DNA of 64,000 nucleotides from the IMG/VR virus record IMGVR_UViG_2541047680_000004; one strand, written 5' to 3'. Every line of letters begins with the position of its first letter. The first letter of the stretch is position 1. The position numbers were made by a program, and so were the translations under genes. The stretch comes from a virus. Taxonomy: Duplodnaviria; Heunggongvirae; Uroviricota; Caudoviricetes. Below are positions 1-64,000 of this stretch, piece after piece. The notes under the pieces are model-generated. The model had not been told where the DNA came from. It saw only the letters and a list, made by a program, of their open reading frames with translations, and did no database searches.

Positions 1-74
1 TTAACTACGAATAGCTTTCATAGAACGAAATATTTCTAAGGCTGTCCAATGCAGACCAGCCTTAGAGATTTATA

Positions 75-434
75 TCAACCTTTCTTCATTAACTCGCGTT
101 TAATTTCATCGGTACGCATCGTGACATCGGCAGCAGTGATCGCCTCGTTCAGCTTCACGATGTCCTCGATTTCCTGCGGTGTCTTCTCCGCAAGATGGAA
201 AATAGCAGCACGAATCACATCAGAGCGGGTGAATTTCTCGAAGCGAGGGATGAACTTCATCATCTCCAGCAGTTCGAAGTATTCGTCTTCCAGTGACATT
301 GTGCGGCTTTTAATTTTCTCTTTGCCACGAGTCGGGCGTCCCTGTGGTCTGACTGGTTGGCGCAAAGGAGTTGTGTTCTTAGCCGGTGCATCAGGCTCTT
401 TGCGCTTTGCTAGGTCACCCATTTTCATGGACAT
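75..434 (-). CDS. putative partition partner protein (ParG/ParB-like candidate) downstream of ParA
   Basis: 119-aa ORF whose start overlaps the ParA stop by 1 nt; basic N-terminus; called from operon position, not from a recognised motif. Confidence 0.4.
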   Translation of the reverse strand: MSMKMGDLAKRKEPDAPAKNTTPLRQPVRPQGRPTRGKEKIKSRTMSLEDEYFELLEMMKFIPRFEKFTRSDVIRAAIFHLAEKTPQEIEDIVKLNEAITAADVTMRTDEIKRELMKKG

Positions 435-1102
435 TATTCTTCTTCCTCCAGACTCAACAGATAATCTACAAATTCTTCAAACTCGGCTTCCGCCTTTTTG
501 TCGCGCTCGCTACCGGTCATTTCAAAGATAGAACGACCAGACTCTTCCGCATCATCATAGACGTTGCGGTTATATAGATTGACTGGCGCAGACTCGATGC
601 CAAACGTCTCAACAATCTCTTTAGCCGCCAGAATGCGAGACACTTGTGATGGCAAAGCCGGGCACTGGTTCATGACCGCGCGGACCTTCACTTTATCGTT
701 TACATTACGAACATTGTCGATAATAGGATCGATGTCACGCAGAGATTTCAAATCACGACGCTTAGGACGAAGCGGGATAATGATAACGTCGGCCATCAGC
801 ATCGCTTGTCGCTGAATTTCGGAGTCAAAGCCACCAGCATCTACCACTACATACTCAGCTCTACCCTGAAGCGATTTTAGGTGCTTAATGATGTCATCCT
901 GAACGTATGCAAAAGGAATCAGCTCAAGGTCTTCGTTCTGTCGACGGTCTTCACACCAGCTCGTTGTCGTGCGCTGAATATCTATATCGGTGATATAAAC
1001 CTTCTTCTTCTTTTTGACTTTCAGGCAAACGGCAATTTGCTGGGCTACGGTGGATTTGCCTGGCCCGCCCTTTGTGCCGCCAACCACAAAGATCTTGGTC
1101 AT
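434..1102 (-). CDS. parA: ParA/Soj-family partition ATPase (small, type Ib-like)
   Basis: 222 aa; deviant Walker A GGTKGGPGKST near N-terminus; acidic C-terminal tail. Confidence 0.8.
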   Translation of the reverse strand: MTKIFVVGGTKGGPGKSTVAQQIAVCLKVKKKKKVYITDIDIQRTTTSWCEDRRQNEDLELIPFAYVQDDIIKHLKSLQGRAEYVVVDAGGFDSEIQRQAMLMADVIIIPLRPKRRDLKSLRDIDPIIDNVRNVNDKVKVRAVMNQCPALPSQVSRILAAKEIVETFGIESAPVNLYNRNVYDDAEESGRSIFEMTGSERDKKAEAEFEEFVDYLLSLEEEE

Positions 1103-1225
1103 TGGAGAGTTCCCTTTGCGTATATAATTATCGTCTGAAACAACTTGTTTTCTTATATGTGATATAGCCTAAATGCCTACGGCTGTGGTGTAAAGGTTTA
1201 ATGATAGGTACATAGGTGGGCTTAA

Positions 1226-1250
1226 TAACAAAAAACCCGCCGTAGCGGGT
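1226..1250 (-). terminator. rho-independent terminator after gene 1251..2024
   Basis: stem ACCCGC/GCGGGT with loop CGTA, flanked by an A-run on plus strand (U-run on minus-strand RNA) directly after the stop. Confidence 0.55.
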
Positions 1251-2024
1251 TTATTGATTCATAGATCGTTTACTCAGAATGTTCACTATATGAGTACAAG
1301 CACCTGGGGTGAGATTGATTTTATTAGTCCCCCACTCTTCACGTCTTCGCATCTGGCCTCCGTCAGACTTACCGATATCCCACGGAATAAAACCACTTAC
1401 GCCACAGGCATCCTCACCCAATTCCTCTATAAAATTTTCGTTCTTCGTATCGTAAATTTCGACCAGTCCATGTTTGCGCATACTCACAGCCCAAAGAGTT
1501 GCGCCTTTTATCGTCTGTAACGTATCGCAAACCAAGTACTGATACTTATCTACGAGATAAAGGTAAGCAAAACTTGCGATGCCTAATCCCATATAATCAG
1601 CATGAGTAAAAACCCCTCTAATCTGCTTGGCGCTGACTTTTACTCCAGATTTATCCTTGATTGGAAACTCGCAGTAGGCCACGCGGAAGACTGTTTGGAC
1701 TGGCTGCCCCACATGCAACTTGTAGGATTCAATTTCTGCTCCTATCTCAAGAGGTGTGTAACCAGCACGTTTGAGTCGCTTAACTTCCTGCTCTTGGTAA
1801 TCAGGATCACATGACTCAAGACACTCGCCAACAATACAGCGTTCATAGGCCGAATCAACAAGCTCGTATTCGGTAAATCGAATTAGATCGAAACCTCGGG
1901 AGATAAAATAGAACTCACCGAGAGCGATAATTCTCGTCGCTCTCGGCATTTCAGACAAGACCTTGCTGTAGTCTTCTATTTCAGGGATTAATCTGTTCGC
2001 CTGACCAATTAGAGATGGTGCCAT
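1251..2024 (-). CDS. hypothetical protein, possible acetyltransferase-like C-terminal half
   Basis: 257-aa ORF; segment YMGLGIASFAYLYL loosely resembles a GNAT glycine-rich motif; weak. Confidence 0.35.
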   Translation of the reverse strand: MAPSLIGQANRLIPEIEDYSKVLSEMPRATRIIALGEFYFISRGFDLIRFTEYELVDSAYERCIVGECLESCDPDYQEQEVKRLKRAGYTPLEIGAEIESYKLHVGQPVQTVFRVAYCEFPIKDKSGVKVSAKQIRGVFTHADYMGLGIASFAYLYLVDKYQYLVCDTLQTIKGATLWAVSMRKHGLVEIYDTKNENFIEELGEDACGVSGFIPWDIGKSDGGQMRRREEWGTNKINLTPGACTHIVNILSKRSMNQ

Positions 2025-2428
2025 GAAGTATTCTGTGCCGTTGATGGTTCCATATCATCGATTTTACAGAATTTCTTCATAAAAGACTCTACAACTTGTT
2101 TGATTCGTGAAGAAATATCACGATCTAAACACTTCAAGTCAGGATATTGTTCAGCAACATCTAAAACAAAAGAGGTTCGTTTACCGTTAGCGACAACCTC
2201 GGCCAACGGTTTAACCAGTGACGTAGAATTAGAGACCTTTTCGGCACGCGCCACATCGCTCTTAAAAGTGACGATGAAGTGCTGGCGGTTAGCTGATTCA
2301 CGGCACAACATACGTCGCACTTCTACTGCGTCTTCACTGTTGTGAATACGCATAGGAAAGCTGTCGATAACCGCAGTATTGGTGCGGATCGTCTGCATAG
2401 AACGCGTATTGTCATGATAATTTAGCAT
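2009..2428 (-). CDS. hypothetical protein
   Basis: 139-aa ORF overlapping the downstream gene by 16 nt; no motif recognised. Confidence 0.35.
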   Translation of the reverse strand: MLNYHDNTRSMQTIRTNTAVIDSFPMRIHNSEDAVEVRRMLCRESANRQHFIVTFKSDVARAEKVSNSTSLVKPLAEVVANGKRTSFVLDVAEQYPDLKCLDRDISSRIKQVVESFMKKFCKIDDMEPSTAQNTSWHHL

Positions 2429-2637
2429 ATATCCACCTTAGCCGTTAACACAAGTGTCATTGCGGCACCCCTCTCGGGGTTGAAGGCTACGAGAATGCGT
2501 AGCCTGTATGTGCCCACTTACGTGGATGCCTAATAAATCTACATCAAATTACTAAATGATTCAACATGAGCTTGAGTGAACAGGCGTGTATATGAGTGAA
2601 GATGCCATCTTTAGGATAAAAGGTAAACTGAGATCAA

Positions 2638-2874
2638 TCATCGACTCAGTTCAGGTGCCCCCCACTCACACAGCCTTTCACCTATCGTATTGTGGATAAG
2701 CAACTGTCGCTCCGTTTCCTCAGTCATAAAATCCTCTCTACTCACATAGATAGGATTTGCAGCATCGCAGAATAGCACGCCTGGAGCCTGCGTCTTAATC
2801 ACGCACCCATTTATCAAACAGCTCGCGATGAACACCAGAGGCATCTTTTTGCCGCACTTCATTAACCGTTTCAT
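2638..2874 (-). CDS. putative o-spanin (Rz1-like lipoprotein), overlapped architecture
   Basis: alternate frame overlapping the 3' part of the Rz-like ORF; short signal-like segment ending IASC (lipobox-like); start codon uncertain. Confidence 0.3.
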   Translation of the reverse strand: MKRLMKCGKKMPLVFIASCLINGCVIKTQAPGVLFCDAANPIYVSREDFMTEETERQLLIHNTIGERLCEWGAPELSR

Positions 2875-3046
2875 TTTTGACATCCACTGTGCTTTGAAGT
2901 CGTTTTCTGTCTTCCTGTTTTGCCTTCTCTTCCATTGCTCGTCGCGCCGCATTCCCGCCCATCGTGTAAGCGCCGACCAGAACGAAAAGAACGGCAGCCA
3001 GCGTAATCAAAGCAACTTTTAGCTTTGTCATCAGGCTGCCTAGCAT
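2795..3046 (-). CDS. putative i-spanin (Rz-like)
   Basis: 83 aa; N-terminal TM helix LKVALITLAAVLFVLVGAY followed by charged coiled-coil-like region; last gene of lysis cassette. Confidence 0.5.
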   Translation of the reverse strand: MLGSLMTKLKVALITLAAVLFVLVGAYTMGGNAARRAMEEKAKQEDRKRLQSTVDVKNETVNEVRQKDASGVHRELFDKWVRD

Positions 3047-3047
3047 A

Positions 3048-3740
3048 TTAGACCATCCCTTTCTGGTGTTTTCTTACCTGCGACCAGGCAATGAATCCTG
3101 CCACAACAATAGTGGCAATACCGAAGATGATGCGTACTGTATCCCCGCTAGAGATATGACCTTGTGCTTTATCCATAGCAGCGGAAACCTGTGGCATAAC
3201 ATCGGCCAGCTGTGCCAGACCAATACCTGCTGTAACAGTTGCGCCTGCGGTTTCTTTAGTTACAGGAACAGCCTTCACGGTTTTCACCGGCTTAACGACG
3301 CCAGCTCGACGCAGACCTTCCTCAATAACTTCTGCCGCATACCAGGTGTTCAGCGTTTTTAGCGGACCTCGCCCATTCTCATGGCGAATGATTGCCTCAA
3401 CCAAAGGTCGAAGGATGTCGTAATCATGCAGATCGATGATCATGTCTGCGGTTACACCAACGGCTTTAGACACCTCATTAATGTAGGCGTCAGTGTTGTT
3501 TTCATTCGGCGGTGCCCAACGTTCAATAACTTCACGAATGGTATCGATACTTGAGCCGTCTTTTGCGCGACGTTTGTCGTGGTAGGTAATTAGAGTCACC
3601 GCCAGCGCACGAATCCCCCAAACAGGGTCTTTAAACGTGCAAAAGCGCGGTTCGTCTGGATTCGCAACCAGACCTTGCCACGGTGATCCTTTATCAAGAT
3701 TACCGGGGTTATTATTACGAATGCCTCTCGGAGTCTTCAT
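3048..3740 (-). CDS. putative endolysin (peptidoglycan hydrolase) with C-terminal hydrophobic segment
   Basis: start placed at MKTPRG with RBS AGGAGA; motif IRNNNPGNL near N-terminus; C-terminal TM-like IIFGIATIVVAGFIAW; position between holin-like gene and spanins. Confidence 0.5.
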   Translation of the reverse strand: MKTPRGIRNNNPGNLDKGSPWQGLVANPDEPRFCTFKDPVWGIRALAVTLITYHDKRRAKDGSSIDTIREVIERWAPPNENNTDAYINEVSKAVGVTADMIIDLHDYDILRPLVEAIIRHENGRGPLKTLNTWYAAEVIEEGLRRAGVVKPVKTVKAVPVTKETAGATVTAGIGLAQLADVMPQVSAAMDKAQGHISSGDTVRIIFGIATIVVAGFIAWSQVRKHQKGMV

Positions 3741-3753
3741 CCTTGATCTCCTG

Positions 3754-4089
3754 TTATTGCAGTCCATTTTTTACGCCATACGCGGCTAACCCCAAAAGCA
3801 GTGCAGTAATAATGAACGACGTTATTTTAGAAACAATGCCGCCAAAGAACCCACTGGAGATGGAATCTAACCGGTTAAGGAGTTTGTCCAGATTGGAGTG
3901 TTGAATACTATGTTGCGCCGGGGTCATATCACCAAAGTAGGTTTTCAGCTGATCATTGACCTCTTGGCCAATTTCTTCACGTAGCTCTTTACCTAATTTA
4001 CCAACAACCTCCCGAGCAACGATCGCGGCAATACGCTCAACTTGCTCTGTTGTAACGCCCGCCATCTCGTTCGACATATTTTCCTCCAT
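3754..4089 (-). CDS. holin-like small membrane protein
   Basis: 111 aa with C-terminal TM segment ITSFIITALLLGLAAYGV; first gene of lysis cassette. Confidence 0.35.
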   Translation of the reverse strand: MEENMSNEMAGVTTEQVERIAAIVAREVVGKLGKELREEIGQEVNDQLKTYFGDMTPAQHSIQHSNLDKLLNRLDSISSGFFGGIVSKITSFIITALLLGLAAYGVKNGLQ

Positions 4090-4140
4090 GAAAAGTCAAA
4101 TCGGGATGGCGGATTTATATCACATTTCACCCTTTTGTTG

Positions 4141-4160
4141 TAGGTGTGTGCTTACCTATC
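4141..4160. promoter_or_regulatory. family-2 dyad-like motif (TAGGT..CTTACCTATC)
   Basis: shares the TTACCTATC word with sites at 30062, 56083 and 62343; intergenic between lipoprotein and holin genes. Confidence 0.3.
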
Positions 4161-4389
4161 ATTCAGCATTGCAACGGACTGATGAGAAAGCACCTACTCC
4201 AACCCATCGCCAGTTATAGATGCTACCCGCTTTGTATAAGGTATAGTCGTTCACTTTTTTAACAGCATATATGGGTATGACTGTCTCCTGTCCACCAATG
4301 ATAGCCTCACCATAACATATAGGTGTCGGCAATTTCTGGCAGCCAGTAAGAGAGAGAACAACAGCTATTGTTAGAAATAATCTTTTCAT
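4159..4389 (-). CDS. small lipoprotein
   Basis: 76 aa; signal peptide MKRLFLTIAVVLSLTGC with lipobox LTGC. Confidence 0.5.
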   Translation of the reverse strand: MKRLFLTIAVVLSLTGCQKLPTPICYGEAIIGGQETVIPIYAVKKVNDYTLYKAGSIYNWRWVGVGAFSSVRCNAE

Positions 4390-4399
4390 CGTTTACTCA

Positions 4400-5008
4400 T
4401 CAGTTATACAGATTTCTATTTATTACCGGTACTCTGCCATTTACACTAAAACTATGGCCGCCATTAAGTTGGTTTACGAATATAGAGCTAACAGTATTTC
4501 CATATGCCGCATATCCATAAACCATTGTCATGGCCCCGCCCGGTACTGGAACCGCGAACACATTTGCATATGTTGGGATTATCGCTGGCGGGTAATCAAA
4601 AACATGCCCTCCAGAACTGTTCCACTCCGTATTATTAAGAAAGGTAAATGAAAGTGGGATATTTGCCGTATTATAGATCTCCTCTCCTCGCGCATTGAAA
4701 AAACTCATGCCCCAAGTTTCTTTTTTGGCTATACCTTTCGAAAATACGTATATCGTGGCACTAGAGTCGCTACCCTGACCTCCGAAACTGTAAATCACCT
4801 GGTTGTTACGCACTATTCTGTTGGCTATTAATGAAACAGCTTTCGAATAGGCAACAAAAATCATCGGTGAACGATCTGGAGATATTTGGGTGTTAAACTC
4901 TGTCCCGCCGGACAAAGAAACAACCTGCTTTCTCTGAAAAACGATAGGAGACAAAGAAGGAGACATCCAGACCTTCCCGTCAGATCGATATATCTTGCTT
5001 CCGTACAT
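4400..5008 (-). CDS. hypothetical tail-fiber-associated protein
   Basis: 202 aa, Gly/Ser/Asn-rich; start overlaps upstream stop in TAATG arrangement (translational coupling). Confidence 0.35.
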   Translation of the reverse strand: MYGSKIYRSDGKVWMSPSLSPIVFQRKQVVSLSGGTEFNTQISPDRSPMIFVAYSKAVSLIANRIVRNNQVIYSFGGQGSDSSATIYVFSKGIAKKETWGMSFFNARGEEIYNTANIPLSFTFLNNTEWNSSGGHVFDYPPAIIPTYANVFAVPVPGGAMTMVYGYAAYGNTVSSIFVNQLNGGHSFSVNGRVPVINRNLYN

Positions 5009-5262
5009 TATTTTTGAAAAACCAATATGTTTAAATTACCACTAGCTCCAGACCACGAAATGGTATTTCCAGAAACCGTAAGACTTGTGTATTTTCCATT
5101 GGTTACGTCCATTATGTAATAGTCGATTCCCAATCCCGCCTCAACCTCATATGTTCTACTTCCTGAACCAGAGGGAGTAAAATAATCGAGGTAATAAACA
5201 GGGGCCAACGCATCGACCATCTCCTGTCTTGATGGCGACCAAACCTGTGCACCATAGCTCAT
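5008..5262 (-). CDS. hypothetical protein
   Basis: 84-aa ORF directly downstream of the tail fiber gene. Confidence 0.3.
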   Translation of the reverse strand: MSYGAQVWSPSRQEMVDALAPVYYLDYFTPSGSGSRTYEVEAGLGIDYYIMDVTNGKYTSLTVSGNTISWSGASGNLNILVFQK

Positions 5263-5322
5263 AAATATATCCTTATACTTTTAAGCAGGGGCTGGTTTAG
5301 TTCCAGCCCCGATTGAAGTTGT

Positions 5323-8300
5323 TTATTCTTTAGGTGAATTTAACTTCGTTTCAAGCTCCTCAACCCTTTTGGTCAATTGCTGAATATGATGAATGAGTGG
5401 TACAACCAAACGCTCATACATCACTCCTTCAGCGACCATACCATTTGAGGAAATATCTCCTGGAGAATCATTATTTGTTGGTTCACGCCAATGGACATAT
5501 TGCGGGGCAATCTCACCAACCTCTTCAGCAATAAGGCCGTAATACCCCCAATCCTTTCGGTCACCTCGACAAATTGAACGATACCAAACAGGTCTTAATG
5601 ACAAAAGTTCATCAGCATATCGATCTTGTAATGTTTCAATATCCTTTTTATAGCGCCTTGAAGATGTTGAACGCCAAACTGTATTGATACCTGGGTTTGG
5701 ATCAATGTACATATTGGCACCGCTAGTAGTTGTGCCAATATCCCATATAGCAAACCCTCCACTACCGCCTGATTTGACAACCAGTGTTTCAGCAATAATA
5801 TCCAGGTTGCCACTATAGCCTGTCAGTGATGATCTGCTTGCATAGGAACTTAGAAGGTTTGTTACCTCTGTTTTCGTATAAGCATTAAGGTTAGCCGCAG
5901 TCAAAGTAATATCGGCAGAGCCATCAAACGCCACACCAGCAATTTTCCTTGCTGTCTGCAATTTTGTGGCTGTTGCGGCATTACCAGTAGTATTCTGATT
6001 ACCGGTTGTATTCACACCAGGGATTGAATCCTTAGCGGTATATACCTGCGCCCACGCTGACCATGCCGCATCAGTGGTATCTCTTCTGGAGCGAATGAAA
6101 ACCGGCGCATGTGCACCGCTCGTACCACTCCAGCCAATAAGCAACTCGCCCTCACCAGCAGCACTCGCACCTTTCATGTGCAATACGTTGCCATACGTGG
6201 TCGGGTAGCTATTGTTGTACGCCTCGTACATTTGAATGCCAGCAGTACCTTGAGTAGAACCGCTTAAAGCCGTAACTCGACCACGAGAAACCAATGTATT
6301 AATATTGATATCACCTGAACCATCAAACTTAACACCATTGATGTTTCTCGCTGTTTGCAACTTCGTAGCTGTTGAAGCATTGCCATTCAAGCTACCATTT
6401 ACGCCACCAGTAACATTTAGTCCATTACCAATAGACACAACACCGCTGCTATTATTAATTATAATCGGTCGCAAACTGTTCCATGAACCTAACGTATCTC
6501 CTGATGCTGTTAGCATGAAATATGTGCTGCCGCCGTCATTACGGATAAAGAACCCGTAGTTACCGTAAGCAATGCGGAAACCATTTGCATATTTTGAAAC
6601 GATCTCACCAGAAGACGTCAACCCTCCAGATAATGTGCCACCTGAAAGCGGTAATGCTCCTACATCAGAAGCTGTTGGTTTGTTTCTAGTGTTATAAGAA
6701 CGACGCCAGCCTGGCGCATAATCACTCCCATTGTACACATAAATAAATTCCGCATTATTAACACCACCATGACCTGATGTTGTTGCCGTTGTAACACGAA
6801 TAGTGTAGTGGCTTGTTGCCTTATTACTAAACACCTCAATCACGGAACCAGATAGATCGATCCTACCGCAACCAGTGTCGTCTATATAATTATTGTTGGC
6901 GTAAGTCCATGAGCACCGTGCGATCCAATGTTTGTTTGTAAATGCCCCCTGATTGTTTAGCCAAGTTATAAATTGAGCAGTCGTAAATGCCGTTCCGTTA
7001 CCACTATTTAACCATCCAGCGGCAGCGGTTGGTGCGTTTATATCAGCCGGCTGAGGCATAAATCCAGTCGTGTAAACCTGCTCCCAACCACTTTCAAAAC
7101 CATAGCCATCTCTTGAGGAACGGTAGAACAGACCACCATTTTTATAGTGAGCTTTAATTTGAAGCGTACGGCAACTACCTACACCGGTATAAAAGTTGGC
7201 AAGAATATAACTGGCGCCTGTTCTAGTTACATTGTAAGCACCAGATTCAGCATTCCACGGCACGCCACCATCAGCATCCGCATATGACCCTGTTGCCCTT
7301 CTTGCGAAAGCGGCAACATGCGCAGCGGTTAAAGTGATATCAGTAGAACCATCAAATGGAACACCGGATATTTTTCTTGCAGTCTGAAGTTTTGTAGCAG
7401 TTGCAGCATTACCAGTGGTGTTCTGATTACCCGTAGTGTTTACACCTGGAAGGTTGATATTTGCAGAACCGTCGAAACCAACTCCACCGATAGATCTTGC
7501 CGTCTGCAATTTCGTTGCTGTACTTGCATTACCATTTAATGTTCCGGTGATCCCACCAGTAACAGACAACGGACCTGAAACTGTTCCTCCGGTTGTTGGC
7601 AGTGCTCCAATATCTAACGGCGTCGGTTTCTGATGTGTGCTATACATCGTATAAACAACACCATCGGTAACGCTGGAAGGCTTACTCGCTGAATATGTTG
7701 GCGATGTATAAACAGAAACTGACGCATTTGCAGTACAATCCCAATGGATATTTACACTCGTCGCATAATTGCCAATTTCAACGTAAATATCATATGTATC
7801 GCCGGATGTGTTGATCCAGGCGAAATTCGTTAATCCGACAGCTGTACGCTTCCACAAAGCACCTGTAATCCCTTTGGGGTTTCCATTGCCTGCTCGTAGA
7901 ACCAGTTCTGAAATGCCTGCCTGATGTGGGGAGCCGACGTTGTAACCAGCGCCACCAATCAATGCGATGTAAACGATGGAACTCGCTTGTGGCATTGTAA
8001 CAGTAGCCAGTTTGAACCACCCGGCCCCGCCAGAGAAAGACATCGTTATTGAATTTAAAGTACCAATATCTTTCGGCGTTAATGTGATATCCGCAGTCAG
8101 TGCTTTCCCGTTAATTTTTCGGTTAGATGGCACCCTGCTGTTCGCATTGTCATTGACTACTTTAACTGCTTTTGGCGTTGCGGCCAGCGATTCACTGGTG
8201 CTGTCGACAGCACTGCTAAGTTTCACAACACCTTTAGTTGTAAGGCTTGCGTCTTCCATCGCAACTGCACCGGCAATCTCTTCAGCACGATCAGCAGCAG

Positions 8301-9621
8301 CTTCCGCACGGGTCGCAGCGGATTCAGCAGCAGTTTTGCTCTGAGATGCTGCCGTCGCACTGCCTGCCGCCTCTGTTGCTTTCGTGGATGCCGTCGTGGC
8401 GCTGCCCTTCGCTGCTGACGCCTGTCTGGTCGCCTCATCTTTTGAAGCAGACGCAGATGATGCCGATGACGCTGCCGAACTGGCGGACGATGCGGCTGCC
8501 GTTTTTGAGGATTCTGCACGGGTTTCCGACGCTTTCGCGTTCGTTTCGGATGTCTTCGCTGCGGAAGCAGACCTCGCTGCTGCGCTGGCCTGTTCAGTGG
8601 CTTCGCCAGCCTTCGTTGTGGCTGTTGAAGCAGATGATGCGGCACTTTCTGCCGATTTTCCGGCGGCGGTGGCACTGGCTGAGGCCTGCCCGGCACTTGT
8701 TGACGCGGCACTGGCAGACGACGCAGCCGCTGTTTTTGAGCCTGCCGCAGCCGAGGCGCTCTGTCCCGCTGCCGTTTCAGAAGACCTGGCGTTCGTCTCG
8801 GACGTTTTTGCCGCCTTCGCGGAATTTCCTGCCGCCGTTGCCGAGGAAGCGGCATTACTGGCGCTCGAGGCTGCGCTCGTTTCTGATGATTTCGCTGCCT
8901 CTTTTGAGGCCGCCGCATCCCGGGCTGAGGTGGCAGCTTCTGACGCCTTCGTGGTCGCGGTGGATGCAGAAGTGGCTGCAGATTTTTGTGACGCTGCAGC
9001 ATTCGTTTCAGACGTTTTCGCGGCACCGGCACTGGTGGCCGCCGCGCTTTTTGAGGACTCTGCAGCGGATGCACTTTGAGACGCTTGAGAGGCTTTTTCT
9101 CCAGCGGTATTGGCGCTTTCTGCTGCTGCGGCAGCACTGGCCGCCGCCTCACGAGCTTTGTCGCCAGCAGCATCAATCGCGTCAGTGTTATTTTTATACC
9201 ACTCAACGTTTTCGTTGTGCTCGTTGACGATCTGCATTAGCGGCTTAACGGTCACTTCTGTACCGTCTTCACGCTCGATTGTCACCTCATCCAGAGCAGT
9301 CAACCAACTGCGCATGGACTTGGAATCAGCCGACATACGCGACATTAGTGCTGTAAAGCGCGCGCTAAACTGTGTTAAGTCGCCTTCATAGGTCGTAATG
9401 ATTCGGCACGGAACTTCAGACTGAGTTTCGCCGGTATAGGGTTCTGAGAGAACAATGTTCGTATCACTGGTTACGCGCTTGATCTCATACAGCTTATTGT
9501 CGGGGCCAATGACGATCATCCCCGGCAACACACCATTAGCTGTTACGTTCCAGGCTGTCCCTGCCCCAACCAGAGTATTGCTGCCCTGTGTAAATGTGAT
9601 AGTACCTTCCCTGTACCACAT
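5323..9621 (-). CDS. side tail fiber with C-terminal intramolecular-chaperone (S74-type) domain
   Basis: 1432 aa; tail-fiber motifs GVVKLSSAVDSTSESLAATPKAVK and repeated NGNASTATKLQTAR blocks; C-terminal chaperone-like segment (KKDIETLQDRYADELL...YGLIAEEV); long Ala/Ser-rich tract. Confidence 0.85.
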   Translation of the reverse strand: MWYREGTITFTQGSNTLVGAGTAWNVTANGVLPGMIVIGPDNKLYEIKRVTSDTNIVLSEPYTGETQSEVPCRIITTYEGDLTQFSARFTALMSRMSADSKSMRSWLTALDEVTIEREDGTEVTVKPLMQIVNEHNENVEWYKNNTDAIDAAGDKAREAAASAAAAAESANTAGEKASQASQSASAAESSKSAAATSAGAAKTSETNAAASQKSAATSASTATTKASEAATSARDAAASKEAAKSSETSAASSASNAASSATAAGNSAKAAKTSETNARSSETAAGQSASAAAGSKTAAASSASAASTSAGQASASATAAGKSAESAASSASTATTKAGEATEQASAAARSASAAKTSETNAKASETRAESSKTAAASSASSAASSASSASASKDEATRQASAAKGSATTASTKATEAAGSATAASQSKTAAESAATRAEAAADRAEEIAGAVAMEDASLTTKGVVKLSSAVDSTSESLAATPKAVKVVNDNANSRVPSNRKINGKALTADITLTPKDIGTLNSITMSFSGGAGWFKLATVTMPQASSIVYIALIGGAGYNVGSPHQAGISELVLRAGNGNPKGITGALWKRTAVGLTNFAWINTSGDTYDIYVEIGNYATSVNIHWDCTANASVSVYTSPTYSASKPSSVTDGVVYTMYSTHQKPTPLDIGALPTTGGTVSGPLSVTGGITGTLNGNASTATKLQTARSIGGVGFDGSANINLPGVNTTGNQNTTGNAATATKLQTARKISGVPFDGSTDITLTAAHVAAFARRATGSYADADGGVPWNAESGAYNVTRTGASYILANFYTGVGSCRTLQIKAHYKNGGLFYRSSRDGYGFESGWEQVYTTGFMPQPADINAPTAAAGWLNSGNGTAFTTAQFITWLNNQGAFTNKHWIARCSWTYANNNYIDDTGCGRIDLSGSVIEVFSNKATSHYTIRVTTATTSGHGGVNNAEFIYVYNGSDYAPGWRRSYNTRNKPTASDVGALPLSGGTLSGGLTSSGEIVSKYANGFRIAYGNYGFFIRNDGGSTYFMLTASGDTLGSWNSLRPIIINNSSGVVSIGNGLNVTGGVNGSLNGNASTATKLQTARNINGVKFDGSGDININTLVSRGRVTALSGSTQGTAGIQMYEAYNNSYPTTYGNVLHMKGASAAGEGELLIGWSGTSGAHAPVFIRSRRDTTDAAWSAWAQVYTAKDSIPGVNTTGNQNTTGNAATATKLQTARKIAGVAFDGSADITLTAANLNAYTKTEVTNLLSSYASRSSLTGYSGNLDIIAETLVVKSGGSGGFAIWDIGTTTSGANMYIDPNPGINTVWRSTSSRRYKKDIETLQDRYADELLSLRPVWYRSICRGDRKDWGYYGLIAEEVGEIAPQYVHWREPTNNDSPGDISSNGMVAEGVMYERLVVPLIHHIQQLTKRVEELETKLNSPKE
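8290..9175 (-). repeat. low-complexity Ala/Ser/Thr-rich coding repeats inside tail fiber gene
   Basis: recurring KTSETNA / SASAA units in translation; GC-rich repetitive codons create long spurious ORFs in other frames. Confidence 0.7.
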
Positions 9622-9664
9622 GTTGAATATGCTCCTTGATTTGGTGGGCTATCCTTGCCCCCAT

Positions 9665-9683
9665 TAAGTGTGTACCTACTTAT
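9665..9683. promoter_or_regulatory. family-2-like dyad (TAAGT..ACTTA)
   Basis: TAAGTGTGTACCTACTTAT in the J/tail-fiber intergenic gap. Confidence 0.25.
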
Positions 9684-9712
9684 TTTTACCGATATAAATA
9701 TTTTTTTCTACA

Positions 9713-12700
9713 TTACAGAAGGCCAATTCTTACTCGTAGGACGTTGTTATCGTCATAAACGTCAATCCGCTGACCATTTATGACCAGTCGCCCATTACCC
9801 CCGCTATTACCGTTGATCTCAAGCGTTCCATTTTTGCCGAACCGCCATCCAGATCTACCGCTAACAAAATTGGTAGATTGCAGATCGCCTACTTTTGCAT
9901 TGGTGATTGTGCCATCCTTGATATACGCACCATTCATATAGGCGATACTGTTTTCGATAACAAATGGCGTGGTGATCTTCCCGTTAACAGAGTTGACCAA
10001 ACCAAACCTGTCAGCCTGCACCAAAAACTGAGAAAGGCCAGTGGTGTCGATACCAAGCGCAATACCAGCAACATACTTCTGCCCTCCGCTCGTTGAAGTT
10101 TCCATTTTCAACGTCCACGCGGTTGACACTTTTTTGTTGGTATCAGCAATAGCTGTTGCCTGCTGTTGAATTGTCGCGGTATTTCCATCCACCTCTGCTT
10201 TCAGAGTATCGATTCGCCCACTCAGAGCATTATCTGCCTGCGTTCTCGCTGTCGTTTCAGTTGTTACCGCCGCGGAAATGTTGGCTGCCGTTTGAGACTC
10301 TAAGTTTGTGATTTGAGTCGCCAATGCAGCATCTTGCTCTGTACGCGTTTTCGTTTCGGTTGCTACAGCCGCTTTAATATCCTCTTTGTATTGAGAGGTC
10401 AGCTTGGTGATCTGAGACGACAACGCCGAGTCAGCATCAGTTCGAGCCTGCGTTTCAACTGCAACGGCCGCACTAATATCTTTCGCTGTCTGTGCTTTTA
10501 AACTTGAAACCTCTTTTGTTAAAGCGGTATCACCATCAGCACGAGCCGTTGTTTCTCTGGCAAGAGATGCCTCGAGATCATTAGCTTTTGCTGTAAGAGA
10601 CGAAATCTGAGTGGACAATGCACTATCGGCATCAGTCCTTGCCTTTGTCTCTACAGCAACCGCTGCGGCAATATCAGTTCCGGTTTGTGCTCGCAGGCTG
10701 TTAATTTCTCGTGAGAGCGCCTGGTCAGCACTTGCTCTGGCCTCCTGCTCCTGAGTGATGGCAGCGGATATATCACCGTCAACCTTTGACTGAAGCTGGT
10801 TTATTAGTTTGGCTAACGCAGAGTCCCCGCTTGCTCGGGCCTCCTGCTCACTACGTATTGCAGCAGAAATATCATCATCAACCTTTGCCTGAAGTTGGGT
10901 GATCTGGCTTGCCAGAGCCGAATCTTCCGTTGCTCGGGCTTCTTGCTCTTCCTTAATAGCTGCGACGATATCGTTGCTTACTTTCGACTCAAGCTGAGTG
11001 ATCTGTGTCGTCAGAGCTTCATCGGCAGATGTGCGAGCCTCCTGCTCTGTACTAATCGCCGCGCTGATATCTCCTTCAAACTTAGATTGCAGCTGAGTGA
11101 CACGCTTTGCCAACGCTTCATCGCCATCGGCACGAGCGGTGGACTCTTCCAGAATACTGGCCTTAATGTCTTCGCCAATTTCTACGCGAATTTCCTCAAC
11201 CTTCGTGGCCATTGCAGACATATCATCAGCAAAGGTTTTCTGTGTTGTTGCGATCTTCGCGTTATTGACCATCTGCTTGTGCTGGTCTTCATCTTGACGA
11301 AGAGCCAGGTCAATATTTGTTTTGGCTAACGCCTCAATGTTCGTAGTCAGTTCTGCACTGGCACGATCGACCTCTGCAACCGTCTTTTTCATTTCTTCAA
11401 CGGCAGCGGAGCTTTCCTCTACCGTTGACTGCAACACTTCCAGTTGTTTAGCGTTTGCAGCATCGCCTTCAACACGAGCCTCGCTTTCCTTAGCAATAAG
11501 AGCCGCCGCTTCATCTCTTGCAGCCTTTATTGCCTCGACTGTATTAGCGAGAGCTTTATCGTGTTCAGATACGGTGTTTTCGATTTCAACAATTGCAGCA
11601 TCAGTGGCATCAATTTTTTCAAACGCTTCATTGACCTTGTCGATCGTTGCCGAAACCTCACCTTTAAGCTCGGTTTGTGCGTTCTCCAAAGCATCGCTAC
11701 GCTCGTTGAATTTTATTTCAAAACCCGCGAGGTTATCGCTGAACTGCTTATCTAATTCAGCTATATCTTCCTTAACGTCGTTTACCGACCCCTCCAAAGA
11801 TTCGACGCTCTGGTTGATATGCTCATTTAACTCGTCAACTGCTTCTTGAGAGGCTTTGCTGTTGATGTCCTCAAGCAGAGCCTGACCAAGCTCGGAAGAT
11901 GTAATTTTGCCAGCCAGGAACGACAGTACATCGCGAGTTGTCGCCTCTGTACCCAAGTTTGAGTTCGGAGGGCTTAACATACCTCGCTTGTTCGATGCTC
12001 GAACCCAGTAATACCACGTTTCGCTATCCCCAAGACCAGCATGTGTAAAGGTGGTGCTTGCAGACTCTGCGATCAGTTTCGCCGTATCCAGATTGTTGGT
12101 CTGGGATGCGTAAACATTAATGTGATCAAGGTCTACCGAATCTGGATTAACCCAATTCAGTATCACATTACGATAGTCTCCAACGGCCGTTAATGACGTT
12201 GGGGCATCCGGCGGTGTCATTGTGCCCAACACCTGATAAACGGTACTGATAATCTCTGTTTTTTTACCGTTGAATGAAACCGCATACAGTTGGAAGTCGT
12301 AGCGTCCATTCTCCGCGACATTAACGATTTCGTATTGCTCTTCGGTTACACGCGCCGATTGCCAGTTCGATACATTGTTTTCATCAGAACGTCGCCAACT
12401 GATCCAATACTCTGGAGATTTTCCTTCCCATGTTGCAGTCAGTTTTACTGACAGGTTGCCCGGGCTTGAGAGATAAGTCCCTTCAGTGATTTGCAGATTA
12501 GATGGCTTGGAGTAAGTTGGGTCCAATACCGTCGTATTCTGCGGGATCAGCGTTGCACCATTGTCGATTGCCTCATATTTAGACGGATTGTTCTCAACAG
12601 CGGTGATGTCAAAGCTACCCGGCGTTTCCCCCTGCGCGATGTTAACGATGCGAACGCGCATAGGTTCGAGATCTGGTTCTGTAATTGTCCAGACACCGTT

Positions 12701-14443
12701 CAAAACAGGCGTTTCCGCTGACGACAGGGCTTTTGAAAACGTAACCTTTGTTATGTTTTCGCCAGTTTCAAGAACATCGCGTTCAACGATTTTGCCTTCC
12801 TGATTCAATATCCGAATAAAGCTGCCGCTTTTAGCTAACGACACAGGCGCATCGAGAGTGATGCTGTTTTTGGTAAACTCCACAATTCGACCGGAGTTAC
12901 GTTTACCTGCACGATATTTGTTCTGAATCAGAACGGTTTCACCGGGCATCAGAAATGAGGCGTCTAAGCCGGCAGTAAATGTAATTACATCCGACTCCAT
13001 TCTGGCGGTATACAAAAGCCACAAACCAACTCGGTGAGCCTGGCCTCGGCTTGTACATCCAAATGCTACGACTTCTGTTTTACGCTCACCATAACGGCGC
13101 ATTGCGTCCTGATCTTCAACGTACTCGATGTTTTGCTTATAACCGTCCTCCTTGTTGTTGTAGGTTACGAGCGCAACGGATGGGCGATCTTTACGCGCAG
13201 AACCTTTATAGGTAAACAGTCCATCTTTGACGTTGGAGTTGGTAAACATCATTACCGGATCTGATGGGCTATCCTGCATGATGTTAACCATGCCACCAGC
13301 CCAAAACACCATGCCGCGGAATGCACCGGCAATATCCTGAATTAATCGGTATGCGTCTTGTCGACTGGTGATCTGCGTATTGATTGCAAAGCGTTTCTCT
13401 TTACCCCCAAAGCCATCATCGACCTCTTCGTCACAATATCGACCAATCTGGTAGAGCTGGCCGAGGTCAATCATGGATTCCGACACAAATTGCCCAAGAC
13501 CATACCGAGTATTGGTAAGCAAATCGTAGAGAATCCACGCAGGGTTTGAAGAAGACAACAGCTTAAAAGTACCGTCCCATACGCCGACATAAGTATTGGT
13601 GTATTCGTTGTAGTTTGACGGTACTCGGATTTTGATACCGCGCACCAAATACGAACGGGAAGGCATTGTGCTACCAAACTGCTCTGAATTGACCTTCAAG
13701 CCAACAAGAGCAGAGTTAGGGTAGTTCATTGGCGTGTCGACAATCTCACCGATGGAATCAACCCATGTGTCGTTGTAGAGGTACTGGCTACTATTATCAT
13801 CTGTAAGACGAATCACCCTAACCTTGTATGCACGACCAGGCTTAGGCAGTTTCAGCTCATAGCTACGGTAATACACGCCGGTTTTCTTTGCCGTTAGCGT
13901 GATATCAACGCTTTTCTCACCTTCTGCCACTACATCAGAAAATGTTGCGTCTGCGTTGGCGATCTGGAATTTGTACTTCACCGTAGTGCCATTTGTATCG
14001 CCAGAGCTTTTATCAACGCTACGTAAAGAGGGGAATTTCATGATGACACGAACGCGATCAGCTTCATCGTTATCGATTGAAACCGTAACGTCGTGTGTTT
14101 TTTTAAGCTGAATATTTACGGACTTAGGCGTTTCGACAAAATCAAAACCAGCCATTGGCGTCTGATCTTGTGAGCCGTCACGAAAATCCCATGTAATACC
14201 GCTGAAGTTGGAAGAGCCATCTTCATTCAAGATCGGTAAATCGTCGATGAAGATCGACTTTGCGCCATTTACCAGGCCACCGATAACCCCCTCGCCAAGA
14301 AGGTCGAGGATGGCTGCCATAGCACGAGAATTGACAGTATCATCAGCTTCAACCGGGGTACGGCTGGAGCTTTTACTTTTCTTGCCACCAGCACCGGCAA
14401 TAAGAAGCGGTAATTTTTTCTTCTTGAACTGTTCCATGTCCAA
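9713..14443 (-). CDS. tail tip / host specificity protein (lambda J-like) with expanded coiled-coil repeat stalk
   Basis: 1576 aa; blocks matching lambda J (FGCTSRGQAHR, YCDEEVDDGFGG, SALVGLKVNSEQFGS, YVAGI..LSQFLV); about 380 aa of roughly 29-aa tandem repeats before the C-terminal domain. Confidence 0.9.
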   Translation of the reverse strand: MDMEQFKKKKLPLLIAGAGGKKSKSSSRTPVEADDTVNSRAMAAILDLLGEGVIGGLVNGAKSIFIDDLPILNEDGSSNFSGITWDFRDGSQDQTPMAGFDFVETPKSVNIQLKKTHDVTVSIDNDEADRVRVIMKFPSLRSVDKSSGDTNGTTVKYKFQIANADATFSDVVAEGEKSVDITLTAKKTGVYYRSYELKLPKPGRAYKVRVIRLTDDNSSQYLYNDTWVDSIGEIVDTPMNYPNSALVGLKVNSEQFGSTMPSRSYLVRGIKIRVPSNYNEYTNTYVGVWDGTFKLLSSSNPAWILYDLLTNTRYGLGQFVSESMIDLGQLYQIGRYCDEEVDDGFGGKEKRFAINTQITSRQDAYRLIQDIAGAFRGMVFWAGGMVNIMQDSPSDPVMMFTNSNVKDGLFTYKGSARKDRPSVALVTYNNKEDGYKQNIEYVEDQDAMRRYGERKTEVVAFGCTSRGQAHRVGLWLLYTARMESDVITFTAGLDASFLMPGETVLIQNKYRAGKRNSGRIVEFTKNSITLDAPVSLAKSGSFIRILNQEGKIVERDVLETGENITKVTFSKALSSAETPVLNGVWTITEPDLEPMRVRIVNIAQGETPGSFDITAVENNPSKYEAIDNGATLIPQNTTVLDPTYSKPSNLQITEGTYLSSPGNLSVKLTATWEGKSPEYWISWRRSDENNVSNWQSARVTEEQYEIVNVAENGRYDFQLYAVSFNGKKTEIISTVYQVLGTMTPPDAPTSLTAVGDYRNVILNWVNPDSVDLDHINVYASQTNNLDTAKLIAESASTTFTHAGLGDSETWYYWVRASNKRGMLSPPNSNLGTEATTRDVLSFLAGKITSSELGQALLEDINSKASQEAVDELNEHINQSVESLEGSVNDVKEDIAELDKQFSDNLAGFEIKFNERSDALENAQTELKGEVSATIDKVNEAFEKIDATDAAIVEIENTVSEHDKALANTVEAIKAARDEAAALIAKESEARVEGDAANAKQLEVLQSTVEESSAAVEEMKKTVAEVDRASAELTTNIEALAKTNIDLALRQDEDQHKQMVNNAKIATTQKTFADDMSAMATKVEEIRVEIGEDIKASILEESTARADGDEALAKRVTQLQSKFEGDISAAISTEQEARTSADEALTTQITQLESKVSNDIVAAIKEEQEARATEDSALASQITQLQAKVDDDISAAIRSEQEARASGDSALAKLINQLQSKVDGDISAAITQEQEARASADQALSREINSLRAQTGTDIAAAVAVETKARTDADSALSTQISSLTAKANDLEASLARETTARADGDTALTKEVSSLKAQTAKDISAAVAVETQARTDADSALSSQITKLTSQYKEDIKAAVATETKTRTEQDAALATQITNLESQTAANISAAVTTETTARTQADNALSGRIDTLKAEVDGNTATIQQQATAIADTNKKVSTAWTLKMETSTSGGQKYVAGIALGIDTTGLSQFLVQADRFGLVNSVNGKITTPFVIENSIAYMNGAYIKDGTITNAKVGDLQSTNFVSGRSGWRFGKNGTLEINGNSGGNGRLVINGQRIDVYDDNNVLRVRIGLL
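10250..11330 (-). repeat. tandem coding repeats (about 87 bp units) inside J-like gene
   Basis: repeated ISAAI..EQEARA..DSALA..QITQLQSKV units in translation. Confidence 0.65.
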
Positions 14444-14454
14444 AAAATCCTTGA

Positions 14455-15045
14455 TTACATAAGCTGGTCGATGGTGATAGAAGAACTCACGACCTGTGAG
14501 CCAACTAAAATTTCCTCGCCATAGATAAGCTGTACAGGGTTCCCCTGGTTTGTTGTGTTTTGAGGTCCATCAAAGTAATAAGAGTTCGAGTTATCCGCCT
14601 GCCTCACACTTTCGTTAGTGGCTTGCGGAGATATGATTTGCGCTATACCGCCCATCATCAGTGACAAACCGAGAGGCGCAAGAGCGGGCACCCATATCGA
14701 GGCAACCATTAATACTGCTCCAACAACCGTCTGAAACCATCCAAAAGCAGATCCACCACTTCCTCGCGGAACAGGGGTAATGCGGATTTTTGCAATATTG
14801 TCAGACTGCCCCATCATCTGATATTCACTCTCGTCCACAGACCACTTGTGGCCCTGTTTATTGGTGATCTGGATGTGGTATCTGTCATAGGTTTTGATAT
14901 TGCGCTTCATCCATGCTTTAAACCCAGGCTTGTTGGCCTCAATTAAATCCAGAGCCTGTTTTGTATTACGCACCTTTAGATGCCAGTGGCGGCCAAAATG
15001 TTTGGCCATAGGGCCGCCAAGCTGCACATGAACTAACTCAGACAC
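14455..15045 (-). CDS. tail assembly protein (lambda I-like)
   Basis: 196 aa; position between K-like and J-like genes; hydrophobic central segment. Confidence 0.75.
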   Translation of the reverse strand: MSELVHVQLGGPMAKHFGRHWHLKVRNTKQALDLIEANKPGFKAWMKRNIKTYDRYHIQITNKQGHKWSVDESEYQMMGQSDNIAKIRITPVPRGSGGSAFGWFQTVVGAVLMVASIWVPALAPLGLSLMMGGIAQIISPQATNESVRQADNSNSYYFDGPQNTTNQGNPVQLIYGEEILVGSQVVSSSITIDQLM

Positions 15046-15857
15046 GTCTCATCTCCCTTGAGCAAGTCTCTGTGACGCAAGTGATGCGTCGTATGTTTCT
15101 GATACATCCCGCCGTAATAAGCACGACAACTAAGGCGGTCGATCTGGTGATGAAGAATCATTCCATCGCCGATATAAACCGCACAGTGGTCAGGCATTTT
15201 TCCGTATTGGATAAAGAAGACGTCCCCACGTTGAGGTTCTGTTCCGGGCGCAAGCCGTACCAATCCTTCGTTTCGGTAGTTCTGATCGAGAATGTCGTTA
15301 TCGCCGGTGTACCACGATGGAATATGCAGGTGTGCGTTCGGGTTTAGTTCGACGTTAAACTCACGCTTCAAATAGTCCCGACACAACATCCAGCAATCAA
15401 ATACGCCAAATACATACGGTCTGCCCAGGTATGGCATTTCGAAACCATCAGGTGTGATCACATTCATCTCGCTAAAATGGAAAGGGGCATCTCCCTCAAC
15501 ATTCTTGCGAATAGCCAGAATCATCCACGGAACTTCCGTCGCTTCGCAGCCTGCACGATCGGCATAAGATGCTTCTGCTGATTCATCAGTATGTGAATGC
15601 CAGATTGCGATAACATCACCCGCATCCTCTGCCGCCATAATGTCGTCAACGTGCATTACAAAAGTGTTCTGCGGGTTCTCCGAAACATTCCGCGCTTCCA
15701 TAAAGCGATATTTGTCGCCATTAGTTCTAACCAGAAAGCCACACGCTTCATTAGGGTAGCGATTTATGGCGCAGAGATAGATTTGCTGCATAACGTCAGA
15801 GCCAAGCTCAGGGATTGCTTTATTACCCATACCGCGTAGCTCCAATAAATCCGCCAA
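15033..15857 (-). CDS. tail tip assembly protein (lambda K-like; MPN/JAMM plus NlpC/P60-like)
   Basis: HSH..D metal motif (AIWHSHTDES) and Cys..His pattern (FDCWMLC ... H); position between L-like and I-like. Confidence 0.8.
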   Translation of the reverse strand: MADLLELRGMGNKAIPELGSDVMQQIYLCAINRYPNEACGFLVRTNGDKYRFMEARNVSENPQNTFVMHVDDIMAAEDAGDVIAIWHSHTDESAEASYADRAGCEATEVPWMILAIRKNVEGDAPFHFSEMNVITPDGFEMPYLGRPYVFGVFDCWMLCRDYLKREFNVELNPNAHLHIPSWYTGDNDILDQNYRNEGLVRLAPGTEPQRGDVFFIQYGKMPDHCAVYIGDGMILHHQIDRLSCRAYYGGMYQKHTTHHLRHRDLLKGDETCLS

Positions 15858-16521
15858 AATGGATCACACCGTCGGCAAAATAATTCCGACGCGCATTACA
15901 GGCGTCATAACGTTTTGTGCAGTAATCCGCACCAGACATAGACGTCTGCTGGTTATTTTTGTCGAAATATGGACCGGTATAGCCGCATTCTGGCCCTCGG
16001 TATTTCCACGGGCAGGTGTTTTTAATGATCTGACGATACGGCAGTTGCACCCCCATCAAATCGAACACACTGGACAATTCAAACTCGACAACCTGATGAG
16101 TTTCGAGAGTTTTCTGTTCGATAAACCACATTTCATCCGGGAAATGTTGGTTTGGATCTGCTGTTGGGTTGCCGTCTTTAAAATTAACGGCATCGAGGAA
16201 GCGAGCCAGCGTCATCTTGCGAATAATGCGGCAGCCAACAAGATCGTCGTTCGCCTGAACTTCCGCAGAGACGGTTCCGGCAAAGTTCGATACCTGAATT
16301 TTTGGACGTGGCAACGTTCCCTGGCCAGTTTTGTCAAAGCCTGATGCTTTGATTGGCCACGGCTCGTATGTCACTCCTTGCCAGACGACCGGTTGCATCA
16401 GTTCGTTTGTTCCGGCGTGGAAGAATAGCTTCCCCCCTGAAGTTGTGTTCGACATATCCAGTACGAACAACTCAATGAGTGCAGAGGGAGATAAGCTCTG
16501 AATATCAGCTTTAATTCCCAT
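15823..16521 (-). CDS. minor tail protein (lambda L-like)
   Basis: cysteine motif CPWKYRGPECGY comparable to lambda L; start set at MGIKAD with RBS AAGGA. Confidence 0.8.
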   Translation of the reverse strand: MGIKADIQSLSPSALIELFVLDMSNTTSGGKLFFHAGTNELMQPVVWQGVTYEPWPIKASGFDKTGQGTLPRPKIQVSNFAGTVSAEVQANDDLVGCRIIRKMTLARFLDAVNFKDGNPTADPNQHFPDEMWFIEQKTLETHQVVEFELSSVFDLMGVQLPYRQIIKNTCPWKYRGPECGYTGPYFDKNNQQTSMSGADYCTKRYDACNARRNYFADGVIHFGGFIGATRYG

Positions 16522-16571
16522 TGTTTCATCCTTGAAATAAGTAGGCGCTAACATCCTGTCAGCGCCACAAT

Positions 16572-16596
16572 GATAGTAAATTAGTACTTACTTATC
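16572..16596. promoter_or_regulatory. family-2 dyad GATAGTAA-N8-TTACTTATC
   Basis: dyad symmetry in the M/L intergenic region. Confidence 0.3.
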
Positions 16597-16603
16597 CAGA
16601 TAC

Positions 16604-16939
16604 TTAAGCCTCAAATACTTGTCTGAATGTAGCAGTTAAGACACAGTACCCCTGATATCGCTTGACCGTATGACTGTCACATACAACTACAATCTGCTTG
16701 CCTCTTGGATTAACCCAATAGAACGATTCAACACCTGATCGCTCAGTCAGGAAGTCATCGATTGCATTAATTTCGTTGTATGATCTGGTAAAGGTTAACG
16801 ACCATTCTTCTTTAATACGATTAAGACCTTGAGCCTGTCGCTGCTCGTAGTCATCACCAAAATTAAGTACCGTTACATTCGGTTTTACGCTCTTTTCAGA
16901 TTCGTAATCTGGATACCAATTAAACGTTTGTCTTTCCAT
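16604..16939 (-). CDS. minor tail protein (lambda M-like)
   Basis: 111 aa; position between tape measure and L-like gene. Confidence 0.7.
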   Translation of the reverse strand: MERQTFNWYPDYESEKSVKPNVTVLNFGDDYEQRQAQGLNRIKEEWSLTFTRSYNEINAIDDFLTERSGVESFYWVNPRGKQIVVVCDSHTVKRYQGYCVLTATFRQVFEA

Positions 16940-16981
16940 CTCACATCCTTGTGAGACTGCCCCGGTCGGGGCAGTCGATAG

Positions 16982-19900
16982 TTAGTTACGTTGAGTGTTT
17001 GGGTTGAGTGATCCGCCAGGGCGTTTCTCTTGAGCGATAGTCTCAAGCGCGATTGCTTTCATCCGTTGAGCGGCATTGTTCCATATGCTTTCTGTATCGC
17101 CGGATTCTGTCGTGCTACCGTCACTATGGACGTTGATCTCAATTGATACAGGAGAAAGAACATTTCCGCCTCCACTCATACCATCGGTACTGAGCGTTAC
17201 AGGGATTGTTCGGCCATCAGGCAATGGAACATACGCCTCATTCATAGAACCTTCCCCAAACAACGCTAATTGAGGCGAGTTAGCAATACCGCCTTTCTGG
17301 TATGCCCCGAGCGGGATCACGCCGTCTTTTCCGAATATTCCTCCATTTGCAAACTTCGGGATTGCAGGAATGCCTTTAGTTCCGTCAGCCACACTGCTGG
17401 TTGCGGTTTTAGCAGAGCTTGATGTCACGCTGTCGAAACCACCGCCAGCCCAAGCTGAAACAAGACCAGATGCAACCGTTGCTCCAAAACTCAACCACTT
17501 ATTACCAGAGCCGGAAGCATTAGCTCCAAGCATTGCAAACGCGGCAGACAGCGCGCCGGTAACAGAGCTGAGGTTCTGCATCGAGAAGATGGAGTCCTTC
17601 ACGGCTTTTGTCTCGGCATCTTTGGCTTCAGTGCTATCAAATAGCCCTGATACCCAGCTACCAATCGCATTTGTTGCAGTGCCAATTGCGCTGGTGGTCT
17701 GCTGTGTTGTTTGCCCCAATCCAGTTACCGAACTGGACGTCTCCTTCGTGGCTTCTCCTACCGACTTGTCGCCGTTAACAGTGTTGCCCATTCGTACCCC
17801 TTGATTGGCAACGGCGGAAGCAACCCCGGTCAGCAAATTACCACTCTGTGAACTACCAGCTGCGGTGGTTCCCATCCCCAACATGTTCATTAGAGGCAGC
17901 GTGATTTGCGACTTCACGACCATATTGGTGATATCTTTCAAAATGGACTGAGATAGGCTGGAGAAGCTCATCTTCCCGTTAATAACGAAATCAGTCAGGA
18001 CATCAGTTAAGCCACTAAACAAATCAGTCCAGGTGCTTTCGATCTGCTCTGCCAAGTTTTCGTATTCCAGTGCCAACTTCTGCGTCGCAGTCCCCGTCTC
18101 TTTAATAAGCGCGGTATTGCCAGCAGCAATCAGTTGATTGATTTTCTTTGTATAAAGCGCCACAACTTTAGGATCAGACGCCTTATCACGAAGTTCTATC
18201 AACGCTTTGAGATTGCGGTTGTAGGTGTCTTCGAAATCAGCAACTTTCTCTTCGCGAGACGGCGTATAGCCAGCACTAATAATGGAATCCGCCTCCGGTG
18301 CCCAAGTGGAGATCATCTGCTCAACATTGCGGCGATTAAACATCTCGCGATATTCAGGTGTCGCATTTTTGAGGTCTTCAAGACGTTTTTTCGCCTTGTC
18401 GATCATCTCTTGAGTGATGAACTCGTTAGGAACCGCATTAGCCAAATCTGTCAGCGATTTCGTTGTATCGCGAAGAGACTGATCAAACGATACCGTAGCC
18501 TTAGAGCTTTCACCCATTTGCCCCATAAGCTGATCGGCTTTGTCCAGAGCCTTCTGGTATCCGGCTGCCAGTTTCTGTTGCGCTGCCTGTTCCTTCTTGG
18601 CCGCACGCTGCGAGGCGTTAGCTGATCGTTGGGCTGCTTTCTCGGCAGCTGCTGCATCCTGTTCACGAGCTTTAGTTAGTGCAGCAATGGCTGCGGCACG
18701 CTCTTCATCGCTCATTTTCTCCAGAGAGCTGGCGCTGGATGCTTTCTGCAAATTAAGCTGCGTCTTGAGTTGTTTAGGCCCAATAATCGGCTTACCTTCG
18801 AAGTCCATCATCGGAGTGCCGTCAGGCAAAGTACGCTGATAAGTCGCAGAATCCATCTGGTTTCGCATATATTGCGCCAACGCCTTCTGAGCAGCTTTAT
18901 CAGTTGTACCTAACCCAAGAACAGTCCCCTGGTTTGACATTACGCCCTTACCAGTTTTGGCCGCGTTATCTCTCTCGAACTCTGCCTGAGTAAGTTCCTG
19001 AGCAACGGCTTCCAAATGCTCCTGATAACCACGAATACTGCCTTGCAGTTTCTGGATTTGCTCGGTATTGCCATCCTTTTTGGCTTTTTCAAGCTGATCA
19101 TTAAGAGTCGCGATTTGCTTCTCGGTCGCATTCTTACGAGAAGAAAGTGAATCAACCAGTTTTTGCGCAGGCTCCAGATAGCTTTTGTTTACCGTTTCAC
19201 GTAACGGTGCCAATAGCTTGTTCTTTTCGTCATCTGAAAGTGAACCGTCATCATTGATTTTCTGAATCTTATCCAGAGCCTCCTGCCGGGCTTTCACGAA
19301 TGTTGCCGCGAAAATCTGGTTTTCCTCTCGAATTTTCTCAATCTGAGATTCGGCAGCCTCTTTAGCCAAACGCTTTGCTACAGCGCCGTCACCAAGAGCT
19401 ATCGTGCCGGTTATCTTTTGATACTCTTCCTGATTTTTTTTCAGGCGTGCTTCGATGTCAGCCTTCGACTCTTTGTGAGTAATAACACCGGCAGAGTTAG
19501 ATACGTAATTAACGCCCTCACCATTTTTTAATGCTCGTTGATCAGCGAGAATCTGCTTTTCGAGCTTTTCTGCGCGATCGGCCATCTGTGCTCGTTTGGC
19601 CGCTGTCATCGCCTCTGGTATTTTCCTAATCTCGTCAACGACCTTTGAAGTTTCGCTGCGGAGCATGGTCATGTACGTGATTAGGCCAGCAACAGCTACA
19701 GTGGCAACTGTAAATGCTGCCCCTATAGGGTTTGCTGCAATGAACGCCGTTAATCCCGCAAAAGCGCCTTTAAGCCCCGTAATCGCCCCACGGATGGCGA
19801 AAATAAGAGAGGGGATCGGAGCCAGCCCCATACGTGCCGCACGATTGAATCGAGTTACTGCTGTAGCACCGAGATTAAATGGAGTCTGTATGGCGGTCGC

Positions 19901-21556
19901 CATCGTGGCAAAGGTGCTAACCATCTGGCTCCCAGCGCCAACTACCCCCATGATCCCTGCTCGCATCAGTTTGAACGCAACCATCGCGGCCACGACCTTA
20001 CCGAGATTAATTACCAGCTCTTGGTTCTTTGCTAACCATTGAGCAAGCTGACGCAACCCATCGATTGCCGTTGTTAACCCCGAACCTAAAGAATTGGCAA
20101 ACGAAATCCCTTCGGCGCTATTCATGATTGAAGCCAGTTCTTTCATCCCCTTCGATAGAGAATCCAGATATCCGGCCTGACCAACCCGATCAGCAAATAA
20201 CGTGAATGACGTCTGAAGTTGCGCCAGCGCACCTGTGTAGGTTTGCATCATGTCTTTCGCTGCGTTCTCATTCTCCGCACGCAGACCAACAAACATCAGA
20301 GACAACGCCTGTTTTGCCTCAACCGTACCGCTGGCAACGGCTTTAGTCAGTTCCCCCATAGTGATGCCTGCGGCGTCTGCCATTGCCTGCATCGCGTTAG
20401 GAACGGCTTCACCTAATTGCTGACGTAGCTCTTCCATTGACACAACGCCCTTACCGGACATCTGCTGAACGGCCACAGCCGCACGTTTCAACAGCTCACT
20501 ATCACCACCAAAACGAGCAACGGAGTCCACCAGCGCCTTCAGAGAACCATCGGTTGGATCTAAGCCAGCAGAACGAAACTTCACGAAGGAGTCTGTTAAC
20601 GCCTGCATCGCGAACGGCGCATTTTGAGCCATGTCTACGATGTACTTCATATCATCAGCGGCAGCCTGGCCCGGGTTGGACTTCTCCTTATTCAACCCTC
20701 GAAGCATCACCCGCATACGTTCCATTTCGGCCGCAGCTTCAACAATAGGCTTCTGCCACCCAAACATGATGTCAGTAACCGTTCTGGCTGCATCTCCGAT
20801 CTCGCCAAGCAGGAAAATGTTGCCACGAAGGCCAGAGAACATACCTCCTTCGTTACTTTTACCGCTATGGCCAGAAGCGCCGCTACGCCGCCCGCTACCA
20901 CCATCGCCACTTCCAGATGTACGAACGCGTACCGGCTTGCTAATCAGTTGCTGACGTCCGATAACTTCGTCCATCTGCTCACGAACCTTTTTCAGTCCCT
21001 CGGCAGCCTGACTCGTTGTGACACCCCAATTACTGAGTCGCTTCGTCGTGGTATTAAGGCGCGTATTCATGCCACTCACGGACGCAGAGGCTTCTTTGAC
21101 CTCCGTACCAAAGCGGCTTGCGCTTTTGCTTGCATAGGTCGCCCAATCAGAGAAATCATTTAGCTCTGATTGCACTTTACGTAATGACGCGGTGAGTTTA
21201 TCTACTGAAGAAGTTGTCGTATCGACGCGCTCAATCAGGGCTTTAAGACCAGAATTGAGGCTGGTGATGTTGCCACGCATTTTACGCGTAGCATCTGAAG
21301 CAAGCTCAAAACCGGCAGCTACATCCTGTAGTTTATCTGCAGTAGAATCGAGCTTGCTTTCCAGAACGCCAATGATACGGGCGACCGAACCCAAAGAGCG
21401 TTCAAAGGTTTGGATTTTTTGAGCAGGCTTTGTTACCTGCTCACCAAATCGAGTAAGCAGTTTCCCCGCACGATCGATTGACGCTGTAAACTGTTTGTCT
21501 TCCAGCGACAGGATAAACTCTACGTTTTGTGACATTCCCTTGTCATCCTCTGCCAA
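16982..21556 (-). CDS. tail tape measure protein
   Basis: 1524 aa; long coiled-coil and Gly/Ala-rich hydrophobic regions; position upstream of M-like gene. Confidence 0.85.
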   Translation of the reverse strand: MAEDDKGMSQNVEFILSLEDKQFTASIDRAGKLLTRFGEQVTKPAQKIQTFERSLGSVARIIGVLESKLDSTADKLQDVAAGFELASDATRKMRGNITSLNSGLKALIERVDTTTSSVDKLTASLRKVQSELNDFSDWATYASKSASRFGTEVKEASASVSGMNTRLNTTTKRLSNWGVTTSQAAEGLKKVREQMDEVIGRQQLISKPVRVRTSGSGDGGSGRRSGASGHSGKSNEGGMFSGLRGNIFLLGEIGDAARTVTDIMFGWQKPIVEAAAEMERMRVMLRGLNKEKSNPGQAAADDMKYIVDMAQNAPFAMQALTDSFVKFRSAGLDPTDGSLKALVDSVARFGGDSELLKRAAVAVQQMSGKGVVSMEELRQQLGEAVPNAMQAMADAAGITMGELTKAVASGTVEAKQALSLMFVGLRAENENAAKDMMQTYTGALAQLQTSFTLFADRVGQAGYLDSLSKGMKELASIMNSAEGISFANSLGSGLTTAIDGLRQLAQWLAKNQELVINLGKVVAAMVAFKLMRAGIMGVVGAGSQMVSTFATMATAIQTPFNLGATAVTRFNRAARMGLAPIPSLIFAIRGAITGLKGAFAGLTAFIAANPIGAAFTVATVAVAGLITYMTMLRSETSKVVDEIRKIPEAMTAAKRAQMADRAEKLEKQILADQRALKNGEGVNYVSNSAGVITHKESKADIEARLKKNQEEYQKITGTIALGDGAVAKRLAKEAAESQIEKIREENQIFAATFVKARQEALDKIQKINDDGSLSDDEKNKLLAPLRETVNKSYLEPAQKLVDSLSSRKNATEKQIATLNDQLEKAKKDGNTEQIQKLQGSIRGYQEHLEAVAQELTQAEFERDNAAKTGKGVMSNQGTVLGLGTTDKAAQKALAQYMRNQMDSATYQRTLPDGTPMMDFEGKPIIGPKQLKTQLNLQKASSASSLEKMSDEERAAAIAALTKAREQDAAAAEKAAQRSANASQRAAKKEQAAQQKLAAGYQKALDKADQLMGQMGESSKATVSFDQSLRDTTKSLTDLANAVPNEFITQEMIDKAKKRLEDLKNATPEYREMFNRRNVEQMISTWAPEADSIISAGYTPSREEKVADFEDTYNRNLKALIELRDKASDPKVVALYTKKINQLIAAGNTALIKETGTATQKLALEYENLAEQIESTWTDLFSGLTDVLTDFVINGKMSFSSLSQSILKDITNMVVKSQITLPLMNMLGMGTTAAGSSQSGNLLTGVASAVANQGVRMGNTVNGDKSVGEATKETSSSVTGLGQTTQQTTSAIGTATNAIGSWVSGLFDSTEAKDAETKAVKDSIFSMQNLSSVTGALSAAFAMLGANASGSGNKWLSFGATVASGLVSAWAGGGFDSVTSSSAKTATSSVADGTKGIPAIPKFANGGIFGKDGVIPLGAYQKGGIANSPQLALFGEGSMNEAYVPLPDGRTIPVTLSTDGMSGGGNVLSPVSIEINVHSDGSTTESGDTESIWNNAAQRMKAIALETIAQEKRPGGSLNPNTQRN

Positions 21557-21812
21557 ATATTTGCATCAGTTGCTCTTTGGCGTCAGGGTCTGCCTTATCC
21601 TGGCTTGGATCGTAGACTTTATCTGTTACGACTGGTCTTCCAATCCTGAGTTGCAAACCCTCCATGAACGCCTTCACAGCCTCGCCATCCGCCTGGGACG
21701 CACGAGCGACTTGTAAGTTGCGGACATCCTCTTCCGCACGCAGACGGTCTATATTGCGACTGAGCATCCAGAACATCGTGAGAGGAACGTTCAGTAGCTC
21801 TAATGGCGACAC
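21543..21812 (-). CDS. putative tail assembly chaperone extension (T-like, possible G-T frameshift product)
   Basis: small ORF between G-like gene and tape measure, overlapping the tape measure start. Confidence 0.35.
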   Translation of the reverse strand: MSPLELLNVPLTMFWMLSRNIDRLRAEEDVRNLQVARASQADGEAVKAFMEGLQLRIGRPVVTDKVYDPSQDKADPDAKEQLMQIFGRG

Positions 21813-21892
21813 GGCGTAGTGAGCAACTACACGACTGAAATAGAATCCGAGATCTATTGAGACGGTCCTTGTCCCGGATTCATCGCGGGAAA

Positions 21893-22210
21893 TTACTTTG
21901 CCCCTTCGCCAGCCGCTTTTTCGTTTTCTTCATCAATCACTTCCATAGCGAAGGTGAAGATCTGCTGGAGTTGCGGAACAGTCAGTTTTTCAAGAACTTC
22001 GTCAGGTACTGAAGGGATAACCTTACGAACCAGATCTGCATAAGCTGTCACTTGCTCAACAGGAGACATGTTCATGAGATCTTTACCTTCCATCTGCTTG
22101 ATGGAAACGAACAGACCTACCGTCATTTCAACGATGGGATATTCCTGACCGCCAAATTTGATGCTTTTCTTCGGAGGCAGAATGGAATCGAGATCGAGTA
22201 ATTTGGTCAT
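21893..22210 (-). CDS. tail assembly chaperone (lambda G-like)
   Basis: 105 aa, acidic C-terminus; located between major tail and tape measure genes. Confidence 0.5.
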   Translation of the reverse strand: MTKLLDLDSILPPKKSIKFGGQEYPIVEMTVGLFVSIKQMEGKDLMNMSPVEQVTAYADLVRKVIPSVPDEVLEKLTVPQLQQIFTFAMEVIDEENEKAAGEGAK

Positions 22211-22227
22211 TGGTTAAAATCCTTTTA

Positions 22228-22252
22228 AAAGAGAGGCCCATCCTGAGCCTCT
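22228..22252 (-). terminator. attenuator/terminator-like hairpin after major tail gene
   Basis: stem AGAGGC/GCCTCT followed by CUUUUAAAA on the minus-strand transcript. Confidence 0.35.
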
Positions 22253-22265
22253 GCTTAATTACTGA

Positions 22266-23012
22266 TTAATCTGCGGGGTTAATCGTTACTGACTTAGTTG
22301 CCTTCTTACCACCGCTATTGCTGGTGAAGGAGATATTTGTAGAACCCTGCGCCACACCACGTACCAGACCCGTTTGATCTACCGTGGCCTTTTCCTGGTC
22401 TTCGGATTCCCAAACACCGGTTTTGTCTGCGGCATCAGCTGGAGTGATTTCGGCTGTCAGTTGCACAGTTTCTCCAGCTTTTACGGTTGGAGATTCCGGT
22501 GAGATCGACACAGTTTTTACCGGTTTAGGACCGCTCATTTTGCCCAGAACGCCTTCATCATCCGGGTATGCGCTGAACTGAACAGAGAACACACGAACAT
22601 CATCAGACTGGTAGGTCATAGTGAAGTTGCCCGCGGTTGCCGCTTTCGGGATGGTCAACACATAGTCGGTGGTGTCCTGCGGAGTCAGAACCAGCTCCTT
22701 CGCCACATCAATCAGGTTAACGCCCTGTGCAGATGTGATCGTGACAGAGTTGTCATCTTCGCTCAGAGTAGAACCAGGCATCAGGTCAACCATGTTTTGG
22801 AGTACAGACTCAGCCAGAGGCGCGGTGATGGTAATGTTGCGCCCCTGAACTAATTCGGAAATTACGGTCTGCCCCAACTGATCGACGGTGACTTTCAGCG
22901 TTTCAGTGGCTACTTCAACCTGAACACCACCTTTGGTGTAACCCAAATCCACACCACCAAACGACACCTTACAGGCACCAAGTTTGATGTTTTTTACATG
23001 GGTATTAGACAT
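22266..23012 (-). CDS. major tail protein (lambda V-like) with C-terminal Ig-like domain
   Basis: start set at MSNTHVKN; C-terminal Big_2-like segment (VSISPESPTVKAGETVQLTAEITPADAADKTGVWESEDQEKATVDQTGLVRGVAQGS). Confidence 0.8.
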   Translation of the reverse strand: MSNTHVKNIKLGACKVSFGGVDLGYTKGGVQVEVATETLKVTVDQLGQTVISELVQGRNITITAPLAESVLQNMVDLMPGSTLSEDDNSVTITSAQGVNLIDVAKELVLTPQDTTDYVLTIPKAATAGNFTMTYQSDDVRVFSVQFSAYPDDEGVLGKMSGPKPVKTVSISPESPTVKAGETVQLTAEITPADAADKTGVWESEDQEKATVDQTGLVRGVAQGSTNISFTSNSGGKKATKSVTINPAD

Positions 23013-23060
23013 TGATGGAAAACTCCTTTTTCCGTTAATTCTACGCATTCATTGCGCTAA

Positions 23061-23080
23061 TAGTAAGTATATACTTACTA
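23061..23080. promoter_or_regulatory. family-2 perfect dyad TAGTAAGTAT-ATACTTACTA
   Basis: 20-bp perfect palindrome about 50 bp upstream of the major tail gene. Confidence 0.35.
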
Positions 23081-23086
23081 ATTGAG

Positions 23087-23443
23087 TTAATTCAATAAAT
23101 AGCCAGCAAATTCAACAGGAATGCCTGCTTCTATTAATGCCCCATCATTTTTGGGATAAATGATTGGCATCGCCATCGGTCGTACAAGTCGAAAATAAAC
23201 ACCACCAGATTCCGTTTCCTCTACTGGAAACATCTCAATGATTTTATTGGCTTTCTCAACCGTCGTAGTAATTGACGAACCACGCACAATGATTGTGAAT
23301 GATTCGAGATAAAAGCCCTGTAGCTCATGATCGATGCTGATACCGGTATTTGGGTTAATAAGCAGGACGCCAGATTTCACATTGGCAGGCAAGTAGTGAC
23401 AGAAAATGTCAGTCCCGACCGTGCCAATCTTTGCCTTCTGCAT
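23087..23443 (-). CDS. putative tail terminator/completion protein
   Basis: start chosen at internal Met (MQKAKIG) to avoid overlap with upstream gene; position before major tail gene. Confidence 0.4.
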   Translation of the reverse strand: MQKAKIGTVGTDIFCHYLPANVKSGVLLINPNTGISIDHELQGFYLESFTIIVRGSSITTTVEKANKIIEMFPVEETESGGVYFRLVRPMAMPIIYPKNDGALIEAGIPVEFAGYLLN

Positions 23444-23471
23444 CAAACTTGCAAACGCTTCAATAAACACA

Positions 23472-23945
23472 TTAACCTCTCGTAAATCCGGCTTTTCTGG
23501 CAGCCTCAAGAATCGCTTCTGAGAACTGCTTCTCGCTAATTTCCACCGCTCTTTCCAGAAAGTGTGGCCCAACACGGGGTTTAACACCGGCAATTGGTGG
23601 GTTTGTCACGTTCTTCATTCGAGAAAGATAACCGAGTCGGTATTTACCCAGCTCCATGTACTTAGCATAGTCACCTACTTCTACGCCCGGATGCCCCTGA
23701 CGTGGTTTTGCTCCAGACACAGAAAGCTCAATACGCAGCCCTGAATAACCTTCTTTAATCACCCTGGCAAAGATGGCTGTCTCCAGAGATCCGGTTTCCA
23801 GCGGGGCCATTGCACGGCTGAGACGCTCAACCAAACGCGCCAGCTTTTCCATGTCCCGAATAAGATATCGCTTAAATGCTTTCTGGCTGTTGTTGAGTCG
23901 ATTCCCCGCACGTTTGAACTGATGCGCATCGTATTTCAGACCCAT
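23472..23945 (-). CDS. putative head-tail joining / tail completion protein
   Basis: 157-aa ORF within head-tail junction region; no motif recognised. Confidence 0.35.
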   Translation of the reverse strand: MGLKYDAHQFKRAGNRLNNSQKAFKRYLIRDMEKLARLVERLSRAMAPLETGSLETAIFARVIKEGYSGLRIELSVSGAKPRQGHPGVEVGDYAKYMELGKYRLGYLSRMKNVTNPPIAGVKPRVGPHFLERAVEISEKQFSEAILEAARKAGFTRG

Positions 23946-24280
23946 ATATTCGCCCCTACTTCAAGATGCCCAGGTCTTCCTCGTAGCCCCCAGCGGCGAT
24001 GAACACTGGACACCTTTAATTTTTGACCTTCAAGGATCAGTACATCATCAAGTTGTACAGCCGCTTCCAAAGGGACAACTAACACAGCATCAAACAGCTC
24101 CAGACTCGCCTTACCACGACTACCAGAGCTATCAGCACGAACTGACGATTTCTCATTACTCTGTTCGAACTTAACCACGCCGACATTCGTCTTCCTGACG
24201 AATTGTAATTGCGCCTCACCGTAAACGTTCTTTGCGCCAAAGCGGTAGATCGCAATTTCTGTTTGCCATGAAATATTCAT
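23936..24280 (-). CDS. putative head-tail connector protein
   Basis: start set at MNISWQ with RBS GGGAGAG; position. Confidence 0.35.
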   Translation of the reverse strand: MNISWQTEIAIYRFGAKNVYGEAQLQFVRKTNVGVVKFEQSNEKSSVRADSSGSRGKASLELFDAVLVVPLEAAVQLDDVLILEGQKLKVSSVHRRWGLRGRPGHLEVGANIWV

Positions 24281-24359
24281 GCTCTCTCCCTGTTGTTGTC
24301 GGTCGCTCTCATTACTGGCCAAAAACCCTTTAGACCAAAAGTAAATAATGCGACTGGCG

Positions 24360-25193
24360 TTACGCACGGCGAACAATCATACGGTTGTTGATGTAACTGA
24401 CCAGCAAGCGCCAGGTACTACGAGCCACATGCACGTTTGCAGCTTTACCGGTACGGTACATGTTGGTTGTTTCACCGATGGACTCTGACAAAATGCCATC
24501 CTCTCGTGCTGCGGCTACATCATTGCCATTTGCGATCTCACACGCTTCGTTGACAACGGCAAGCATCAACGCTTCTTTGAAGTAGTCAGGGAACTCTTCA
24601 AACTTCTCCTGCGTCATCTTTTCCCAATCGACTAAATCATGCCGGTACGCTCCATCTGCTCCCCACGGAATATCATACACATTCAGCATATTTTGAGGGC
24701 GATCGTATCGGTCAAAGTCGATACGTAGAATTTTGCGGATTGAGAACGGTAAAGTTTTAATTCGTCTGGTAGCCTCAATGAGACGCTTGCGCATTAAGCC
24801 TTCACCATCCGACAGCAAAGTGTCCCCATTCAGCATATCGATCGCCTGCATTTGAGCATCAGCGACAGTTGCAAACGACTGTTCTGGTATCGACAGTTCA
24901 AAACTATTCAGCAGAACATACATTTGCCGCTCTTCATGCGTCAGACCCGATGCAACAGCCTTCACAATGACGTACCGCAGATCTCGCTCTTTCTCAGAGA
25001 GCTGGTTATATTCAGCCGACACGACGACCGGAATCGACATTTGACCGCTGGTAATTTCTAGCGGCTCGCCATCAACGAGAATAGCCCCGGTGCTGTCCTT
25101 TACTGTGTAGGTGGCAGATTCGATATCCAGCACGTTGAAGGCAAATGAAAGAGAAACAGCTTCACCGCTACGATACGAGTCGATCTGCGCCAT
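24360..25193 (-). CDS. hypothetical structural protein
   Basis: 277-aa ORF in head-tail junction region. Confidence 0.4.
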   Translation of the reverse strand: MAQIDSYRSGEAVSLSFAFNVLDIESATYTVKDSTGAILVDGEPLEITSGQMSIPVVVSAEYNQLSEKERDLRYVIVKAVASGLTHEERQMYVLLNSFELSIPEQSFATVADAQMQAIDMLNGDTLLSDGEGLMRKRLIEATRRIKTLPFSIRKILRIDFDRYDRPQNMLNVYDIPWGADGAYRHDLVDWEKMTQEKFEEFPDYFKEALMLAVVNEACEIANGNDVAAAREDGILSESIGETTNMYRTGKAANVHVARSTWRLLVSYINNRMIVRRA

Positions 25194-25627
25194 TACTCAC
25201 CGCCTTGTGCTTTCAGGATGCCGTCAATCATTTCGACAATTCCTTTCGCTTTGACACCAACCTGATTACCAATAACTCGTAGACCGGCAATACCTTCGTT
25301 GTCTGCAATTGACTCCAGCTCTTCTCGTGTGAAAGTCTGGATCTGTTTGGCCGGTTCATCTGGTGTCCCACGTTTCATTGGCACAATGTCAGGCGCTGCT
25401 GGCTCGGTAATCAGGTCTGCTGTCAATTCACCACGATCACTGTATGCGGCAGACGGAGAAACATTTTTGCCCTCTACTGTTGACGCTCGCATTGAAGCAC
25501 AAATCCTCTGCTGATCGATAAAAGGCAACTCCGCTACGGATACCCCGTTCTCGAACTGAACGCCACACAGCATTCCCGAATAACCGGAAAATTGCGGTTC
25601 TAATAAAACAATTTTTGCTGGTTTCAT
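25193..25627 (-). CDS. hypothetical structural protein
   Basis: 144-aa ORF; TGATG-type coupling with downstream gene. Confidence 0.4.
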   Translation of the reverse strand: MKPAKIVLLEPQFSGYSGMLCGVQFENGVSVAELPFIDQQRICASMRASTVEGKNVSPSAAYSDRGELTADLITEPAAPDIVPMKRGTPDEPAKQIQTFTREELESIADNEGIAGLRVIGNQVGVKAKGIVEMIDGILKAQGGE

Positions 25628-25671
25628 AACGCTTTCTCTCTACATGGGCGGCTTTCGCCGCCCAATATTGA

Positions 25672-26592
25672 TTATTCCTGTGCAGCAGTGACTTCTACGG
25701 TCGCTGTCGCTTTGTGGCTACCATCTTGGGTAGTAACCTCGATTGTGGCAGTACCAGCCGCAACGCCAGTTACAACACCGGTTTCGCTATCCACCGTTGC
25801 AAACTCGGTATTTTTGGATTCCCAAGTAACGGTTTTATTTGTTGCTCCTGCCGGCTCGACATTTGCGGACAGCTGAACAGTTTTGTTTGCCTCAACGGTT
25901 GTGCTATTTGGGTCGATTTCGACGCCGGTAACAGCCACAACAGGCGCAGTTACTTCCACCGTTGCAGTTGCCTTTTTGCTGCCATCTTGGGAAACGATCT
26001 CAATCGTCGCAGTGCCAACTTCTACACCAGTAACGTTCCCGCTCTGGTCTACCGTTGCCTTATCTTCATTTTTGGAAGACCAGGTAACAGCCTTATTCGT
26101 CGCATTTGACGGCTGAACATTCGCTTTCAGACTGACTGATTTCCCTTTCTCAACAGACGTTGATTCTGGCGTTACCGTTACGGATTGAACGGCTACCGGA
26201 TTTACGGTGACTTCCACTGAAGCGGAAAGCTGGGTTTCCTGATCAGTTGCAGTAATTTTTACTTTGCCTGGTGCTACGCCAGTTACTAATCCAGTGCCGT
26301 TAACGGTTGCAATTTGGTCATTTGCTGACTTCCAGGTGAATGAACTGGCACTCTTACCCATACTAATACCTGCACTAAGTTGAACAGTTTTCCCAACCAA
26401 AACTGACGGTGAAGCCGGGGTTATGTTTACGGATTGGGAGAGGGGAACCGCCTGCAAACAAGCAGATAGCTGACTTTGTTGCCGCTCGGTTAAAGGTTCA
26501 TCGGAGATAGAATTGGTAAATCCGGCACGGCACATATGCCCCGTAAAATCCGAAAATGCCTCTTCCGTAATCTTCATCTTTTGTTCTGGCAT
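25672..26592 (-). CDS. Ig-like (Big_2 repeat) protein, probable head decoration protein
   Basis: three tandem Big_2-like units (e.g. VTWSSKNEDKATVDQSGNVTGVEVGTATI); directly downstream of capsid gene. Confidence 0.6.
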   Translation of the reverse strand: MPEQKMKITEEAFSDFTGHMCRAGFTNSISDEPLTERQQSQLSACLQAVPLSQSVNITPASPSVLVGKTVQLSAGISMGKSASSFTWKSANDQIATVNGTGLVTGVAPGKVKITATDQETQLSASVEVTVNPVAVQSVTVTPESTSVEKGKSVSLKANVQPSNATNKAVTWSSKNEDKATVDQSGNVTGVEVGTATIEIVSQDGSKKATATVEVTAPVVAVTGVEIDPNSTTVEANKTVQLSANVEPAGATNKTVTWESKNTEFATVDSETGVVTGVAAGTATIEVTTQDGSHKATATVEVTAAQE

Positions 26593-26637
26593 TTCTCGCT
26601 CCTACAAAAAGGGTGGGCGTATAGCCCACCCTTTAAC

Positions 26638-26655
26638 ATAGATAACTACTTATCT
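26638..26655. promoter_or_regulatory. family-2 dyad TAGATAA-CTAC-TTATCTA
   Basis: perfect 7-4-7 palindrome between capsid and Ig-like genes. Confidence 0.3.
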
Positions 26656-26665
26656 ACTACACTGA

Positions 26666-27541
26666 TTAAATTTTTACATTGGTCAGTGCAGCGATAGCCT
26701 TATCATGCTTATTCGCCAGAGAGCAGTACCACTTCACACGGGTACGTACTGCGTCTTTGTTCTGTACAGTACCAATGTTTTCAACAACGATACCTGCGTT
26801 ATCGCCGCCATACAGACCAGTAACGCCGTTCTCTTCTGACAGATGCAGGCAGTAGATGCTTGCTTTGCCAGCATCGGTCGGGATGAAGTCGTTGATGATG
26901 AACGGAACGCCGTTATGACACAGCATCGGACGACCAAAGTTCTCCATCATGATTTCAGACGGACCTACGTTTACTGTACGCAGCAGCGCACGATAAGCAC
27001 GCAGGTGCTCTGAACGCATCATGATGCAGTCAGCACCAAGATCTTTCACCGCATCGACCAGTTCGTCGAACATAGAGAAAGTCATAGATGCACCGGCGAT
27101 ATCGATCTTCTGATCTGCGTGCATCAGGCGTGGAATGCCGTCAAACGCCTTGTTGTTGGAGCTGGAGTCACCCAAAATCAGGTTGCGACGGAACGCACGA
27201 GCCAGACCTTTAACTTTCTGACGAACCTGAATAGCCAACTGGTTGTTGGTGTCGGCCATAGTGGTCGCCAGGAATTTATCAACGTCTACGTCACCAGCCA
27301 GAATACGCAGTTTCGCAACGCATTCTTCGAAGGTTGCTGCACCTTCAGGGATGGTGTCGTTAACGTCGATGAAGGTAGCTTCACTCAGCGTTTTTTCACG
27401 GTTGTACAGATATGCCTTTGAATTAATTTTCATAAAAGGCAGGATGGCAAACAGGTCATCGCGATCGATGATAGTTTCGATCACACCCTGTTCAAGTTCG
27501 TTGTTAGACAGCTTTTCAGCTTCTTCACGCAGTAATGGCAT
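26666..27541 (-). CDS. major capsid protein (candidate)
   Basis: 291 aa between scaffold-like and decoration-like genes; called from position and size. Confidence 0.55.
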   Translation of the reverse strand: MPLLREEAEKLSNNELEQGVIETIIDRDDLFAILPFMKINSKAYLYNREKTLSEATFIDVNDTIPEGAATFEECVAKLRILAGDVDVDKFLATTMADTNNQLAIQVRQKVKGLARAFRRNLILGDSSSNNKAFDGIPRLMHADQKIDIAGASMTFSMFDELVDAVKDLGADCIMMRSEHLRAYRALLRTVNVGPSEIMMENFGRPMLCHNGVPFIINDFIPTDAGKASIYCLHLSEENGVTGLYGGDNAGIVVENIGTVQNKDAVRTRVKWYCSLANKHDKAIAALTNVKI

Positions 27542-27566
27542 CTATCAATTCCCTTTGATTTAGATG

Positions 27567-28454
27567 TTACTTAAGTCCAATTTTCCCCAGACCGGAGGCC
27601 AACTTATCCATAGTCGACTTGTTCTTCGGTTGGGATATTGTGTAGGTCGATTTGGAATGTGAGCCTACACCCTGCTTGGCTTCGCTACGCATCAATGCGT
27701 CAGCTTCCGGATCTGCCCGCACAATGCGTTCAATCGCGGATTCAAACGGCAACGGCTTACCTTCACCGTCAACCAGAACAGCTCGTTCTTTGTGACCTGC
27801 CGGTTTGTCATAACCCACTACGCTACCGTCTTCACCCACTTCAAAATGAGAACCGTAGATCACGCGGGCTTTTGCCGGGGTCATCAGAACTTTGTCACGT
27901 AGGAAGAGAGAGTTACTGAAGGAAGCGCCCACGGTCATCTCGACTAATTGAGATTTCAGTGATGCGTTTTCACTTTCCAGTGCTGCATAACGTTCGTCAC
28001 GCTGTGCCAGCTCTGCCTGGTGTGCTTCGATCATCTGTTTTTTAACAGCATCGAACTCACCACGACGCTCCAGTTCAGCTTGCTCCGCCTCACGACGTGC
28101 GTTTTCTGCGGCCTGTTCAGCTTCTAAAAGCTGGCGAGCACGAGCCGGATCGATATCACCGTACTGAGCAAGCTGATCGGCCAATGTGCGCTCTTTCTCT
28201 TTGCGCTTCATGTTCTCCTTCAGCAGTTCAGCACCAGCTTTCTTGGTTTTACGAAGTTCGGCCAGTAACTCTTCCTGAGTCATGCCAGCGTATTCGTCAT
28301 CGCCCTTCGGCTGCTCTTTTTGTTCACCCTGTTTGTCAGGATCTTGTGTACTCTGCTCATTATCAGCAGCTACACCGCCAGCGCCTCCACGCTCATGCGC
28401 TTCAGCGACATCCATCAGACCACGACGGGCCAAAAGCATTTGCCACAGATTCAT
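27567..28454 (-). CDS. scaffolding protein (candidate)
   Basis: 295 aa, highly charged with coiled-coil stretches; between portal and capsid genes. Confidence 0.55.
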   Translation of the reverse strand: MNLWQMLLARRGLMDVAEAHERGGAGGVAADNEQSTQDPDKQGEQKEQPKGDDEYAGMTQEELLAELRKTKKAGAELLKENMKRKEKERTLADQLAQYGDIDPARARQLLEAEQAAENARREAEQAELERRGEFDAVKKQMIEAHQAELAQRDERYAALESENASLKSQLVEMTVGASFSNSLFLRDKVLMTPAKARVIYGSHFEVGEDGSVVGYDKPAGHKERAVLVDGEGKPLPFESAIERIVRADPEADALMRSEAKQGVGSHSKSTYTISQPKNKSTMDKLASGLGKIGLK

Positions 28455-28475
28455 AAAAATTCCTTTTGTTACTTA

Positions 28476-30050
28476 TCACTCGTTCTCTTGAGTAGATGAG
28501 TCCCCATTCCCTCGGGGTTGATCTTGCCCTCTTTCTTGGGCTGCACCACGATCATAAGTAAGTGCTGACTTATTTTCAAGGGTATTTAGATCATTTTTTG
28601 GAGGAAAATTCAAGAGATCTTTATCAAATTCCTTTTTCATCGCCTCAGTAATGTTCGGGAAAATCTTCTCAATAAGCATTTCCATCTGGTGACGACGTAC
28701 AGAGTCCGGTGCCTGAAGTAATGACAGTTTCTCGGCAACAGAAAATTCATCAGTAAGGCCACGAATATCGAAACTTTCTGGATACGCAATTAAAGAGTGG
28801 TCTTCGTCCAGATCTACCCCCATCCATTTCGCAACCAGTAGCATGATTTGGCGTTCAGCCCTTTCCAGACGCTCTGCTTTTGTGACAAGCAAGCTATTTA
28901 CACGCTGGAAGTCATACATTTTTGCGGCACCAGATGAGTTATCGATTCCCTGTGCGTTGTCCTGCTTCGTTCGCTCACCAGCTACACCAACTGAATGGTA
29001 GATTTCGTTAATCACCGTCTTAATCGTAGTGATGATCATCTGAGCTTGTTTCGGGTCTGGTGACAGATAAAACGGCTGGTTTCCACCTTCAGAATCGTAG
29101 GTGAAGACTCGCTTTGTGCCCATTTCAAGCACTTTAGTGTGGTTTTCATCACCAGGTAAAAGCGACTGTACTGGTATAGCCAACTGGCTAAATGTCTGAT
29201 CCTGAATAATGGCATCAAGGTTTGACAGATAGTTTGCAACCGCACGATCAAGATAAGCGATATCATCGATCAACGATGGGCTGAAATACGGTGATTCACT
29301 TTCTCCAATACAATCAACAGGAAACACAGGAACTACGCTGAGATTATGCTCACCGCTATCCTCTAAAATAACTTTTGCCTGACGGCGACCTGCTCCACCA
29401 GCGCCCTTCTTCACTTCCTCACGGAACAGATACCACTCGTTTTGTGTCCACAGACGATAACGTTGGTATTCCTGACCTGTAGAAGTAAAAGGATCTGCGT
29501 CATCGCGAGCGACTTCCACAATTAACGCCCATAACATATTCCCGTCGTCGTCCCATGCCACATCCAGCATTTGCTGAGGTGAAATCCAGTAGGCGTAGGC
29601 GCGAGCATCTTTCTTTTTCTCGTCAGCTACTGACTCAACATCACCACTCATCGTGCTATCGACAACAACCCATATGCGACCGTAAATAGACGACTGCAAA
29701 TCAATAGCGGCCATAAATGAGTCAATAGAGGCATTCTGGCGAGTCGCACGTTTCCAGAAATTGCGGATCTGCTCTGGTGCCTCTTCGATATTTCTATGAA
29801 TGTCTTCTTTAAAGAGATATTTGTTGATGAGGTTTACCACCTCACGAGTGTGGTTGAAGCGATAAGCACGTTCAACTCGCTCCTTAAACTCCTGATCTCC
29901 CTCTTTAAAGTAACGAAAGATATTGTCTGTAAACCAACCACGCCCGCCAGCGTAAGTGCTGGCGAGGAAGTCCCAATGTTCTTTTTTCTTTTCGTATTCC
30001 GGGTGGCGTCGCGCCACCAGATCCTTAATTTGTTTGTCGTTCAATTCCAT
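28476..30050 (-). CDS. portal protein
   Basis: 524 aa immediately downstream of TerL; size and position. Confidence 0.7.
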   Translation of the reverse strand: MELNDKQIKDLVARRHPEYEKKKEHWDFLASTYAGGRGWFTDNIFRYFKEGDQEFKERVERAYRFNHTREVVNLINKYLFKEDIHRNIEEAPEQIRNFWKRATRQNASIDSFMAAIDLQSSIYGRIWVVVDSTMSGDVESVADEKKKDARAYAYWISPQQMLDVAWDDDGNMLWALIVEVARDDADPFTSTGQEYQRYRLWTQNEWYLFREEVKKGAGGAGRRQAKVILEDSGEHNLSVVPVFPVDCIGESESPYFSPSLIDDIAYLDRAVANYLSNLDAIIQDQTFSQLAIPVQSLLPGDENHTKVLEMGTKRVFTYDSEGGNQPFYLSPDPKQAQMIITTIKTVINEIYHSVGVAGERTKQDNAQGIDNSSGAAKMYDFQRVNSLLVTKAERLERAERQIMLLVAKWMGVDLDEDHSLIAYPESFDIRGLTDEFSVAEKLSLLQAPDSVRRHQMEMLIEKIFPNITEAMKKEFDKDLLNFPPKNDLNTLENKSALTYDRGAAQERGQDQPRGNGDSSTQENE

Positions 30051-30061
30051 TTGAATAACCT

Positions 30062-30081
30062 TAGATAATTACTTACCTATC
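30062..30081. promoter_or_regulatory. family-2 dyad-like motif (GATAATTACTTACCTATC)
   Basis: in the 26-bp gap between terL stop and portal start. Confidence 0.3.
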
Positions 30082-31333
30082 GAGAACCACCAAGAATAAC
30101 ACGGTTTTTGACTGGATACCTACGATGTACTGGATAGCCCAATGCGTCTGCACTATGCTCAATGCCACCTGTCTTATCCATATCTCGTGTTCCAGGCTTG
30201 TAGATGACTTTTTCCAGTGAATCAATCAAATGCTTGCACTTCGGATCGATATACAGCCGGATATCTCCAGATGCGGTCATCAGCATTCGGTTAACAGCAT
30301 TAACACGATCCGCAATTGGCGGGTGCTTTTTCGAATAATCGACACGTAAGAATCCCTTCTCTTTGAATATGTCGACGTCAGACTCCCCGCGAGCATGTTG
30401 GCGATAAGCACCTGCCGGATCTGGAAATATCGTTATCTGTGATTTCCAGCGCCAGAAGCGTCTCTCAAGCTCATCACAAACCTCTGCCGTGTTAGAGGAA
30501 AAGAGCACCAATTCATCAATTGCCCATAGCTCACCATTTGGCTGAGGTTGCAAAATTACGGAAGACATCGGGTCAATGTTGAAGTCCTGCCCTACCCATA
30601 TAGGTAACCGAGGGTTGAACTGAAGCGGTTTTACATGCACGTTACGATCGAACGGGTAGTAAACGCGCCCGGACATGTTCTCAAAGCTGGCCAGGTACTC
30701 CTGAGCGAACGATTTGGGGTCCATATCGTTCTTAGCAGCTTCAATTTCCGCCGTAGGTACAAACGGAGAATCGGCAGTTACAAACTGCCAGCTCTTCCAC
30801 TGTCCCTTTCTTTGCAGCTCTACGTTCTGGCCTATAGTCCACAGTTTGTGAAATTCCGAGAAGCCTTTTGGCGTACCAATGATCAGTGCACCGCCGCGTG
30901 TCGATGAAAGAGTAGGTCGTAACACCTTGTACCAAGTGTCAGCCTTCATATCCTGAAATTCATCAAGCACTACAAAATGCAACGCTACGCCGCGCAGAGT
31001 GTCAGGCTTATCAGCACCTTTGAGGGCGATCTCCGAACCGTTCTTCAACACGATTGTCATCGTGGTGTCGTTCTTTTTCCTAACCCACTTACGAGGCAGA
31101 ACTTCCTGTAGATCGTCCCACAAAATCTGGCGAGCCATCTGGTAAGTAGGAGCGACATACCAGACCCTTTGCTTTTTTTCCTTTGCCGCCGCACGAATAA
31201 TAGTGGAGATCGACAACCGGGATTTTCCCCAGCGTCGACCAGCACAAACAACTTTAAATCGATGCGGAGACTGGAAGACTTTCATCTGTCCAGAATGCAG
31301 TTGCACAAGACTGAGCGAGGACGGGATTGCCAT
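30077..31333 (-). CDS. terL: terminase large subunit
   Basis: Walker A GRRWGKS, Walker B-like VLDEF, C-terminal nuclease-like region; 418 aa. Confidence 0.9.
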   Translation of the reverse strand: MAIPSSLSLVQLHSGQMKVFQSPHRFKVVCAGRRWGKSRLSISTIIRAAAKEKKQRVWYVAPTYQMARQILWDDLQEVLPRKWVRKKNDTTMTIVLKNGSEIALKGADKPDTLRGVALHFVVLDEFQDMKADTWYKVLRPTLSSTRGGALIIGTPKGFSEFHKLWTIGQNVELQRKGQWKSWQFVTADSPFVPTAEIEAAKNDMDPKSFAQEYLASFENMSGRVYYPFDRNVHVKPLQFNPRLPIWVGQDFNIDPMSSVILQPQPNGELWAIDELVLFSSNTAEVCDELERRFWRWKSQITIFPDPAGAYRQHARGESDVDIFKEKGFLRVDYSKKHPPIADRVNAVNRMLMTASGDIRLYIDPKCKHLIDSLEKVIYKPGTRDMDKTGGIEHSADALGYPVHRRYPVKNRVILGGSR

Positions 31334-31965
31334 TATTCGTCCTCCCCTTCACTTCCATCATCTGTCGCATCAAATTCGCTTAGAGCTTCTTCTTCCAACG
31401 TCTCAAGCAATTCGTCATCGATGATTTCAGGCTCGTCGTCTTCCTGACGTAATTTCGCCACCTGGGAAGGCGTAAGCTCACCAAATACCAGATTCGGAAT
31501 TTCTTCCTCGTCATTTTCCGCATGATCCATGCCCAATGCTTTGGACGAAACTTCAAAGCATTTTGCAAGGGTATTACTGGCTCTCTGTAAGCTCTTGAGA
31601 GAATCCTCAATCGCCCCTAAAGGCTTACCCTCACGTTTGGCCGTAGTGACTTCGACCATCACCATCTGCCCCAACGCATACGCCCAGCCGTCATAACGTG
31701 TACGACGTTCTTCTATCTTTTCCGCACGGGCTTTAGCGCGAAGCTCTGCGTCAGATTTAAGAGACTCACGAACCATCTTCCCAACAGAGTCCGCGCCTTT
31801 CTCTAATCCTCGCTTTTTGAAATGTCTGGAGAGTGTTTCACGACGAATGCCGTACTCTTCCTCCAGCTTTGAGAGTGTATATTCGCCTGACGTCCATTTG
31901 GCTTCAGCTTCGGCCCACTCCGCTGGTGTCAGGCGAGTTTTTACCTCGTCTTTTTCGACCGTCAT
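31333..31965 (-). CDS. terS: terminase small subunit (candidate)
   Basis: 210 aa; N-terminal HTH-like region, very acidic C-terminus; ATGA overlap with terL. Confidence 0.55.
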   Translation of the reverse strand: MTVEKDEVKTRLTPAEWAEAEAKWTSGEYTLSKLEEEYGIRRETLSRHFKKRGLEKGADSVGKMVRESLKSDAELRAKARAEKIEERRTRYDGWAYALGQMVMVEVTTAKREGKPLGAIEDSLKSLQRASNTLAKCFEVSSKALGMDHAENDEEEIPNLVFGELTPSQVAKLRQEDDEPEIIDDELLETLEEEALSEFDATDDGSEGEDE

Positions 31966-31984
31966 AGATCCCTCTAAAACACAC

Positions 31985-32004
31985 AGAGCGCGTCCATGCG
32001 CTCT
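31985..32004 (-). other. hairpin immediately upstream of terS RBS
   Basis: perfect 7-bp stem AGAGCGC/GCGCTCT with loop GTCCAT. Confidence 0.4.
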
Positions 32005-32020
32005 AAAACAACTTGTTTAC
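32005..32020. promoter_or_regulatory. family-1 operator-like dyad (AAAACAA-C-TTGTTT)
   Basis: matches dispersed consensus AGAAAACAAnTTGTTTTCT; upstream of terS. Confidence 0.45.
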
Positions 32021-32030
32021 TGCATCTGCT

Positions 32031-32049
32031 AACCAACTTGTTTTCTGGG
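32031..32049. promoter_or_regulatory. family-1 operator-like dyad
   Basis: AACCAACTTGTTTTCTGGG; second copy upstream of terS. Confidence 0.4.
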
Positions 32050-32080
32050 GTGTTTAATTAGGTCTGGCATGTCTTACGAA

Positions 32081-32136
32081 GCCTGCTTCCGTATATATTT
32101 AATAAGTTACTTATTATTTATATATACAGATGCAGG
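32081..32136. repeat. large AT-centred palindromic element, copy 1
   Basis: arms GCCTGCTTCCGTATAT / ATATACAGATGCAGG around a palindromic AT-rich centre; GGTCTGG 13 nt upstream; related copy at 61660-61716. Confidence 0.6.
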
Positions 32137-32160
32137 TCTTTAAATAAGCTCCCAGACCGA

Positions 32161-32427
32161 TTACATCACCAGTAACTTCGCTTTGGCTCGACCTAAAGTG
32201 GTTAACCCAAGAGTTCGGCGGTGATAGCGATTGTCACTGCGTTGGCGCGTATGCCCTTTCTCCACCAGCCCCTTTTTTATCAGAGCGCGAATTGAGAACT
32301 GGATACTTTGCTTGGTTGTCTTGTACGGCAAAACTTCAAGCAATTCGTCCAGGTCAAGTAGATGACCTCGCTCATAACCGAGATTGAGCGTTTTGATGAT
32401 GTCCTTTTGTTTATCGGTTAACGTCAT
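32161..32427 (-). CDS. small winged-helix-like DNA-binding protein (candidate)
   Basis: 88 aa; helix-turn-wing-like pattern TKQSIQFSIRALIKKGLVEK and basic C-terminus. Confidence 0.4.
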   Translation of the reverse strand: MTLTDKQKDIIKTLNLGYERGHLLDLDELLEVLPYKTTKQSIQFSIRALIKKGLVEKGHTRQRSDNRYHRRTLGLTTLGRAKAKLLVM

Positions 32428-32436
32428 GGCAAATCC

Positions 32437-33327
32437 TTATGCCGGTAAAGCAATTTCTAACGGTTTATCCAAAGGTTGTTTGTCGAATGCCAGCAGTGGC
32501 AGCGTGTCAGGCAGTCGACGGCCAAAGTCAGGGTTTCGGTACACACCATACAACGGAGACGTAAAGCTCAGGTTGTGAATGTCCTTGAGCAGCTTCACAA
32601 TGCTGGCCTCGTCCACCAGACTGTCGGCAATGTCCTGAATCGTCGTGCCACGATTCCGCCCAGCTTTTGCCAGGGAACTGTTCTTGTGGTAGTCCGCCAC
32701 CAGATCACGCAGTGCACGGCGACGACGAGACTCGCTCATTGCGAACAATTCTTTGACGATCGCCTCGTTATCACCCGGGTCGGAACGGAAATGGCGCTGG
32801 AATACACGCAGTGCACTTTCATAGCTCTTCGGTCGCTCAGGGCGGATGAACTTAAACCCTGCTTTCATGGCGAAGGGATTGTATTTGCTCATCGAGGACT
32901 GGATCTCAATGATTGGCCGGTCATGCATCCTGCTAACCAGGTTAATCATTCGATAAGAGACGCCTACGCCACGATACTGAGTATCCACAACTGAGCGACT
33001 GATCACCGCAAAGTTGTTATTCACGTACCGACCCCAGTACTGGTTAGCCACGGTGGTATTAGTGGTTGGTTTCAACTTAGGAAACATGCGGTGGCGAGGT
33101 GCCAGCAGTAGTTTCGGGTAAGCCATAACCACGACGCCCACCAGACGGTCATCAAGTTCGCAGCGATAGTAAGTTGGCGCGAAAGGTTTGCCGTCTGTTT
33201 TGTAGTGAAGCGACTTAAGAGCGTGCCAGTCCTCTACAGTTCCCTTTGTGACAGTCATTCGCTCCAGAAAGTCCAGATGACGCGGAAACTCTTCAGGGCG
33301 GTAGCGTTTAATGATGATGTCCGTCAT
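32437..33327 (-). CDS. GNAT-like acetyltransferase domain protein with C-terminal extension
   Basis: VVDTQYRGVGVSYRMI (R-x-x-G-x-G-like) and NPFAMKAGFKFI resemble GNAT motifs A and B; 296 aa. Confidence 0.45.
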   Translation of the reverse strand: MTDIIIKRYRPEEFPRHLDFLERMTVTKGTVEDWHALKSLHYKTDGKPFAPTYYRCELDDRLVGVVVMAYPKLLLAPRHRMFPKLKPTTNTTVANQYWGRYVNNNFAVISRSVVDTQYRGVGVSYRMINLVSRMHDRPIIEIQSSMSKYNPFAMKAGFKFIRPERPKSYESALRVFQRHFRSDPGDNEAIVKELFAMSESRRRRALRDLVADYHKNSSLAKAGRNRGTTIQDIADSLVDEASIVKLLKDIHNLSFTSPLYGVYRNPDFGRRLPDTLPLLAFDKQPLDKPLEIALPA

Positions 33328-33989
33328 AAATGAACCTCATCATGACTACCATTGTGATATTCCACCTTCACGCGTTCTTTGTAGTGCTTGGTGATCTGCA
33401 TATCCGGGCGCAGCGCGTTCTTCAGGTCTTCGTGAGTCGTCGCCACCATTACCGTCGCACCAACCTTTCGAGCGGCACGCTGGAGGTTAGATGCCACAAC
33501 CTGAGCGGTTACACGGTCTAGAACAGCACCGAACTCGTCAGCAGCCCACACTTTAGCGCCTGACTCAATCAGTTTGGCAATCTTGAGACGATATTTCTGA
33601 CCGTCTGACATTTCAGAAGGCTTGCGAACAAACAGATATGCATCGTTCAGACCAGCCATAGATAACAACCCAAGCGCATCGCTGGTCGTTTTGCCCAACT
33701 GATCGATGACGTTAACCTCATTATCGAAGGTAAAATCATCGATGGAGGCTACAGACAGCCCTTCATCCTTCATCTGTCGTTGCAACTCGCGCAGCACAAC
33801 GGATTTGCCGGAACCGGATTGGCCGGTGATGTACACCACATCGCCCTGCTTCACTTCCAGCTCCAGATTGTCGTAAAGCGTCCACTCTTTTTCGTCCAGG
33901 CCAAGCCCGAACGACTCAGCGATTTCCAACGTGCGCGTGGTTTTATTTACGCGTGTCTGAAACGATACGTTGATGATGTATTTGCTCAT
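33324..33989 (-). CDS. small ABC-type ATPase
   Basis: Walker A GQSGSGKS, signature-like MSDGQKYRL, Walker B VWAADEF, H-loop TTHE; 221 aa, no transmembrane partner adjacent. Confidence 0.8.
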   Translation of the reverse strand: MSKYIINVSFQTRVNKTTRTLEIAESFGLGLDEKEWTLYDNLELEVKQGDVVYITGQSGSGKSVVLRELQRQMKDEGLSVASIDDFTFDNEVNVIDQLGKTTSDALGLLSMAGLNDAYLFVRKPSEMSDGQKYRLKIAKLIESGAKVWAADEFGAVLDRVTAQVVASNLQRAARKVGATVMVATTHEDLKNALRPDMQITKHYKERVKVEYHNGSHDEVHL

Positions 33990-34654
33990 ACAGCCATCTC
34001 CCCGGAAGAGATCTTCTCCGCATATGCCACAAATGCGTCTACCCCGCTTTCTCCCGTCATTTCTTCCATGTGGGCAAGCAAATCACCAACAACAATGGCA
34101 GAGCCAGCAGGAAGCGTTTTAAAGCCCAATACGTCGACAACACGTACTTCTTCCGCTGCAACTTCACGACTGATCTCGGTGTGTTCATCCTTCTGTCGTT
34201 TAGTTTCTTCGCCAAGATCGATAACTAGCGAGTCGGTGTCCATTTCTTCTGTCATGCTGCCAACGAGAACATTCAACTCACGCTCTTCAAAGCCGAAAAC
34301 CTCGATATCGTCCAGAACAAGCGACTCAAGCTCTTTCTGTAGCTTAATTGCATCGTAATCAATGCTGGCAAGTCGGTTATCTTCAAGGCGCTTCGCACGA
34401 ACCTCGTCATCACTGAGATCATCGCGAACAATAACCGGTACGCGCTCAAGTCCAGCAAAAATTGCAGCCTCACGGCGGCCGTGGCCAGTAATAATTACGT
34501 CGTTCTTATCGACCGTAATTGGCTGGTCAAATCCGCGCTTTTTAATGGCTGCGGCTAGATCTCGGATCTGCTGTTCATCATGCTTTTTGGCATTCATCTC
34601 ATAGGGAATAAGATCTGCCGGGTCGCGATATACGATTTCAAACTTTTTGGTCAT
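33986..34654 (-). CDS. ParB/Srx-like N-terminal domain protein
   Basis: motif ITGHGRREAA (GxxRxxA-type ParB box); start set at internal Met overlapping upstream stop. Confidence 0.7.
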   Translation of the reverse strand: MTKKFEIVYRDPADLIPYEMNAKKHDEQQIRDLAAAIKKRGFDQPITVDKNDVIITGHGRREAAIFAGLERVPVIVRDDLSDDEVRAKRLEDNRLASIDYDAIKLQKELESLVLDDIEVFGFEERELNVLVGSMTEEMDTDSLVIDLGEETKRQKDEHTEISREVAAEEVRVVDVLGFKTLPAGSAIVVGDLLAHMEEMTGESGVDAFVAYAEKISSGEMAV

Positions 34655-35334
34655 TACATACGCTCCTTGTAGTAGTCGACCAGCCACACCAGAGCCTCAC
34701 CAGCGTTCTCCATTTCATTACCGGTGTTAATAGCCTGCTCTTTGATGATGTTTTTTATGGTTTCTGCAACACGATCTGACGCATCGAAAGTTACTTTGAA
34801 GCGCATGGTCTGATGTTCCGCCCCCACACGTTCGGTTTTCTCTCGTTTGTCGGTATCGACAGGCTCATCACTACCACGAGACAACGCCTCCAGTGCTTCA
34901 AGGTCGATTGCCGCCTCTTTTGCTAAAACCATCGAGATTTCGTCGTCATACGGGGCGATTTCAGACAGTTGATAGTCAAGTTCTGACTGAATTTCTTCAA
35001 TGAAGCGTTGCAATGCGATTTGGTCGTCTTCACCGTATCGCTCGTTGTCCACCAGTGACATCTGTTTAGCTACGACATCGCTAATTTTGCCCACAGAAAG
35101 CACTGGAACCGTTGAAATTCCTTGCTCAATAGCGGCACGCCAGCGATGTTCGCCGCCGAGGATTTCAAAAAATCCATCTTCAAGTTCACGAGCCAAAATT
35201 GGCTTAAAAAAGCCCAATTTTTCGATAGAACCTTTCAGTTTTTCAAAATTCTGCGCACCAACCGAATTGGTGTTCCAGGTATTCGGGCGAAGGTTGGCAA
35301 CATCAACCTGCAAAATCGTGATTTTTACATCCAT
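34654..35334 (-). CDS. ParB/Srx-like N-terminal domain protein
   Basis: motif ILGGEHRWRAA; first gene of the minus-strand operon; start codon uncertain (ATG at 35334 or GTG at 35352). Confidence 0.7.
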   Translation of the reverse strand: MDVKITILQVDVANLRPNTWNTNSVGAQNFEKLKGSIEKLGFFKPILARELEDGFFEILGGEHRWRAAIEQGISTVPVLSVGKISDVVAKQMSLVDNERYGEDDQIALQRFIEEIQSELDYQLSEIAPYDDEISMVLAKEAAIDLEALEALSRGSDEPVDTDKREKTERVGAEHQTMRFKVTFDASDRVAETIKNIIKEQAINTGNEMENAGEALVWLVDYYKERM

Positions 35335-35352
35335 TTTATTGCTACAATCCAC

Positions 35353-35370
35353 TAAGTAATCACTTACTTA
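35353..35370. promoter_or_regulatory. family-2 dyad TAAGTAA-TCAC-TTACTTA in divergent promoter region
   Basis: perfect 7-4-7 dyad between the ParB-like operon and the helicase operon. Confidence 0.35.
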
Positions 35371-35416
35371 TTATAATAGCCAAATAACATACAAAAGGCA
35401 CTAAGGAAAGAGGTTT

Positions 35417-36976
35417 ATGACTGTTCGGATTGTATCTAACGCAGTTAATGCGCTTATTTCTGGCGCAGATGACAAGGTAAAGCAACTGGTGCAACAGATG
35501 TTGAGCTACGAAGTCGAGACTGGCGACTGGAAGGGCACAAGCACAATGTTCAACTGGAGTAAAAACTCGTTCCCTGCAGGCTTTGCCAAGCCTGTAGCGG
35601 CGAACTTGAACAAGGCGGGCATCAAATGTGTTCATATCCGCAAAGACAAAGCCCCGGCGCTTGGAAAACCAAATCCGGCGGTTAACCCATTCCCATACAA
35701 TCCTGATTATGCGTATCAGGATCAGACTGTGGAAACACTGGTTCGAGAGGGAATGATGATTGCGCAGATCGCTACTGGTGGCGGGAAATCTAACGTTGCC
35801 TGCAAAGCAGCTGCACGTATCGGTCGAATGACATTATTTTTAACAACCCGCTCTGTTCTGATGTTTCAAATGGCCGAAAACTTCCAGAGATCCATCGACT
35901 ACCGCGCCGAAAATGGCGAACCGTGGTTAAAAGACCAAAAGGTTGGAGTCATTGGCTCGGGTGAGTTCCAGGTATCACGACATATCAACGTCGCTACAGT
36001 TCAAACTCTTGCAAGTTTCCTCGAAGAACCACCACGCGATGCAACACCAGATAAGAAAAGCTACCACCTCAAACGTCGGGAGTTGGTGAAACGCTTCCTT
36101 TCAAGTGTCTCTCTTCTTATTCTGGAAGAGGCGCATGAGTCTTCAGGCTCAAATTTCTATGACATCGCCAGATTATGTGTGAACGCAGACTATCGTCTGG
36201 CGCTTACAGCCACGCCGTTCATGAAGGATTCGACGGAAGCCAACATGCGCCTGATGGCGGTGGCCGGGCGAATTGAAATTAAAGTCACAGAAAAGTACCT
36301 GATTGATCGAGGCATTCTGGCAAAGCCGTACTTCCTTTATCATAAAGTTGCCTACAAGCCAGACGAGGCCAGAATCAAGGCCGAACTTGCCAACAAACAC
36401 CTCAATTTTAGAGTTGGTATGAGCACCGCCTACCAAAAGGCTTATCAGTTGGGGATCGTGTATAATTTGGGACGTAACGAGGCCATTGTTCGCGAAGCAT
36501 TGCTCTATAAGCAACATTCTCTCAATTGTATGACTCTGGTTCGTCTTAAACGCCACGGGCAAATCCTGATGGAAATGATGAAAGAGTCCGGCCTTAGAGT
36601 TGACTTCATCTATGGGGAATCTAACCAGGCGACAAGGCAAGCAAAGCTGAACAGTTTAGCGTCTGGAGAAATAGATGTTTTAATAGGCTCGACTATTCTG
36701 GATGTCGGTGTTGATGTGCCAAGCGTTGGTGCGGTCATTCTTGCTGGTGGTGGGAAAGCAGAAGTTGAAATGAGGCAGCGTGTCGGTCGTGGCTTACGAG
36801 CAAAAAAAAATCAGGCAAACGTGTGTTTTATCACTGATTTCATTGACATTAGCAACAAATACCTGTTGTCTCACTCTTATGAGCGAAAACACATCATCGA
36901 CACCACACCTGGCTTTGCAGAAGGTGTATTGCCTATTGATGGAGCATTCGATTTTGGAGTTCTGAAACGAGATTAG
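35417..36976 (+). CDS. superfamily-2 DEAD/DEAH-type helicase
   Basis: motif I ATGGGKS, motif II ILEEAHE, motif III TATP, motif VI QRVGRGLR; about 100-aa N-terminal extension. Confidence 0.85.
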   Translation: MTVRIVSNAVNALISGADDKVKQLVQQMLSYEVETGDWKGTSTMFNWSKNSFPAGFAKPVAANLNKAGIKCVHIRKDKAPALGKPNPAVNPFPYNPDYAYQDQTVETLVREGMMIAQIATGGGKSNVACKAAARIGRMTLFLTTRSVLMFQMAENFQRSIDYRAENGEPWLKDQKVGVIGSGEFQVSRHINVATVQTLASFLEEPPRDATPDKKSYHLKRRELVKRFLSSVSLLILEEAHESSGSNFYDIARLCVNADYRLALTATPFMKDSTEANMRLMAVAGRIEIKVTEKYLIDRGILAKPYFLYHKVAYKPDEARIKAELANKHLNFRVGMSTAYQKAYQLGIVYNLGRNEAIVREALLYKQHSLNCMTLVRLKRHGQILMEMMKESGLRVDFIYGESNQATRQAKLNSLASGEIDVLIGSTILDVGVDVPSVGAVILAGGGKAEVEMRQRVGRGLRAKKNQANVCFITDFIDISNKYLLSHSYERKHIIDTTPGFAEGVLPIDGAFDFGVLKRD

Positions 36977-36978
36977 TT

Positions 36979-37257
36979 ATGAGTGAAAAGAAAACAACTT
37001 ACTGTCAGGTAGCATTGTCTGATAAGGCCAATGACAAACTTGGAAAGTTTCAAGTGAAACTAAAAGAAAAAAATATCAAAATGTCTAAGGCTGAAGTCAT
37101 AAATACCATTCTGGAACAATTGACAATGGCCGACTTTGACAAGGTTATATCTTCTGTCGGGGCTTCCGCTAAGACTCGTGAGAAAATCATGCGTATCTAT
37201 GAGAACTCTAATATGACAAAGGAAGATCTCGAAACGCTATTAAGCAGATTAAAATAA
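36979..37257 (+). CDS. hypothetical small protein
   Basis: 92-aa ORF tightly following the helicase gene. Confidence 0.35.
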   Translation: MSEKKTTYCQVALSDKANDKLGKFQVKLKEKNIKMSKAEVINTILEQLTMADFDKVISSVGASAKTREKIMRIYENSNMTKEDLETLLSRLK

Positions 37258-37325
37258 TCACGCTATCAATTAGGGAGACAAAGATGAAGTCTCCCATACT
37301 GTTCACTTTCTGTTCTAAAACTATC

Positions 37326-37748
37326 ATGAAATACTCGCTTCTCCCTCTACTAACGTTACCAGTGTTGATGCTTACCGCGTGCCAATCACGCCCAATATCA
37401 ATCCATGACGCCAAACCAGCACCGCAGGCCAAAGTGTTCAAGTATCAAAGCGCAGCGCCAGCTACGTTGGTGGTAATGAGAGACACAGGTTTTGTAGGAG
37501 CTGGATGTGATGCTTCCATTTTCATCAACGGCGAAACTGTCGCAAAACTGGCTACAGGCGAAAAAGCGACTTTCCATTTAAATGCCGGAGAATTAATTGT
37601 GGGTGCATCTCTTGAAGGTGCAGGTTTATGTGCTCTAAACCCCGCTCGTCAAGAGCGAGAAACGACTCTGAAGAATGGAGACACAAAAGCGTTCAGGGTG
37701 TTCACCAGCAATTCTGGTGACATCGACATTCTGCCAACAACTCTGTGA
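37326..37748 (+). CDS. lipoprotein
   Basis: signal peptide MKYSLLPLLTLPVLMLTAC with lipobox LTAC; start set at MKYSL. Confidence 0.5.
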   Translation: MKYSLLPLLTLPVLMLTACQSRPISIHDAKPAPQAKVFKYQSAAPATLVVMRDTGFVGAGCDASIFINGETVAKLATGEKATFHLNAGELIVGASLEGAGLCALNPARQERETTLKNGDTKAFRVFTSNSGDIDILPTTL

Positions 37749-37752
37749 TGAC

Positions 37753-38277
37753 ATGACAACCAAAGATATTACCTACGGTATCCAAGCTGAACTCTGGCCG
37801 CGAGATTACACTAACGTTGAAAAACTACTGATGTTCTGGCGCAGAGAACAAATTCCTGTAAGGGTCACTCTCGAAGATGGCCAGGCGTTTTGCATGTACG
37901 TTTATGGCCTCATGCCATCTCGTAACAAAGTTGACCTTTGCCCAGCCCCTTTTGACAAAGAAAATCGTATAAGGCTCCCACTTGAACGCATTAGTACAAT
38001 TGAATCAGGTGTGGTTGACAGTATCGCTCACGATTTCAAAGGTCGACTAACAGTTCACCCTGATTATGTCGATAATCGGCCATCACGCCGCGATTTTTTT
38101 GCAATTTGCAACCAAGCCTACAAAGCAAACAAATCTATAAGGGTGTACATGGCGGATGGCCGTGAAATTGAGGGGGTGTCAGCAGGCGCAGATGCTTGTC
38201 AGGTTACACTACGTGTCGAGAACGGTAGAAAAATAGTTGTTTTGTTCGATTGGGTTGAACGAATTTTGCCTTTTTGA
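37753..38277 (+). CDS. hypothetical protein
   Basis: 174 aa from MTTKDITYG; no motif recognised. Confidence 0.45.
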   Translation: MTTKDITYGIQAELWPRDYTNVEKLLMFWRREQIPVRVTLEDGQAFCMYVYGLMPSRNKVDLCPAPFDKENRIRLPLERISTIESGVVDSIAHDFKGRLTVHPDYVDNRPSRRDFFAICNQAYKANKSIRVYMADGREIEGVSAGADACQVTLRVENGRKIVVLFDWVERILPF

Positions 38278-38280
38278 GTT

Positions 38281-38589
38281 ATGAAATCGATATTGTTACC
38301 ACCATTATTTTTACTTTGCTCAGTTGCGGCAAATGCAATGGACTATAAGCCTGTCATTCAGTCGCTGATGAATGACGTGTGCTCAACGTCTCAGAATGTA
38401 TCAGTTTGCATGTATCAATTTTCGGCAGCCGTAAAAGCAGGAAAAGCGATAGGTGAGAATGTGGAACTGTGTAAGAAAGTGGCAAATGAAGAACGGGCAA
38501 TGTTGGATTGCGAATCTAGCGAGTCATCGGCACAGTTCGTTGATGCGCTATTTGACACCAATCGTAAGGCTGTAGAGTCTGTTCAATAA
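38281..38589 (+). CDS. small secreted protein
   Basis: signal peptide MKSILLPPLFLLCSVAANA; several Cys in mature part. Confidence 0.45.
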   Translation: MKSILLPPLFLLCSVAANAMDYKPVIQSLMNDVCSTSQNVSVCMYQFSAAVKAGKAIGENVELCKKVANEERAMLDCESSESSAQFVDALFDTNRKAVESVQ

Positions 38590-38604
38590 ATCTATAAGGT
38601 TAAT

Positions 38605-38631
38605 AACCGGCTAAGTCCGGTTATTATTTTT
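38605..38631 (+). terminator. rho-independent terminator
   Basis: stem AACCGG/CCGGTT with loop CTAAGT followed by TTATTATTTTT. Confidence 0.6.
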
Positions 38632-38778
38632 CACATCACTTCTTTATATCTATAAATCAAATAATCTAAATATATAAGGTCGAAAGCCGGAATCGATTAT
38701 TTATTTAGGGAACACCTTCGACGATCTCGCTTTTATTTCTAGGACTTTCATCCCTGCAAAAAAAACTTAAAAAAACAC

Positions 38779-38806
38779 TTGCAATCTTTTTTCGCGTATC
38801 GATAAT
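38779..38806 (+). promoter_or_regulatory. sigma70-like promoter of low-GC moron
   Basis: TTGCAA, 16-nt spacer, GATAAT; about 65 nt upstream of the 38872 start. Confidence 0.45.
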
Positions 38807-38871
38807 TGAACTCGTCGAAAGCGAAGACGCTAACGACAATAAATTTTAAATTTACATAAGGAAAAATTATC

Positions 38872-39522
38872 ATGGCTAACATTATCATTTCTAAAAAGTC
38901 CATCATTGAAGCTGCATCTATTGTATCCGACGAGCTGCGCGAAAAAGCAGATCTGGCAACTCAAACATATAACGAACATTATAAAAATGGTACGCACACT
39001 AAAGCAGACAAAGCAAATATGCAAGCTGCGACCACTAAACTTGCTTACTTCATCAACAACGTCGTAAACGCAGTAGAAGACGAAAAATTATGCTCTGTTT
39101 TCTACTATGCGATTAAAGCAAGCAAACAAGCGCCAGAAGTATTTTTCCGTGATGCAATGACTAATAGTTATTCTCTGGAAAAACTGGTTTATCTGGTTAA
39201 ATCAATTAAATCTGGTAAATGCGTTTATTCCGTCGCTGATATGTCTGGATCTCGTGTATTCGCTTTAATCGATATGATTAACGACGAGATCGACACGTTC
39301 ACTAATGGCGCTGTTTTCGATTTAATGAATGAAGCTAAAAAAGCGTGTGAAATTAAATTGGACGCTGGCTATACTCAAGCCAACCAGTTGATCAATCTTT
39401 GCGAACGTCTTGGACTTGTTGAAAAAGTCAAAGGAGCTGGGAGTGCGAAAGCTGGTACTCAGCAATATCGCTTTATTAAAAATGATTTCTACAATTATTT
39501 AGCTGATGCTTTCAAAGCGTAA
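38872..39522 (+). CDS. hypothetical protein (low-GC moron gene 1)
   Basis: 216-aa ORF in AT-rich segment with own promoter and terminators. Confidence 0.5.
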   Translation: MANIIISKKSIIEAASIVSDELREKADLATQTYNEHYKNGTHTKADKANMQAATTKLAYFINNVVNAVEDEKLCSVFYYAIKASKQAPEVFFRDAMTNSYSLEKLVYLVKSIKSGKCVYSVADMSGSRVFALIDMINDEIDTFTNGAVFDLMNEAKKACEIKLDAGYTQANQLINLCERLGLVEKVKGAGSAKAGTQQYRFIKNDFYNYLADAFKA

Positions 39523-39533
39523 TTAATGGAATC

Positions 39534-39554
39534 AAGCGCCCACTATGGGCGCTT
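39534..39554 (+). other. hairpin (copy 1 of GCGCCC-ACTAT-GGGCGC) between moron genes
   Basis: identical stem-loop recurs at 40030-40054 where it carries a T-run; here only TTT follows. Confidence 0.45.
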
Positions 39555-39570
39555 TAAAGGAGCTTTAAAG

Positions 39571-39774
39571 ATGGTCAGCTATGACAAGATCCGCGCGGAA
39601 TATCGCGCAAAGTATCGCGCTTATAAACTGGAATTAATCGATGATTTGATCGCGCAACGCGACCAATTAAATTTTACGTTTTCTGATTTGCTTAACAACA
39701 AGCGAGATTGCAAGCGTAAACGTGAATACTTACGTTTAAGCGCATTAATCGGAAAACTTCAAAATTCTATTTAA
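39571..39774 (+). CDS. hypothetical small basic protein (moron gene 2)
   Basis: start at MVSYDK with RBS AAGGAG; Arg/Lys-rich. Confidence 0.35.
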   Translation: MVSYDKIRAEYRAKYRAYKLELIDDLIAQRDQLNFTFSDLLNNKRDCKRKREYLRLSALIGKLQNSI

Positions 39775-39793
39775 TTTTTTAAGGAGCTTAATC

Positions 39794-40024
39794 ATGTTTG
39801 TTCTTATCGCTGGCGTTAACGTCCATAATGAATATTATGTTAATCGCATCGCTGGGATCGCTGGTTACGCTGGGCGCGCAGTCGAGCTTATAGATGAAAC
39901 GACGCGCAAAATTGACTTATTGAGCGACCAGGAGCGAAAAAAAGCAGACGTGAACGACGCTGATATATTTTTAATGTTAAAAGCGTTTGTAGAAATGGGA
40001 TTTGAAATCAGTCTACATAAATAA
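39794..40024 (+). CDS. hypothetical small protein (moron gene 3)
   Basis: 76-aa ORF with RBS-like AAGGAG upstream. Confidence 0.4.
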   Translation: MFVLIAGVNVHNEYYVNRIAGIAGYAGRAVELIDETTRKIDLLSDQERKKADVNDADIFLMLKAFVEMGFEISLHK

Positions 40025-40029
40025 AATCG

Positions 40030-40054
40030 AGCGCCCACTATGGGCGCTTTTTTC
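40030..40054 (+). terminator. rho-independent terminator
   Basis: stem GCGCCC/GGGCGC, loop ACTAT, then TTTTTT. Confidence 0.65.
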
Positions 40055-40075
40055 GTTTCCAATACTCCCACCAAA

Positions 40076-40101
40076 ACGCGCCAATGATGGCGCGTTTTTT
40101 A
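40076..40101 (+). terminator. second tandem terminator (bidirectional shape)
   Basis: stem ACGCGCCA/TGGCGCGT, loop ATGA, T-run after and A-run before. Confidence 0.6.
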
Positions 40102-40472
40102 TTGTCTTTAACTCACTCCAACAACATAAAAATAAGCGCCAAAATAACGCCATAGACGCGCTTTTATATCCTTACCAGTACATACCCATTACTTAACACA
40201 TTAACGCGCTTAAAACGCGTTATATTGCGCTATAGAGTATGGTTAATCATTGGCTTTTAGTCTTGCTTTATGATCCGCGTTTATTTGTCGGCGCGGATCG
40301 GCATTTTGTTTTGTTCCGTATCCGCTCGCGTATTATGTGCGCGTGATTTTTCACATAATCACACCACTTAATCACGTATGTGATTATGCTACGAAAGAAA
40401 TCTGGATGTCTCAGGCGACGAAAGTCATCATAATTTTCCCCGCTCACCTGTCCGACAACCGCTGGTTGGATT

Positions 40473-40480
40473 CCACCAGC
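40473..40480 (-). other. Chi sequence (GCTGGTGG on minus strand)
   Basis: CCACCAGC on plus strand; forms 9-bp inverted repeat with the Chi at 40597-40604 bracketing iteron cluster 1. Confidence 0.5.
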
Positions 40481-40594
40481 TTCCCGATGTTTTTTCTACA
40501 CAAAGGCGAATGCAGCCGTTTCCCGAAAAAATCCTGGCCGTTCCCCGTCGGCTCATGAATACGTTCCTCGCCGTTTCTGAAAATTTCCCTGCGG
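40481..40594. repeat. iteron cluster 1 (direct repeats of GCCGTTTCCCGAAAA-like units)
   Basis: units at about 40514, 40536, 40570 with partial copies at 40488, 40561, 40584; 22-33 bp phasing; ORF-free convergent intergenic region. Confidence 0.6.
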
Positions 40595-40596
40595 CA

Positions 40597-40604
40597 GCTG
40601 GTGG
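40597..40604 (+). other. Chi sequence GCTGGTGG
   Basis: exact octamer. Confidence 0.5.
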
Positions 40605-40640
40605 CTATAGAGAAAGGGCCGTTTCTGGCCCTCTTCTCAG

Positions 40641-41123
40641 TTACACGCCATCAAGGATGTGGATGCGGTTGCTTGCGTATACATTCAGCATAAAGTTAGC
40701 GCAAAACAGTTTCCATGTATCAACGCCAGCGGTATACGTAATGTTTTTGCATTTAATCGCATTGTTGGCGATCCGCATCCCCTGCGATACTGCTTCATCG
40801 TCGGAAAATTTGAACGACGATTGAGTTTTAATCCAGACAGAAATCTGCGTAGCAAACTCAATCAGCTTAGACTGGCAGAATCGCCCGGAGCGTACCGGGA
40901 AGACGAACGTTCCGAATCCAGAATTAACCACATATGCTTTCTCAAATACCCTCGAGTAACGACGATTGCCAATGATGTCGCGTGCAATAATGCATTTTTC
41001 TTGTGCTGACAGTTCTACCGTCTCATTGTCGCGCCATGCACCAAGTACTCGTTTTTCAATGTCAGAGAACGTTACAGCGATATTGCCATGTGCGGGTGCG
41101 TTTACAGTAGCGATAAAATTCAT
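40641..41123 (-). CDS. hypothetical protein
   Basis: 160-aa ORF preceded by family-1 operator and GATAAT-like element. Confidence 0.45.
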   Translation of the reverse strand: MNFIATVNAPAHGNIAVTFSDIEKRVLGAWRDNETVELSAQEKCIIARDIIGNRRYSRVFEKAYVVNSGFGTFVFPVRSGRFCQSKLIEFATQISVWIKTQSSFKFSDDEAVSQGMRIANNAIKCKNITYTAGVDTWKLFCANFMLNVYASNRIHILDGV

Positions 41124-41142
41124 GATTAATTCCTTATCGTAA

Positions 41143-41177
41143 ATAACAAATTGTTTTCTTGTTGGTGTTAATTATCG
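41143..41177. promoter_or_regulatory. family-1 operator/promoter element
   Basis: AACAAATTGTTTTCTTGTTGGTGTTAATTATCG; GATAAT-like -10 on gene strand. Confidence 0.5.
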
Positions 41178-41207
41178 TTGTACGAATAAGGCGTCAAAGT
41201 GGAAAGT

Positions 41208-41280
41208 TGCGGTAGCCGGACGGGAACAGGTGGGTTTGTCGGTTGCCTGGAGGTAAGAGGTTGGTGTTTTTAGCCTGCGG
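41208..41280. repeat. about 70-bp G/T-rich repeat, copy A
   Basis: roughly 75 percent identical to 44385-44455 (shared GGTAGCC..AGGTGGGT..TCGGT.GCCTG..AAGAGGTTGGT). Confidence 0.5.
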
Positions 41281-41473
41281 GAAACAGGATGGTCATTTAA
41301 GGCCACCAATGCTGATGGCCTTAATAATTATCGACCGATTACGCTAAGGATCTTTTCCTCAACTGATTTGTTGTTGCGACTAAACTGCCTTGCGTATCTG
41401 ATGACAGAAGAGGCGTTTTGCTTTCTGACCATCTCGGCTCTTTCCTTCAGGCGTTTCTTGAAATCGCCCATAT

Positions 41474-41848
41474 TTACCACCAGGCGCAGAAGGTCAGTCT
41501 GTTATTGTGAAAGTCGTGGTTCCTGATCAGGTCTTCCACAAGTTTTTTCAGCTTATCCACGTCATGCCAGTAACCTTCGTCGTACTCCTGACTGCCGAAG
41601 AAAAAACCTTCCCGAGTAGGCAAGTACTCTTCGCAATTGCTTTCGTTTATGTGCATCAAATGAGCTTTCAGAAGACAAATGTCATTCATCGTTAATTCTA
41701 AAAGCTCACAATTTTCGACTTCACCTACGTTGCGCTCCATCCACCCAACGAGCGCATTGAACTTACGGAAGTAAGCAACCTGCTTTCTGGATGCCTCGTT
41801 ATTCAGATCGTTTTTAGGCTGTGTCTCGATATAGATATCAAGTCCCAT
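41474..41848 (-). CDS. hypothetical protein
   Basis: start set at MGLDIY with RBS AAGGAAA; Trp/Cys-containing C-terminus. Confidence 0.45.
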   Translation of the reverse strand: MGLDIYIETQPKNDLNNEASRKQVAYFRKFNALVGWMERNVGEVENCELLELTMNDICLLKAHLMHINESNCEEYLPTREGFFFGSQEYDEGYWHDVDKLKKLVEDLIRNHDFHNNRLTFCAWW

Positions 41849-41882
41849 GATGGTTTCCTTATTAAGTTGCTTCAGTGAAATC

Positions 41883-41922
41883 ATTTTCACAAATCAGATA
41901 AGGCAGAAAACAAATTGTTATC
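41883..41922. promoter_or_regulatory. family-1 operator element (B-form)
   Basis: ATTTTCACAAATCAGATAAGGCAGAAAACAAATTGTTATC. Confidence 0.5.
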
Positions 41923-41930
41923 GGGCATAA

Positions 41931-41958
41931 TAAAATGGCGCGGTTTACGCGCCATTTA
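41931..41958 (-). terminator. terminator hairpin after gene 41966..42361
   Basis: perfect inverted repeat AAATGGCGCG / CGCGCCATTT with loop GTTTA. Confidence 0.5.
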
Positions 41959-41965
41959 AAGAGGA

Positions 41966-42361
41966 TTAAGCGAATACGCTTTCAGGGATTAAGGTGTCGG
42001 CAGGAATGCCAGAGGTAATGCGCAGACCGTACTGGCCAATCCAGGTGGTGCTGGTGTTCAGGCTGGAGGCGAATACGGTGTTAACCATATTCATCATGGT
42101 TTCAAACACCTCTTCATCAACCTGGCGGAAGTAGTTCTCGATTTTCAGCAGCAGCGGGTCAGTTGCATCGAGAATGGACTGGTATTGAGTCGCGTACTCG
42201 CCGTCGGAGGCATCACCTTTACGCACGATCGTACTGGCCTGTACTTCGGCACCAGTTTCGGTGTTGTACGTAACAACGGTGATTTTTGCCACATTCTTAC
42301 CTTCGGCGGTTTCAGAGGCATAGTAAACATCAACTGTCAGTTTTTCGCGTTTAACGGTCAT
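41966..42361 (-). CDS. hypothetical protein
   Basis: start set at MTVKREKL with RBS GGAGAG. Confidence 0.45.
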   Translation of the reverse strand: MTVKREKLTVDVYYASETAEGKNVAKITVVTYNTETGAEVQASTIVRKGDASDGEYATQYQSILDATDPLLLKIENYFRQVDEEVFETMMNMVNTVFASSLNTSTTWIGQYGLRITSGIPADTLIPESVFA

Positions 42362-42487
42362 TTCACTCTCCGTAGTGTATTGGTTATTTTTATATTCTAT
42401 GATCGTAAGTATGTACTTACAATACAAAAAAGCCCCGTAAGGATGGCGGGGCTGTCGTACTGTCGACTAATTACCACTTGCACATTA

Positions 42488-42799
42488 TCAGGCTATTGCC
42501 ATCACTGATGCTCTCTGAATTTCTTGCTGGGCCACGCGGTTAACTTCCATCAAGGCCAGTTCGAGCTGATGTTCCGGCCACATTCTTTGAAACGCCATCC
42601 AGCCTTTTCCACGCTGGCGACGAACATTCATTACATAACGAGTAAAGGTGTTTTTATCGAAAGACACCGCTGTTTCACGGAACAGACGAATAGAGGTTCC
42701 ATTGGCAACGATGTCCAGCAAAGTTAATTGAGCAACCAGCGCAGGCTTCTCTTTTCTCTTCTGGTCTTTGTCCAGACCAAGAACCAATGATTTTTTCAT
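42488..42799 (-). CDS. hypothetical protein
   Basis: start set at MKKSLVLGL; basic. Confidence 0.45.
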   Translation of the reverse strand: MKKSLVLGLDKDQKRKEKPALVAQLTLLDIVANGTSIRLFRETAVSFDKNTFTRYVMNVRRQRGKGWMAFQRMWPEHQLELALMEVNRVAQQEIQRASVMAIA

Positions 42800-42810
42800 C
42801 ACAACTCCGT

Positions 42811-42834
42811 AAACAACTTGTTTTCTCAATGGCG
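42811..42834. promoter_or_regulatory. family-1 operator element
   Basis: AAACAACTTGTTTTCTCAATGGCG about 12 nt upstream of the start codon. Confidence 0.5.
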
Positions 42835-42953
42835 TAAATAATACCAGTAAGAAAACGGCTACAAAGCATAATGATCAGGTGTATGAGCGATATGCAGGTT
42901 CTTCCCTGCGGCTACAGATGAAGTTAAGCCAGCATTGCTGGCTTTGGTTGGGT

Positions 42954-43283
42954 TTACTCGAATACTTCAAGAAACTCCTGAACGTCCCAATGCTGGACGA
43001 GGTGAAGATAGACCTTAGAAATCACGTCATTTTCGCTATCGCATGTGAAGTAGTACTTCTGGCTGCGGTTGTATGTGTCCACACAAAATTCGCTCATATC
43101 CATAAAGTCAGCATCTTCACCCATGTCGCAAATCATCAAAGCAGGTGCATCATCACGAGTCATCAGCTCCAGCACCCATCTTGAATTAATCAGAGTGGAA
43201 GACCAACCTTCCAGCTCATAGAACTGGTCAAACTCTTTTTGAGTTAATTTCTTGATTTGGTTGATGTCGATATTTGCAAACAT
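42954..43283 (-). CDS. hypothetical small acidic protein
   Basis: start set at MFANIDIN; Asp/Glu-rich. Confidence 0.45.
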   Translation of the reverse strand: MFANIDINQIKKLTQKEFDQFYELEGWSSTLINSRWVLELMTRDDAPALMICDMGEDADFMDMSEFCVDTYNRSQKYYFTCDSENDVISKVYLHLVQHWDVQEFLEVFE

Positions 43284-43294
43284 AAAGCAATCCT

Positions 43295-43329
43295 TAAACA
43301 ACATGTTTTCTTGATGGTGTTATTATCGC
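43295..43329. promoter_or_regulatory. family-1 operator/promoter element
   Basis: TAAACAACATGTTTTCTTGATGGTGTTATTATCGC. Confidence 0.5.
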
Positions 43330-43444
43330 AATAACGCACAGGCGAAAAAGGATTTTATTCCGGTGAATATGGTTTTGGCAGTGAGTTTTCAGGTTCAGTA
43401 CCGAGTATACTTTTTACATTATTCTGATTTAGTGGCCGAAGGTG

Positions 43445-43452
43445 GCTGGTGG
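43445..43452 (+). other. Chi sequence GCTGGTGG
   Basis: exact octamer about 200 bp from iteron cluster 2. Confidence 0.45.
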
Positions 43453-43644
43453 GCAGAATAATCCTCTCCCCGAAAACCTACTGAAATCGATTGTGACCCG
43501 TTGGCTGTCTGGCACAATTACGCTGTAGCTGGGCATTCAGAGGGAATCCAGCGGTAAGCAAGTCCGCCTACGTGAGCGCCTCTCTTCTTCCCGCACATTA
43601 CAGGTGGGTAGCCGCAACTCTCCCTCTCGCTATACCGGTACGCC

Positions 43645-43777
43645 GCCGTTCCTGAACCGGCATCGAGCCTTTTCCCGAAATCCACACAGGCAACTCGACC
43701 GTTTCCCTGAAAACCTCCAGCCGTTCCCCGAAGGCAACCCAGCCTTTTCTGTAGCGGGATGCAACCTTTTCCCTGTA
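43645..43777. repeat. iteron cluster 2 (six direct repeats, about 22-bp phasing)
   Basis: units at 43645, 43666, 43697, 43719, 43741, 43763 (e.g. GACCGTTTCCCTGAAAA); extra copy near 43470; same family as cluster 1. Confidence 0.65.
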
Positions 43778-44100
43778 TGGACCGAAGGCTGACCGTAGGG
43801 GTTTTACGGGGGATAAAATCAGGAGTTGAATAAATACGAAAAAGGAGGCGACACCCCTCCTTCCCTCCCCACTTATACATACCTGGCTTCTTCGCTATAC
43901 ATGTTGTGTTTTCTTCGTGTTTTATCTGTCTCAACCTCTCTATAGGCGTTAATGCTCACTCCTTCCAGAACCTTCTATACGGCGACTATTTCTGTTGGTG
44001 AATTGGGTGTGTTGTTCTCTCTGTCGGTGTATGTGGTTTCGTTCGTTTTGCGGTGGTTCTTCTATGGGGTGTTCTCGTCGTTTTGGTGATTGTTCTTCTC

Positions 44101-44460
44101 CGTGTATGGAGTAATGGCAGGTGGGCGATTCCTTTCGTTATTGTGTTTGAGTTGTTTGTCTGGAGTGTGTGAAAGGCTTTTGTAGTTATTCGTGTATTGG
44201 GTAATGGCGTTTCCCGTGATTGTTATGTTTCGTGTCTTTTGGGATTGAGAGAAACCTTGCGGTTACAGGCTTCGTTGGGGTTTCAGTGATTCTGGTGTTT
44301 CTTCGCTGTTTGGGTAATGGCGTGTCGTGGGTATCGCGCGTATGAATGTTTTCGGATTGCCTGTGAAAGTTAGGTTGGTTGTCCGGTAGCCTGGGGAGAA
44401 GAGGTGGGTCTTTTCGGTAGCCTGCCATAAAGAGGTTGGTTGTTTTGGGTAATGGTATAT
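44101..44460. repeat. direct repeats in GT-rich ORF-free region
   Basis: CGTGTAT(T)GG(A/G)GTAATGGC at 44101, 44191, 44304 and degenerate copy at 44437; strong G+T excess on plus strand across 43960-44700. Confidence 0.55.
44385..44455. repeat. about 70-bp G/T-rich repeat, copy B
   Basis: pairs with 41208-41280. Confidence 0.5.
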
Positions 44461-44701
44461 GTGTTATTTAGTTGTTTTGTTATGCCTGAAAATAAGTTGT
44501 TTATATGGTTGTGTAACGCAACGGGAGCGATTTTGAGCGTGTGTTTTTGTTGGTAGTGTGTTGAGTCGTCTGTGGTGAAAATTGGACGCTGTGGCGCTAT
44601 CTGCTGCGTAGAATTACGGGTATAAGAAGTGATGTGTGATAACGTCAATTTTTTAGACCAAATCGGGAGAAAGCGTTGATGTTTCGTTGATCTGTTATTT
44701 A

Positions 44702-44728
44702 GTTGTTTTCTTATTGGTATAAACAACC
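44702..44728. promoter_or_regulatory. family-1 half-site element
   Basis: GTTGTTTTCTTATTGGTATAAACAACC; would drive minus-strand transcription into the GT-rich region. Confidence 0.35.
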
Positions 44729-44845
44729 ATAACCTATTGATATTTAATGATGTGATTGCTGGTATGGGAGGGGAGTAGTGGCGATCAACGGGTTCTTATA
44801 GAAAAGAATCAAATTGTGACCGCCATTATCAATAAGTTGCAACCG

Positions 44846-45451
44846 TTAGTTGTTCAGATAAACATTTGGAACACGGACGTAGAACTTACTGTTACCGGTA
44901 AGTTCCAGAGTAATGTTAATGTCATTACCATTGTCTAGTGTAGCCGTCGCTCTATAGAACTTATCAGTTACCTTTTCGTCAATATTAACCTTGATGCATT
45001 TCGCCGCAGTAGAACCATTATGCTCTTTCAGAATAGTTGTCACGACAGGACATGCGGCTTCCTCAATGACGCCATCTTCCTGTTTCGGTATTACAATGAA
45101 GAATACGTAAGCCAGCAAGGTAACGACTATAATAAATGGCAGTCTACTGCTCTTTGTTATAGTCGCACGCTTCCATAGGTAGATTGGCATGAAAACTATT
45201 CCCCATAAAATAGCAGGTGGCTCATAGCCGGATTCCGAAATCGCCATTCTGTCAGCCACTAATAATCCGATGGCAGCTAAACTTCCAATTAATACAGCAT
45301 AATTTGCATACTCTTCGTTCGGAATGCCGAAGCAAATTGGAATAAAAGCTAAAATCCACGCATAAGTGTTATTCAAAGGTTTTTTTTGTTGGTTATTGGT
45401 TTCCATCACATCCATCTCATCACTTAAATTACTTGTATATATTATCAACAT
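44846..45451 (-). CDS. membrane protein (three or four N-terminal TM helices plus soluble C-terminal domain)
   Basis: hydrophobic segments WILAFIPICF, VLIGSLAAIGLLV, AILWGIVFMPIYL, FIIVVTLLAYVFFIV; AT-rich segment. Confidence 0.5.
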   Translation of the reverse strand: MLIIYTSNLSDEMDVMETNNQQKKPLNNTYAWILAFIPICFGIPNEEYANYAVLIGSLAAIGLLVADRMAISESGYEPPAILWGIVFMPIYLWKRATITKSSRLPFIIVVTLLAYVFFIVIPKQEDGVIEEAACPVVTTILKEHNGSTAAKCIKVNIDEKVTDKFYRATATLDNGNDINITLELTGNSKFYVRVPNVYLNN

Positions 45452-45527
45452 TTAACAAACATAACCTAAACACACAGCAGATATAGCATTACAAACTCAT
45501 TGTGAAAACCATTATCATAGGAAACGA

Positions 45528-45713
45528 TTAGATGAGATGGTCTAATTCATCATCTATCATGGCTTTGACGCTGGAGTCATTCACTCCATATTTATTTATG
45601 AGCTGTTTCAGCTCTGGCGAAAACTGAAGGTAGATATCGTGAGCGTTTTTCACTGTAGGTTCAACGCCACGCATTTCAAGCGCCTTTAGTAGATATGAGT
45701 CTTCTTTAAGCAT
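45528..45713 (-). CDS. hypothetical small protein
   Basis: 61-aa ORF. Confidence 0.3.
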   Translation of the reverse strand: MLKEDSYLLKALEMRGVEPTVKNAHDIYLQFSPELKQLINKYGVNDSSVKAMIDDELDHLI

Positions 45714-45749
45714 AAATTCTCCGTTATCTAGTATGAAGCGATTGCCGGA

Positions 45750-46049
45750 TTACCATTGCCAGCACTCAAGCCCTTCAACGACCGGTGCGCCACAATCAAA
45801 ATGTACAGAGTCAAAGCCTACATCAAGTACTTTCTGAATGTTCGCAATCGCGCCCTCGGATATACCATATCGACGCAACTCATCTATCCAGTCATCGTCC
45901 TGTAACCCGGCGTGGACAATGCAACCGTACTCAATTTGTGAAACCCAATCCAGCTCATTGCTTGCGATCATGAATCGGCGAGCATCTTCCTCTGATGTAT
46001 GAGATGAGCTGATCAATGCCACCTGGTAGGCTTGGGTAATGTTCAACAT
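45750..46049 (-). CDS. hypothetical protein
   Basis: ATG start at 46049 with RBS GGAGTGG; family-1 operator pair immediately upstream. Confidence 0.4.
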   Translation of the reverse strand: MLNITQAYQVALISSSHTSEEDARRFMIASNELDWVSQIEYGCIVHAGLQDDDWIDELRRYGISEGAIANIQKVLDVGFDSVHFDCGAPVVEGLECWQW

Positions 46050-46062
46050 TTCAACCACTCCA

Positions 46063-46095
46063 AAACAAGTTGTTTTCTTATGTGGTTTATTATCT
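46063..46095. promoter_or_regulatory. family-1 operator/promoter element
   Basis: AAAACAAGTTGTTTTCTTATGTGGTTTATTATC. Confidence 0.5.
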
Positions 46096-46107
46096 CCATC
46101 AACAAAA

Positions 46108-46130
46108 GGCAGAAAACATATTGTTTTAGG
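46108..46130. promoter_or_regulatory. family-1 operator element (B-form)
   Basis: GGCAGAAAACATATTGTTTTAGG about 40 bp from metG terminator. Confidence 0.5.
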
Positions 46131-46162
46131 TACTGTGTAAATCAGAAGGGATTGTGTCTATA

Positions 46163-46190
46163 TGAAAATGCCCGGCGTGTTGCCGGGCAT
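46163..46190 (-). terminator. metG rho-independent terminator
   Basis: stem ATGCCCGGC/GCCGGGCAT, loop GTGTT, U-run on minus-strand transcript. Confidence 0.7.
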
Positions 46191-46210
46191 TGCGAAGAGA
46201 GGTTGTTTAA

Positions 46211-48244
46211 TTACTTAACCTGGTGGCCAGGTTTAGCACCAGCATCCGGGCTTAACAGGAAGATATCTTTCCCGCCGGGGCCAGCAGCCATCACCATGCC
46301 TTCAGAGATACCGAAGCGCATTTTACGCGGAGCCAGGTTAGCCACCATAATTGTGTGACGACCAATCAGTGCCTGTGGGTCTGGATAAGCAGAACGGATG
46401 CCTGAGAAGACATTACGCTTTTCACCACCGAGATCCAGCGTCAGGCGCAGCAGCTTGTCAGAACCTTCAACAAACTCTGCGTTTTCAATCAGCGCCACGC
46501 GCAGGTCAACTTTAGCGAAGTCGTCAAAGGTGATGGTTTCCTGAATCGGGTCGTCTGCCAGTGGGCCAGTTACCGGTGCGGCTGTGGCTTTCACTTCTTC
46601 TTTGGATGCTTCCACCAGTGCTTCCACCTGTTTCATATCGATACGGTTATACAATGCCTTGAACGGATTCACTTTATGGCCCAGCAGCGGTTGCTGGATA
46701 CCATCCCAGGTCAGTTCTGTATTCAGGAATGCTTCTGCACGTTCAGTCAGTTTCGGCAGTACCGGTTTCAAGTAAGTCATCAGCACGCGGAACAGGTTAA
46801 TGCCCATAGAGCAAATCGCCTGCAGATCGGCATCGCGTCCTTCCTGCTTCGCCACCACCCACGGAGCCTGTTCATCAACATAGCGGTTAGCCAGGTCAGC
46901 CAGTGCCATGATTTCACGGATAGCTTTACCAAATTCGCGGCTTTCCCATGCTTCGCCAATCACTTCAGCGGCATCAGTAAAGGTTTTGTACAGTTGCGGG
47001 TCAGCCAGTTCGCTTGCCAGCACGCCGTCAAAACGCTTGTTGATAAAGCCTGCATTACGGGAGGCCAGGTTAACCACTTTGTTCACGATATCGGCATTCA
47101 CGCGCTGAACGAAATCCTCCAGGTTGAGATCGATATCATCAATGCGCGAAGAGAGTTTCGCAGTGTAGTAGTAACGCAGGCTGTCGGCGTCAAAATGATT
47201 CAGCCAGGTGCTGGCTTTAATAAAGGTACCGCGAGACTTAGACATCTTCGCGCCGTTCACCGTCACATAGCCATGAACAAACAGGTTGGTCGGCTTGCGG
47301 AAGTTGCTGCCTTCCAGCATTGCTGGCCAGAACAGACTGTGGAAGTAAACAATATCTTTACCGATGAAGTGGTACAGCTCGGCGGTGGAGTCTTTCTTCC
47401 AGTATTCATCGAAGCTTACGCTGTCGCCGCGCTTGTCGCACAGATTCTTGAAAGAACCCATATAGCCAATCGGCGCATCTAGCCAGACGTAGAAATATTT
47501 ACCCGGCGCGTTCGGAATTTCAAAACCGAAATACGGCGCGTCGCGGGAGATATCCCACTGTTGCAGGCCAGATTCAAACCACTCCTGCATTTTATTTGCC
47601 ACCTGCTCCTGCAACGCACCGCTGCGGGTCCATGCCTGCAACATTTCGCTGAAAGAGGGCAGATCAAAGAAGAAGTGTTCAGAATCACGCATTACCGGCG
47701 TAGCGCCAGAAACCACCGATTTCGGCTCGATCAATTCAGTCGGGCTGTAGGTCGCGCCGCAGACTTCGCAGTTATCGCCGTATTGATCCGGGGATTTACA
47801 TTTCGGGCAGGTGCCTTTCACAAAACGATCCGGCAGGAACATGCCTTTTTCCGGGTCGTACAACTGAGAGATAGTGCGATTTTTAATAAAACCGTTCTCT
47901 TTCAGGCGAGTATAGATAAGCTCAGACAACTGACGGTTCTCTTCGCTGTGCGTCGAGTGATAGTTGTCATAGCTGATGTTAAAGCCTGCGAAATCAGTCT
48001 GGTGTTCCTGACTCATTTCGCCAATCATCTGCTCCGGTGTGATACCAAGTTGCTGTGCTTTCAGCATGATCGGCGTACCGTGGGCATCGTCGGCACAGAT
48101 GAAATTAACCTCGTGGCCGCGCATTCGCTGGTAACGAACCCAGACATCAGCCTGGATGTGCTCCAGCATATGGCCGAGGTGGATTGAGCCGTTAGCGTAC
48201 GGCAGCGCGCACGTCACCAGAATTTTCTTCGCGACTTGGGTCAT
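46211..48244 (-). CDS. metG: methionine--tRNA ligase
   Basis: 677 aa from [25 protein letters not shown] (HIGH-type) with KMSKS; C-terminal tRNA-binding domain; near-identical to enterobacterial MetG as I recall it. Confidence 0.97.
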
Positions 48245-48401
48245 AGTAGGCATTACTTCTTTGTAGTGAAAAGGGGCTTGATAGTAACAAAATGGCCTTA
48301 TGTCTGCCATGTGATAACAGCATTTCTCATAAATGATTAAATGTCGCAGCTGGAGTACACTACAAGGCGACAATTGCGCAAATTAAAATAAAGGAGACGG
48401 G

Positions 48402-49502
48402 ATGAGCGAGTCCAAATCGCCGGATGCCCTGAGAGCAATGGTAGCCGGTACGCTGGCTAATTTTCAGCACCCAACCCTGAAACACAACCTGACTACGCTT
48501 AAAGCGTTACACCATGTTGCGTTGATGGATGACACACTGCATGTCGAACTAATCATGCCTTTCGTGTGGAATAAGCCTTTTGAAGACCTGAAAGAGCAAT
48601 GTAGTGGTGATCTGCTCCGTATCACTGGCGCAAAGGCTATTGACTGGAAGCTGTCGTACAACATTGCCACGCTTAAGCGCGTCAAAAACCAACCAGGCAT
48701 TAATGGTGTTAAGAATATTATCGCCGTAAGCTCAGGCAAGGGCGGTGTAGGCAAATCGTCCACAGCAGTAAACTTGGCACTGGCTTTGGCTGCTGAAGGT
48801 GCGAAAGTTGGTATTTTGGATGCCGATATCTATGGTCCATCAATTCCAACCATGCTGGGCGCGGAAAACCAACGTCCAACCTCACCGGACGGTACTCACA
48901 TGGCACCTATCATGTCTCATGGCCTGGCAACCAACTCTATTGGTTATCTGGTCACCGACGACAATGCAATGGTGTGGCGTGGACCGATGGCCAGCAAGGC
49001 GCTGATGCAGATGTTGCAGGAAACACTGTGGCCTGATCTGGACTATCTCGTTCTCGATATGCCGCCGGGCACTGGTGATATTCAATTGACGCTGGCGCAG
49101 AACATTCCTGTAACTGGTGCGGTTGTGGTAACTACGCCGCAAGACATCGCGCTGATCGATGCGAAGAAAGGCATTGTGATGTTCGAAAAAGTCGAAGTGC
49201 CGGTACTAGGTATCGTCGAAAACATGAGTGTGCATATTTGCAGTAACTGCGGTCATCACGAGCCAATTTTTGGCACCGGTGGCGCACAGAAACTGGCCGA
49301 GAAATACAACACGCAGTTGTTAGGCCAAATGCCACTTCATATCTCTCTTCGTGAAGATCTGGATAACGGAACACCAACCGTTATTAGTCGTCCAGATAGC
49401 GAATTTACGGCTATTTATCGTGACCTCGCAGATCGCGTTGCTGCCCAAATGTATTGGCAAGGTGAAGTAATACCTGGCGAAATCGCATTCCGCGCAGTGT
49501 GA
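48402..49502 (+). CDS. apbC: Fe-S cluster carrier ATPase Mrp/ApbC
   Basis: P-loop SSGKGGVGKS, CxxC motif (CSNCGH); divergent from metG as in E. coli. Confidence 0.95.
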   Translation: MSESKSPDALRAMVAGTLANFQHPTLKHNLTTLKALHHVALMDDTLHVELIMPFVWNKPFEDLKEQCSGDLLRITGAKAIDWKLSYNIATLKRVKNQPGINGVKNIIAVSSGKGGVGKSSTAVNLALALAAEGAKVGILDADIYGPSIPTMLGAENQRPTSPDGTHMAPIMSHGLATNSIGYLVTDDNAMVWRGPMASKALMQMLQETLWPDLDYLVLDMPPGTGDIQLTLAQNIPVTGAVVVTTPQDIALIDAKKGIVMFEKVEVPVLGIVENMSVHICSNCGHHEPIFGTGGAQKLAEKYNTQLLGQMPLHISLREDLDNGTPTVISRPDSEFTAIYRDLADRVAAQMYWQGEVIPGEIAFRAV

Positions 49503-49503
49503 T

Positions 49504-49530
49504 AAAAAGGTGGTGCAATGCACCACCTAA
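49504..49530 (-). terminator. terminator hairpin between convergent mrp and UmuD'-like gene
   Basis: inverted repeat GGTGGTG / CACCACC with U-run on minus-strand RNA. Confidence 0.5.
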
Positions 49531-49539
49531 ACAGTTCTC

Positions 49540-49929
49540 CTACATCACAGGACAATCATCAAACTCGCCACTTCTTGCGTCGTTGATAATGTGAGTGATC
49601 ACACCAAACACGGCATTGCTGCCCGTGCATCCATCATCATCCTTTGGCAATGCTTCCTTCTTACCAGTTCTTAAATCCTCCAGATGCTGACGTGGATACT
49701 TCCGGTATCTTTTTACGCGATATTCCCCATCCAGAGCACATACAAGAAGAGATCCATCAACAGGAGTCAGTGAGGAATCGACCACCAGCAATGCACCCTG
49801 CAATATTCCCTCACGATGATGACTATCAGCCGCCCTCATGAAGTAGGTCGCTGAAGGATGTCTAATTATCTGCTGATCAAGAGAAATACGGCTCTCAGCA
49901 TAATCCGCCGCAGGAGAAGGGAAGCCCAT
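49540..49929 (-). CDS. UmuD'-like S24 peptidase-fold protein (HumD-like)
   Basis: begins MGFPSPAADY, aligning with UmuD from the RecA cleavage site onward; Ser (ADSH) and Lys (RVKR) positions conserved; in-frame TAA 15 nt upstream of ATG; RBS AAGAGG. Confidence 0.85.
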   Translation of the reverse strand: MGFPSPAADYAESRISLDQQIIRHPSATYFMRAADSHHREGILQGALLVVDSSLTPVDGSLLVCALDGEYRVKRYRKYPRQHLEDLRTGKKEALPKDDDGCTGSNAVFGVITHIINDARSGEFDDCPVM

Positions 49930-49945
49930 AATACTCGCCTCTTAA

Positions 49946-49965
49946 TGCTGTATATGCATACAGTA
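49946..49965. promoter_or_regulatory. LexA (SOS) box
   Basis: TGCTGTATATGCATACAGTA = CTGT-N8-ACAG, 16 nt upstream of the UmuD'-like start. Confidence 0.8.
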
Positions 49966-50260
49966 TATGTTGAAGCTATATATTTTTGAACTCTATCTCT
50001 TAAAAAAGATGTTAATAAGATGCTAACTATTGAAAGGCATAAATATATACAATTCCAACAAACGTTATTTTTAACAAATTTTTACTTCCCATTGACTTTC
50101 CCAGACTCCTTGTCTGAACTAATGTCCGCGGAAACCACTTTTTCCTTTACGAGTTATCCACAAAGTTATGCACTTGCACATAGTCTCTATAAATCCTATC
50201 TTAATTCGCAAGACACTGATGTTGCGGTATTGTGGGTACATTTGGTTAAAAACGGACATT

Positions 50261-50293
50261 AAAAAAGCCCAGTTGACTAGGCTGGGCTTTTTA
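50261..50293. terminator. bidirectional rho-independent terminator
   Basis: AAAAAAGCCCAG..CTGGGCTTTTT. Confidence 0.65.
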
Positions 50294-50299
50294 AAAGGA

Positions 50300-50716
50300 A
50301 ACAGAGTTTGCGCCTCTGTTCCTGAGCCATAAGTATCTGGCGACTGAGCTAAGATTAACCGAATGTACTGGATTCATCAAGAAACGTTGAGCCGTCATGC
50401 TAGGTAATAATGACCATTTACCAAACATCGTTGTTCTCAAAGAAGATTTAAGTCCAGGTTTTTGGTGACTCTAAAACCTTACCTTAACTCGAAATCGTGC
50501 CGTAAGTATCTGGCGACTACAGATATTGCAACTGCAAAGGCAAGCTCAAAGGTATTTGCAGCTAGGTGCGATAAAACTAAGTGAGGCCTATAGTGCTTAA
50601 CTTACTTTTCAAAATCGTGCCGCCTATGTTCGCAATCATCGAAGCGATCATTGAGTACGTCAACCAGCGCCCATAATGCTAGTTGTTACCGGCCCCATCC
50701 AAATGGGGCCATTTTA
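50300..50716 (+). ncRNA. candidate structured noncoding region / small RNA locus
   Basis: ORF-free; direct repeats TAAGTATCTGGCGACT (50330, 50503) and AAATCGTGCCG (50492, 50612); hairpins; plus-strand terminator GGCCCCAT..ATGGGGCC then ATTTTATTG at 50690-50716. Confidence 0.25.
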
Positions 50717-50725
50717 TTGTATTGA

Positions 50726-51358
50726 CTACATACTTTCTGATCTAATTGAGTTGTTCACTGCTCTGGCAATTTTCTCCCGCAATTGCTGCGTTCCGTGGTA
50801 CTGAACCGCAATATCCCGCAACTCATTCACCAGTTCTCTAATCTGGTGATCTTTAAGCTCATTATTTGGGTGATGGGCAACAACTCTGGTTAATTCACCC
50901 TTGTCTTTTGCTCTTACGTATGCAGCTCTTGTGCATTCGACCCATGTATTACCGCCTACATTAACTTCGTAGATTAGGCTGGACTTATCTGTCAATTCGG
51001 AACAAATACGGGCCGTGGTCTGGCAACTAGAGCATTCGCAGTTATCGCGGAAACCGTGATCTACCGGTCGAGAAAGAGGTTTAACTTTTTCATCCAACTT
51101 CATCACAGCATCGTGATAAGCGTTCCAGCCGTCATCTTTACCAAGTTGATAAATCTCTGAAGGCTCCATGTAGTCTATATCGCAACCTTCTTCATCTGAT
51201 CTATCTGGTCGTTTCCCTGGTAATCGTTCATAAAAACGATTTCTGTCTCGACGTTCGGCTCTCAGTGCTAACGCAAGAAGTTGCTCAAGCGAGGTATTTG
51301 CACCAGCAATAATTTCATTGAGAATATCTTCTGTGAGATCTTTCGCTACCGTGCTCAT
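50726..51358 (-). CDS. hypothetical protein
   Basis: 210-aa ORF with Cys cluster CECSSCQ. Confidence 0.4.
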   Translation of the reverse strand: MSTVAKDLTEDILNEIIAGANTSLEQLLALALRAERRDRNRFYERLPGKRPDRSDEEGCDIDYMEPSEIYQLGKDDGWNAYHDAVMKLDEKVKPLSRPVDHGFRDNCECSSCQTTARICSELTDKSSLIYEVNVGGNTWVECTRAAYVRAKDKGELTRVVAHHPNNELKDHQIRELVNELRDIAVQYHGTQQLREKIARAVNNSIRSESM

Positions 51359-51942
51359 TTATCTCTCTCAGTATGTTGCGATGGCGTAAATTTGACGACA
51401 TCAAATATTTTGGATGGCATCAACTTTATCCGCGAGCTTAGTTCGGCTCTTCTCTGTAATGCGGTTAATAATGTTTTCGTTCTGACGCCTTCGTGTATCC
51501 TCATCCCTGGCACAAGGACTACATCGCAGGGGAGATGCTCAGGTGACAAATCATTTTGGGCATCACCAATAAGTTGTGTAATCTCTCTTTCAAGCCGACC
51601 GCCTAACTCCGTTTTAGTGCAATGTTCTGACCAATCGCCAGCCTCAAGAAGCGCGAGAATGTTTAAAATATCGTCCACAAGAGCAGTAGTGTCGCCGATG
51701 ACAGGAAAGGGATCGGCATAAAGCGCGACAATATCCCCAATCGTTTTTTGTTCCGCATCCTCAATATCTAAATATGCCGGAGTCGAAACAATTGCCGGAT
51801 CGGCCAAATCATCTTTCATTACAAACGCAGATGGCTTTTGTTCAGACAAGGCCAGTAACACATTCGCCATACGATGTGCGATGTGCTTTTTTCCGTAATC
51901 CTTTGTTGCCTGTGTTAGTTCTTCTTTTGTCATTTCAATCAT
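51355..51942 (-). CDS. hypothetical protein
   Basis: 195-aa ORF, ATGA overlap with neighbour. Confidence 0.4.
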   Translation of the reverse strand: MIEMTKEELTQATKDYGKKHIAHRMANVLLALSEQKPSAFVMKDDLADPAIVSTPAYLDIEDAEQKTIGDIVALYADPFPVIGDTTALVDDILNILALLEAGDWSEHCTKTELGGRLEREITQLIGDAQNDLSPEHLPCDVVLVPGMRIHEGVRTKTLLTALQRRAELSSRIKLMPSKIFDVVKFTPSQHTERDK

Positions 51943-52475
51943 CGTAAGGCATCCTCCACACTTAGCAGTCCGTTCCGCAAAAGATAATCCATCGCCCTAT
52001 CCGGTAATTTGCAATCAGGTTTTGCTTTTTTCAGTTGGCTGACCAATTGTTTAACCAGCATTGTTAATTCGATAACCTGGTAGCGCGGCAATGGTGAATT
52101 ATCGGCTTTACCCTGGATGACTGAACGTCCTTTCTCCTCCTTCGACGGTTCTGGCTGCGCCATGTAAAGCGGGGCAACATGTGCGACAGAACCGAGTGAC
52201 TCATGTATCCGAACCCATGTATCTTTCTCTGCACAGTCACGGTAAATAATAGAGACTGATTCCTGATCGTTTTTTGTGAGTGTTACCAGCCACGCCACTG
52301 GCTCTGCCTCCAGTGAGGTCAGTGCAATTCGAGCCAGTTTTAGATCTCGTTCAACCATCTCATGAACAACTTTGCAGTCCGCTCCTTCTTTACTAACACG
52401 TCCTTTCAAGTCTTCCAGATAACTAACGCTTTCGCGTGCATGGGAGATTAACTGTTCTTTGGTAAAGGTGGTCAT
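51939..52475 (-). CDS. hypothetical protein
   Basis: 178-aa ORF in coupled gene string. Confidence 0.4.
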   Translation of the reverse strand: MTTFTKEQLISHARESVSYLEDLKGRVSKEGADCKVVHEMVERDLKLARIALTSLEAEPVAWLVTLTKNDQESVSIIYRDCAEKDTWVRIHESLGSVAHVAPLYMAQPEPSKEEKGRSVIQGKADNSPLPRYQVIELTMLVKQLVSQLKKAKPDCKLPDRAMDYLLRNGLLSVEDALR

Positions 52476-52663
52476 TAGGTAGCTCTCTCAACAACAAGCA
52501 ATTCGTCGTAGTCATAATCAGTTTCGGAACCATCCGTACCGAACAGAGTCACTTTTTCACCGTTCATCCAGAAAGATTTAACCGCACATCGTTTGCCTTT
52601 AGATGTTATGACCACATCACCTGGGGTTACATCTTCAGCGCGAACTTCTACTGTTCTCATCAT
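52475..52663 (-). CDS. hypothetical small protein
   Basis: short ORF from MMRTVEV; start uncertain. Confidence 0.3.
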   Translation of the reverse strand: MMRTVEVRAEDVTPGDVVITSKGKRCAVKSFWMNGEKVTLFGTDGSETDYDYDELLVVERAT

Positions 52664-53201
52664 GCTGACCCTCTTTGGTGAAAACGCCTGATGCAATACT
52701 GTTTATGATGCTGTCAGTACAGGGAGTAGAAAGCTGGGCATCTCCAGCTATTTTCATGACTTCGACATCCGCATATCGAATACCGAGGTGTATCAGACCT
52801 GCTATACCTGACTTAAGTCGAACATTTTCCATAAACAGATCCTTTTCCCGCTGTTTAACGGTCTCCAGCTCAACACGCAGTTTCTCAAGCGTTAGGGCCA
52901 TCTCTACGTTCTCCTGCTCAAGACGTCGGATGTGTTGCTGTCTTTTATCCAGTTCGTCCAGCAGTGCAATCACATCGGGATCACTATCATCAACTACTGT
53001 TACGCGTGATTTTTCATAATGTTCGTCTGCAAAAGTACGCCCTATCTTAAAATATCCGTCATCACCCTCACCGGAACAGGCATAAACAACATGTGCTCCA
53101 GATATGCGCTGTATTGACATTTCCTCGCCACAAACAGAGCATTTAGGCGCTGGTTTTGGTGAATAACGTTCACGTAACGTCAGGTAGTAAATCTCATTCA
53201 C
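52635..53201 (-). CDS. zinc-ribbon plus coiled-coil protein
   Basis: CSVCGEE..YACSGEG Cys pairs; central coiled-coil-like segment. Confidence 0.4.
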   Translation of the reverse strand: MNEIYYLTLRERYSPKPAPKCSVCGEEMSIQRISGAHVVYACSGEGDDGYFKIGRTFADEHYEKSRVTVVDDSDPDVIALLDELDKRQQHIRRLEQENVEMALTLEKLRVELETVKQREKDLFMENVRLKSGIAGLIHLGIRYADVEVMKIAGDAQLSTPCTDSIINSIASGVFTKEGQHDENSRSSR

Positions 53202-53653
53202 TGTTTAGCTCCTGTACGAAGCTCAGCGGCAAAAGCTACTGCGTGATCATGATGTTCAAGTGTGTATGCGCACTCAGCAAACATCTCCACGCCCTGCGCA
53301 CGTACTTCAGCCAGAAAAGCATCGGTTGCTGGAGTCTCCGTTAATTCGCTAACCCAATTATCTCCGTGTTCCTCGGCACACATCGCATCGAATGCTCGCT
53401 CAGATTCTTTCAGGGCTGCATTCTCCGCCGCTAATGCGTCTCTCTGCGCCCGCAACTTCTCAATTTCGGCAGCCATGTAGTAACCAACCATAGCGAAAGT
53501 GGCGAAAGGGTAGTCCGAATCATCAGGAGATACGGAGGCCATTAGCAGACCATCGTGCATGTTCTGGCTTCCATCAGTGATGGATACCGCATAAGAATCG
53601 CTGGTTTCCCGTTTATACAATACGACGACCGGGTTCTTGATTTTCTCTCTCAT
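53198..53653 (-). CDS. hypothetical protein
   Basis: 151-aa ORF. Confidence 0.4.
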   Translation of the reverse strand: MREKIKNPVVVLYKRETSDSYAVSITDGSQNMHDGLLMASVSPDDSDYPFATFAMVGYYMAAEIEKLRAQRDALAAENAALKESERAFDAMCAEEHGDNWVSELTETPATDAFLAEVRAQGVEMFAECAYTLEHHDHAVAFAAELRTGAKQ

Positions 53654-54207
53654 TACGATGCCTCTAACTTGTCTAACTCTTTCAGCCCTTCACGTACCGC
53701 GTTCACAATGCGTTCCAGATACTGGTATTTCGGGTTTGGTATCGTTGGCCAGTCGGCATACCACGGATCATCACCAAATAGATTCAGCAGTTTGTTACCG
53801 ATGCCGAGACAACAGCAGCTTTCTTTGACATCATCTGCGTTTTCCGCCTCGACCCACATTTCGCGAGCCTGTACAGCATCGATTTCTCTCTCTCTTCGTA
53901 ACTTTATGATTTCTGACTTCACGAAAAGCAGATTTGCATCGTTGTCATCGTCGACCGTGCTTAGCAGTTGAGGGTCGAAATTGTCGATTAGATAGTCGTT
54001 GCTAACTCGCTTGATGAACGTCTGCACATCATCACCGCCCATAGCAAACCAAGCCGCAGTCCACGCTTTTCCGTAGCAGGTGATGGTGATTCTTCCCTTA
54101 CCAGGTTCGTAGTTTTCAATCATCACTCGAACCGGATCGAGGCGTTCCAGATCCGTCAGCACAAAGGAAAGAACATCTATTTTTTCGACCTTCATGCAGC
54201 CTCCCAC
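53653..54207 (-). CDS. hypothetical protein
   Basis: 184-aa ORF. Confidence 0.4.
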   Translation of the reverse strand: MGGCMKVEKIDVLSFVLTDLERLDPVRVMIENYEPGKGRITITCYGKAWTAAWFAMGGDDVQTFIKRVSNDYLIDNFDPQLLSTVDDDNDANLLFVKSEIIKLRREREIDAVQAREMWVEAENADDVKESCCCLGIGNKLLNLFGDDPWYADWPTIPNPKYQYLERIVNAVREGLKELDKLEAS

Positions 54208-54833
54208 GCGCTCCAGATCAGCGATTTGTGTTTTTCATAACGTTTGATGTGTACCGGTTTCAGAAGCGCAATACCTTCTGTCACTTTCGCCATTGCGCTT
54301 AATAGCAACGGGTGTTCTATACCTACCCTCTCCATGTACTCGACAACATCAGCATTGGCACCAATCTCTTTGCCGTTAAAGAGTACGTCCAGCATCAGTT
54401 CTTTCTCTGCAAGGTAGATAGCTGAAAACTCAGGATCGCGACTCACGATAGAAGAGGTATTGTCCAGCAGGTCAGCCAGCTTGATCATGCGCGTCTGCAT
54501 GTTGAGATTTTGCTCCAGCTCCCGGACATTGATGATGAAACGCTGTATTCGATTGCCGTCTTCTGGCCTTGCAATGTTGGTCAGAGCCAGAACCATTTCA
54601 GCTACGCGCTCACCGAAGTGATCACGAACCATCTCTATGGTTACATTTGTGTCTTCGACCACATCATGCAGAAGCGCCGCGATCTGCATCTCCACGGTTC
54701 CGTCATGCAATGCAACGATCTCTCGGACAGCAACCGGATGATTTATATAATCTTCACCTGTATATTTTCTTTTCTGACCAACGCCACCATGAGCGCCAGC
54801 GGCGAACATATGTGCTTCGGAAATACTAGACAT
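54192..54833 (-). CDS. SpoT/RelA-like HD-domain hydrolase (small alarmone hydrolase candidate)
   Basis: YINHPVAV and AALLHDVVEDT match the (p)ppGpp-hydrolase HD signature; 213 aa, no synthetase domain. Confidence 0.75.
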   Translation of the reverse strand: MSSISEAHMFAAGAHGGVGQKRKYTGEDYINHPVAVREIVALHDGTVEMQIAALLHDVVEDTNVTIEMVRDHFGERVAEMVLALTNIARPEDGNRIQRFIINVRELEQNLNMQTRMIKLADLLDNTSSIVSRDPEFSAIYLAEKELMLDVLFNGKEIGANADVVEYMERVGIEHPLLLSAMAKVTEGIALLKPVHIKRYEKHKSLIWSAWEAA

Positions 54834-54842
54834 TCTTAACTC

Positions 54843-54905
54843 CGTTGTTTTCTAGTTGTGGTTATTTTCACAAATAAGAAAAGGCAGAAAACAATTTATT
54901 TAAGG
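54843..54905. promoter_or_regulatory. composite family-1 operator pair upstream of HD-hydrolase gene
   Basis: TTGTTTTCT half-site plus AAGGCAGAAAACAATTTATTT. Confidence 0.5.
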
Positions 54906-54952
54906 CCATAAGTTATGGCCTTTATTTATTCATGCAGAAGGATTTGTAGCGC

Positions 54953-55333
54953 CTAATTGCCGGATAAAATGGGTTGAGGTGCTTGCCAGTAAGCTCCACC
55001 GTCCCATGTGAACCCCATGCGAATAAGAGTGTTTATTGCGGCTTTGGTAGACTCCGATTCGACACTGGCTTTTCGAAACTCTTGAACCTCTTTCGCCAAC
55101 TTGTATGTAATTGTGCAGGGGACGATTGCAGCCCAGCCTTTCTCATGACTGTTAATGACCATCTGGATGTGACCATCCAGAATAGGTTGATCAGGCATGT
55201 TATTGAAAACGTCTGCCTGTTTTTGAATATGAAGAAAAAGCCTTGCCAGCTCCATTTGCTCACTACGAGACAAGGGATTATCAAGAGGGTTTTTTGCAAA
55301 AGCGGCTATACGCTGTGCGTCAATGCCAAACAT
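54953..55333 (-). CDS. hypothetical protein
   Basis: 126-aa ORF. Confidence 0.35.
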   Translation of the reverse strand: MFGIDAQRIAAFAKNPLDNPLSRSEQMELARLFLHIQKQADVFNNMPDQPILDGHIQMVINSHEKGWAAIVPCTITYKLAKEVQEFRKASVESESTKAAINTLIRMGFTWDGGAYWQAPQPILSGN

Positions 55334-56037
55334 CAGCGCACCTCACCATCTTTATGGCTGGAGTTAACTTCCGCCATTAAATGTCTGACGTAATCGACAA
55401 GAGAGCCACCTGGTGGAATCTGGCATTCCTCAACTAACTGGAAGTAGATATCCGCAGCATTACGTGTATTGCTACCCGCGCATATTCTTTCTTCCCGAAG
55501 TGCATGAAGCTCGTTGATCAAACGGTCACACTCTCCGTTACGCTGATCCACAACAGCCTCAAGCTCTGCGACGCGTTCACCTGGCGTCTTACCTTCTTTG
55601 CGTTGGATGGTAACGACGAAATCGCCAATTGCAGGGACGTTGTAATCCAGCTCAAGGTAGTTTTTGGCACCGCTGCGGACGAACTCACCCGCGAACATGG
55701 TGGCGAACATCGCAGAGGCCACTTCGCCGTTGAAAAGTGACTCCAGATCTAACGGAGTCCCGGCAGCAAGAGCCTCTTTTGCTGTATCCATTGCATCCAT
55801 GAACCGATCAAACTCATTAGCGCGCTTTTCCAGGTCTTTCCATTGCTCGCTCCAACGTTTGGCAACGAAGTCTATGAATGTTTTCGCGGATTCATCAAAA
55901 TCCCCCTCAAACTTAACGATGCCTTTATCAATAATGATCTGGCCTACCGCATCCTCTGCATAACCTTTCAATGTAAACTTGAAAGAAAAATCAGAACGGC
56001 CTGTGACGTTAAAATGCTCTAACTGGAGGTTGCTCAT
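55333..56037 (-). CDS. hypothetical protein
   Basis: 234-aa ORF. Confidence 0.4.
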   Translation of the reverse strand: MSNLQLEHFNVTGRSDFSFKFTLKGYAEDAVGQIIIDKGIVKFEGDFDESAKTFIDFVAKRWSEQWKDLEKRANEFDRFMDAMDTAKEALAAGTPLDLESLFNGEVASAMFATMFAGEFVRSGAKNYLELDYNVPAIGDFVVTIQRKEGKTPGERVAELEAVVDQRNGECDRLINELHALREERICAGSNTRNAADIYFQLVEECQIPPGGSLVDYVRHLMAEVNSSHKDGEVR

Positions 56038-56082
56038 GTGTTTTTCTCTTCTCGTTTAGTTACTACATTCTTACACAAATTA

Positions 56083-56100
56083 AGTAAGTATTTACCTATC
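56083..56100. promoter_or_regulatory. family-2 dyad-like motif
   Basis: AGTAAGTATTTACCTATC. Confidence 0.3.
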
Positions 56101-57784
56101 ATTTAACGCGTTTGAAAACGTATACGCTGACTGTGATCCCGGTATCTTCAAACTCGTTGGTAAACGACTTCCCTCTGGCATAAACGTAATTATCCATCGT
56201 CATCCAGTCCAGTATTGGCGCAGTGCCCGGCAATACTGCTACAAGACGCCCGCCGACTTTCAGATGCCCCAGCGCAGCCATCGTGTGCTCTCTATGACGA
56301 CCAAGCGAGTACGGCGGGTTCATAACGATTTTGTCGAACTGATAACCTGCGTTGTTCTCAGACCACTTTATGAAGTCGCAGCAAATCGTGTTCGTATACC
56401 CTTTTCCACGCAGGATATCAGCGAAGAGAGGTGCGATTTCTATGCAGGTAACATCTTCCAGATCGGCGTTAATATAGGCCAGAAGATCCCCACGTCCGGC
56501 TTGAGGCTCCAGCAGCTTCTCACCAGGCTTCAATTCAGTGGCTCTGGCAACGTACTCAGCAATCAAGCGTGGGGTAGGGTAGAACTGGTGTGATTTTGTA
56601 TCCGGTATTAATCCGGTAGCCACAATCGTATTTAGCGTATGGCCGATCTCATACGGGAACTGCCAGTGCTTTTTCTCCTGCACGCCGCCAATGAAGCTCA
56701 GTGTGCGCTCAAGCTCTTCCACCTGCGACTTCTGGAGAGCTGAATCAGAGAAGTACCATACGCCTTTGTCTTTGCTCAATCGCCCGTCACGAAGCGCAGT
56801 GCGAACCGGCACGGAGATCGTCTTCTGGATTAAACCGAACTGCTTTGGTGCCCGTGTTTTTGGCGCAGTTCGGCATGGCGCGGGGATTGCAGCAGGCATA
56901 CTGTAAGCCAGCACCTCATTCAACTTCCAGGCCACGTCAGGATGTATTTCAAAGTGAACGTTGCCGTTCTTGAACATCTTCACGCGCATCAGATTTCCAT
57001 CGACGTTCATCCAGTCACCGGTCTGGCAGTCGTTTGCCCTATACGCAGCTGATAGCACCTCAGCAGTGCGGTTGATGGTAATAAATTCTTTGTGCGCGAA
57101 GAAATGAAGCAAGACACGCAGATCGTCGATGTAGTCCTCTTTGCGATAGTTCACGCTAACGCTGTCCCGCCAGAAATCAGAAATGCAGTCAGCGATTATC
57201 AGACGCTCGCTGAAACCGTTTGTCTTATTTGTCTTGTGCGCAGGACTCAGCGCCTTAAACAAGCCATACACGCGCTCAGAGAGATATTTGTGCCTGTCAT
57301 TCAGCAAATTAAGCATCGTGGGTATGACCGTTTCTGCTTTGAACTCCGGTACACCAACGAACTCTTTAACCTTCATCTGGTAGCCTGTTCTGTCAGTTTT
57401 GATGACTTCCTGTTTGCCCTCTATAAACTGCTCGCGCCACTCATCTCGACGGGAAGCTGGCATGATCAGCAAAACGTTAGTCATGTCCGTGACCTTCCTC
57501 CAGTACTCGGCCCAAATATTCTGTTTCACCCATTCCAGATCGACTTTATCCAACCAACCTCGATTTAAACGCGAGCGATCTTCATCTGGTCGATGGTTTA
57601 GTCTCAGCAGGCGATTAATCATGTTGTGGCGTTCGTCGCCATAAACGAAGTCGTGTACCTGATACATGAAGGCGATCTCTTTCTCGCACTCGGCCACGAT
57701 TTCGTGGATGACATTCATTTCCTGACGATAGTCGATAGCCGTGTTTGAGCTGGCATCGTCGATGATAGAAAGGGCTGTATTCAT
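56099..57784 (-). CDS. N6-adenine DNA methyltransferase with large N-terminal domain of unknown function
   Basis: C-terminal motifs FYPTP, LEPQAGRGDLL (SAM-binding-like) and NPPY; about 370-aa N-terminal region without recognised motif. Confidence 0.75.
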   Translation of the reverse strand: MNTALSIIDDASSNTAIDYRQEMNVIHEIVAECEKEIAFMYQVHDFVYGDERHNMINRLLRLNHRPDEDRSRLNRGWLDKVDLEWVKQNIWAEYWRKVTDMTNVLLIMPASRRDEWREQFIEGKQEVIKTDRTGYQMKVKEFVGVPEFKAETVIPTMLNLLNDRHKYLSERVYGLFKALSPAHKTNKTNGFSERLIIADCISDFWRDSVSVNYRKEDYIDDLRVLLHFFAHKEFITINRTAEVLSAAYRANDCQTGDWMNVDGNLMRVKMFKNGNVHFEIHPDVAWKLNEVLAYSMPAAIPAPCRTAPKTRAPKQFGLIQKTISVPVRTALRDGRLSKDKGVWYFSDSALQKSQVEELERTLSFIGGVQEKKHWQFPYEIGHTLNTIVATGLIPDTKSHQFYPTPRLIAEYVARATELKPGEKLLEPQAGRGDLLAYINADLEDVTCIEIAPLFADILRGKGYTNTICCDFIKWSENNAGYQFDKIVMNPPYSLGRHREHTMAALGHLKVGGRLVAVLPGTAPILDWMTMDNYVYARGKSFTNEFEDTGITVSVYVFKRVK

Positions 57785-57796
57785 AATTACACCATT

Positions 57797-57830
57797 AAAT
57801 AATTTGTTTTCTGATTGGTGTAATTATCGC
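57797..57830. promoter_or_regulatory. family-1 operator/promoter element
   Basis: AAATAATTTGTTTTCTGATTGGTGTAATTATCGC. Confidence 0.5.
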
Positions 57831-57925
57831 AAACTTGAAAAGGCATAAAAGCTGCATTCATAGGCGTTACAGCAGATTTAAGGCGTAAAAATGGGGGCTT
57901 TCGCCCCCTGTCGACTGGTGCAGTA

Positions 57926-58492
57926 TTAGAGTGCGTATTGCGTTTTGTGCGGCTGCTTATTCAAGTCATGGCGATGCGTGAGCTCCCGCATCATGTCTTC
58001 AAGGCGACTCTTTGTGTCGTCGAGCTGGTCGGCCATTGCACCTAAAAGCTGGCGAACGGCCATCGGATCGTCGCTGTTTAGTGATGGCATTTTATAACCT
58101 GCTTTAGAAGATATAAGGTTAATTGCAGACATCAACATCGTTAGAGAGGATTTAAGCCCGGCAATTTCACGATCTTTGCTGGCAATAATCGTCTCACTTT
58201 TATTACCGTCATGAGATCCTTGAGTCTCGCTCACCATATCCAAAGTCGCTTGCAACTTATCAGCTCTCTCTTTTTCAGCAAGATAATGAACACCGAAATG
58301 ATGTGCTAAAGCTACAATCTGAGTTGGCTCTTCAAAGGTGGACTCAAAATTAAGTGCTGTAACCACTCTCTCAAATATGGAAACGTCTTCTATTCCTCGA
58401 AGAATGGCTAACATTTTGACCAGTTCATTAGCATCCATTTCTTCGAATAAGGCGTTTTGTTCATCAGCTATCGCTTTGCATTTCTTGCACAT
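57926..58492 (-). CDS. hypothetical protein
   Basis: 188-aa ORF. Confidence 0.4.
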   Translation of the reverse strand: MCKKCKAIADEQNALFEEMDANELVKMLAILRGIEDVSIFERVVTALNFESTFEEPTQIVALAHHFGVHYLAEKERADKLQATLDMVSETQGSHDGNKSETIIASKDREIAGLKSSLTMLMSAINLISSKAGYKMPSLNSDDPMAVRQLLGAMADQLDDTKSRLEDMMRELTHRHDLNKQPHKTQYAL

Positions 58493-58510
58493 GTGTTTTT
58501 CCTAATGCTT

Positions 58511-58549
58511 AAACAAGTTGTTTTCTTATTGGCTTTATTGTGATGTGGC
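58511..58549. promoter_or_regulatory. family-1 operator/promoter element
   Basis: AAACAAGTTGTTTTCTTATTGGCTTTATTGTGATGTGGC. Confidence 0.5.
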
Positions 58550-58789
58550 ATAAAAGGGGAGCAAGCTAAACGTAAAGGTGCAAACTCTCTATTTCGGTCA
58601 ACGAAACACAAGGGCCATTTGGCCCTTGTCATTAGCACTTTGCTTTACGAACTAACGGATAAGCGAAGTAGATCGCCAAACCAATGAGGACGCCATCAGA
58701 AATGACAGACATCATCTTTCCCGTAAAATCCACCAACACCGCCATCACCAGAAGAGCAATGACGATCACAAGCCGGAATCTCTCAAGCA

Positions 58790-59215
58790 TTAGAGATAAG
58801 CATCCAGTGACAACTGAAGCGCCTGGGCGATCTTTTTCAGTGCCTGCTCTTCTTGTTCACCAATGCCGTCCTGATCGGCAATATCAAGGCACAGACACAG
58901 AACATCGACCGCCTCTGGAGTACCCGCAATATCAGACAGCTCACGAATAGCCTGTGCATTAGCAGAACGAGGGGACGCTTCGTAACGAGCACGGATATTG
59001 GCGCTCATTTGGGCAATTTCACCAGCAAACGGAGAAAACGCAGGCAGAGCTGCAATTGTCTTCTCAAGAATGGCAATTTCTTTTGCGTCACATGTGCCGT
59101 CGGCATAGGAGATCATGTACGCGCCCCACACGGTGGCCTCAACCGCATCACGGTTCTCCATTTTTTTGACTTCGATAACAGCTTTACGAGTTTTCTTTTT
59201 GAAGAAACCTAACAT
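58790..59215 (-). CDS. hypothetical protein (possible TerB-like fold)
   Basis: 141 aa; loose resemblance to TerB-type pattern (YADG..E..L); weak. Confidence 0.35.
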   Translation of the reverse strand: MLGFFKKKTRKAVIEVKKMENRDAVEATVWGAYMISYADGTCDAKEIAILEKTIAALPAFSPFAGEIAQMSANIRARYEASPRSANAQAIRELSDIAGTPEAVDVLCLCLDIADQDGIGEQEEQALKKIAQALQLSLDAYL

Positions 59216-59238
59216 GTGTTTTCCTTTTATTATTTGTC

Positions 59239-59270
59239 AAAACAAGTTGTTTTCTAATTACATAAATTGC
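59239..59270. promoter_or_regulatory. family-1 operator/promoter element
   Basis: AAAACAAGTTGTTTTCTAATTACATAAATTGC. Confidence 0.5.
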
Positions 59271-59308
59271 TTACGCAGAGATGGTCAATGCATATGCACT
59301 AACAGCCG

Positions 59309-59497
59309 TCAGAAATAACCAAGTACCGAACCAACTGGAAAAACAAAAATCCCAACTACACGAGCCAAGGTCATGCCAGCCTGAAACTGGAGATCGCCAG
59401 AGCAAACAAGTTTTATAATGTTCGATACCCAACCGGCGGCCATGAGGGCAAGAATTGCCAGCCAAATTTTTCCAAAGTGATTTGAAAACCAGTTCAT
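59309..59497 (-). CDS. small membrane protein
   Basis: 62 aa with two hydrophobic helices. Confidence 0.35.
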   Translation of the reverse strand: MNWFSNHFGKIWLAILALMAAGWVSNIIKLVCSGDLQFQAGMTLARVVGIFVFPVGSVLGYF

Positions 59498-59506
59498 ACA
59501 ACCGCC

Positions 59507-60001
59507 TTAGTCACAGCATGATCCTGAGTAACTGGATGAACTTGAGGTATCGCATCCACCGCCATCCCATCCAGAGTGACAGGACGCTCCACTGGAGTGG
59601 TGGTAATTGTCGTCGACGAAGGTGTGGTGATGGATGAATCCGGCATCAAAAGGCTCTGACCGGCTGGAACGGCTACCGTCGCCAGTGAAACTATAATGAG
59701 AACGTAGGCCATTGGTTTCAGCCTCTTTCTTTGAAAATTTTCCATTCGAACTGTCCTTGTTGTTTTTCTCCTTCACTAAAGGCCGTGCATTTTTCGCTTC
59801 GCGTGAAGAACCAGAGGCAACAATCGCCCCCACGTTCGCAACAACTGACGCTTGATTATCTAAACGTTCATTCAGCAACCGAACGGTAGTCTCTAGTTCA
59901 TCAAGACGTGACATAACACGACCGCTAAATAATTCGGCCAAAATTTGACGTAAAGAACGAGGACGTTTAGTTACAGAAGTGAAATAGGTTTGACGTGCCA
60001 T
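59507..60001 (-). CDS. hypothetical protein (N-terminal coiled coil, low-complexity C-terminus)
   Basis: first about 75 aa protein-like; remainder Ser/Gly/His-rich and overlapped by another ORF with a signal-peptide-like start (59494..59745). Confidence 0.3.
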   Translation of the reverse strand: MARQTYFTSVTKRPRSLRQILAELFSGRVMSRLDELETTVRLLNERLDNQASVVANVGAIVASGSSREAKNARPLVKEKNNKDSSNGKFSKKEAETNGLRSHYSFTGDGSRSSRSEPFDAGFIHHHTFVDDNYHHSSGASCHSGWDGGGCDTSSSSSYSGSCCD

Positions 60002-60130
60002 GTGGACTCCATCCAGTGTCAGAAAGAGTTGCGGCTGGCGATTGCCAGCCGCCTTTCTCGTTCCATCCTGGAACTGTGTCTTACCGACACATTGTCATCC
60101 TGACGCCGATAAGATACATGATTTAAAATG

Positions 60131-60153
60131 ATAGGTAAACACTTACTTACTAT
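60131..60153. promoter_or_regulatory. family-2 dyad-like motif
   Basis: ATAGGTAAACACTTACTTACTAT. Confidence 0.3.
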
Positions 60154-60740
60154 TTGTTATAAACAAAACCAATATCTTTCTTGTGAGGCATATCTGCTGC
60201 TGAAAAAGCTGCGATCTTCGCGAGTCGATCACATATTTCATTTTCACGATGCCCGGCGTGACCTTTAACCCACTTCCAGCGAACATTATGTCGACTTGCG
60301 GCCTCATCCAGACGCTTCCACAGATCAACATTCTTTACCGGTTTTTTGTCAGAAGTCATCCATCCATTGCGTTTCCACCATTTCATCCACTGTGTCATGC
60401 CGTTTTTCAGATACTGGCTATCAGAGTGCAAAATAACGTTGCATGGATATTTCAAACGCTCCAGCCCGATAAGTGCCCCCATCATCTCCATGCGGTTATT
60501 GGTGGTGCTATGAAAACCATCTGAGAACTCGCGTTCCTCACCACGATACTGGAGAACGATACCGTAACCGCCCGGGCCACCCGGATTTTTAAGGCAAGAG
60601 CCATCACTAAAGATTTTCACGGTTTTAAGCTGGGGATTGAACTCTACGACAGGCGTTGTGGGATTGGTGCGGGGAGAATTTTTGTTTTTGTCTTTTTTGC
60701 GAGTTTTTGCTTGCGATCGGGCTGGTGTCTTCGTCGTCAT
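60150..60740 (-). CDS. ribonuclease H (RNase HI family) with basic N-terminal extension
   Basis: SDGSC, NNRME, HSDSQY, VKGHAGH, NE..D motifs; start set at MTTKT with RBS AGGAG. Confidence 0.8.
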
Positions 60741-60839
60741 ATAAACTCCTGAATCAAGCGCCGCGCCGATTTTTCCTCGCGCGTGCGCACACGCGTGCGT
60801 GTTAATAATTATTAAAATAAACAAATTACTTCCCAGAAC

Positions 60840-61205
60840 AGGTTTTTATAAACCTGAACTGAACGAACGAAGTGAGTGACGTTCACCTCGAACGAAGTGA
60901 GAGGTTGTCTTTTCAGGTAATACTCTCCCAGGGAGGTGAGTATAAAATTCCTCACCAACCTGGTCGTTTCATAACCTGAAAAGCTATGGTCTAAGTCTAC
61001 TGCCAGCTTAGACTTGGGAAGTTATGGATGACAGCACCCCAGAACCGAGATCTTCCCACACTTTATGAAGGGGAGTACTGGATTCAACCTCTCGAAACAC
61101 CCCAGACTCGACAATCATAAAGTGACCCTTGTCTCTGCTCACTTTGGTTCCCCCTTCCCCGACACCTATACGGCACCGGTTCTACGCTGGTAGTGAGCTT
61201 TTTTA
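60840..61205 (+). ncRNA. candidate structured noncoding RNA (antisense to flanking genes)
   Basis: ORF-free 480-bp gap; nested inverted repeats CTTTTCAGGT/ACCTGAAAAG and GGTGAG/CTCACC; duplicated GAACGAAGTGAG; plus-strand hairpin GCTCACT..AGTGAGC followed by TTTTTT at 61137-61205. Confidence 0.3.
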
Positions 61206-61321
61206 AACCTGACGCCAGTGACGCTTACCCCCACCCATCAGGTCGAGCCTCCAGTCTACGACTGGAAACTATCAGATCTTAGCACTTACAATTCACTTTA
61301 TGAATAGTTTGTACTTATCTA

Positions 61322-61576
61322 TCATTGTGATTGATTATTTTCTCGACCATGTAGTTGAACATTCAAGGCAAACACCTCATTGATCAACTCACCTAAAAGC
61401 TGTTCAACAAGTTCGCGATGCTCGCCAAGATGCAAGCACTTAATTGCCCACTCGTACAAGTTGAAAGCCTGCTCACGATCTTTCATCATTTCACGAGCCT
61501 GGGCCAGAAAATCGCTCTCTACGAGCGCAACGACATTAGTCGGGTATGACATGTTGGTTTCCTTAAAGTGGTTCAT
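61322..61576 (-). CDS. hypothetical protein
   Basis: 84-aa ORF. Confidence 0.35.
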   Translation of the reverse strand: MNHFKETNMSYPTNVVALVESDFLAQAREMMKDREQAFNLYEWAIKCLHLGEHRELVEQLLGELINEVFALNVQLHGRENNQSQ

Positions 61577-61659
61577 AAAATCGATTTTAAAGCGTCTGGG
61601 AAGGGGGTCTAGTGGATTCTGTAGTGATGTTCAGGTCTGGGAGTCTCTGATACAAAACA

Positions 61660-61716
61660 GCCTGCTTCCGTATATTAATAATTAATATGTAGTTATTTAT
61701 ATATACAGAAGCAGGC
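61660..61716. repeat. large AT-centred palindromic element, copy 2
   Basis: arms GCCTGCTTCCGTATAT / ATATACAGAAGCAGGC; GGTCTGG 19 nt upstream. Confidence 0.6.
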
Positions 61717-61738
61717 TAATTACAGACGCCAGAGCAAA

Positions 61739-62332
61739 CTAAGCAGCCTTCTTTGATGGTCTTTTTTTCCTGATCACATTCGCAGGATCATACCCTCCCA
61801 GACTTTTCATGACGTCCAAAGGGATCTTGCTTATAGAGTGCCCAGCGTCCTGACAAAACCCTCGAAAAACAACGAGCATACTGCCACCGGGGTTGATGTT
61901 TACTTCTACCTGACCCAAATTGACGTCAGGCTCGACAAACGCAACGCGGCCACCAGACAGAATAATCGTCTCATTCGCATACTCTGTTGCACGCTCATAC
62001 CACTTTGTATCGAGGGATTGAGGAATTAGCATCACTGTTGTAACTCCGCGAGCCTGCTCACGTATAGCCGCATCAATCCAGGGGGAGATTTTGGAGTAGG
62101 GTGGATTGAGGAAGGCAATTGTACCTGGCTGCCCCCATTCAGATTTCAAAGCATCGCGCTCAACGCCTATGAAAATAGGCAGCTTTGCATTGTCCTTGTT
62201 GCAGGCAACGTCAACATCAAATGTCACTCCAAGATAACGTTGAATGGCAGAAAACAGCCAATCAGGTGTTCTCCAGAGGTCACGAAGAGAGTTGTCGCGC
62301 TTTCGCTGTTTGATTTTTTCGGCTGCAATCAT
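61739..62332 (-). CDS. phage-type DNA N6-adenine methyltransferase (Dam-like)
   Basis: motifs RTPDWLF, FDVDVAC and FLNPPYS; 197 aa; no adjacent restriction partner. Confidence 0.8.
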   Translation of the reverse strand: MIAAEKIKQRKRDNSLRDLWRTPDWLFSAIQRYLGVTFDVDVACNKDNAKLPIFIGVERDALKSEWGQPGTIAFLNPPYSKISPWIDAAIREQARGVTTVMLIPQSLDTKWYERATEYANETIILSGGRVAFVEPDVNLGQVEVNINPGGSMLVVFRGFCQDAGHSISKIPLDVMKSLGGYDPANVIRKKRPSKKAA

Positions 62333-62342
62333 CTTCTTCCTC

Positions 62343-62364
62343 GATAGGTAAGTGATTACCTATT
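62343..62364. promoter_or_regulatory. family-2 perfect dyad ATAGGTAA-GTGA-TTACCTAT
   Basis: 8-4-8 palindrome about 10 bp upstream of the methyltransferase start. Confidence 0.35.
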
Positions 62365-62514
62365 TTTGCATTTGATTTTATGTATGGCAATCAAATAAAA
62401 CGCGCCAGAAATGCGAACAAGAAGCTCTCTGGCGCGTTTTTGTGGTGCTGGGTATGGGTTAGCTTACCCAGCACTATAAAGCTCTCTATGGGCTTTATTT
62501 TCAGTAGGGGAACG

Positions 62515-63324
62515 TCATCCAATAGTGTACTCCGCGACAAACTTCTTAACGATCGGTGATTCTTCGTTCAATGTTAGATTTCCACCGTCTCTAACAGCAA
62601 TTCCTGTAGCTGGAAATACAGCCATCATTTGCCCAGCCTGAGTTGACGCAGTGTTAAGCGGATACGGTTTTTCTGGATTGCTCATTAAAGCAATCTTAAT
62701 ACTATTACTTGTAGCCTTCTTTTCTGTGAGAAGGTGTCTCATGGAAATTACCGTGTAAACACTAATATCTGGACCTCCGCTAAACCAATTAAGAAGGTTT
62801 AATATCTTATCCTTTGCTTTGACAGGCGCGTTTTCGTAAGCGTCTAAGAAAATATCTTTTTCTAAGCCTGCTTTATTGAAAAACAAATCATCTTTATCAC
62901 TTAAAGTAAAACGAGGACCTCTTGCAGTACGAGCTTTTTTATTTGTATTGCTATCATTTGACTGTTGAACTTTTAATTCATCATTAACCTCAACACACTC
63001 TTCAACCTCAATAAACCCCAATTGTTCTGGCTCGTTTTCGGCAGATTCAACACTTTCAGCCTTAATTACGTTTATAGGCTCATGAGCTAACTCCAACTCA
63101 TTTAAAGCGGAGCTGAAATCACCTGCTTTTTCTTCATTGAACAGTTCTTCGGCAACATCATCAGAACTCATGGCTACGCCAGCATCGAGGCCGAGAAGCA
63201 GATCGTCAATATCATCAGTATTTTCAACCTGTGCAGCTTTTTTTACTGGTTCATCAAGTGATTGCAACATGGCTGTCAGCTCATCCAGATCATCATTTGT
63301 CATTACATTTTCAACCGAACTCAT
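62515..63324 (-). CDS. hypothetical protein with highly acidic N-terminal half
   Basis: 269 aa; Asp/Glu-rich first 120 aa. Confidence 0.4.
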   Translation of the reverse strand: MSSVENVMTNDDLDELTAMLQSLDEPVKKAAQVENTDDIDDLLLGLDAGVAMSSDDVAEELFNEEKAGDFSSALNELELAHEPINVIKAESVESAENEPEQLGFIEVEECVEVNDELKVQQSNDSNTNKKARTARGPRFTLSDKDDLFFNKAGLEKDIFLDAYENAPVKAKDKILNLLNWFSGGPDISVYTVISMRHLLTEKKATSNSIKIALMSNPEKPYPLNTASTQAGQMMAVFPATGIAVRDGGNLTLNEESPIVKKFVAEYTIG

Positions 63325-63447
63325 GTAAGTCTCCTTCTGTTTAGTTGCATTTGCGTTTCGATGGCTACATTTTGACTAAACCTATCAGGCGGAAAAGTAT
63401 TAAATACAGGCAGGAAATGATTGAAAGGCGACTGTTCTTTAAAAGAA

Positions 63448-63486
63448 AGCCTGCTTCAAACTCTCTTTAAAGCAGGCTTTTGTTTT
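63448..63486. terminator. terminator hairpin related to the palindromic elements
   Basis: AGCCTGCTT..AAGCAGGCT stem followed by TTTTGTTTT. Confidence 0.5.
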
Positions 63487-63784
63487 ACACAATTTCAGAG
63501 GGTAATTTAAAAAATCCGTATTTATTACGTGCCTTAAAGAAGCATTGCATCATTAAGTTTGTGTCATATAAGGCACTATGTGCTTTGGCATGATCGTATA
63601 TAAAGCCAAGAGAGAAGGCCAATTCTTCAAGGCGAGGACGTTTACCGTCTTCTGTGGCCCACAATCCCGATAACATAGTATCTATAACGGGAACGTCTGG
63701 CAGTCTTACTCCATACCCTGAAAACTCGTGTCGAATAAATGGTATATCAAACGCTTCGCCGTTATGAGCAATCCACGCACTACA
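63485..63784 (-). pseudogene. DnaQ-like (DEDDh) 3'-5' exonuclease gene, 5'-truncated by IS10
   Basis: C-terminal reading frame contains HNGEAFDIPF (Exo II-like) and HSALYD (Exo III-like); reading frame runs into the IS10 end at 63785 with no Exo I region. Confidence 0.65.
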
Positions 63785-64000
63785 CTGATGAATCCCCTAA
63801 TGATTTTGGTAAAAATCATTAAGTTAAGGTAGATACACATCTTGTCATATGATCAAATGGTTTCGCGAAAAATCAATAATCAGACAACAAGATGTGCGAA
63901 CTCGATATTTTACACGACTCTCTTTACCAATTCTGCCCCGAATTACACTTAAAACGACTCAACAGCTTAACGTTGGCTTGCCACGCCTTACTTGACTGTA
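63785..64000 (+). mobile_element. IS10 (IS4 family) end, partial, continues beyond window
   Basis: sequence from CTGATGAATCCCCTAATGATTTTGGTAAAAATCATTAAG matches the IS10 terminal sequence as I recall it. Confidence 0.85.
63892..64000 (+). CDS. IS10 transposase, N-terminal fragment (partial at window edge)
   Basis: translation MCELDILHDSLYQFCPELHLKRLNSLTLACHALLD. Confidence 0.85.
   Translation, partial: MCELDILHDSLYQFCPELHLKRLNSLTLACHALLDC

Follow-up and report, generated by a model that had tools for sequence, protein, structure and literature searches.

Modular composition of a side tail fiber with a predicted self-cleaving C-terminal chaperone domain in an SSU5-like phage-plasmid of Escherichia coli

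How is a side tail fiber of 1432 residues, with a long alanine- and serine-rich tract and a chaperone-like C-terminus, put together and folded, and what is the role of the two small genes that follow it? The window (the whole 64,000-nucleotide stretch of DNA that was analysed) is an E. coli SSU5-like phage-plasmid with 99.6% identity over 5.8 kb to plasmid pAVS0225-A. Its gene order, comprised of J, fiber, a pair of small genes, cor, holin and endolysin, is that of SSU5, and the fiber gene has the J-like central fiber gene before it and the lysis genes further on. We conclude that the gene, a mosaic and ordinary of its kind, codes for the side tail fiber of such a phage-plasmid, a product that would have been put together from modules circulating among enterobacterial phages. 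Taken as a whole, the explanation that combines a mosaic fiber, self-cleavage by an S74 domain and a T1-type cassette downstream has a probability of about 0.8. The fiber gene and its immediate surroundings are as follows.

5288..5310, minus strand: 8-bp G+C-rich hairpin with no U-tract, 12 nt 3' of the fiber stop codon (centroid fold -17.3 kcal/mol, z -3.5)
5323..9621, minus strand: side (lateral) tail fiber coding sequence, 1432 aa, 147.4 kDa before processing (ORF list and translation, PHROG tail fiber families, computed mass)
9713..14443, minus strand: J-like central tail fiber, 1576 aa, with T1-type C-terminal tip (Pfam Phage_Tail_Tip, Phage-tail_3 and FNIII-A_GpJ)

The assignment as a side tail fiber of 1432 aa, proposed in a first-pass annotation of the sequence, is borne out by the reading frame and by PHROG tail fiber families. 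The gene is intact, with an ATG start and a single unbroken frame, and an open frame of 1432 codons is far beyond what chance could produce. It is preceded by a GGAG Shine-Dalgarno motif 9 nt 5' of the ATG, and a gap of 91 nt separates this ATG from the stop codon of the J-like gene. The J-like protein is 27-32% identical to T1 gp33, C-terminus included. At least 80% of the fiber gene region is covered in 54 complete E. coli genomes. The hairpin at 5288..5310 received no call in a terminator scan.

Downstream of the fiber gene, three further genes were recognised on the same strand.

4159..4389, minus strand: cor, FhuA-linked superinfection exclusion lipoprotein with lipobox LTGC (NCBIfam NF047972 equivalog; phrog_1119)
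4400..5008, minus strand: 202-aa all-beta protein of the T1 gp31 family (similar to N15 gp23), probable J-tip receptor-binding protein (RBP)
5008..5262, minus strand: 84-aa protein of the T1 gp32 family (similar to N15 gp22), probable accessory in the J-tip cassette and not a fiber part (phrog_557, E 1.3e-24)

The two coupled small genes reported at first pass are present, and they are translationally coupled through a one-base overlap (TAATG) at 5008. They had been described as unexplained, but they represent the known T1 gp32/gp31 family cassette, which travels in the company of cor (PMC13164509). The 202-aa protein belongs to phrog_425 (E 5.5e-49), homologs from T1, SECphi27 and Stx phages fall in the same PHROG families as the pair, and cor scores 80.7 bits against NF047972, for which the cut-off is 31. 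The order, with the small gene first, the large one second and cor adjacent, is identical in T1, and the likeness to T1 gp32-gp31-cor extends to the coupling and to a J C-terminus resembling that of gp33; compared directly, the pair and its T1 counterparts share only 26-28% identity (E 0.016 and 2e-4). Cassettes of this type are also reported in HK022, ES18 and phi80. In contrast to T1, the 4.3-kb fiber gene here separates J from the pair, an arrangement shared with SSU5, and cor lies on the same strand. Judged by sequence, the two small genes and cor are a cassette of the T1 / N15 / HK022 / phi80 type and not fiber genes.

The model of the 202-aa protein matches a solved virion RBP, the LptD-binding RBP of Oekolampad (Bas18; PDB 9RPT chain C), with which it shares 14% identity; the latter RBP is encoded by a gene of 930-960 bp (PMC13035648), and the solved chain has 254 residues. 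In a receptor study of 255 phages, proteins of the pair's locus are assigned as RBPs and accessory proteins. The 202-aa protein is thus probably an RBP docked on the J tip, and the 84-aa protein is probably its accessory. Cor is predicted to block the receptor shared with the 202-aa protein, with FhuA as the predicted receptor. Because homologs of the pair occur also in Stx phages, with no cor in the Stx locus examined, cor itself is the main ground for predicting FhuA specificity. The partner exclusion protein of Oekolampad is Rtp45-like and that of the window is Cor, and a different receptor is therefore expected.

The inherited PHROG names and one paper would instead make the pair membrane proteins that act with Cor in superinfection exclusion. 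The pair is known alongside cor, which it is taken to accompany always, and the KanT1 paper assumes such a role (PMC13164509). We consider this unlikely, as neither protein has a signal peptide, a lipobox or a hydrophobic helix, and their maximum 19-residue hydropathy is 0.54 and 1.24 compared with 2.02 for the holin. The resemblance of the 202-aa model to a virion RBP and the assignments of the 255-phage study also speak against an exclusion role.

Another possibility is that the small genes encode fiber accessories, an assembly factor and/or a tip adhesin in the manner of gp38 or Tfa. Their position directly 3' of the fiber gene and their coupling are compatible with this, and the RBP-like fold of the 202-aa protein would suit a tip adhesin as well. 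In T1, however, the pair lies right after J, with the lateral fiber gene about 3 kb further and on the opposite strand, and SECphi27 has the pair and a cor-like gene in convergent orientation to J. In SSU5, the fiber ahead of the pair comes with a gp38-like adhesin gene of its own (SSU5_022, Pfam Gp38_N). The arrangement in T1 and the separate adhesin of SSU5 indicate that the pair is not tied to fiber folding, and in the absence of similarity to the Tfa or gp38 families an accessory role is quite unlikely.

No Pfam match was obtained for the genes downstream of the fiber. When the SSU5 gp38-like adhesin, as the single probe, was run by tblastn against the whole window, nothing was found, and among the genes annotated in the relative there is no tail fiber assembly protein. 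By these searches, the fiber has no separate gene of the Tfa or gp38 type beside it. The domains of the fiber itself are, from the C-terminus to the N-terminus:

5326..5664, minus strand: residues 1320-1432, Peptidase_S74 intramolecular chaperone domain, 13.2 kDa (Pfam PF13884, conservation, predicted fold)
5665..5835, minus strand: residues 1263-1319, short distal tip, with which the mature fiber would end (flanked by the last shaft motif and the predicted scissile bond)
5836..7563, minus strand: residues 687-1262, beta-structured shaft of Mu S / P1 S / T4 gp34 type (Pfam, PDB sequence matches, motifs)
7564..8256, minus strand: residues 456-686, conserved GVVKLSSAVDSTSESLAATPKAVK junction motif followed by a module common to lambdoid side fibers (phrog_21552 on residues 455-767)
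8257..9180, minus strand: residues 148-455, alanine-core coiled-coil rod of 44 heptads, about 45 nm if helical (periodicity, lambda orf-401 identity)
9181..9621, minus strand: residues 1-147, SSU5-type N-terminal anchor domain, with a putative role in tail attachment (similarity to SSU5 gp21)

The S74 domain comprises the last 113 residues of the frame, directly after the shaft and tip. The profile search advised at first pass gave a match of PF13884 to residues 1320-1376 (27 bits, cut-off 22, E 5.5e-6, model positions 1-57 of 58). In an alignment of 76 sequences K1325 is invariant, S1320 is conserved in at least 90%, and the pattern R-S-T-S-S-x-x-Y-K is conserved. On these grounds cleavage is predicted between Thr1319 and Ser1320, with Lys1325 as the partner residue. 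The spacing is the same as in T5 pb1, where cleavage occurs at Thr1263-Ser1264 with Ser1264 and Lys1269 involved, and where only the processed fiber is active (PMC4690869). The AF2 monomer model has pLDDT of 91-97 over the domain and a long C-terminal helix at 1402-1428. Foldseek matches of this model are 7dc3 (MyRF ICA domain, E 2e-5), 3gud (probability 0.99) and 3gw6 (probability 0.80), and they include the GA-1 and K1F chaperones. By sequence, the only solved structure found for the fiber C-terminus is 8hqz_d from a T5-like fiber, a weak match (E 0.031). The earlier suggestion of a C-terminal chaperone domain is thus upheld by a Pfam match above the cut-off, the Ser/Lys dyad and an agreeing predicted fold.

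In the proposed mechanism, three fiber chains would trimerise, and their C-terminal domains would form a trimeric template from which the distal shaft, with its chains interdigitated, starts to fold. With the trimer properly folded, Lys1325 would activate Ser1320 to cut the Thr1319-Ser1320 bond, freeing a fragment of 13.2 kDa and leaving a mature chain of 134 kDa. The exposed tip would then bind a surface receptor reversibly, probably a glycan. The modest Pfam score, 5 bits over the cut-off, would also fit an S74-like domain kept uncleaved or inactive in a fiber that stays full length. Conservation of the Thr-Ser pair and of the Lys five residues on, the agreement of the fold with self-processing domains, and the activity of only the processed form in T5 make this alternative decidedly unlikely.

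Among known fibers, T5 pb1 (LtfA, 1396 aa) is close to the one described here: it is likewise a long side fiber of similar size and the same overall plan, with an Ala/Ser-rich segment of 'AAKTSETNA' type. The chaperone at the C-terminus measures about 113-133 residues, and a scissile Thr-Ser bond is followed five residues on by a Lys in both (PMC4690869). The shaft and the receptor-binding tip are unrelated in the two, and identity between the chaperones is low (E 0.031). T5 itself is virulent and has a separate collar protein. A different arrangement is seen in T1-like phages, in which stand-alone proteins of about 231 aa (SECphi27 gp79; the 'putative lateral tail fiber chaperone' of PeterMerian) are 48-57% identical to the last 189 residues of the fiber, S74 included. 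There, tip and chaperone make up a protein of their own, which includes an N-terminal coiled coil, while here they are fused to the shaft.

Since the last ~190 residues are fused in one case and correspond to a separate 231-aa protein in the other, they may be viewed as an exchangeable self-folding cassette. According to a recent survey, small siphophages have 'unrelated' RBP families for FhuA, LptD, BtuB and YncD. We tentatively propose, at somewhat less than even odds for both parts together, that the T1 gp31-family and Oekolampad RBPs form one superfamily and that the C-terminal part of the fiber is such a cassette. If so, at least two of the RBP families called 'unrelated' would have diverged within a single structural superfamily of J-tip adhesins, and SSU5-like phage-plasmids of about 110 kb would use the same detachable-RBP system as small siphophages. 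Tip and S74 chaperone would be swapped at the conserved GNAATATKLQTARKI.GV.FDGS.DITLTAA linker.

The tip region (1244-1310) has low pLDDT in the AlphaFold monomer, and the exchange point with the Cyrano fiber lies at about residue 1266. The shaft preceding it carries Pfam Gp34_trimer (PF21446) on residues 956-1055 (E 1.5e-29), and four PDB chains from Mu S and T4 gp34 match it by sequence (8ju3, 5yvq, 4uxe and 5nxf; E 9.6e-65 to 4e-20, with 9.6e-65 for 8ju3, 2.6e-33 for 5yvq and ~1e-21 for T4 gp34). Four copies of GNA(S/A)TATKLQTAR.I.GV.FDGS are present, with TATKLQTAR at residues 701, 741, 1084 and 1217, and the internal local alignment of the fiber scores 254 against a shuffle maximum of 78. 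The T4-like repeats noted previously are confirmed by the domain match, the Mu S and T4 gp34 chains and the motif copies. Mu S, P1 S and T4 gp34 share these shaft modules, including GNA.TA.KL.T.R..G..FDGS motifs, but they belong to contractile-tailed phages, depend on separate chaperones (U/U', gp57A) and lack S74.

Upstream of the shaft, the module in residues 456-686 may be globular, to judge from its composition only. The GVVKLSSAVDSTSESLAATPKAVK junction motif aligns to lambda orf-401, and in megablast lambdoid stf genes match window positions 7094-9097. The side fiber of Ur-lambda (Stf, orf-401 + orf-314) has in common with the fiber the GIVQLSSA..TPKAVK junction motif, a homologous proximal trimeric coiled coil, and a gene located downstream of J. 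The lambda tip, in contrast, is gp37-like, is folded by a separate Tfa and has no S74 domain. Furthermore, lom is absent from the window locus, and the T1-type cassette follows the fiber instead.

At the N-terminus, residues 1-282 are 76% identical to residues 1-282 of gp21 from the Salmonella phage SSU5 (1260 aa). This protein occupies the same genomic slot, with the same pair and cor after it, and carries Gp34_trimer and Peptidase_S74 domains, but it differs in its middle and distal parts and is accompanied by the extra adhesin. BLASTP of residues 1-200 against residues 1-200 of lambda orf-401 gave no alignment, and no StfN collar domain was recognised in this comparison.

The Ala/Ser/Thr tract had been estimated at about 290 aa and regarded as low-complexity sequence unusual for a fiber shaft. 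It is 308 aa long (148-455) and its periodicity is that of an alanine-core coiled coil: 44 heptads run without stutter, with Ala at both core positions, and the power reaches 34.8 at period 3.5 and 17.2 at period 7.0, compared with a maximum of 13.1 in 200 shuffles (about 2.7 times the best shuffle). Identity to residues 205-352 of lambda orf-401 is 72% over 148 aa, and the sole gap in this alignment measures 21 residues, exactly three heptads. A cryo-ET-guided AlphaFold3 model shows residues 102-393 of lambda Stf as a coiled-coil rod (PMC12617516). By sequence comparison, the tract is a homolog of the Ur-lambda Stf proximal coiled coil and of a part of T5 pb1. An intrinsically disordered linker serving as a flexible tether, suggested by the extreme composition (A+S+T = 72% over residues 146-460) and by the lack of any Pfam domain in the region, is very improbable given the strict heptad register with no Pro or aromatic residues, the gap that is a multiple of seven and the modelled lambda rod, which agrees with cryo-ET.

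Nor is the tract unusual: the DNA interval bearing it has matches in 4148 of 5426 complete E. coli genomes. Its DNA is 90-95% identical to lambdoid stf genes, and identity to T5 ltf amounts to 78% over 116 nt.

The side tail fiber gene was recovered exactly as the first-pass annotation describes it, with an ATG at 9621 preceded by a GGAG ribosome-binding site, 1432 codons, and a stop at 5323-5325. The observation itself is thus confirmed, while the interpretation attached to it turned out to be half right overall: the fiber repeats and the chaperone domain hold, and the reading of the Ala/Ser/Thr tract as unusual does not. The arrangement of genes around the fiber is as follows.

9713-14443, minus strand: J-like central tail fiber gene (J), first in the gene order
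5323-9621, minus strand: side tail fiber ORF, directly after J
5008-5262, minus strand: gene for an 84-aa protein, after the fiber
4400-5008, minus strand: gene for a 202-aa protein, after the 84-aa gene
4159-4389, minus strand: cor, after the 202-aa gene
minus strand: holin, endolysin and Rz genes, after cor

The 5.8 kb around the fiber is 99.6% identical to pAVS0225-A, a 111.7-kb circular E. coli plasmid, and to many other, similar ~110-kb plasmids; at least 80% of this query is present in 54 complete E. coli genomes. The nearest phage relatives are the SSU5-like elements Cyrano, CMS-2020a, and Salmonella phage SSU5. Together with the annotation of pAVS0225-A, in which partition genes lie beside a complete siphovirus morphogenesis block, these relatives indicate that the window belongs to an SSU5-type phage-plasmid. 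RefSeq (PGAP) labels the near-identical fiber of pAVS0225-A (L001, 7324-11157) as a pseudogene with a "missing N-terminus". A frameshift as the source of this label was rejected, as the frame is intact (1441 codons open), and the sole indel relative to the window is intergenic, at window position 9660/9661. The label looks like an annotation artefact.

The Ala/Ser/Thr tract had been considered unusual for a fiber shaft. Residues 146-460 are 39% Ala, 22% Ser, and 11% Thr, with Pro and aromatic residues absent. When written in rows of seven, residues 148-455 resolve into 44 consecutive S-A-x-x-A-A-x heptads without a stutter. Accordingly regular signals were obtained in the Fourier analysis of the Ala pattern (at periods 3.5 and 7.0, power is 34.8 and 17.2; the highest of 200 shuffles gives 13.1) and in self-identity, which peaks at all multiples of 7. 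Judged from its sequence, the tract is a predicted alanine-core alpha-helical coiled coil and should be read as a rod, not as disorder; at ~0.15 nm per residue, its length would be ~45 nm. Fiber residues 202-349 share 72% identity with residues 205-352 of lambda orf-401, and a second alignment to the same protein contains one gap of exactly 21 residues, or three heptads. The tract is thus homologous to the rod of the lambda side tail fiber and is a standard coiled-coil rod of the lambda Stf type. In a cryo-ET-guided AlphaFold3 model of full-length Ur-lambda Stf, residues 102-393 form the "proximal coiled-coil domain" (PMC12617516).

On the DNA level, 90-95% identity to lambdoid stf genes extends across ~89% of the tract length, with ~83% identity to lambda itself and 78% across 116 nt of T5 ltf (pb1). 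The 5.8-kb query containing the tract has matches in 4148 of 5426 complete E. coli genomes, and its partial phage matches are located on the tract and the adjacent region. Because of the homology to lambda Stf and the wide occurrence of matches, the claim that the tract is unusual is wrong. Since the heptads are GCN-rich, G+C peaks here at 62% (vs. ~45%), and other frames contain long spurious ORFs of 231-327 aa, at 8223-9206 (-), 8247-9227 (+), and 8384-9079 (+). These are most likely by-products of the heptad codons, and an equivalent artefact in lambda is annotated as orf206b, opposite orf-401. Within the tract, Tandem Repeats Finder detected a single weak array of 21 bp, arguing against a recent repeat expansion of the heptads at the DNA level.

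A conserved junction, GVVKLSSAVDSTSESLAATPKAVK, leads into a module common to lambdoid side fibers (phrog_21552). T4-like fiber repeats, as initially proposed, are present: Pfam Gp34_trimer matches residues 956-1055 above the curated threshold, and shaft modules beyond the lambdoid one match solved chains of T4 gp34 (E ~1e-21) as well as Mu S (8ju3, E 9.6e-65; 5yvq). The motif GNA(S/A)TATKLQTAR.I.GV.FDGS occurs in four copies that coincide with module boundaries, and copies 2 and 4 are nearly identical together with their flanks. Self-BLASTP listed no internal repeats; they were recovered by local alignment with a shuffle control (score 254 vs. a shuffle maximum of 78). With the fiber of Cyrano (L002, 4079-8306), 80% identity extends to about residue 1266, shortly past the fourth motif; from there the Cyrano fiber diverges, and it lacks the C-terminal chaperone domain. 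The SSU5 fiber, gp21, shares with the studied fiber only residues 1-282 (76%) and short pieces of the shaft. The fiber is a mosaic that falls within well-known fiber families. All of its modules are of known types, and dozens of E. coli plasmids already have near-identical genes annotated, so that the fiber itself adds very little.

The suggested C-terminal domain resembling self-cleaving chaperones was supported by a profile search, in which Pfam Peptidase_S74 matches residues 1320-1376 above the curated threshold, beginning at Ser1320. The sequence around the predicted cut is W-R-S-T1319 | S1320-S-R-R-Y-K1325-K-D. Across 76 aligned homologs, K1325 never varies, and conservation is 90% or higher at each of R1317, S1318, T1319, S1320, S1321, and Y1324. 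T5 pb1 is cut between Thr1263 and Ser1264, with Lys1269 activating the serine, and an S1264A mutant is not cleaved (PMC4690869); the Ser-Lys spacing in the studied domain is the same. When residues 1244-1432 were modelled with AlphaFold2, the S74 domain reached pLDDT of 91-97 and ended in a helix at 1402-1428. All credible Foldseek matches to this model in PDB are self-processing chaperone domains (MyRF ICA 7dc3, E 2e-5; GA-1 appendage 3gud; K1F endosialidase 3gw6). Sequence, conservation, and predicted fold make the S74 domain credible. Cleavage is predicted at Thr1319|Ser1320, which would leave a mature chain of 134.2 kDa and free a fragment of 13.2 kDa, and this site with its fragment masses is a usable outcome of the analysis. 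Only 57 residues separate the last shaft motif from the predicted cut, suggesting that the tip of the mature fiber is small.

The evidence also agrees with the idea that a separate assembly chaperone is unnecessary. Neither downstream protein matches Tfa, gp38, or other assembly families in Pfam and NCBIfam (NCBIfam yielded no match at all for either of them or for the fiber), tblastn revealed no counterpart of the gp38-like adhesin of SSU5 in the whole window, and the annotation of pAVS0225-A lists no tail fiber assembly protein. In SSU5, gp21 carries an S74 domain and is nevertheless followed by a gp38-like adhesin gene, SSU5_022 (L003, 5667-6203; Pfam Gp38_N, E 2.5e-20), so an S74 domain alone does not exclude additional tip proteins. 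The last 189 fiber residues (window 5326-5892, -) share 48-57% identity with stand-alone proteins of ~231 aa in T1-like phages, such as SECphi27 gp79 and the "putative lateral tail fiber chaperone" of PeterMerian; one such protein is encoded at 1632-2339 of locus L004. The tip-plus-chaperone unit thus occurs both fused and split, which is a mildly new aspect of this module.

The two small genes downstream had been left unexplained; they represent the known receptor cassette of the T1 type, as indicated by PHROG families, gene order, and cor. They overlap by one base (TAATG) and belong to phrog_557 (84-aa protein, E 1.3e-24) and phrog_425 (202-aa protein, E 5.5e-49), the same two families as T1 gp32/gp31, SECphi27 gp73/gp72, and Stx-phage ORFs B22/B23. 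In T1 the order is J, the coupled gp32 and gp31, and cor, and the T1 record notes a resemblance of gp32 and gp31 to gp22 and gp23 of N15 as well as to two proteins of HK022. In the window, cor has an equivalog-level match, and the C-terminus of J can be aligned with that of T1 gp33. Because pairwise BLASTP matches to T1 gp31 and gp32 are weak (E 0.016 and 2e-4), assignment to the T1 families is based on PHROG profiles and gene order. As cited in the KanT1 paper (PMC13164509), Wietzorrek et al. 2006 place the cassette in T1, HK022, N15, ES18, and phi80, all FhuA-dependent. The BASEL study (PMC8594841) assigns the receptor-binding protein (RBP), accessory proteins, and a cognate exclusion lipoprotein to the locus downstream of gpJ, as does a receptor screen of 255 phages (bioRxiv 10.64898/2026.04.02.716166). 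Most likely, the 202-aa protein would be the RBP on the J tip and the 84-aa protein an accessory one, with FhuA as the predicted receptor.

Signal peptides and hydrophobic helices are absent from both small proteins, which argues against their inherited "membrane protein" labels. Single-sequence search retrieved five close relatives of the 202-aa protein, and 98 homologs were obtained once it was seeded with those from T1, SECphi27, and Stx phages. PDB sequence searches with both proteins gave nothing meaningful. The predicted fold of the 202-aa protein is shared by uncharacterised proteins from many phages, and its link to the LptD-binding RBP of Oekolampad (Bas18; PDB 9RPT chain C) is mildly new. 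A paralogous relationship between the 84-aa protein and the N-terminus of the 202-aa protein, which both begin with M(S)YG, is not supported (E 3.7).

In SSU5, the pair follows the fiber although an adhesin gene already accompanies that fiber, and in Cyrano, the pair and cor are missing together, with no chaperone gene between fiber and holin. The pair thus behaves as a unit with cor and not with the fiber. In short-tailed Stx phages (Stx1 converting phage, L005, 5768-6618, ORFs B22/B23), it lies between a tail fiber gene and lom, and the examined locus has no cor, so that the link of the pair to Cor or FhuA is not strict.

The receptor apparatus can be interpreted as bipartite, with an exchangeable lateral fiber and a T1-type J-tip cassette with Cor, the latter predicting FhuA dependence. 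Antibiotic resistance genes are reported from SSU5-like phage-plasmids (PMC9600943), which would give host-range prediction from sequence some practical value.

A stable G+C-rich hairpin with an 8-bp stem is found at 5288-5310 (-), 12 nt past the fiber stop (-17.3 kcal/mol, z -3.5 in folding). It has no U-tract and the terminator scan made no call there; weak termination or stabilisation of the mRNA between the fiber and the receptor cassette would be possible roles.

Elsewhere, the window contains a full-length metG (methionine--tRNA ligase; 46211-48373, -, 1018 bits), a divergent apbC/mrp iron-sulfur carrier gene (48402-49502, +, 759 bits), and a gene for a HumD-type translesion subunit (49540-49929, -). 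The same set is annotated in pAVS0225-A. On the E. coli chromosome, metG and mrp adjoin each other as well, which would suggest that the metG-mrp segment of the phage-plasmid is a captured chromosomal piece.

Follow-up and report, generated by a model that had tools for sequence, protein, structure and literature searches.

A predicted alpha-helical shaft built partly of 33-residue repeats in the J-like tail-tip protein of an SSU5-like phage-plasmid

Introduction

The described systems closest to the locus analysed here are gpJ of phage lambda (PDB 8iyk, 8xcj/8xck), the fibres of the F-type pyocins (F2: PDB 25vf, PMC13455828; F7: bioRxiv 10.64898/2026.01.28.702463) and gp33 of phage T1 (PDB 9l9p, PMC11945409). 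The short shaft of lambda gpJ partly turns to beta sheet upon binding of LamB. In the F7 pyocin, a coil that carries the motif SxSxxMxxLxS switches into a beta-prism on cell contact; this fold switch has been shown for the F7 pyocin only, and lambda and T5 do without an equally extensive one (bioRxiv 10.64898/2026.01.28.702463). The C-terminal part of T1 gp33 was too flexible to be resolved and is predicted to protrude by about 37 nm (PMC11945409). In the J-like family of the Drexlerviridae, receptor binding is the task of separate proteins encoded downstream, alongside exclusion genes.

Among Enterobacteriaceae, phage-plasmids of the SSU5 type frequently carry resistance genes, and which hosts they can infect depends on the tail tip. 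The DNA studied here, a 64-kb stretch to which we refer as the window, matches pECOH89, an SSU5-like Escherichia coli phage-plasmid with CTX-M-15, at 100% identity. The original prediction for this stretch described a J-like tip protein about 440 aa longer than lambda J, the excess being largely a tandem repeat in front of a conserved receptor-binding region. We have analysed this protein with respect to its domains, its repeats, its relatives and the possible role of its shaft.

Results

Identity of the gene and its neighbourhood

The open reading frame at 9713..14443 on the minus strand is a real gene. The start used in RefSeq is the ATG at 14437; a TTG at 14443, two codons earlier, would give a protein of 1576 aa, and residue numbers throughout this work follow this longer, TTG-start version. 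The gene, its proximal domains and the genes upstream of it are arranged as follows.

9713..14437, minus strand: J-like gene for the central tail fibre / tail tip, encoding 1574 aa when read from the ATG
11939..14443, minus strand: hub and FNIII domains, aa 1-835, in collinear alignment with lambda J 3-837 and conserved among the SSU5-like elements
14455..15045, minus strand: I-like gene, upstream of J
15033..15857, minus strand: K-like gene with JAB and NlpC/P60 domains (Pfam)
15823..16554, minus strand: L gene, upstream of J

Four Pfam families match the protein above their cut-offs, namely FNIII-A_GpJ, Phage-tail_3, fn3 and Phage_Tail_Tip (PF09327), and it also matches phrog_31, 'central tail fibre J'. 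E values of 1e-115 to 1e-156 were obtained when it was aligned with lambda J, T1 gp33 and the fibre of the F2 pyocin. Together with the L, K and I genes upstream, these matches confirm the predicted identity as a J-like tail-tip protein. The tail gene order tape measure - M - L - K - I - J is preserved, the tape measure and M-like genes being taken from the pECOH89 annotation. Against the NCBIfam model NF049904 (lambda_TipJ) the protein scored 530 bits, below the cut-off of 1950, and thus falls short of strict equivalence with lambda TipJ. Antisense reading frames within the gene (10895..11849, plus strand) are regarded as spurious.

The protein contains ten tandem units of 33 residues

With 1574 aa as compared to 1132 aa for lambda J (PDB 8iyk), the protein exceeds its lambda counterpart by the length originally stated. 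Three features describe the repeat region.

10184..11170, minus strand: repeat array, ten consecutive units of 33 aa (99 nt), aa 1092-1420, 329 aa in total (unit profile)
11417..11503, minus strand: single degenerate copy of the unit outside the array, aa 981-1009 (unit profile)
10731..10948, minus strand: the only tandem repeat at the DNA level, 99-nt period, 2.2 copies, 77% matches (Tandem Repeats Finder)

When aa 1092-1420 were compared with themselves, identity reached 0.486 at an offset of 33 residues, while the top value in 5000 shuffles over offsets 5-119 was 0.194. A tandem repeat with formal periodicity is therefore present far beyond chance, as had been proposed, but its period is 33 and not 29 aa, since identity at offset 29 (0.073) equals background. 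An 11-aa sub-repeat was considered as well and rejected because offsets 11 and 22 both lie at background. The idea of a recent duplication of a block of five units was likewise discarded, units i and i+5 being no closer to each other than other pairs. In place of the suggested approximately 13 copies over approximately 380 aa, the search of the protein with the unit profile yielded ten contiguous units, nine of 33 aa and one (unit 7) of 32 aa, plus the one degenerate orphan.

The units share 28-70% identity in protein and 39-65% in DNA, and the longest exact words that they have in common comprise 12 nt. Seven residues are invariant (A4, E9, R13, D17, A19, L20 and L27), and small residues occupy positions A4, A12, T14 and A19. 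The check for tandem repeats on the DNA did return the 99-nt period, though for 2.2 copies only, because the units are just 39-65% identical at this level. This DNA-level repeat spans units 3-5, and the one-unit deletions found in relatives (see below) map there. Between the two blocks alignable to lambda J lie 557 aa, of which the array makes up about 60%; the remainder is non-repetitive predicted helix.

The array forms the distal part of a predicted alpha-helical shaft

Structure prediction assigned the extra length to a helical region. An AlphaFold2 monomer model placed a helix at aa 1041-1407 (pLDDT about 75-85) and beta strands from aa 1413, and a second run gave a helix at aa 836-1099. 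The array is thus the distal part of a predicted alpha-helical shaft of approximately 570 aa (aa ~836-1407), which is located exactly at the position of the short shaft of lambda J, ahead of the central straight fibre. The predicted helix ends inside unit 10 and the strands run on into the PF09327 domain. The proximal portion of the shaft is the following.

11171..11938, minus strand: proximal, non-repetitive part of the predicted alpha-helical shaft, aa 836-1091 (AlphaFold2, hydrophobic period)

The hydrophobic period is 3.55 in this proximal part, which is heptad-like, and 3.65 in the array, which is hendecad-like (33 = 3 x 11). The latter value is compatible with a hendecad coil, for which we infer a three-stranded assembly. 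Each unit would then consist of three hendecads (11-residue coiled-coil periods) with a conserved buried Glu-Arg pair. As three-stranded coils, the array and the whole shaft would measure about 49 nm and about 85 nm, respectively. AlphaFold2 also predicts two breaks of the helix, at VEGDA (aa 990-994) and AQTGTD (aa ~1252-1257), so that the shaft, instead of forming one straight 85-nm rod, may have a kink or double back on itself.

These breaks bear on the question whether the shaft could be mainly an attachment site for the side fibres encoded next to it, in the style of the F2 and F7 pyocins, with extra units providing room or spacing.

5323..9621, minus strand: side tail fibre of 1432 aa, similar to Mu/P1 S; it contains a T4 gp34 trimerisation domain and has an S74 chaperone at its C-terminus

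In F-type pyocins, side fibres bind an acidic, Gly-containing kink of the shaft. Here the two predicted helix breaks could be kinks of this kind, and a large side-fibre gene lies directly downstream of J. However, in sequence the side fibre does not resemble that of the pyocins: comparison of its N-terminus with pyocin side fibres gave no match, and a very weak match (E 0.13) was to a distal tail protein. In Ur-lambda and T5-like phages, the anchor point of the side fibres is the distal tail protein or the collar and not the central fibre, and a single site would be enough for docking without any need for ten repeats. We consider a docking platform improbable as the main role of the shaft.

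The C-terminus resembles a straight fibre without a receptor-binding end

Beyond the array, the protein comprises two further segments.

9770..10174, minus strand: beta-structured central straight fibre domain, PF09327, aa 1424-1558, aligning to lambda J 839-971
9716..9769, minus strand: last 18 aa, a C-terminal end common to T1 gp33 and PDB chain 9ze4_N

The beta domain matches the lambda central fibre by fold. The Ig-like LamB-binding domain of lambda (~972-1132) is missing, as the alignment stops at lambda residue 971, equivalent to aa 1548, with 28 aa left. What had been taken for a conserved C-terminal receptor-binding region is accordingly a beta-prism central straight fibre whose end lies these 28 aa past the lambda alignment. 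The terminus itself ends like that of T1 gp33 and of a pyocin-type fibre chain. The J protein has no receptor-binding domain of its own. Recognition probably proceeds via the side fibre and/or via small proteins docked on the fibre tip, for which a further set of genes is of relevance.

4159..5262, minus strand: three small genes, phrog_557 (84 aa), phrog_425 (202 aa) and Cor superinfection exclusion (76 aa)

These genes are a candidate locus for detachable receptor binding and exclusion that may serve the J protein.

Unit number differs between relatives and is stable within the lineage

Copy numbers were derived from an exhaustive profile search and from fetched loci; a homologue listing for the C-terminal 495 aa consisted mostly of truncated entries of at most 867 aa and was not used. 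The predicted variation in length was borne out. Five units are present in SSU5 and Enterobacter, six in Yersinia pestis pMT1 and Citrobacter, nine in PhiR41_1, which plates on K-12, and ten in pECOH89 and Cyrano. Since the first and the last units are orthologous across these relatives, it is the interior units that have been gained or lost, and the length of the fibre would be set by their number. For Cyrano, electron microscopy (PMC9928086) gave a tail of 259 nm as compared to about 230 nm expected from the tape measure; a long distal fibre is neither shown nor excluded by these data.

Within the lineage, shaft length is stable: exactly ten units are kept in about 160 of the 164 plasmids with this shaft despite 1-5% sequence divergence. 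Two independent, exact one-unit (99-nt) deletions were found in near-identical plasmids, one of them at a 10-nt microhomology, and the J gene of the deletion-bearing plasmids is otherwise unchanged. The notion of a recombination-prone array is weakly supported: only these two events were seen, the units share exact words of no more than 12 nt, and nearly all plasmids stay at ten units. Several plasmids have insertion sequences within J, so that some lineages are under relaxed selection for the tail.

Such observations raise the possibility that copy number has no adaptive meaning and merely reflects occasional slippage or unequal recombination that is tolerated within wide limits. The exact deletions in otherwise near-identical plasmids and the insertions in J agree with neutral drift of this kind, as does the wider family. 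The 33-aa unit occurs in about 2,000 protein clusters, among others in T1 gp33 and the F-type pyocin fibres; a protein may have anything from a few units to 22-25 of them, spaced at 32, 33, 36 and 39 aa. On the other hand, the maintenance of ten units in nearly all plasmids of the lineage is difficult to reconcile with drift, and the units are old and diverged yet retain seven invariant positions, as would be expected if purifying selection acts on every unit. We therefore regard neutral drift as a rather unlikely explanation.

The array carries the sequence pattern of fold-switching fibres

In the array, the SxSxxMxxLxS pattern was found 27 times, at positions 4, 12 and 19 of the units, as compared to a mean of 5.8 and a maximum of 16 in shuffles, and 21 Asp/Glu-Arg pairs at i+/-4 were counted (shuffle mean 5.3, maximum 13). 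The expression used was our own rendering of the published pattern, read in both orientations and with Asp/Glu allowed at the M position, and the matches fall in ten homologous units and are thus not independent of each other. As the F7 pyocin chains (PDB 9YG8-9YGD) were absent from the sequence matches, the motif positions were applied by pattern and not by alignment. Besides the motif and the acid-Arg pairs, the protein has predicted beta strands directly after the coil that could seed a prism. The AlphaFold2 runs were monomeric and speak to the helix and the C-terminal beta domain only, not to a trimeric beta-prism.

Homology to the F-type pyocin fibres and the sequence motif suggest that the coil is probably a metastable spring. 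Upon engagement of the cell surface, it would refold to a beta-prism, for which the neighbouring beta domain would act as the seed. Refolding would shorten the fibre and pull apart the FNIII closure, and the tail tip would open.

A simpler role was contained in the original prediction. The shaft could be a rigid coiled-coil stalk that does not refold and has the sole function of setting the distance of the fibre tip from the tail, with reach through O-antigen or capsule tuned by copy number. Unit number does differ between host groups, with five in Salmonella/Enterobacter, six in Yersinia/Citrobacter and nine to ten in Escherichia; the region is predicted to be helical, and lambda and T5 function without a large switch from coil to prism. 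A passive spacer leaves unaccounted for, however, that each unit has kept the small/Leu/charged pattern and the buried Glu-Arg pairs of fold-switching fibres and that the last unit leads straight into beta strands able to seed refolding. Even the short shaft of lambda becomes in part beta sheet with LamB. A purely passive stalk thus appears unlikely to us, although it deserves serious consideration.

On balance we lean, with moderate confidence in the statement as a whole, towards the reading that an SSU5-type siphophage kept as a plasmid makes from this gene its trimeric central tail fibre (J-like tip) protein, with a coil built partly of repeats that probably switches its fold. The data show the identity and anatomy of the protein, its periodicity, its variation in copy number and its homology; the trimeric coiled coil, the length and the fold switch are deduced. 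A more specific version would make the 33-residue unit the quantised module of a spring that passes from coil to beta-prism. Every unit would contribute a fixed refolding energy and contraction length, and phages would set the stroke of tip opening and the pull of the tail toward the membrane through gain or loss of interior units, of which there are 5 to 10 in SSU5-like phage-plasmids and more than 20 in other proteins. This version is speculative, and we rate it as doubtful.

Discussion

A modular shaft whose unit count differs by host group, a mosaic boundary at the hub-to-shaft junction and a J protein that lacks a receptor-binding domain of its own are useful for annotation and for the prediction of host range. 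If the fold switch holds, the natural variants with 5, 6, 9 and 10 units offer a ready series for relating coil length to tail opening. If the quantised spring were true, an observation made in 2026 on a single system would become a general parameter of siphophage infection that can be read from sequence and engineered.

Among the described systems, lambda gpJ has the hub, the FNIII domains and the central straight fibre with its beta-prism in common with the protein studied here, and its gene stands in the same order L-K-I-J; both also have an alpha-helical shaft at the equal position, between FNIII-2 and the straight fibre. In lambda, however, the blocks abut at residues 837/839, leaving a short shaft, whereas 557 aa lie between them here, and lambda has the Ig-like LamB-binding end that is missing from our protein.

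The F-type pyocin fibres are similar in that a J-like hub is followed by a long trimeric alpha-helical shaft (the trimer being our assumption for the phage-plasmid protein) and then by a beta-prism, and in that a receptor-binding domain of the lambda type is absent. Units 6-10 together with the C-terminal domain align to residues 926-1193 of the F2 pyocin fibre (E 1.6e-25). The pyocin coil, in contrast, is 163 residues long and no tandem repeat is described for it, whereas the shaft reported here has approximately 570 residues and ten regular 33-aa units. Furthermore, F-type pyocins are tailocins, while the present element is a DNA-containing temperate phage-plasmid.

T1 gp33 has the same 33-aa repeat type, e.g. 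DIQASLTDIREVIATETEALSREIDQLKAQIGD, ahead of an equivalent C-terminal domain and stops at the equivalent residue; its segments 890-1014 and 986-1167 align to the shaft and the C-terminal tip (E 2e-29). It is shorter (1172 aa) and has fewer units. The arrangement in T1 and other Drexlerviridae also differs, as here a large side-fibre gene sits between J and the candidate receptor-binding/Cor locus.

Further proteins with this unit in the public protein library, such as P0121 (2138 aa) and P0127 (2040 aa), have the identical domain order, FNIII-A_GpJ, Phage-tail_3 and a repeat array with PF09327 directly after it, but with about twice the number of units (21-22 of 33 aa; 19 of 32/36 aa). The array in the window is consequently mid-range and not extreme, and its repeat-built helical shaft is an ordinary example of a widespread, already recognised phage fibre segment.

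The J-like tail-tip gene and its neighbours

The repeat lies in the J-like tail-tip protein, whose gene is the single long open reading frame (ORF) in the region. The RefSeq start is the ATG at 14437, two codons inside the ORF, and gives a product of 1574 aa; residues are numbered here on the 1576-aa version, with the following Pfam domains.

9713..14443, minus strand, J-like tail-tip ORF
aa 103-237, FNIII-A_GpJ
aa 359-522, Phage-tail_3
aa 746-825, fn3
aa 1424-1558, Phage_Tail_Tip (PF09327)

Three ORFs encoding L, K (JAB and NlpC/P60) and an I-like protein lie upstream, and the side tail fibre gene lies downstream. The first ~860 aa align with solved tail-tip proteins, namely lambda J (1132 aa), T1 gp33, the F2 pyocin fibre and another J-like tip protein, and therefore both the J-like identity given in the original prediction and its estimate of a ~440-aa excess over lambda J were confirmed. 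The gene is 100% identical to that of plasmid pECOH89 (E. coli H89) and 95% identical to that of Escherichia phage Cyrano, both SSU5-like phage-plasmids. Within complete E. coli genomes, all 240 matching sites lay on plasmids. IS100, ISEc23 and IS1 interrupt J in some otherwise similar phage-plasmids (NZ_CP035843.1, NZ_CP124394.1 and NZ_CP020118.1; plasmid matches H45, H62 and H136), which suggests that infectivity has been lost in those lineages.

Period and divergence of the repeat

Self-comparison of the protein showed one sharp periodicity, at 33 residues, whose harmonics appear at 66 and 99. Within aa 1092-1420, identity was 0.486 at an offset of 33 and 0.073 at an offset of 29, and no offset exceeded 0.194 in 5000 shuffles, indicating that the periodicity holds on formal analysis. 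A profile built from the units delimited an unbroken run of ten copies (aa 1092-1420, window 10184..11170), all 33 aa long except one of 32 aa, and a lone degenerate copy at aa 981-1009. The predicted tandem repeat is real, but it comprises 10 x 33 aa (329 aa) and not 13 x 29 aa. The unit consensus is DISAAIxxETxARAxADxALxxQITxLxSKxxx, in which A4, E9, R13, D17, A19, L20 and L27 are invariant. Units are 28-70% identical to one another as protein and 39-65% as DNA, and the longest exact word common to any two is 12 nt. Because of this divergence Tandem Repeats Finder, although it detected the 99-nt period, saw only 2.2 copies (10731..10948). On this evidence the units are old.

Copy number and modularity among relatives

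Units in the J proteins of relatives
pECOH89, Cyrano, CMS-2020a: 10 units
PhiR41_1: 9 units
Y. pestis pMT1, Citrobacter plasmid: 6 units
SSU5, Enterobacter plasmid: 5 units

As had been proposed, stalk length differs between related elements (5, 6, 9 or 10 units). The first and last units are orthologous in all counted relatives, so gain and loss affect interior units. Among near-identical E. coli plasmids we found that exactly 99 nt had been lost in frame on two independent occasions, once at a 10-nt microhomology between units 3 and 4 (NZ_CP027358.1) and once, in NZ_CP081792.1 and two sibling plasmids, between units 4 and 5. About 160 of the 164 plasmids bearing the shaft retain all ten units. 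The array, which had been suggested to be recombination-prone, is not a hot spot; unit number differs across lineages and is stable inside one lineage. Copy number may be a product of neutral drift.

DNA similarity to PhiR41_1 and Klebsiella relatives ends at the hub-to-shaft boundary, gene nt ~2610-2654 (window 11939..~11790, aa ~835-885), which marks a mosaic boundary: the hub is conserved, and the shaft plus tip behaves as an exchangeable module. The 4044-aa J homologue of Klebsiella phage vB_KpnS_p4727 (locus L010, 321-12455) retains the C-terminal straight-fibre domain as well as the hub; its helical shaft has given way to about 2800 aa in which repeated ~200-aa modules alternate with coiled-coil linkers, and it has an additional C-terminal extension of ~150 aa. 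The six-unit homologue of pMT1 (locus L011, 2022-6617) looks intact, extends ~130 aa past the part aligned to the window protein and is followed by a DUF4376 gene and a tail fibre gene; the C. freundii homologue lies at 2025-6656 of locus L013.

The unit itself has no Pfam model. A search of 1.84 billion representative proteins with the ten-unit profile gave 2020 matches at E <= 1e-3, of which 977 reached E <= 1e-10. On re-scanning of the retrieved proteins, units per protein reached 22-25, with spacings, by falling frequency, of 32, 36, 33 and 39 aa; ten units is mid-range. The domain order of the window protein recurs exactly in two public-library proteins, P0121 (2138 aa), with 21 contiguous units of 33 aa, and P0127 (2040 aa).

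The C-terminus and receptor recognition

The protein ends 18-28 aa beyond PF09327, where T1 gp33 and chain 9ze4_N also end, and the lambda-type receptor-binding domain is absent. Placing the array before a "conserved C-terminal receptor-binding region" was therefore wrong. With J lacking such a domain, recognition probably rests on the side fibre and three small genes beyond it.

5323..9621, minus strand, Mu/P1 S-like side tail fibre of 1432 aa; it carries a T4 gp34 trimerisation domain and, at its C-terminus, an S74 intramolecular chaperone
4159..5262, minus strand, three small genes past the side-fibre gene: phrog_557 "outer membrane protein" (84 aa), phrog_425 "membrane associated protein" (202 aa) and Cor superinfection-exclusion lipoprotein (76 aa)

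The phrog_425 protein has homologues, 29-32% identical, in ~50-kb T1-like phages, where detachable receptor-binding proteins and cognate exclusion genes are placed downstream of J. By analogy, the three genes together resemble a combined locus for detachable receptor binding and exclusion, possibly of the FhuA type. Side-fibre residues ~150-450 form an Ala/Ser/Thr-rich low-complexity run, which is the source of long spurious ORFs on the opposite strand and in other frames (about 8223..9227). Of the side-fibre ORF, only 979 aa appear in the plasmid gene table.

An enlarged, possibly fold-switching shaft

Lambda J residues 3-837 and 839-971 align to aa 22-862 and aa 1419-1548; the two blocks abut in lambda J and are separated here, and therefore 557 aa are inserted at that point. 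The insertion point is the site of the short alpha-helical shaft that the published structure of lambda J shows after the second FNIII domain; beyond this shaft come the beta-prism "central straight fibre" and then an Ig-like receptor-binding domain (PMC11101478). AlphaFold2 predicted helix for aa 836-1099 in a single-sequence run (pLDDT about 75-85 in the helix) and, with a 114-sequence alignment (mean pLDDT 77), helix for aa 1041-1407 and beta strands from aa 1413. Foldseek matched the fold of the beta part to the lambda central fibre (E 5e-7). In the array the hydrophobic period is 3.65 (11/3), 33 residues being three hendecads; in the proximal non-repetitive part it is 3.55, heptad-like. 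On these data the array forms the distal 60% of a shaft extended to about 570 aa. Predicted helix breaks at VEGDA (aa 990-994, ~11462..11476) and AQTGTD (aa 1252-1257, ~10673..10690) may be kinks in the shaft or places where side fibres dock; AQTGTD falls exactly between units 5 and 6, dividing unit subtypes "EQEAR" and "ETxAR".

In F-type pyocins the homologous region is a three-stranded alpha-helical shaft with side fibres attached (2026: PMC13455828; bioRxiv 10.64898/2026.01.28.702463), and the array may likewise be a docking platform for side fibres, or a purely passive spacer. In the F7 pyocin a 163-residue coil reportedly becomes a beta-prism upon cell contact and the tip opens, the switching region carrying an SxSxxMxxLxS motif and Asp/Glu-Arg pairs at i+/-4 (bioRxiv 10.64898/2026.01.28.702463). 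In our own rendering of this motif the array has 27 matches, which fall on positions 4, 12 and 19 of the unit (shuffles gave 5.8 on average and 16 at most) and are not independent since the units are homologous; acid-Arg pairs number 21 (5.3 on average and 13 at most in shuffles), and in the AlphaFold2 monomer the last unit passes directly into beta strands. Together these features favour a metastable coiled-coil shaft whose length would be set by unit number, a straight coil measuring about 49 nm for the array and about 85 nm for the whole shaft, and which would probably refold on receptor engagement. We infer the fold switch, trimer state and shaft length, the AlphaFold2 runs being monomeric. 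T1 gp33 bears the same 33-aa repeat as the window array. Switches like that of the F7 pyocin have been predicted in 21 of 24 siphophage fibres (bioRxiv 10.64898/2026.01.28.702463).

Follow-up and report, generated by a model that had tools for sequence, protein, structure and literature searches.

The 64,000-nt window analyzed here (the whole stretch of DNA under study) belongs to an SSU5-like phage-plasmid with 96-97% identity to Escherichia phage Cyrano/pLF82, and it carries ahead of many of its genes a short repeated dyad, which raises the question of whether these repeats are operators through which one regulator governs the element. The motif, designated F1 (family 1), has the consensus yAAGAAAACAA-n-TTGTTTA with the symmetric core AAACAAnTTGTTT. 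In the searchable literature we found no paper containing this sequence and no description of lysis-lysogeny control in SSU5-like phage-plasmids, including the regulation of SSU5/pHCM2.

Recurrence and symmetry of the F1 motif

The left arm of the motif (AGAAAACAA) is matched exactly 13 times in the window, where 1.23 matches would be expected, and none of 100 dinucleotide shuffles reached this count. Twelve of these matches were located within 31001-60000 and one at 1145; the 31 kb of structural genes contained no other. Scanning the window with a 21-bp position-weight matrix (PWM, score of at least 12) returned 18 distinct dyad centres, from which the match at 5015-5035 was left out as probably due to chance, given its position within a coding region; a match at 36989, which also lies within a gene, was likewise attributed to chance. 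The 17 sites that remain are credible, and as 16 of them fall inside 32005-59270, the count of 13 or more in the initial annotation is correct. Similar density in unrelated E. coli sequence, which would have spoken against a regulon, was not observed, as the same matrix, whatever the threshold, yielded no match in a 50-kb stretch of the E. coli K-12 chromosome.

The dyad symmetry initially described was also borne out, since the 13-bp palindrome AAACAAnTTGTTT occurred six times in the window and in none of 30 shuffles. Its extent required correction: the truly symmetric core comprises only 13 bp and the motif as a whole 13-19 bp, with a near-invariant AGA in the left flank and a right arm that usually reads TTGTTTA instead of TTGTTTTCT. 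The two arms are exact reverse complements of each other, the left being far better conserved. An RNA stem-loop was rejected as the explanation of this symmetry, because the minimum free energies of 27-nt segments (0 to -2.5 kcal/mol) resembled those of shuffles. With no stable RNA hairpin at F1 and no compensatory changes seen between its arms, the symmetry argues for recognition of the double-stranded DNA by a symmetric protein.

Promoter context and pairing of the sites

All 17 sites are intergenic, share the orientation of the downstream gene and lie 1-62 nt from its ATG, in agreement with their initial description as standing just upstream of terS and of many small-gene units, on both sides of metG (46211-48310) and apbC/mrp (48402-49502) (table 1). 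At the associated promoters the -10 box is of the GATAAT type, often with a TGn extension, and the -35 hexamers are weak, matching TTGACA at 2-3 of six positions; a simple sigma-70 scan misses most of them. The GATAAT-like box first regarded as an extension of the motif is indeed present and is better described as this -10 hexamer, whose last base is usually found 20-21 bp upstream of the dyad centre. The centre is thereby placed at about +13 and the dyad over about +4 to +23. Of the 56 promoter sites examined in five genomes, 28 show this spacing; F1 also occurs at distances of 10-12 bp (helicase), 17-18 bp, 22 bp (parA) and 23-24 bp (nrdB). These four or five different geometries indicate that F1 is an element separable from the promoter.

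The paired sites reported in the initial annotation were recovered, at only two spacings: 51 bp, flanking the promoter (eight cases), or 25 bp (six cases). At 41905, 46111 and 54886 the plus-strand matches represent a second copy placed upstream, over the -35 region of a minus-strand promoter. The site at 41903-41925 follows immediately after a terminator hairpin and falls within repeat family D5. The HD-domain gene at 54192-54833 is the first gene of an operon extending to 50726.

Table 1. F1 sites in the 64,000-nt window and genes of two candidate binders
Feature	Position	Strand	Remarks
F1 at parA promoter	1135-1155	-	TAAGAAAACAAGTTGTTTCAG; perfect 13-bp palindrome; 32 nt before parA ATG; PWM score 29.2
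F1 proximal to terS	32003-32023	-	Member of tandem pair, centres 25 bp apart
F1 distal to terS	32028-32048	-	CCAGAAAACAAGTTGGTTAGC; PWM score 24.3
F1 before gene 40641-41123	41141-41161	-	17 nt from gene; preceded by TTGACG/GATAAT boxes
Upstream-type F1, gene 41474-41884	41903-41925	.	Over -35 region of promoter (TGTGAAAAT); scores 18.4 and 15.3
F1 before gene 42488-42799	42808-42828	-	8 nt from gene; extended -10 TGgTATTAT; score 28.2
F1 before gene 42954-~43270	43293-43313	-	AGAAAACATgTTGTTTA; extended -10 TGcGATAAT; score 27.8
Weaker F1-like pair	44462-44505	.	Centres 25 bp apart; CDS-free CA-rich region; scores 14.0 and 14.4
F1 with degenerate right arm (AAGAAAACAActaaataac)	44693-44713	-	Heads CA-rich non-coding stretch
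F1 before gene 45750-46049	46060-46080	-	10 nt from gene; just downstream of metG; score 28.8
Upstream partner of 46060 site	46109-46129	+	Over -35 region; centres 51 bp apart
F1 before HD-domain gene 54192-54833	54835-54855	-	1 nt from gene; Shine-Dalgarno replaces right arm
Upstream partner of 54835 site	54884-54904	+	Centres 51 bp apart; abuts terminator hairpin
F1 before DUF4942 gene 56099-57784	57794-57814	-	9 nt from gene; extended -10 TGcGATAAT
F1, top score	58508-58528	-	TAAGAAAACAACTTGTTTAAG; 15 nt before gene 57926-58492; score 32.3
F1 before tciA/TerB-like gene 58790-59215	59237-59257	-	21 nt from gene; score 26.3
Favoured candidate binder, 119-aa ParG/omega-like	75-434	-	Directly after Walker-type ParA gene 434-1102
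Rival candidate binder, 88-aa winged-helix	32161-32427	-	Last gene of ParB-like operon, just upstream of terS promoter

Conservation and expression

The same F1 consensus holds, even at promoters that are not orthologous, for the related elements of E. coli, Salmonella (SSU5), two Klebsiella lineages and Yersinia (pMT1), and 12-23 sites, all in promoter context, were counted in the portions of relatives that were scanned. The parA-promoter site also occurs in Cyrano, SSU5 and the divergent Klebsiella lineage, and the terS-proximal site is kept in Cyrano, SSU5 and pMT1. Orthologous promoters align at 57794 and, in SSU5, pJN2-26 and pMT1, at 41141, and the sequence downstream of the 44693 site is conserved in SSU5 and pJN2-26. 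Among species-representative genomes, contigs with multiple F1 copies were exclusively phage-plasmid-sized and came from Kluyvera and Buttiauxella, the remaining hits being chance singletons. The distant Moellerella relative keeps six copies of the A-rich left arm and none of the palindrome, from which part of F1 may serve the promoter or leader and not a dimeric binder.

Expression was taken from published RNA-seq of a lysogen of Cyrano, whose element is 96% identical (median, or background, 9.8). The first genes behind F1 promoters had values of 5-13; those above background were the helicase (21), CYRAN_111 (25.5) and parA (50), and the parA operon is the only one of these exceptions that encodes a candidate binder. 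Owing to the weak -35 elements, silence in the lysogen does not by itself prove repression, and the F1 promoters might be silent for want of an activator.

A probable dispersed regulon and its possible mechanism

Taken together, the dyad symmetry, the +4 to +23 position, the 51-bp partners, the variety of geometries, the identity across genera and the silence in Cyrano make dispersed sites for one DNA-binding regulator, acting at many promoters, the best-supported and most likely reading of F1. It is probable, on balance, that F1 is the operator of an element-wide regulon under one element-encoded repressor. Protein binding at F1, its repressive effect and the identity of the binder are what we infer from these patterns. 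In such a regulon, a dimer (or dimer of dimers) encoded by the phage-plasmid would bind the dyad at about 17 promoters of the window, and at some 20-25 in the whole element, where it would cover about +4 to +23 and block initiation or promoter escape. The second copy, 51 bp away over the -35 region or 25 bp away in tandem, would permit cooperative binding or looping. Individually terminated single-gene or short-operon units, among them those of terS, nrdB, the DnaB-like helicase and cobT-like genes as well as accessory genes, would by this means be kept off while the element persists as a plasmid.

A ParG/omega-like protein as candidate binder

The cognate regulator, which the initial annotation did not identify in the window, is probably encoded there, with two plausible binders at 75-434 and 32161-32427. 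We prefer, tentatively and at roughly one chance in three, the ParG/omega-like protein encoded at 75-434. Its gene abuts parA, whose product matches Pfam AAA_31, MipZ and CbiA, and is expressed in the Cyrano lysogen (89 versus a background of 9.8). The protein, which is ParG/omega-like in its position and in the pattern of its sequence, has a basic N-terminus, and its relatives are 48-51% identical overall, with two nearly invariant segments, RPQGRPTRGK..IKSRTMS.EDE and FTRSDVIRAAI; the SRTMS segment appears strand-like by eye, and the near-invariant stretch is putatively the DNA-reading part. An AF2 monomer model (mean pLDDT 65) leaves residues 1-47 disordered and places helices at 48-61 and 70-82, followed by two more. 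Pfam, PDB sequence and Foldseek searches returned no match for this protein. The F1 site upstream of parA stands at the par operon promoter, as autoregulation by a par protein would need, and the candidate would through it autoregulate parA; it could also use the dispersed F1 sites as centromere-like anchors. The single dyad at this position is unusual for a type Ib centromere. That the partition adaptor doubles as a genome-wide phage silencer, with some 20 F1 dyads serving both as operators and as a dispersed centromere, is a rather doubtful extension.

Alternative explanations

The second plausible binder, the 88-aa winged-helix protein, might be made only in lytic growth and bind F1 to turn off or adjust terS and the early and accessory promoters, in which case it would act as a temporal switch and not as a lysogenic repressor. 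Its AF2 model reaches a pLDDT of 85-88 over residues 1-59, a confident winged-helix DNA-binding fold whose best matches are the LexA N-terminal domain, DtxR and BlaI, accompanied by a weak Pfam LexA_DNA_bind match. It is also the best-conserved candidate, with 77-89% identity across lineages and an invariant recognition helix, and the tandem terS sites lie about 110 bp downstream of the end of its gene. We nevertheless consider this assignment unlikely: the gene is at background in lysogens (7.8), which leaves the silence of the F1 promoters there unexplained, the promoter of its operon bears a palindrome of family 2 (35353-35370) and no F1, and the recognition helix is still invariant in Moellerella, where the F1 palindrome has been lost.

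F1 may alternatively be part of a mobile promoter-leader cassette and no protein operator at all, in which an A-rich and then U-rich transcript start would favour initiation or translation and the copying of the unit between gene boundaries would promote modular shuffling, as with T4-type PeSL (promoter-early stem-loop) cassettes. A module of about 70 bp is in fact conserved whole, comprising a terminator end, cTTTTayGCCTTTT, TGnGATAAT, ACACCAA, F1 and a Shine-Dalgarno sequence; the sites are concentrated in the variable accessory region, ahead of small insulated genes, and the near-invariant left arm persists without the palindrome in Moellerella. The resemblance to PeSL extends to a repeated promoter-leader module before small genes in a plastic region, whereas F1 has no stable stem-loop and its partner copies fall outside the transcript, at a fixed 51 bp over the -35 region. 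As a cassette would also leave the exact reverse-complement right arm without a role, and as F1 occurs with several promoter geometries (helicase, parA, nrdB), we regard this explanation as quite improbable.

Two further readings fare worse. A 5'-UTR RNA operator, at which a FljA-family protein (37753-38277) would block translation and destabilise some 20 mRNAs in the manner in which FljA acts on fliC mRNA, would accord with the full-length Pfam Flag1_repress match of this protein (E 2.5e-84; weak Hfq-like match at the C-terminus), with the expression of its gene within the helicase operon in lysogens, and with the co-oriented location of F1 in the predicted first ~20 nt of transcripts. It is very unlikely, since the protein is highly allelic (52-98% identity among elements, and 36% in the divergent Klebsiella with unchanged F1), the Moellerella region that was searched yielded no homologue, nothing resembling F1 is present in the E. 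coli fliC leader, and neither the palindromy nor the -35 partner sites outside the transcript would be explained. Recognition by a conserved Enterobacterales host protein that the element exploits would suit the identity of F1 in Escherichia, Salmonella, Klebsiella and Yersinia elements, where most element-encoded regulators diverge, yet it is the least credible reading, given the absence of sites in the K-12 segment and the restriction of multi-copy contigs to phage-plasmid size, and we know of no E. coli regulator with the F1 consensus.

Comparison with known regulons

The likeness to phage P1 C1 control suggested in the initial annotation is fair as to the working principle, that is, a plasmid-prophage with one operator type scattered, at times in pairs, over the promoters of many lytic and accessory units, a DnaB-type helicase gene among them. 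It does not extend to the C1 family or to the operator, for the P1 C1 operator is an asymmetric 17-mer (ATTGCTCTAATAAATTT), whereas F1 is a symmetric dyad of 13-19 bp and unrelated sequence; here terS and parA also carry a site, and the annotations of relatives (annotation only) list no C1-family repressor gene.

The preferred candidate, the ParG/omega-like protein, recalls omega of pSM19035 and ParG of TP228 in the small gene placed right after a Walker-type ParA gene, the flexible basic N-terminus and the site at the par promoter. Several further plasmid promoters are also repressed by omega, whose recognition units are 7 bp long and arranged in converging pairs; the 6+1+6 layout of F1 sets its arms 7 bp apart centre to centre, as in omega heptad pairs. 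Unlike in those systems, parA has one dyad and no array, the ribbon-helix-helix fold is putative, the regulon of some 20-25 phage promoters would be far larger than that of omega, and no sequence similarity between the 75-434 protein and omega or ParG was detected.

RK2 KorB/KorA likewise combines partition with global repression through 13-bp palindromes at about a dozen promoters and varied promoter distances, although KorB is a ParB-family helix-turn-helix protein with a different operator (TTTAGCSGCTAAA). A KorB-type regulon was discarded here, since expression of the two ParB_N proteins of the window (33986-35334) does not rise above background in Cyrano lysogens (5.0 and 9.5). The stoperators of mycobacteriophage L5 gp71, which number dozens, share with F1 the repetition of one site, the short intergenic spaces and the single orientation to transcription; they are asymmetric and mostly off promoters, whereas F1 is symmetric and always in promoter context. 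By analogy, the putative F1 regulon is best read as akin to those of P1 C1, RK2 Kor and pSM19035 omega, while being by sequence a member of none.

Implications

Phage-plasmids of the SSU5 type are common, with par or FljA-like genes of this backbone present on about 800 PLSDB plasmids, and they occur in E. coli, Klebsiella, Enterobacter, Salmonella (pHCM2) and Yersinia pestis (pMT1). Some 20 copies per genome of a conserved 19-bp putative operator offer a direct experimental handle on them, with which the master regulator could be identified using F1 as bait (pull-down, DAP-seq), the lysogenic state read from F1 reporters and the co-switched accessory genes predicted from the list of sites. 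Taken with the second palindrome family (family 2), F1 sketches a promoter code of two classes that spans the whole element. If the partition adaptor does double as silencer, a mechanical coupling would link prophage silencing to plasmid segregation and copy number throughout a widespread family of Enterobacterales phage-plasmids.

A promoter-proximal dyad dispersed across the window

The initial annotation had described the family-1 dyad (F1), a putative operator, as dispersed over 13 or more sites, and this was borne out by counting: AGAAAACAA occurs in 13 copies in the window against 1.23 expected, and the palindrome AAACAAnTTGTTT in 6 copies against none in 30 dinucleotide shuffles. A 21-bp weight matrix (consensus yAAGAAAACAA-n-TTGTTTA) was made from 33 promoter sites drawn from the window, its close relative Cyrano and the Salmonella relative SSU5; applied to the window, it located 18 dyad centres, one of which falls in coding sequence and is probably a chance match. 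The other 17 are all intergenic and share the orientation of the next gene, with its ATG 1-62 nt away. The same matrix gave no match at any threshold in 50 kb of the K-12 chromosome, so a similar motif density in unrelated E. coli sequence was not encountered.

Across positions 40000-60000, the window is 96-97% identical to Escherichia phage CMS-2020a, to Cyrano (= pLF82) and to E. coli plasmids of about 108 kb such as pECAZ162_2, and 80-87% identical, over part of this range, to SSU5 and to Klebsiella relatives. From these database matches, the window therefore represents about 60% of an SSU5-like phage-plasmid. The captured, host-like metG and apbC genes (46211-49502) are situated between F1 units; of the two, apbC is expressed in lysogens of Cyrano (92) and metG is low there (16). 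An Rfam match to RNA-OUT, the IS10 antisense RNA (98.8 bits), indicates an IS10 copy at the window's right end.

Features of the window, with the identity of candidate F1 binders to their counterparts in three relatives, measured against the window's protein
Feature	Position (strand)	SSU5	pJN2-26	Divergent Klebsiella lineage
par and lysis genes	1-5000
ParG/omega-like protein, 119 aa	75-434	92%	90%	51%
Tail and head genes	5000-31300
terS	31333-31965
ParB-like operon	32161-35334
Winged-helix protein, 88 aa	32161-32427	89%	84%	78%
Helicase operon, divergent	35417-38600
RHH-like protein, 92 aa	36979-37257	63%	52%	35%
FljA-family protein, 174 aa	37753-38277 (+)	83%	79%	36%
CYRAN_45 HTH protein		absent	56%	
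Accessory region, small genes, leftward for the most part	40600-63000
~36-nt repeat, tandem pairs	41236-41299, 44380-44446
Basic ORF, 47 aa	41328-41471
CDS-free region	~43950-44720 (-)
GCCATTACCCAA-type repeats (three)	44096-44326
F1 promoter of CDS-free region	44693-44713
metG, captured host gene in accessory region	46211-48310
apbC/mrp, captured host gene in accessory region	48402-49502
UmuD/HumD-like S24 peptidase gene	49540-49929
LexA box	49946-49965
RNA-OUT match	63830-63899 (-)
Family 2 palindromes	9665-9682, 16581-16594, 23064-23077, 28555-28572, 35353-35370, 42406-42419, 56081-56098, 60132-60149

Anatomy of F1 and promoter geometry

The symmetric core of F1 spans 13 bp, flanked on the left by a near-constant AGA, and the right arm mostly ends in TTGTTTA. 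A -10 box (GATAAT, TATTAT or GAAAAT) lies upstream of the dyad, and at 28 of 56 promoter sites from five genomes 20-21 bp separate its last base from the dyad centre; if transcription begins about 7 nt past the -10 box, the dyad would be centred near +13, spanning approximately +4 to +23. Other distances were found at the DnaB-like helicase promoter (10-12 bp), CYRAN_58 (17-18 bp), parA (22 bp) and nrdB (23-24 bp), so that dyad and promoter are separable. An extended -10 (TGn) occurs at 21 of these 56 sites. The -35 hexamers share only 2-3 of the 6 bases of TTGACA, and most F1 promoters escape a generic sigma-70 scan.

At several promoters a second, inverted F1 copy covers the -35 region, right behind the terminator of the preceding gene. 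Neighbouring F1 sites in the five genomes are spaced at only 51 bp (8 cases) or 25 bp (6 cases), the shorter spacing occurring at terS, nrdB and a non-coding region. The recurrent module extends over about 70 bp and comprises a terminator, an optional upstream dyad, cTTTTayGCCTTTT, TGnGATAAT, ACACCAA, the dyad and a Shine-Dalgarno sequence; phylogenetic footprinting of orthologous promoters added little, since the entire 70 bp is 71-79% conserved.

A stem-loop at the 5' end of the F1 transcripts was rejected, as 27-nt segments around the dyads fold at a negligible 0 to -2.5 kcal/mol, indistinguishable from shuffles; compensatory changes in variant F1 arms were sought and none was found. The transcript made from an F1 promoter does not include the partner copies, which keep a fixed helical spacing. 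This combination of an exact reverse-complement arm lacking a hairpin with partners off the transcript points to a symmetric protein that reads the dyad as double-stranded DNA.

Conservation of F1 across elements

Promoters with the same consensus, whether orthologous or not, were observed in Cyrano (among them those of the helicase, the cobT-like gene, CYRAN_58 and nrdB, which lie beyond the part equivalent to the window), SSU5, Klebsiella phage pJN2-26, Yersinia pestis pMT1 and NZ_CP101792 of a divergent Klebsiella lineage, with 12-23 dyads per element within the portion of each that was scanned. Among species-representative genomes, only Kluyvera and Buttiauxella contigs of phage-plasmid size carry several copies of the extended motif, and an IMG/VR scan with a 15-base pattern returned mainly chance singletons and SSU5-like contigs of ~90-112 kb. 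F1 is a genuine promoter-proximal dyad, highly significant and shared across the family. A distant Moellerella relative keeps the A-rich left arm (6 copies) and lacks the palindrome, which suggests that this arm serves the promoter or leader as well. The F1 sites are kept in pMT1, which has no ParG-like gene, a divergence judged too recent to be informative. A literature search found the motif sequence in no paper, and a 2026 phage-plasmid preprint deals with another family.

Expression of F1 units in lysogens

In the LF82 transcriptome from overnight LB culture, where the Cyrano background is 9.8, 13 of 16 F1 units are silent. The first gene behind each F1 promoter gave readings of 7.1 (terS), 7.8 (CYRAN_47), 5.7 (CYRAN_58), 12.9 (nrdB), 7.0 (CYRAN_85), 7.1 (CYRAN_87), 6.3 (CYRAN_93), 7.5 (CYRAN_101), 5.0 (CYRAN_103), 12.8 (CYRAN_105), 12.2 (CYRAN_106), 5.7 (CYRAN_108), 6.7 (CYRAN_110), 21 (helicase), 25.5 (CYRAN_111) and 50 (parA) (PMC9928086, S1 table). 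Ciprofloxacin induces Cyrano 39-fold. This silence is what repression would produce; with such weak -35 boxes, it is also compatible with activator dependence.

Candidate binders

On protein conservation, an invariant 19-bp site would fit two candidates, the ParG/omega-like protein encoded after parA and the 88-aa winged-helix protein. In the former, PVRPQGRPTRGK..IKSRTMS.EDE and FTRSDVIRAAI are near-constant across relatives, its gene is expressed in lysogens (89), and a perfect F1 dyad is found at its own operon promoter in every Enterobacteriaceae element examined. The winged-helix protein has an invariant recognition helix and a confident model similar to the LexA N-domain; its gene is at background in lysogens and its operon promoter bears a different palindrome. 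Lysogenic expression and autoregulatory logic lead us to favour the ParG-like protein. Sequence and fold searches against the PDB returned nothing for it, leaving its fold unconfirmed, and homologues sought in unrelated plasmids, as a test of linkage to F1, placed the family in SSU5-like elements only, the match in one 262-kb plasmid being an IS5-truncated remnant; for these two reasons its role as binder is one that we infer.

The remaining candidates fare worse: the RHH-like protein is unlikely at 35-63% identity across lineages in which F1 is invariant, the FljA-family protein is very unlikely at 36% in the divergent Klebsiella lineage, and CYRAN_45, annotated as a 'putative repressor' by the integrase, is unlikely given its absence from SSU5 and 56% identity in Klebsiella, and no F1 site was found in its own intergenic region.

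The FljA-family protein matches Pfam Flag1_repress over its full length (E 2.5e-84), and its C-terminal part also gives a weak Hfq-like match. Its gene sits in the lysogen-expressed helicase operon, and a homologue is present in pMT1 and every Enterobacteriaceae SSU5-like element examined. Allelic variation is unusually high, with 52-98% identity among elements and 36% in one lineage. The protein could be a host flagellin repressor or an immunity-type specificity factor.

A second palindrome and other repeats

A different palindrome, family 2 (TAAGTA-nn-TACTTA, extended form GATAAGTAnnTACTTATC), is also dispersed in the window, often with a TAAGAAT or TATAAT -10 box directly downstream. It precedes tail, head and other late operons and some early genes, and also occurs in the divergent ParB/helicase promoter. 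Family 2 is kept in Cyrano, SSU5 and both Klebsiella lineages, more loosely in Moellerella, and 50 kb of K-12 contain no copy. Its placement resembles that of an activator box, comparable to P1 late promoters, and one candidate for binding it is the 88-aa winged-helix protein.

Behind one F1 promoter lies a stretch of ~800 nt free of CDS, C/A-rich and G-poor, with three GCCATTACCCAA-type repeats and an internal F1-like pair. Its first ~60 nt are kept in SSU5 and pJN2-26, the pECAZ162_2 counterpart (1.6 kb) has no annotated gene, and Rfam gave no match for the region, which may correspond to a long non-coding RNA or else to an iteron/centromere-like element. A repeat of ~36 nt (TTGTCGGTTGCCTGGAGGTAAGAGGTTGGTGTTTTT, with variants) forms two tandem pairs, the first adjoining a 47-aa basic ORF; the counterpart of this ORF in Cyrano is expressed in lysogens (58). 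A LexA box close to consensus (TGCTGTATATGCATACAGTA) stands directly upstream of the S24 peptidase gene, which is high in Cyrano lysogens (148).

Comparison with known systems

The likeness of F1 to P1 C1, likewise with many dispersed operators in a plasmid-prophage, to RK2 KorA/KorB, at the level of architecture, and to pSM19035 omega, a partition protein acting as global repressor, is functional. The C1 and KorB operators differ in sequence from F1 and, as to KorB, the window's ParB-like genes are at background in lysogens, which places the F1 system outside both families. To omega/ParG the apparent resemblance would lie in gene position, in the presence of a site at the promoter of the par operon and in arms spaced 7 bp apart. 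F1 is unlike the L5 stoperators, asymmetric sites that are not at promoters, and unlike the T4 PeSL cassettes with their stem-loop.

While we infer its mechanism and binder, F1 most probably acts as the operator for a large repressor regulon in a widespread, uncharacterised phage-plasmid family, in which a partition adaptor may possibly serve as the silencer of the F1 units.
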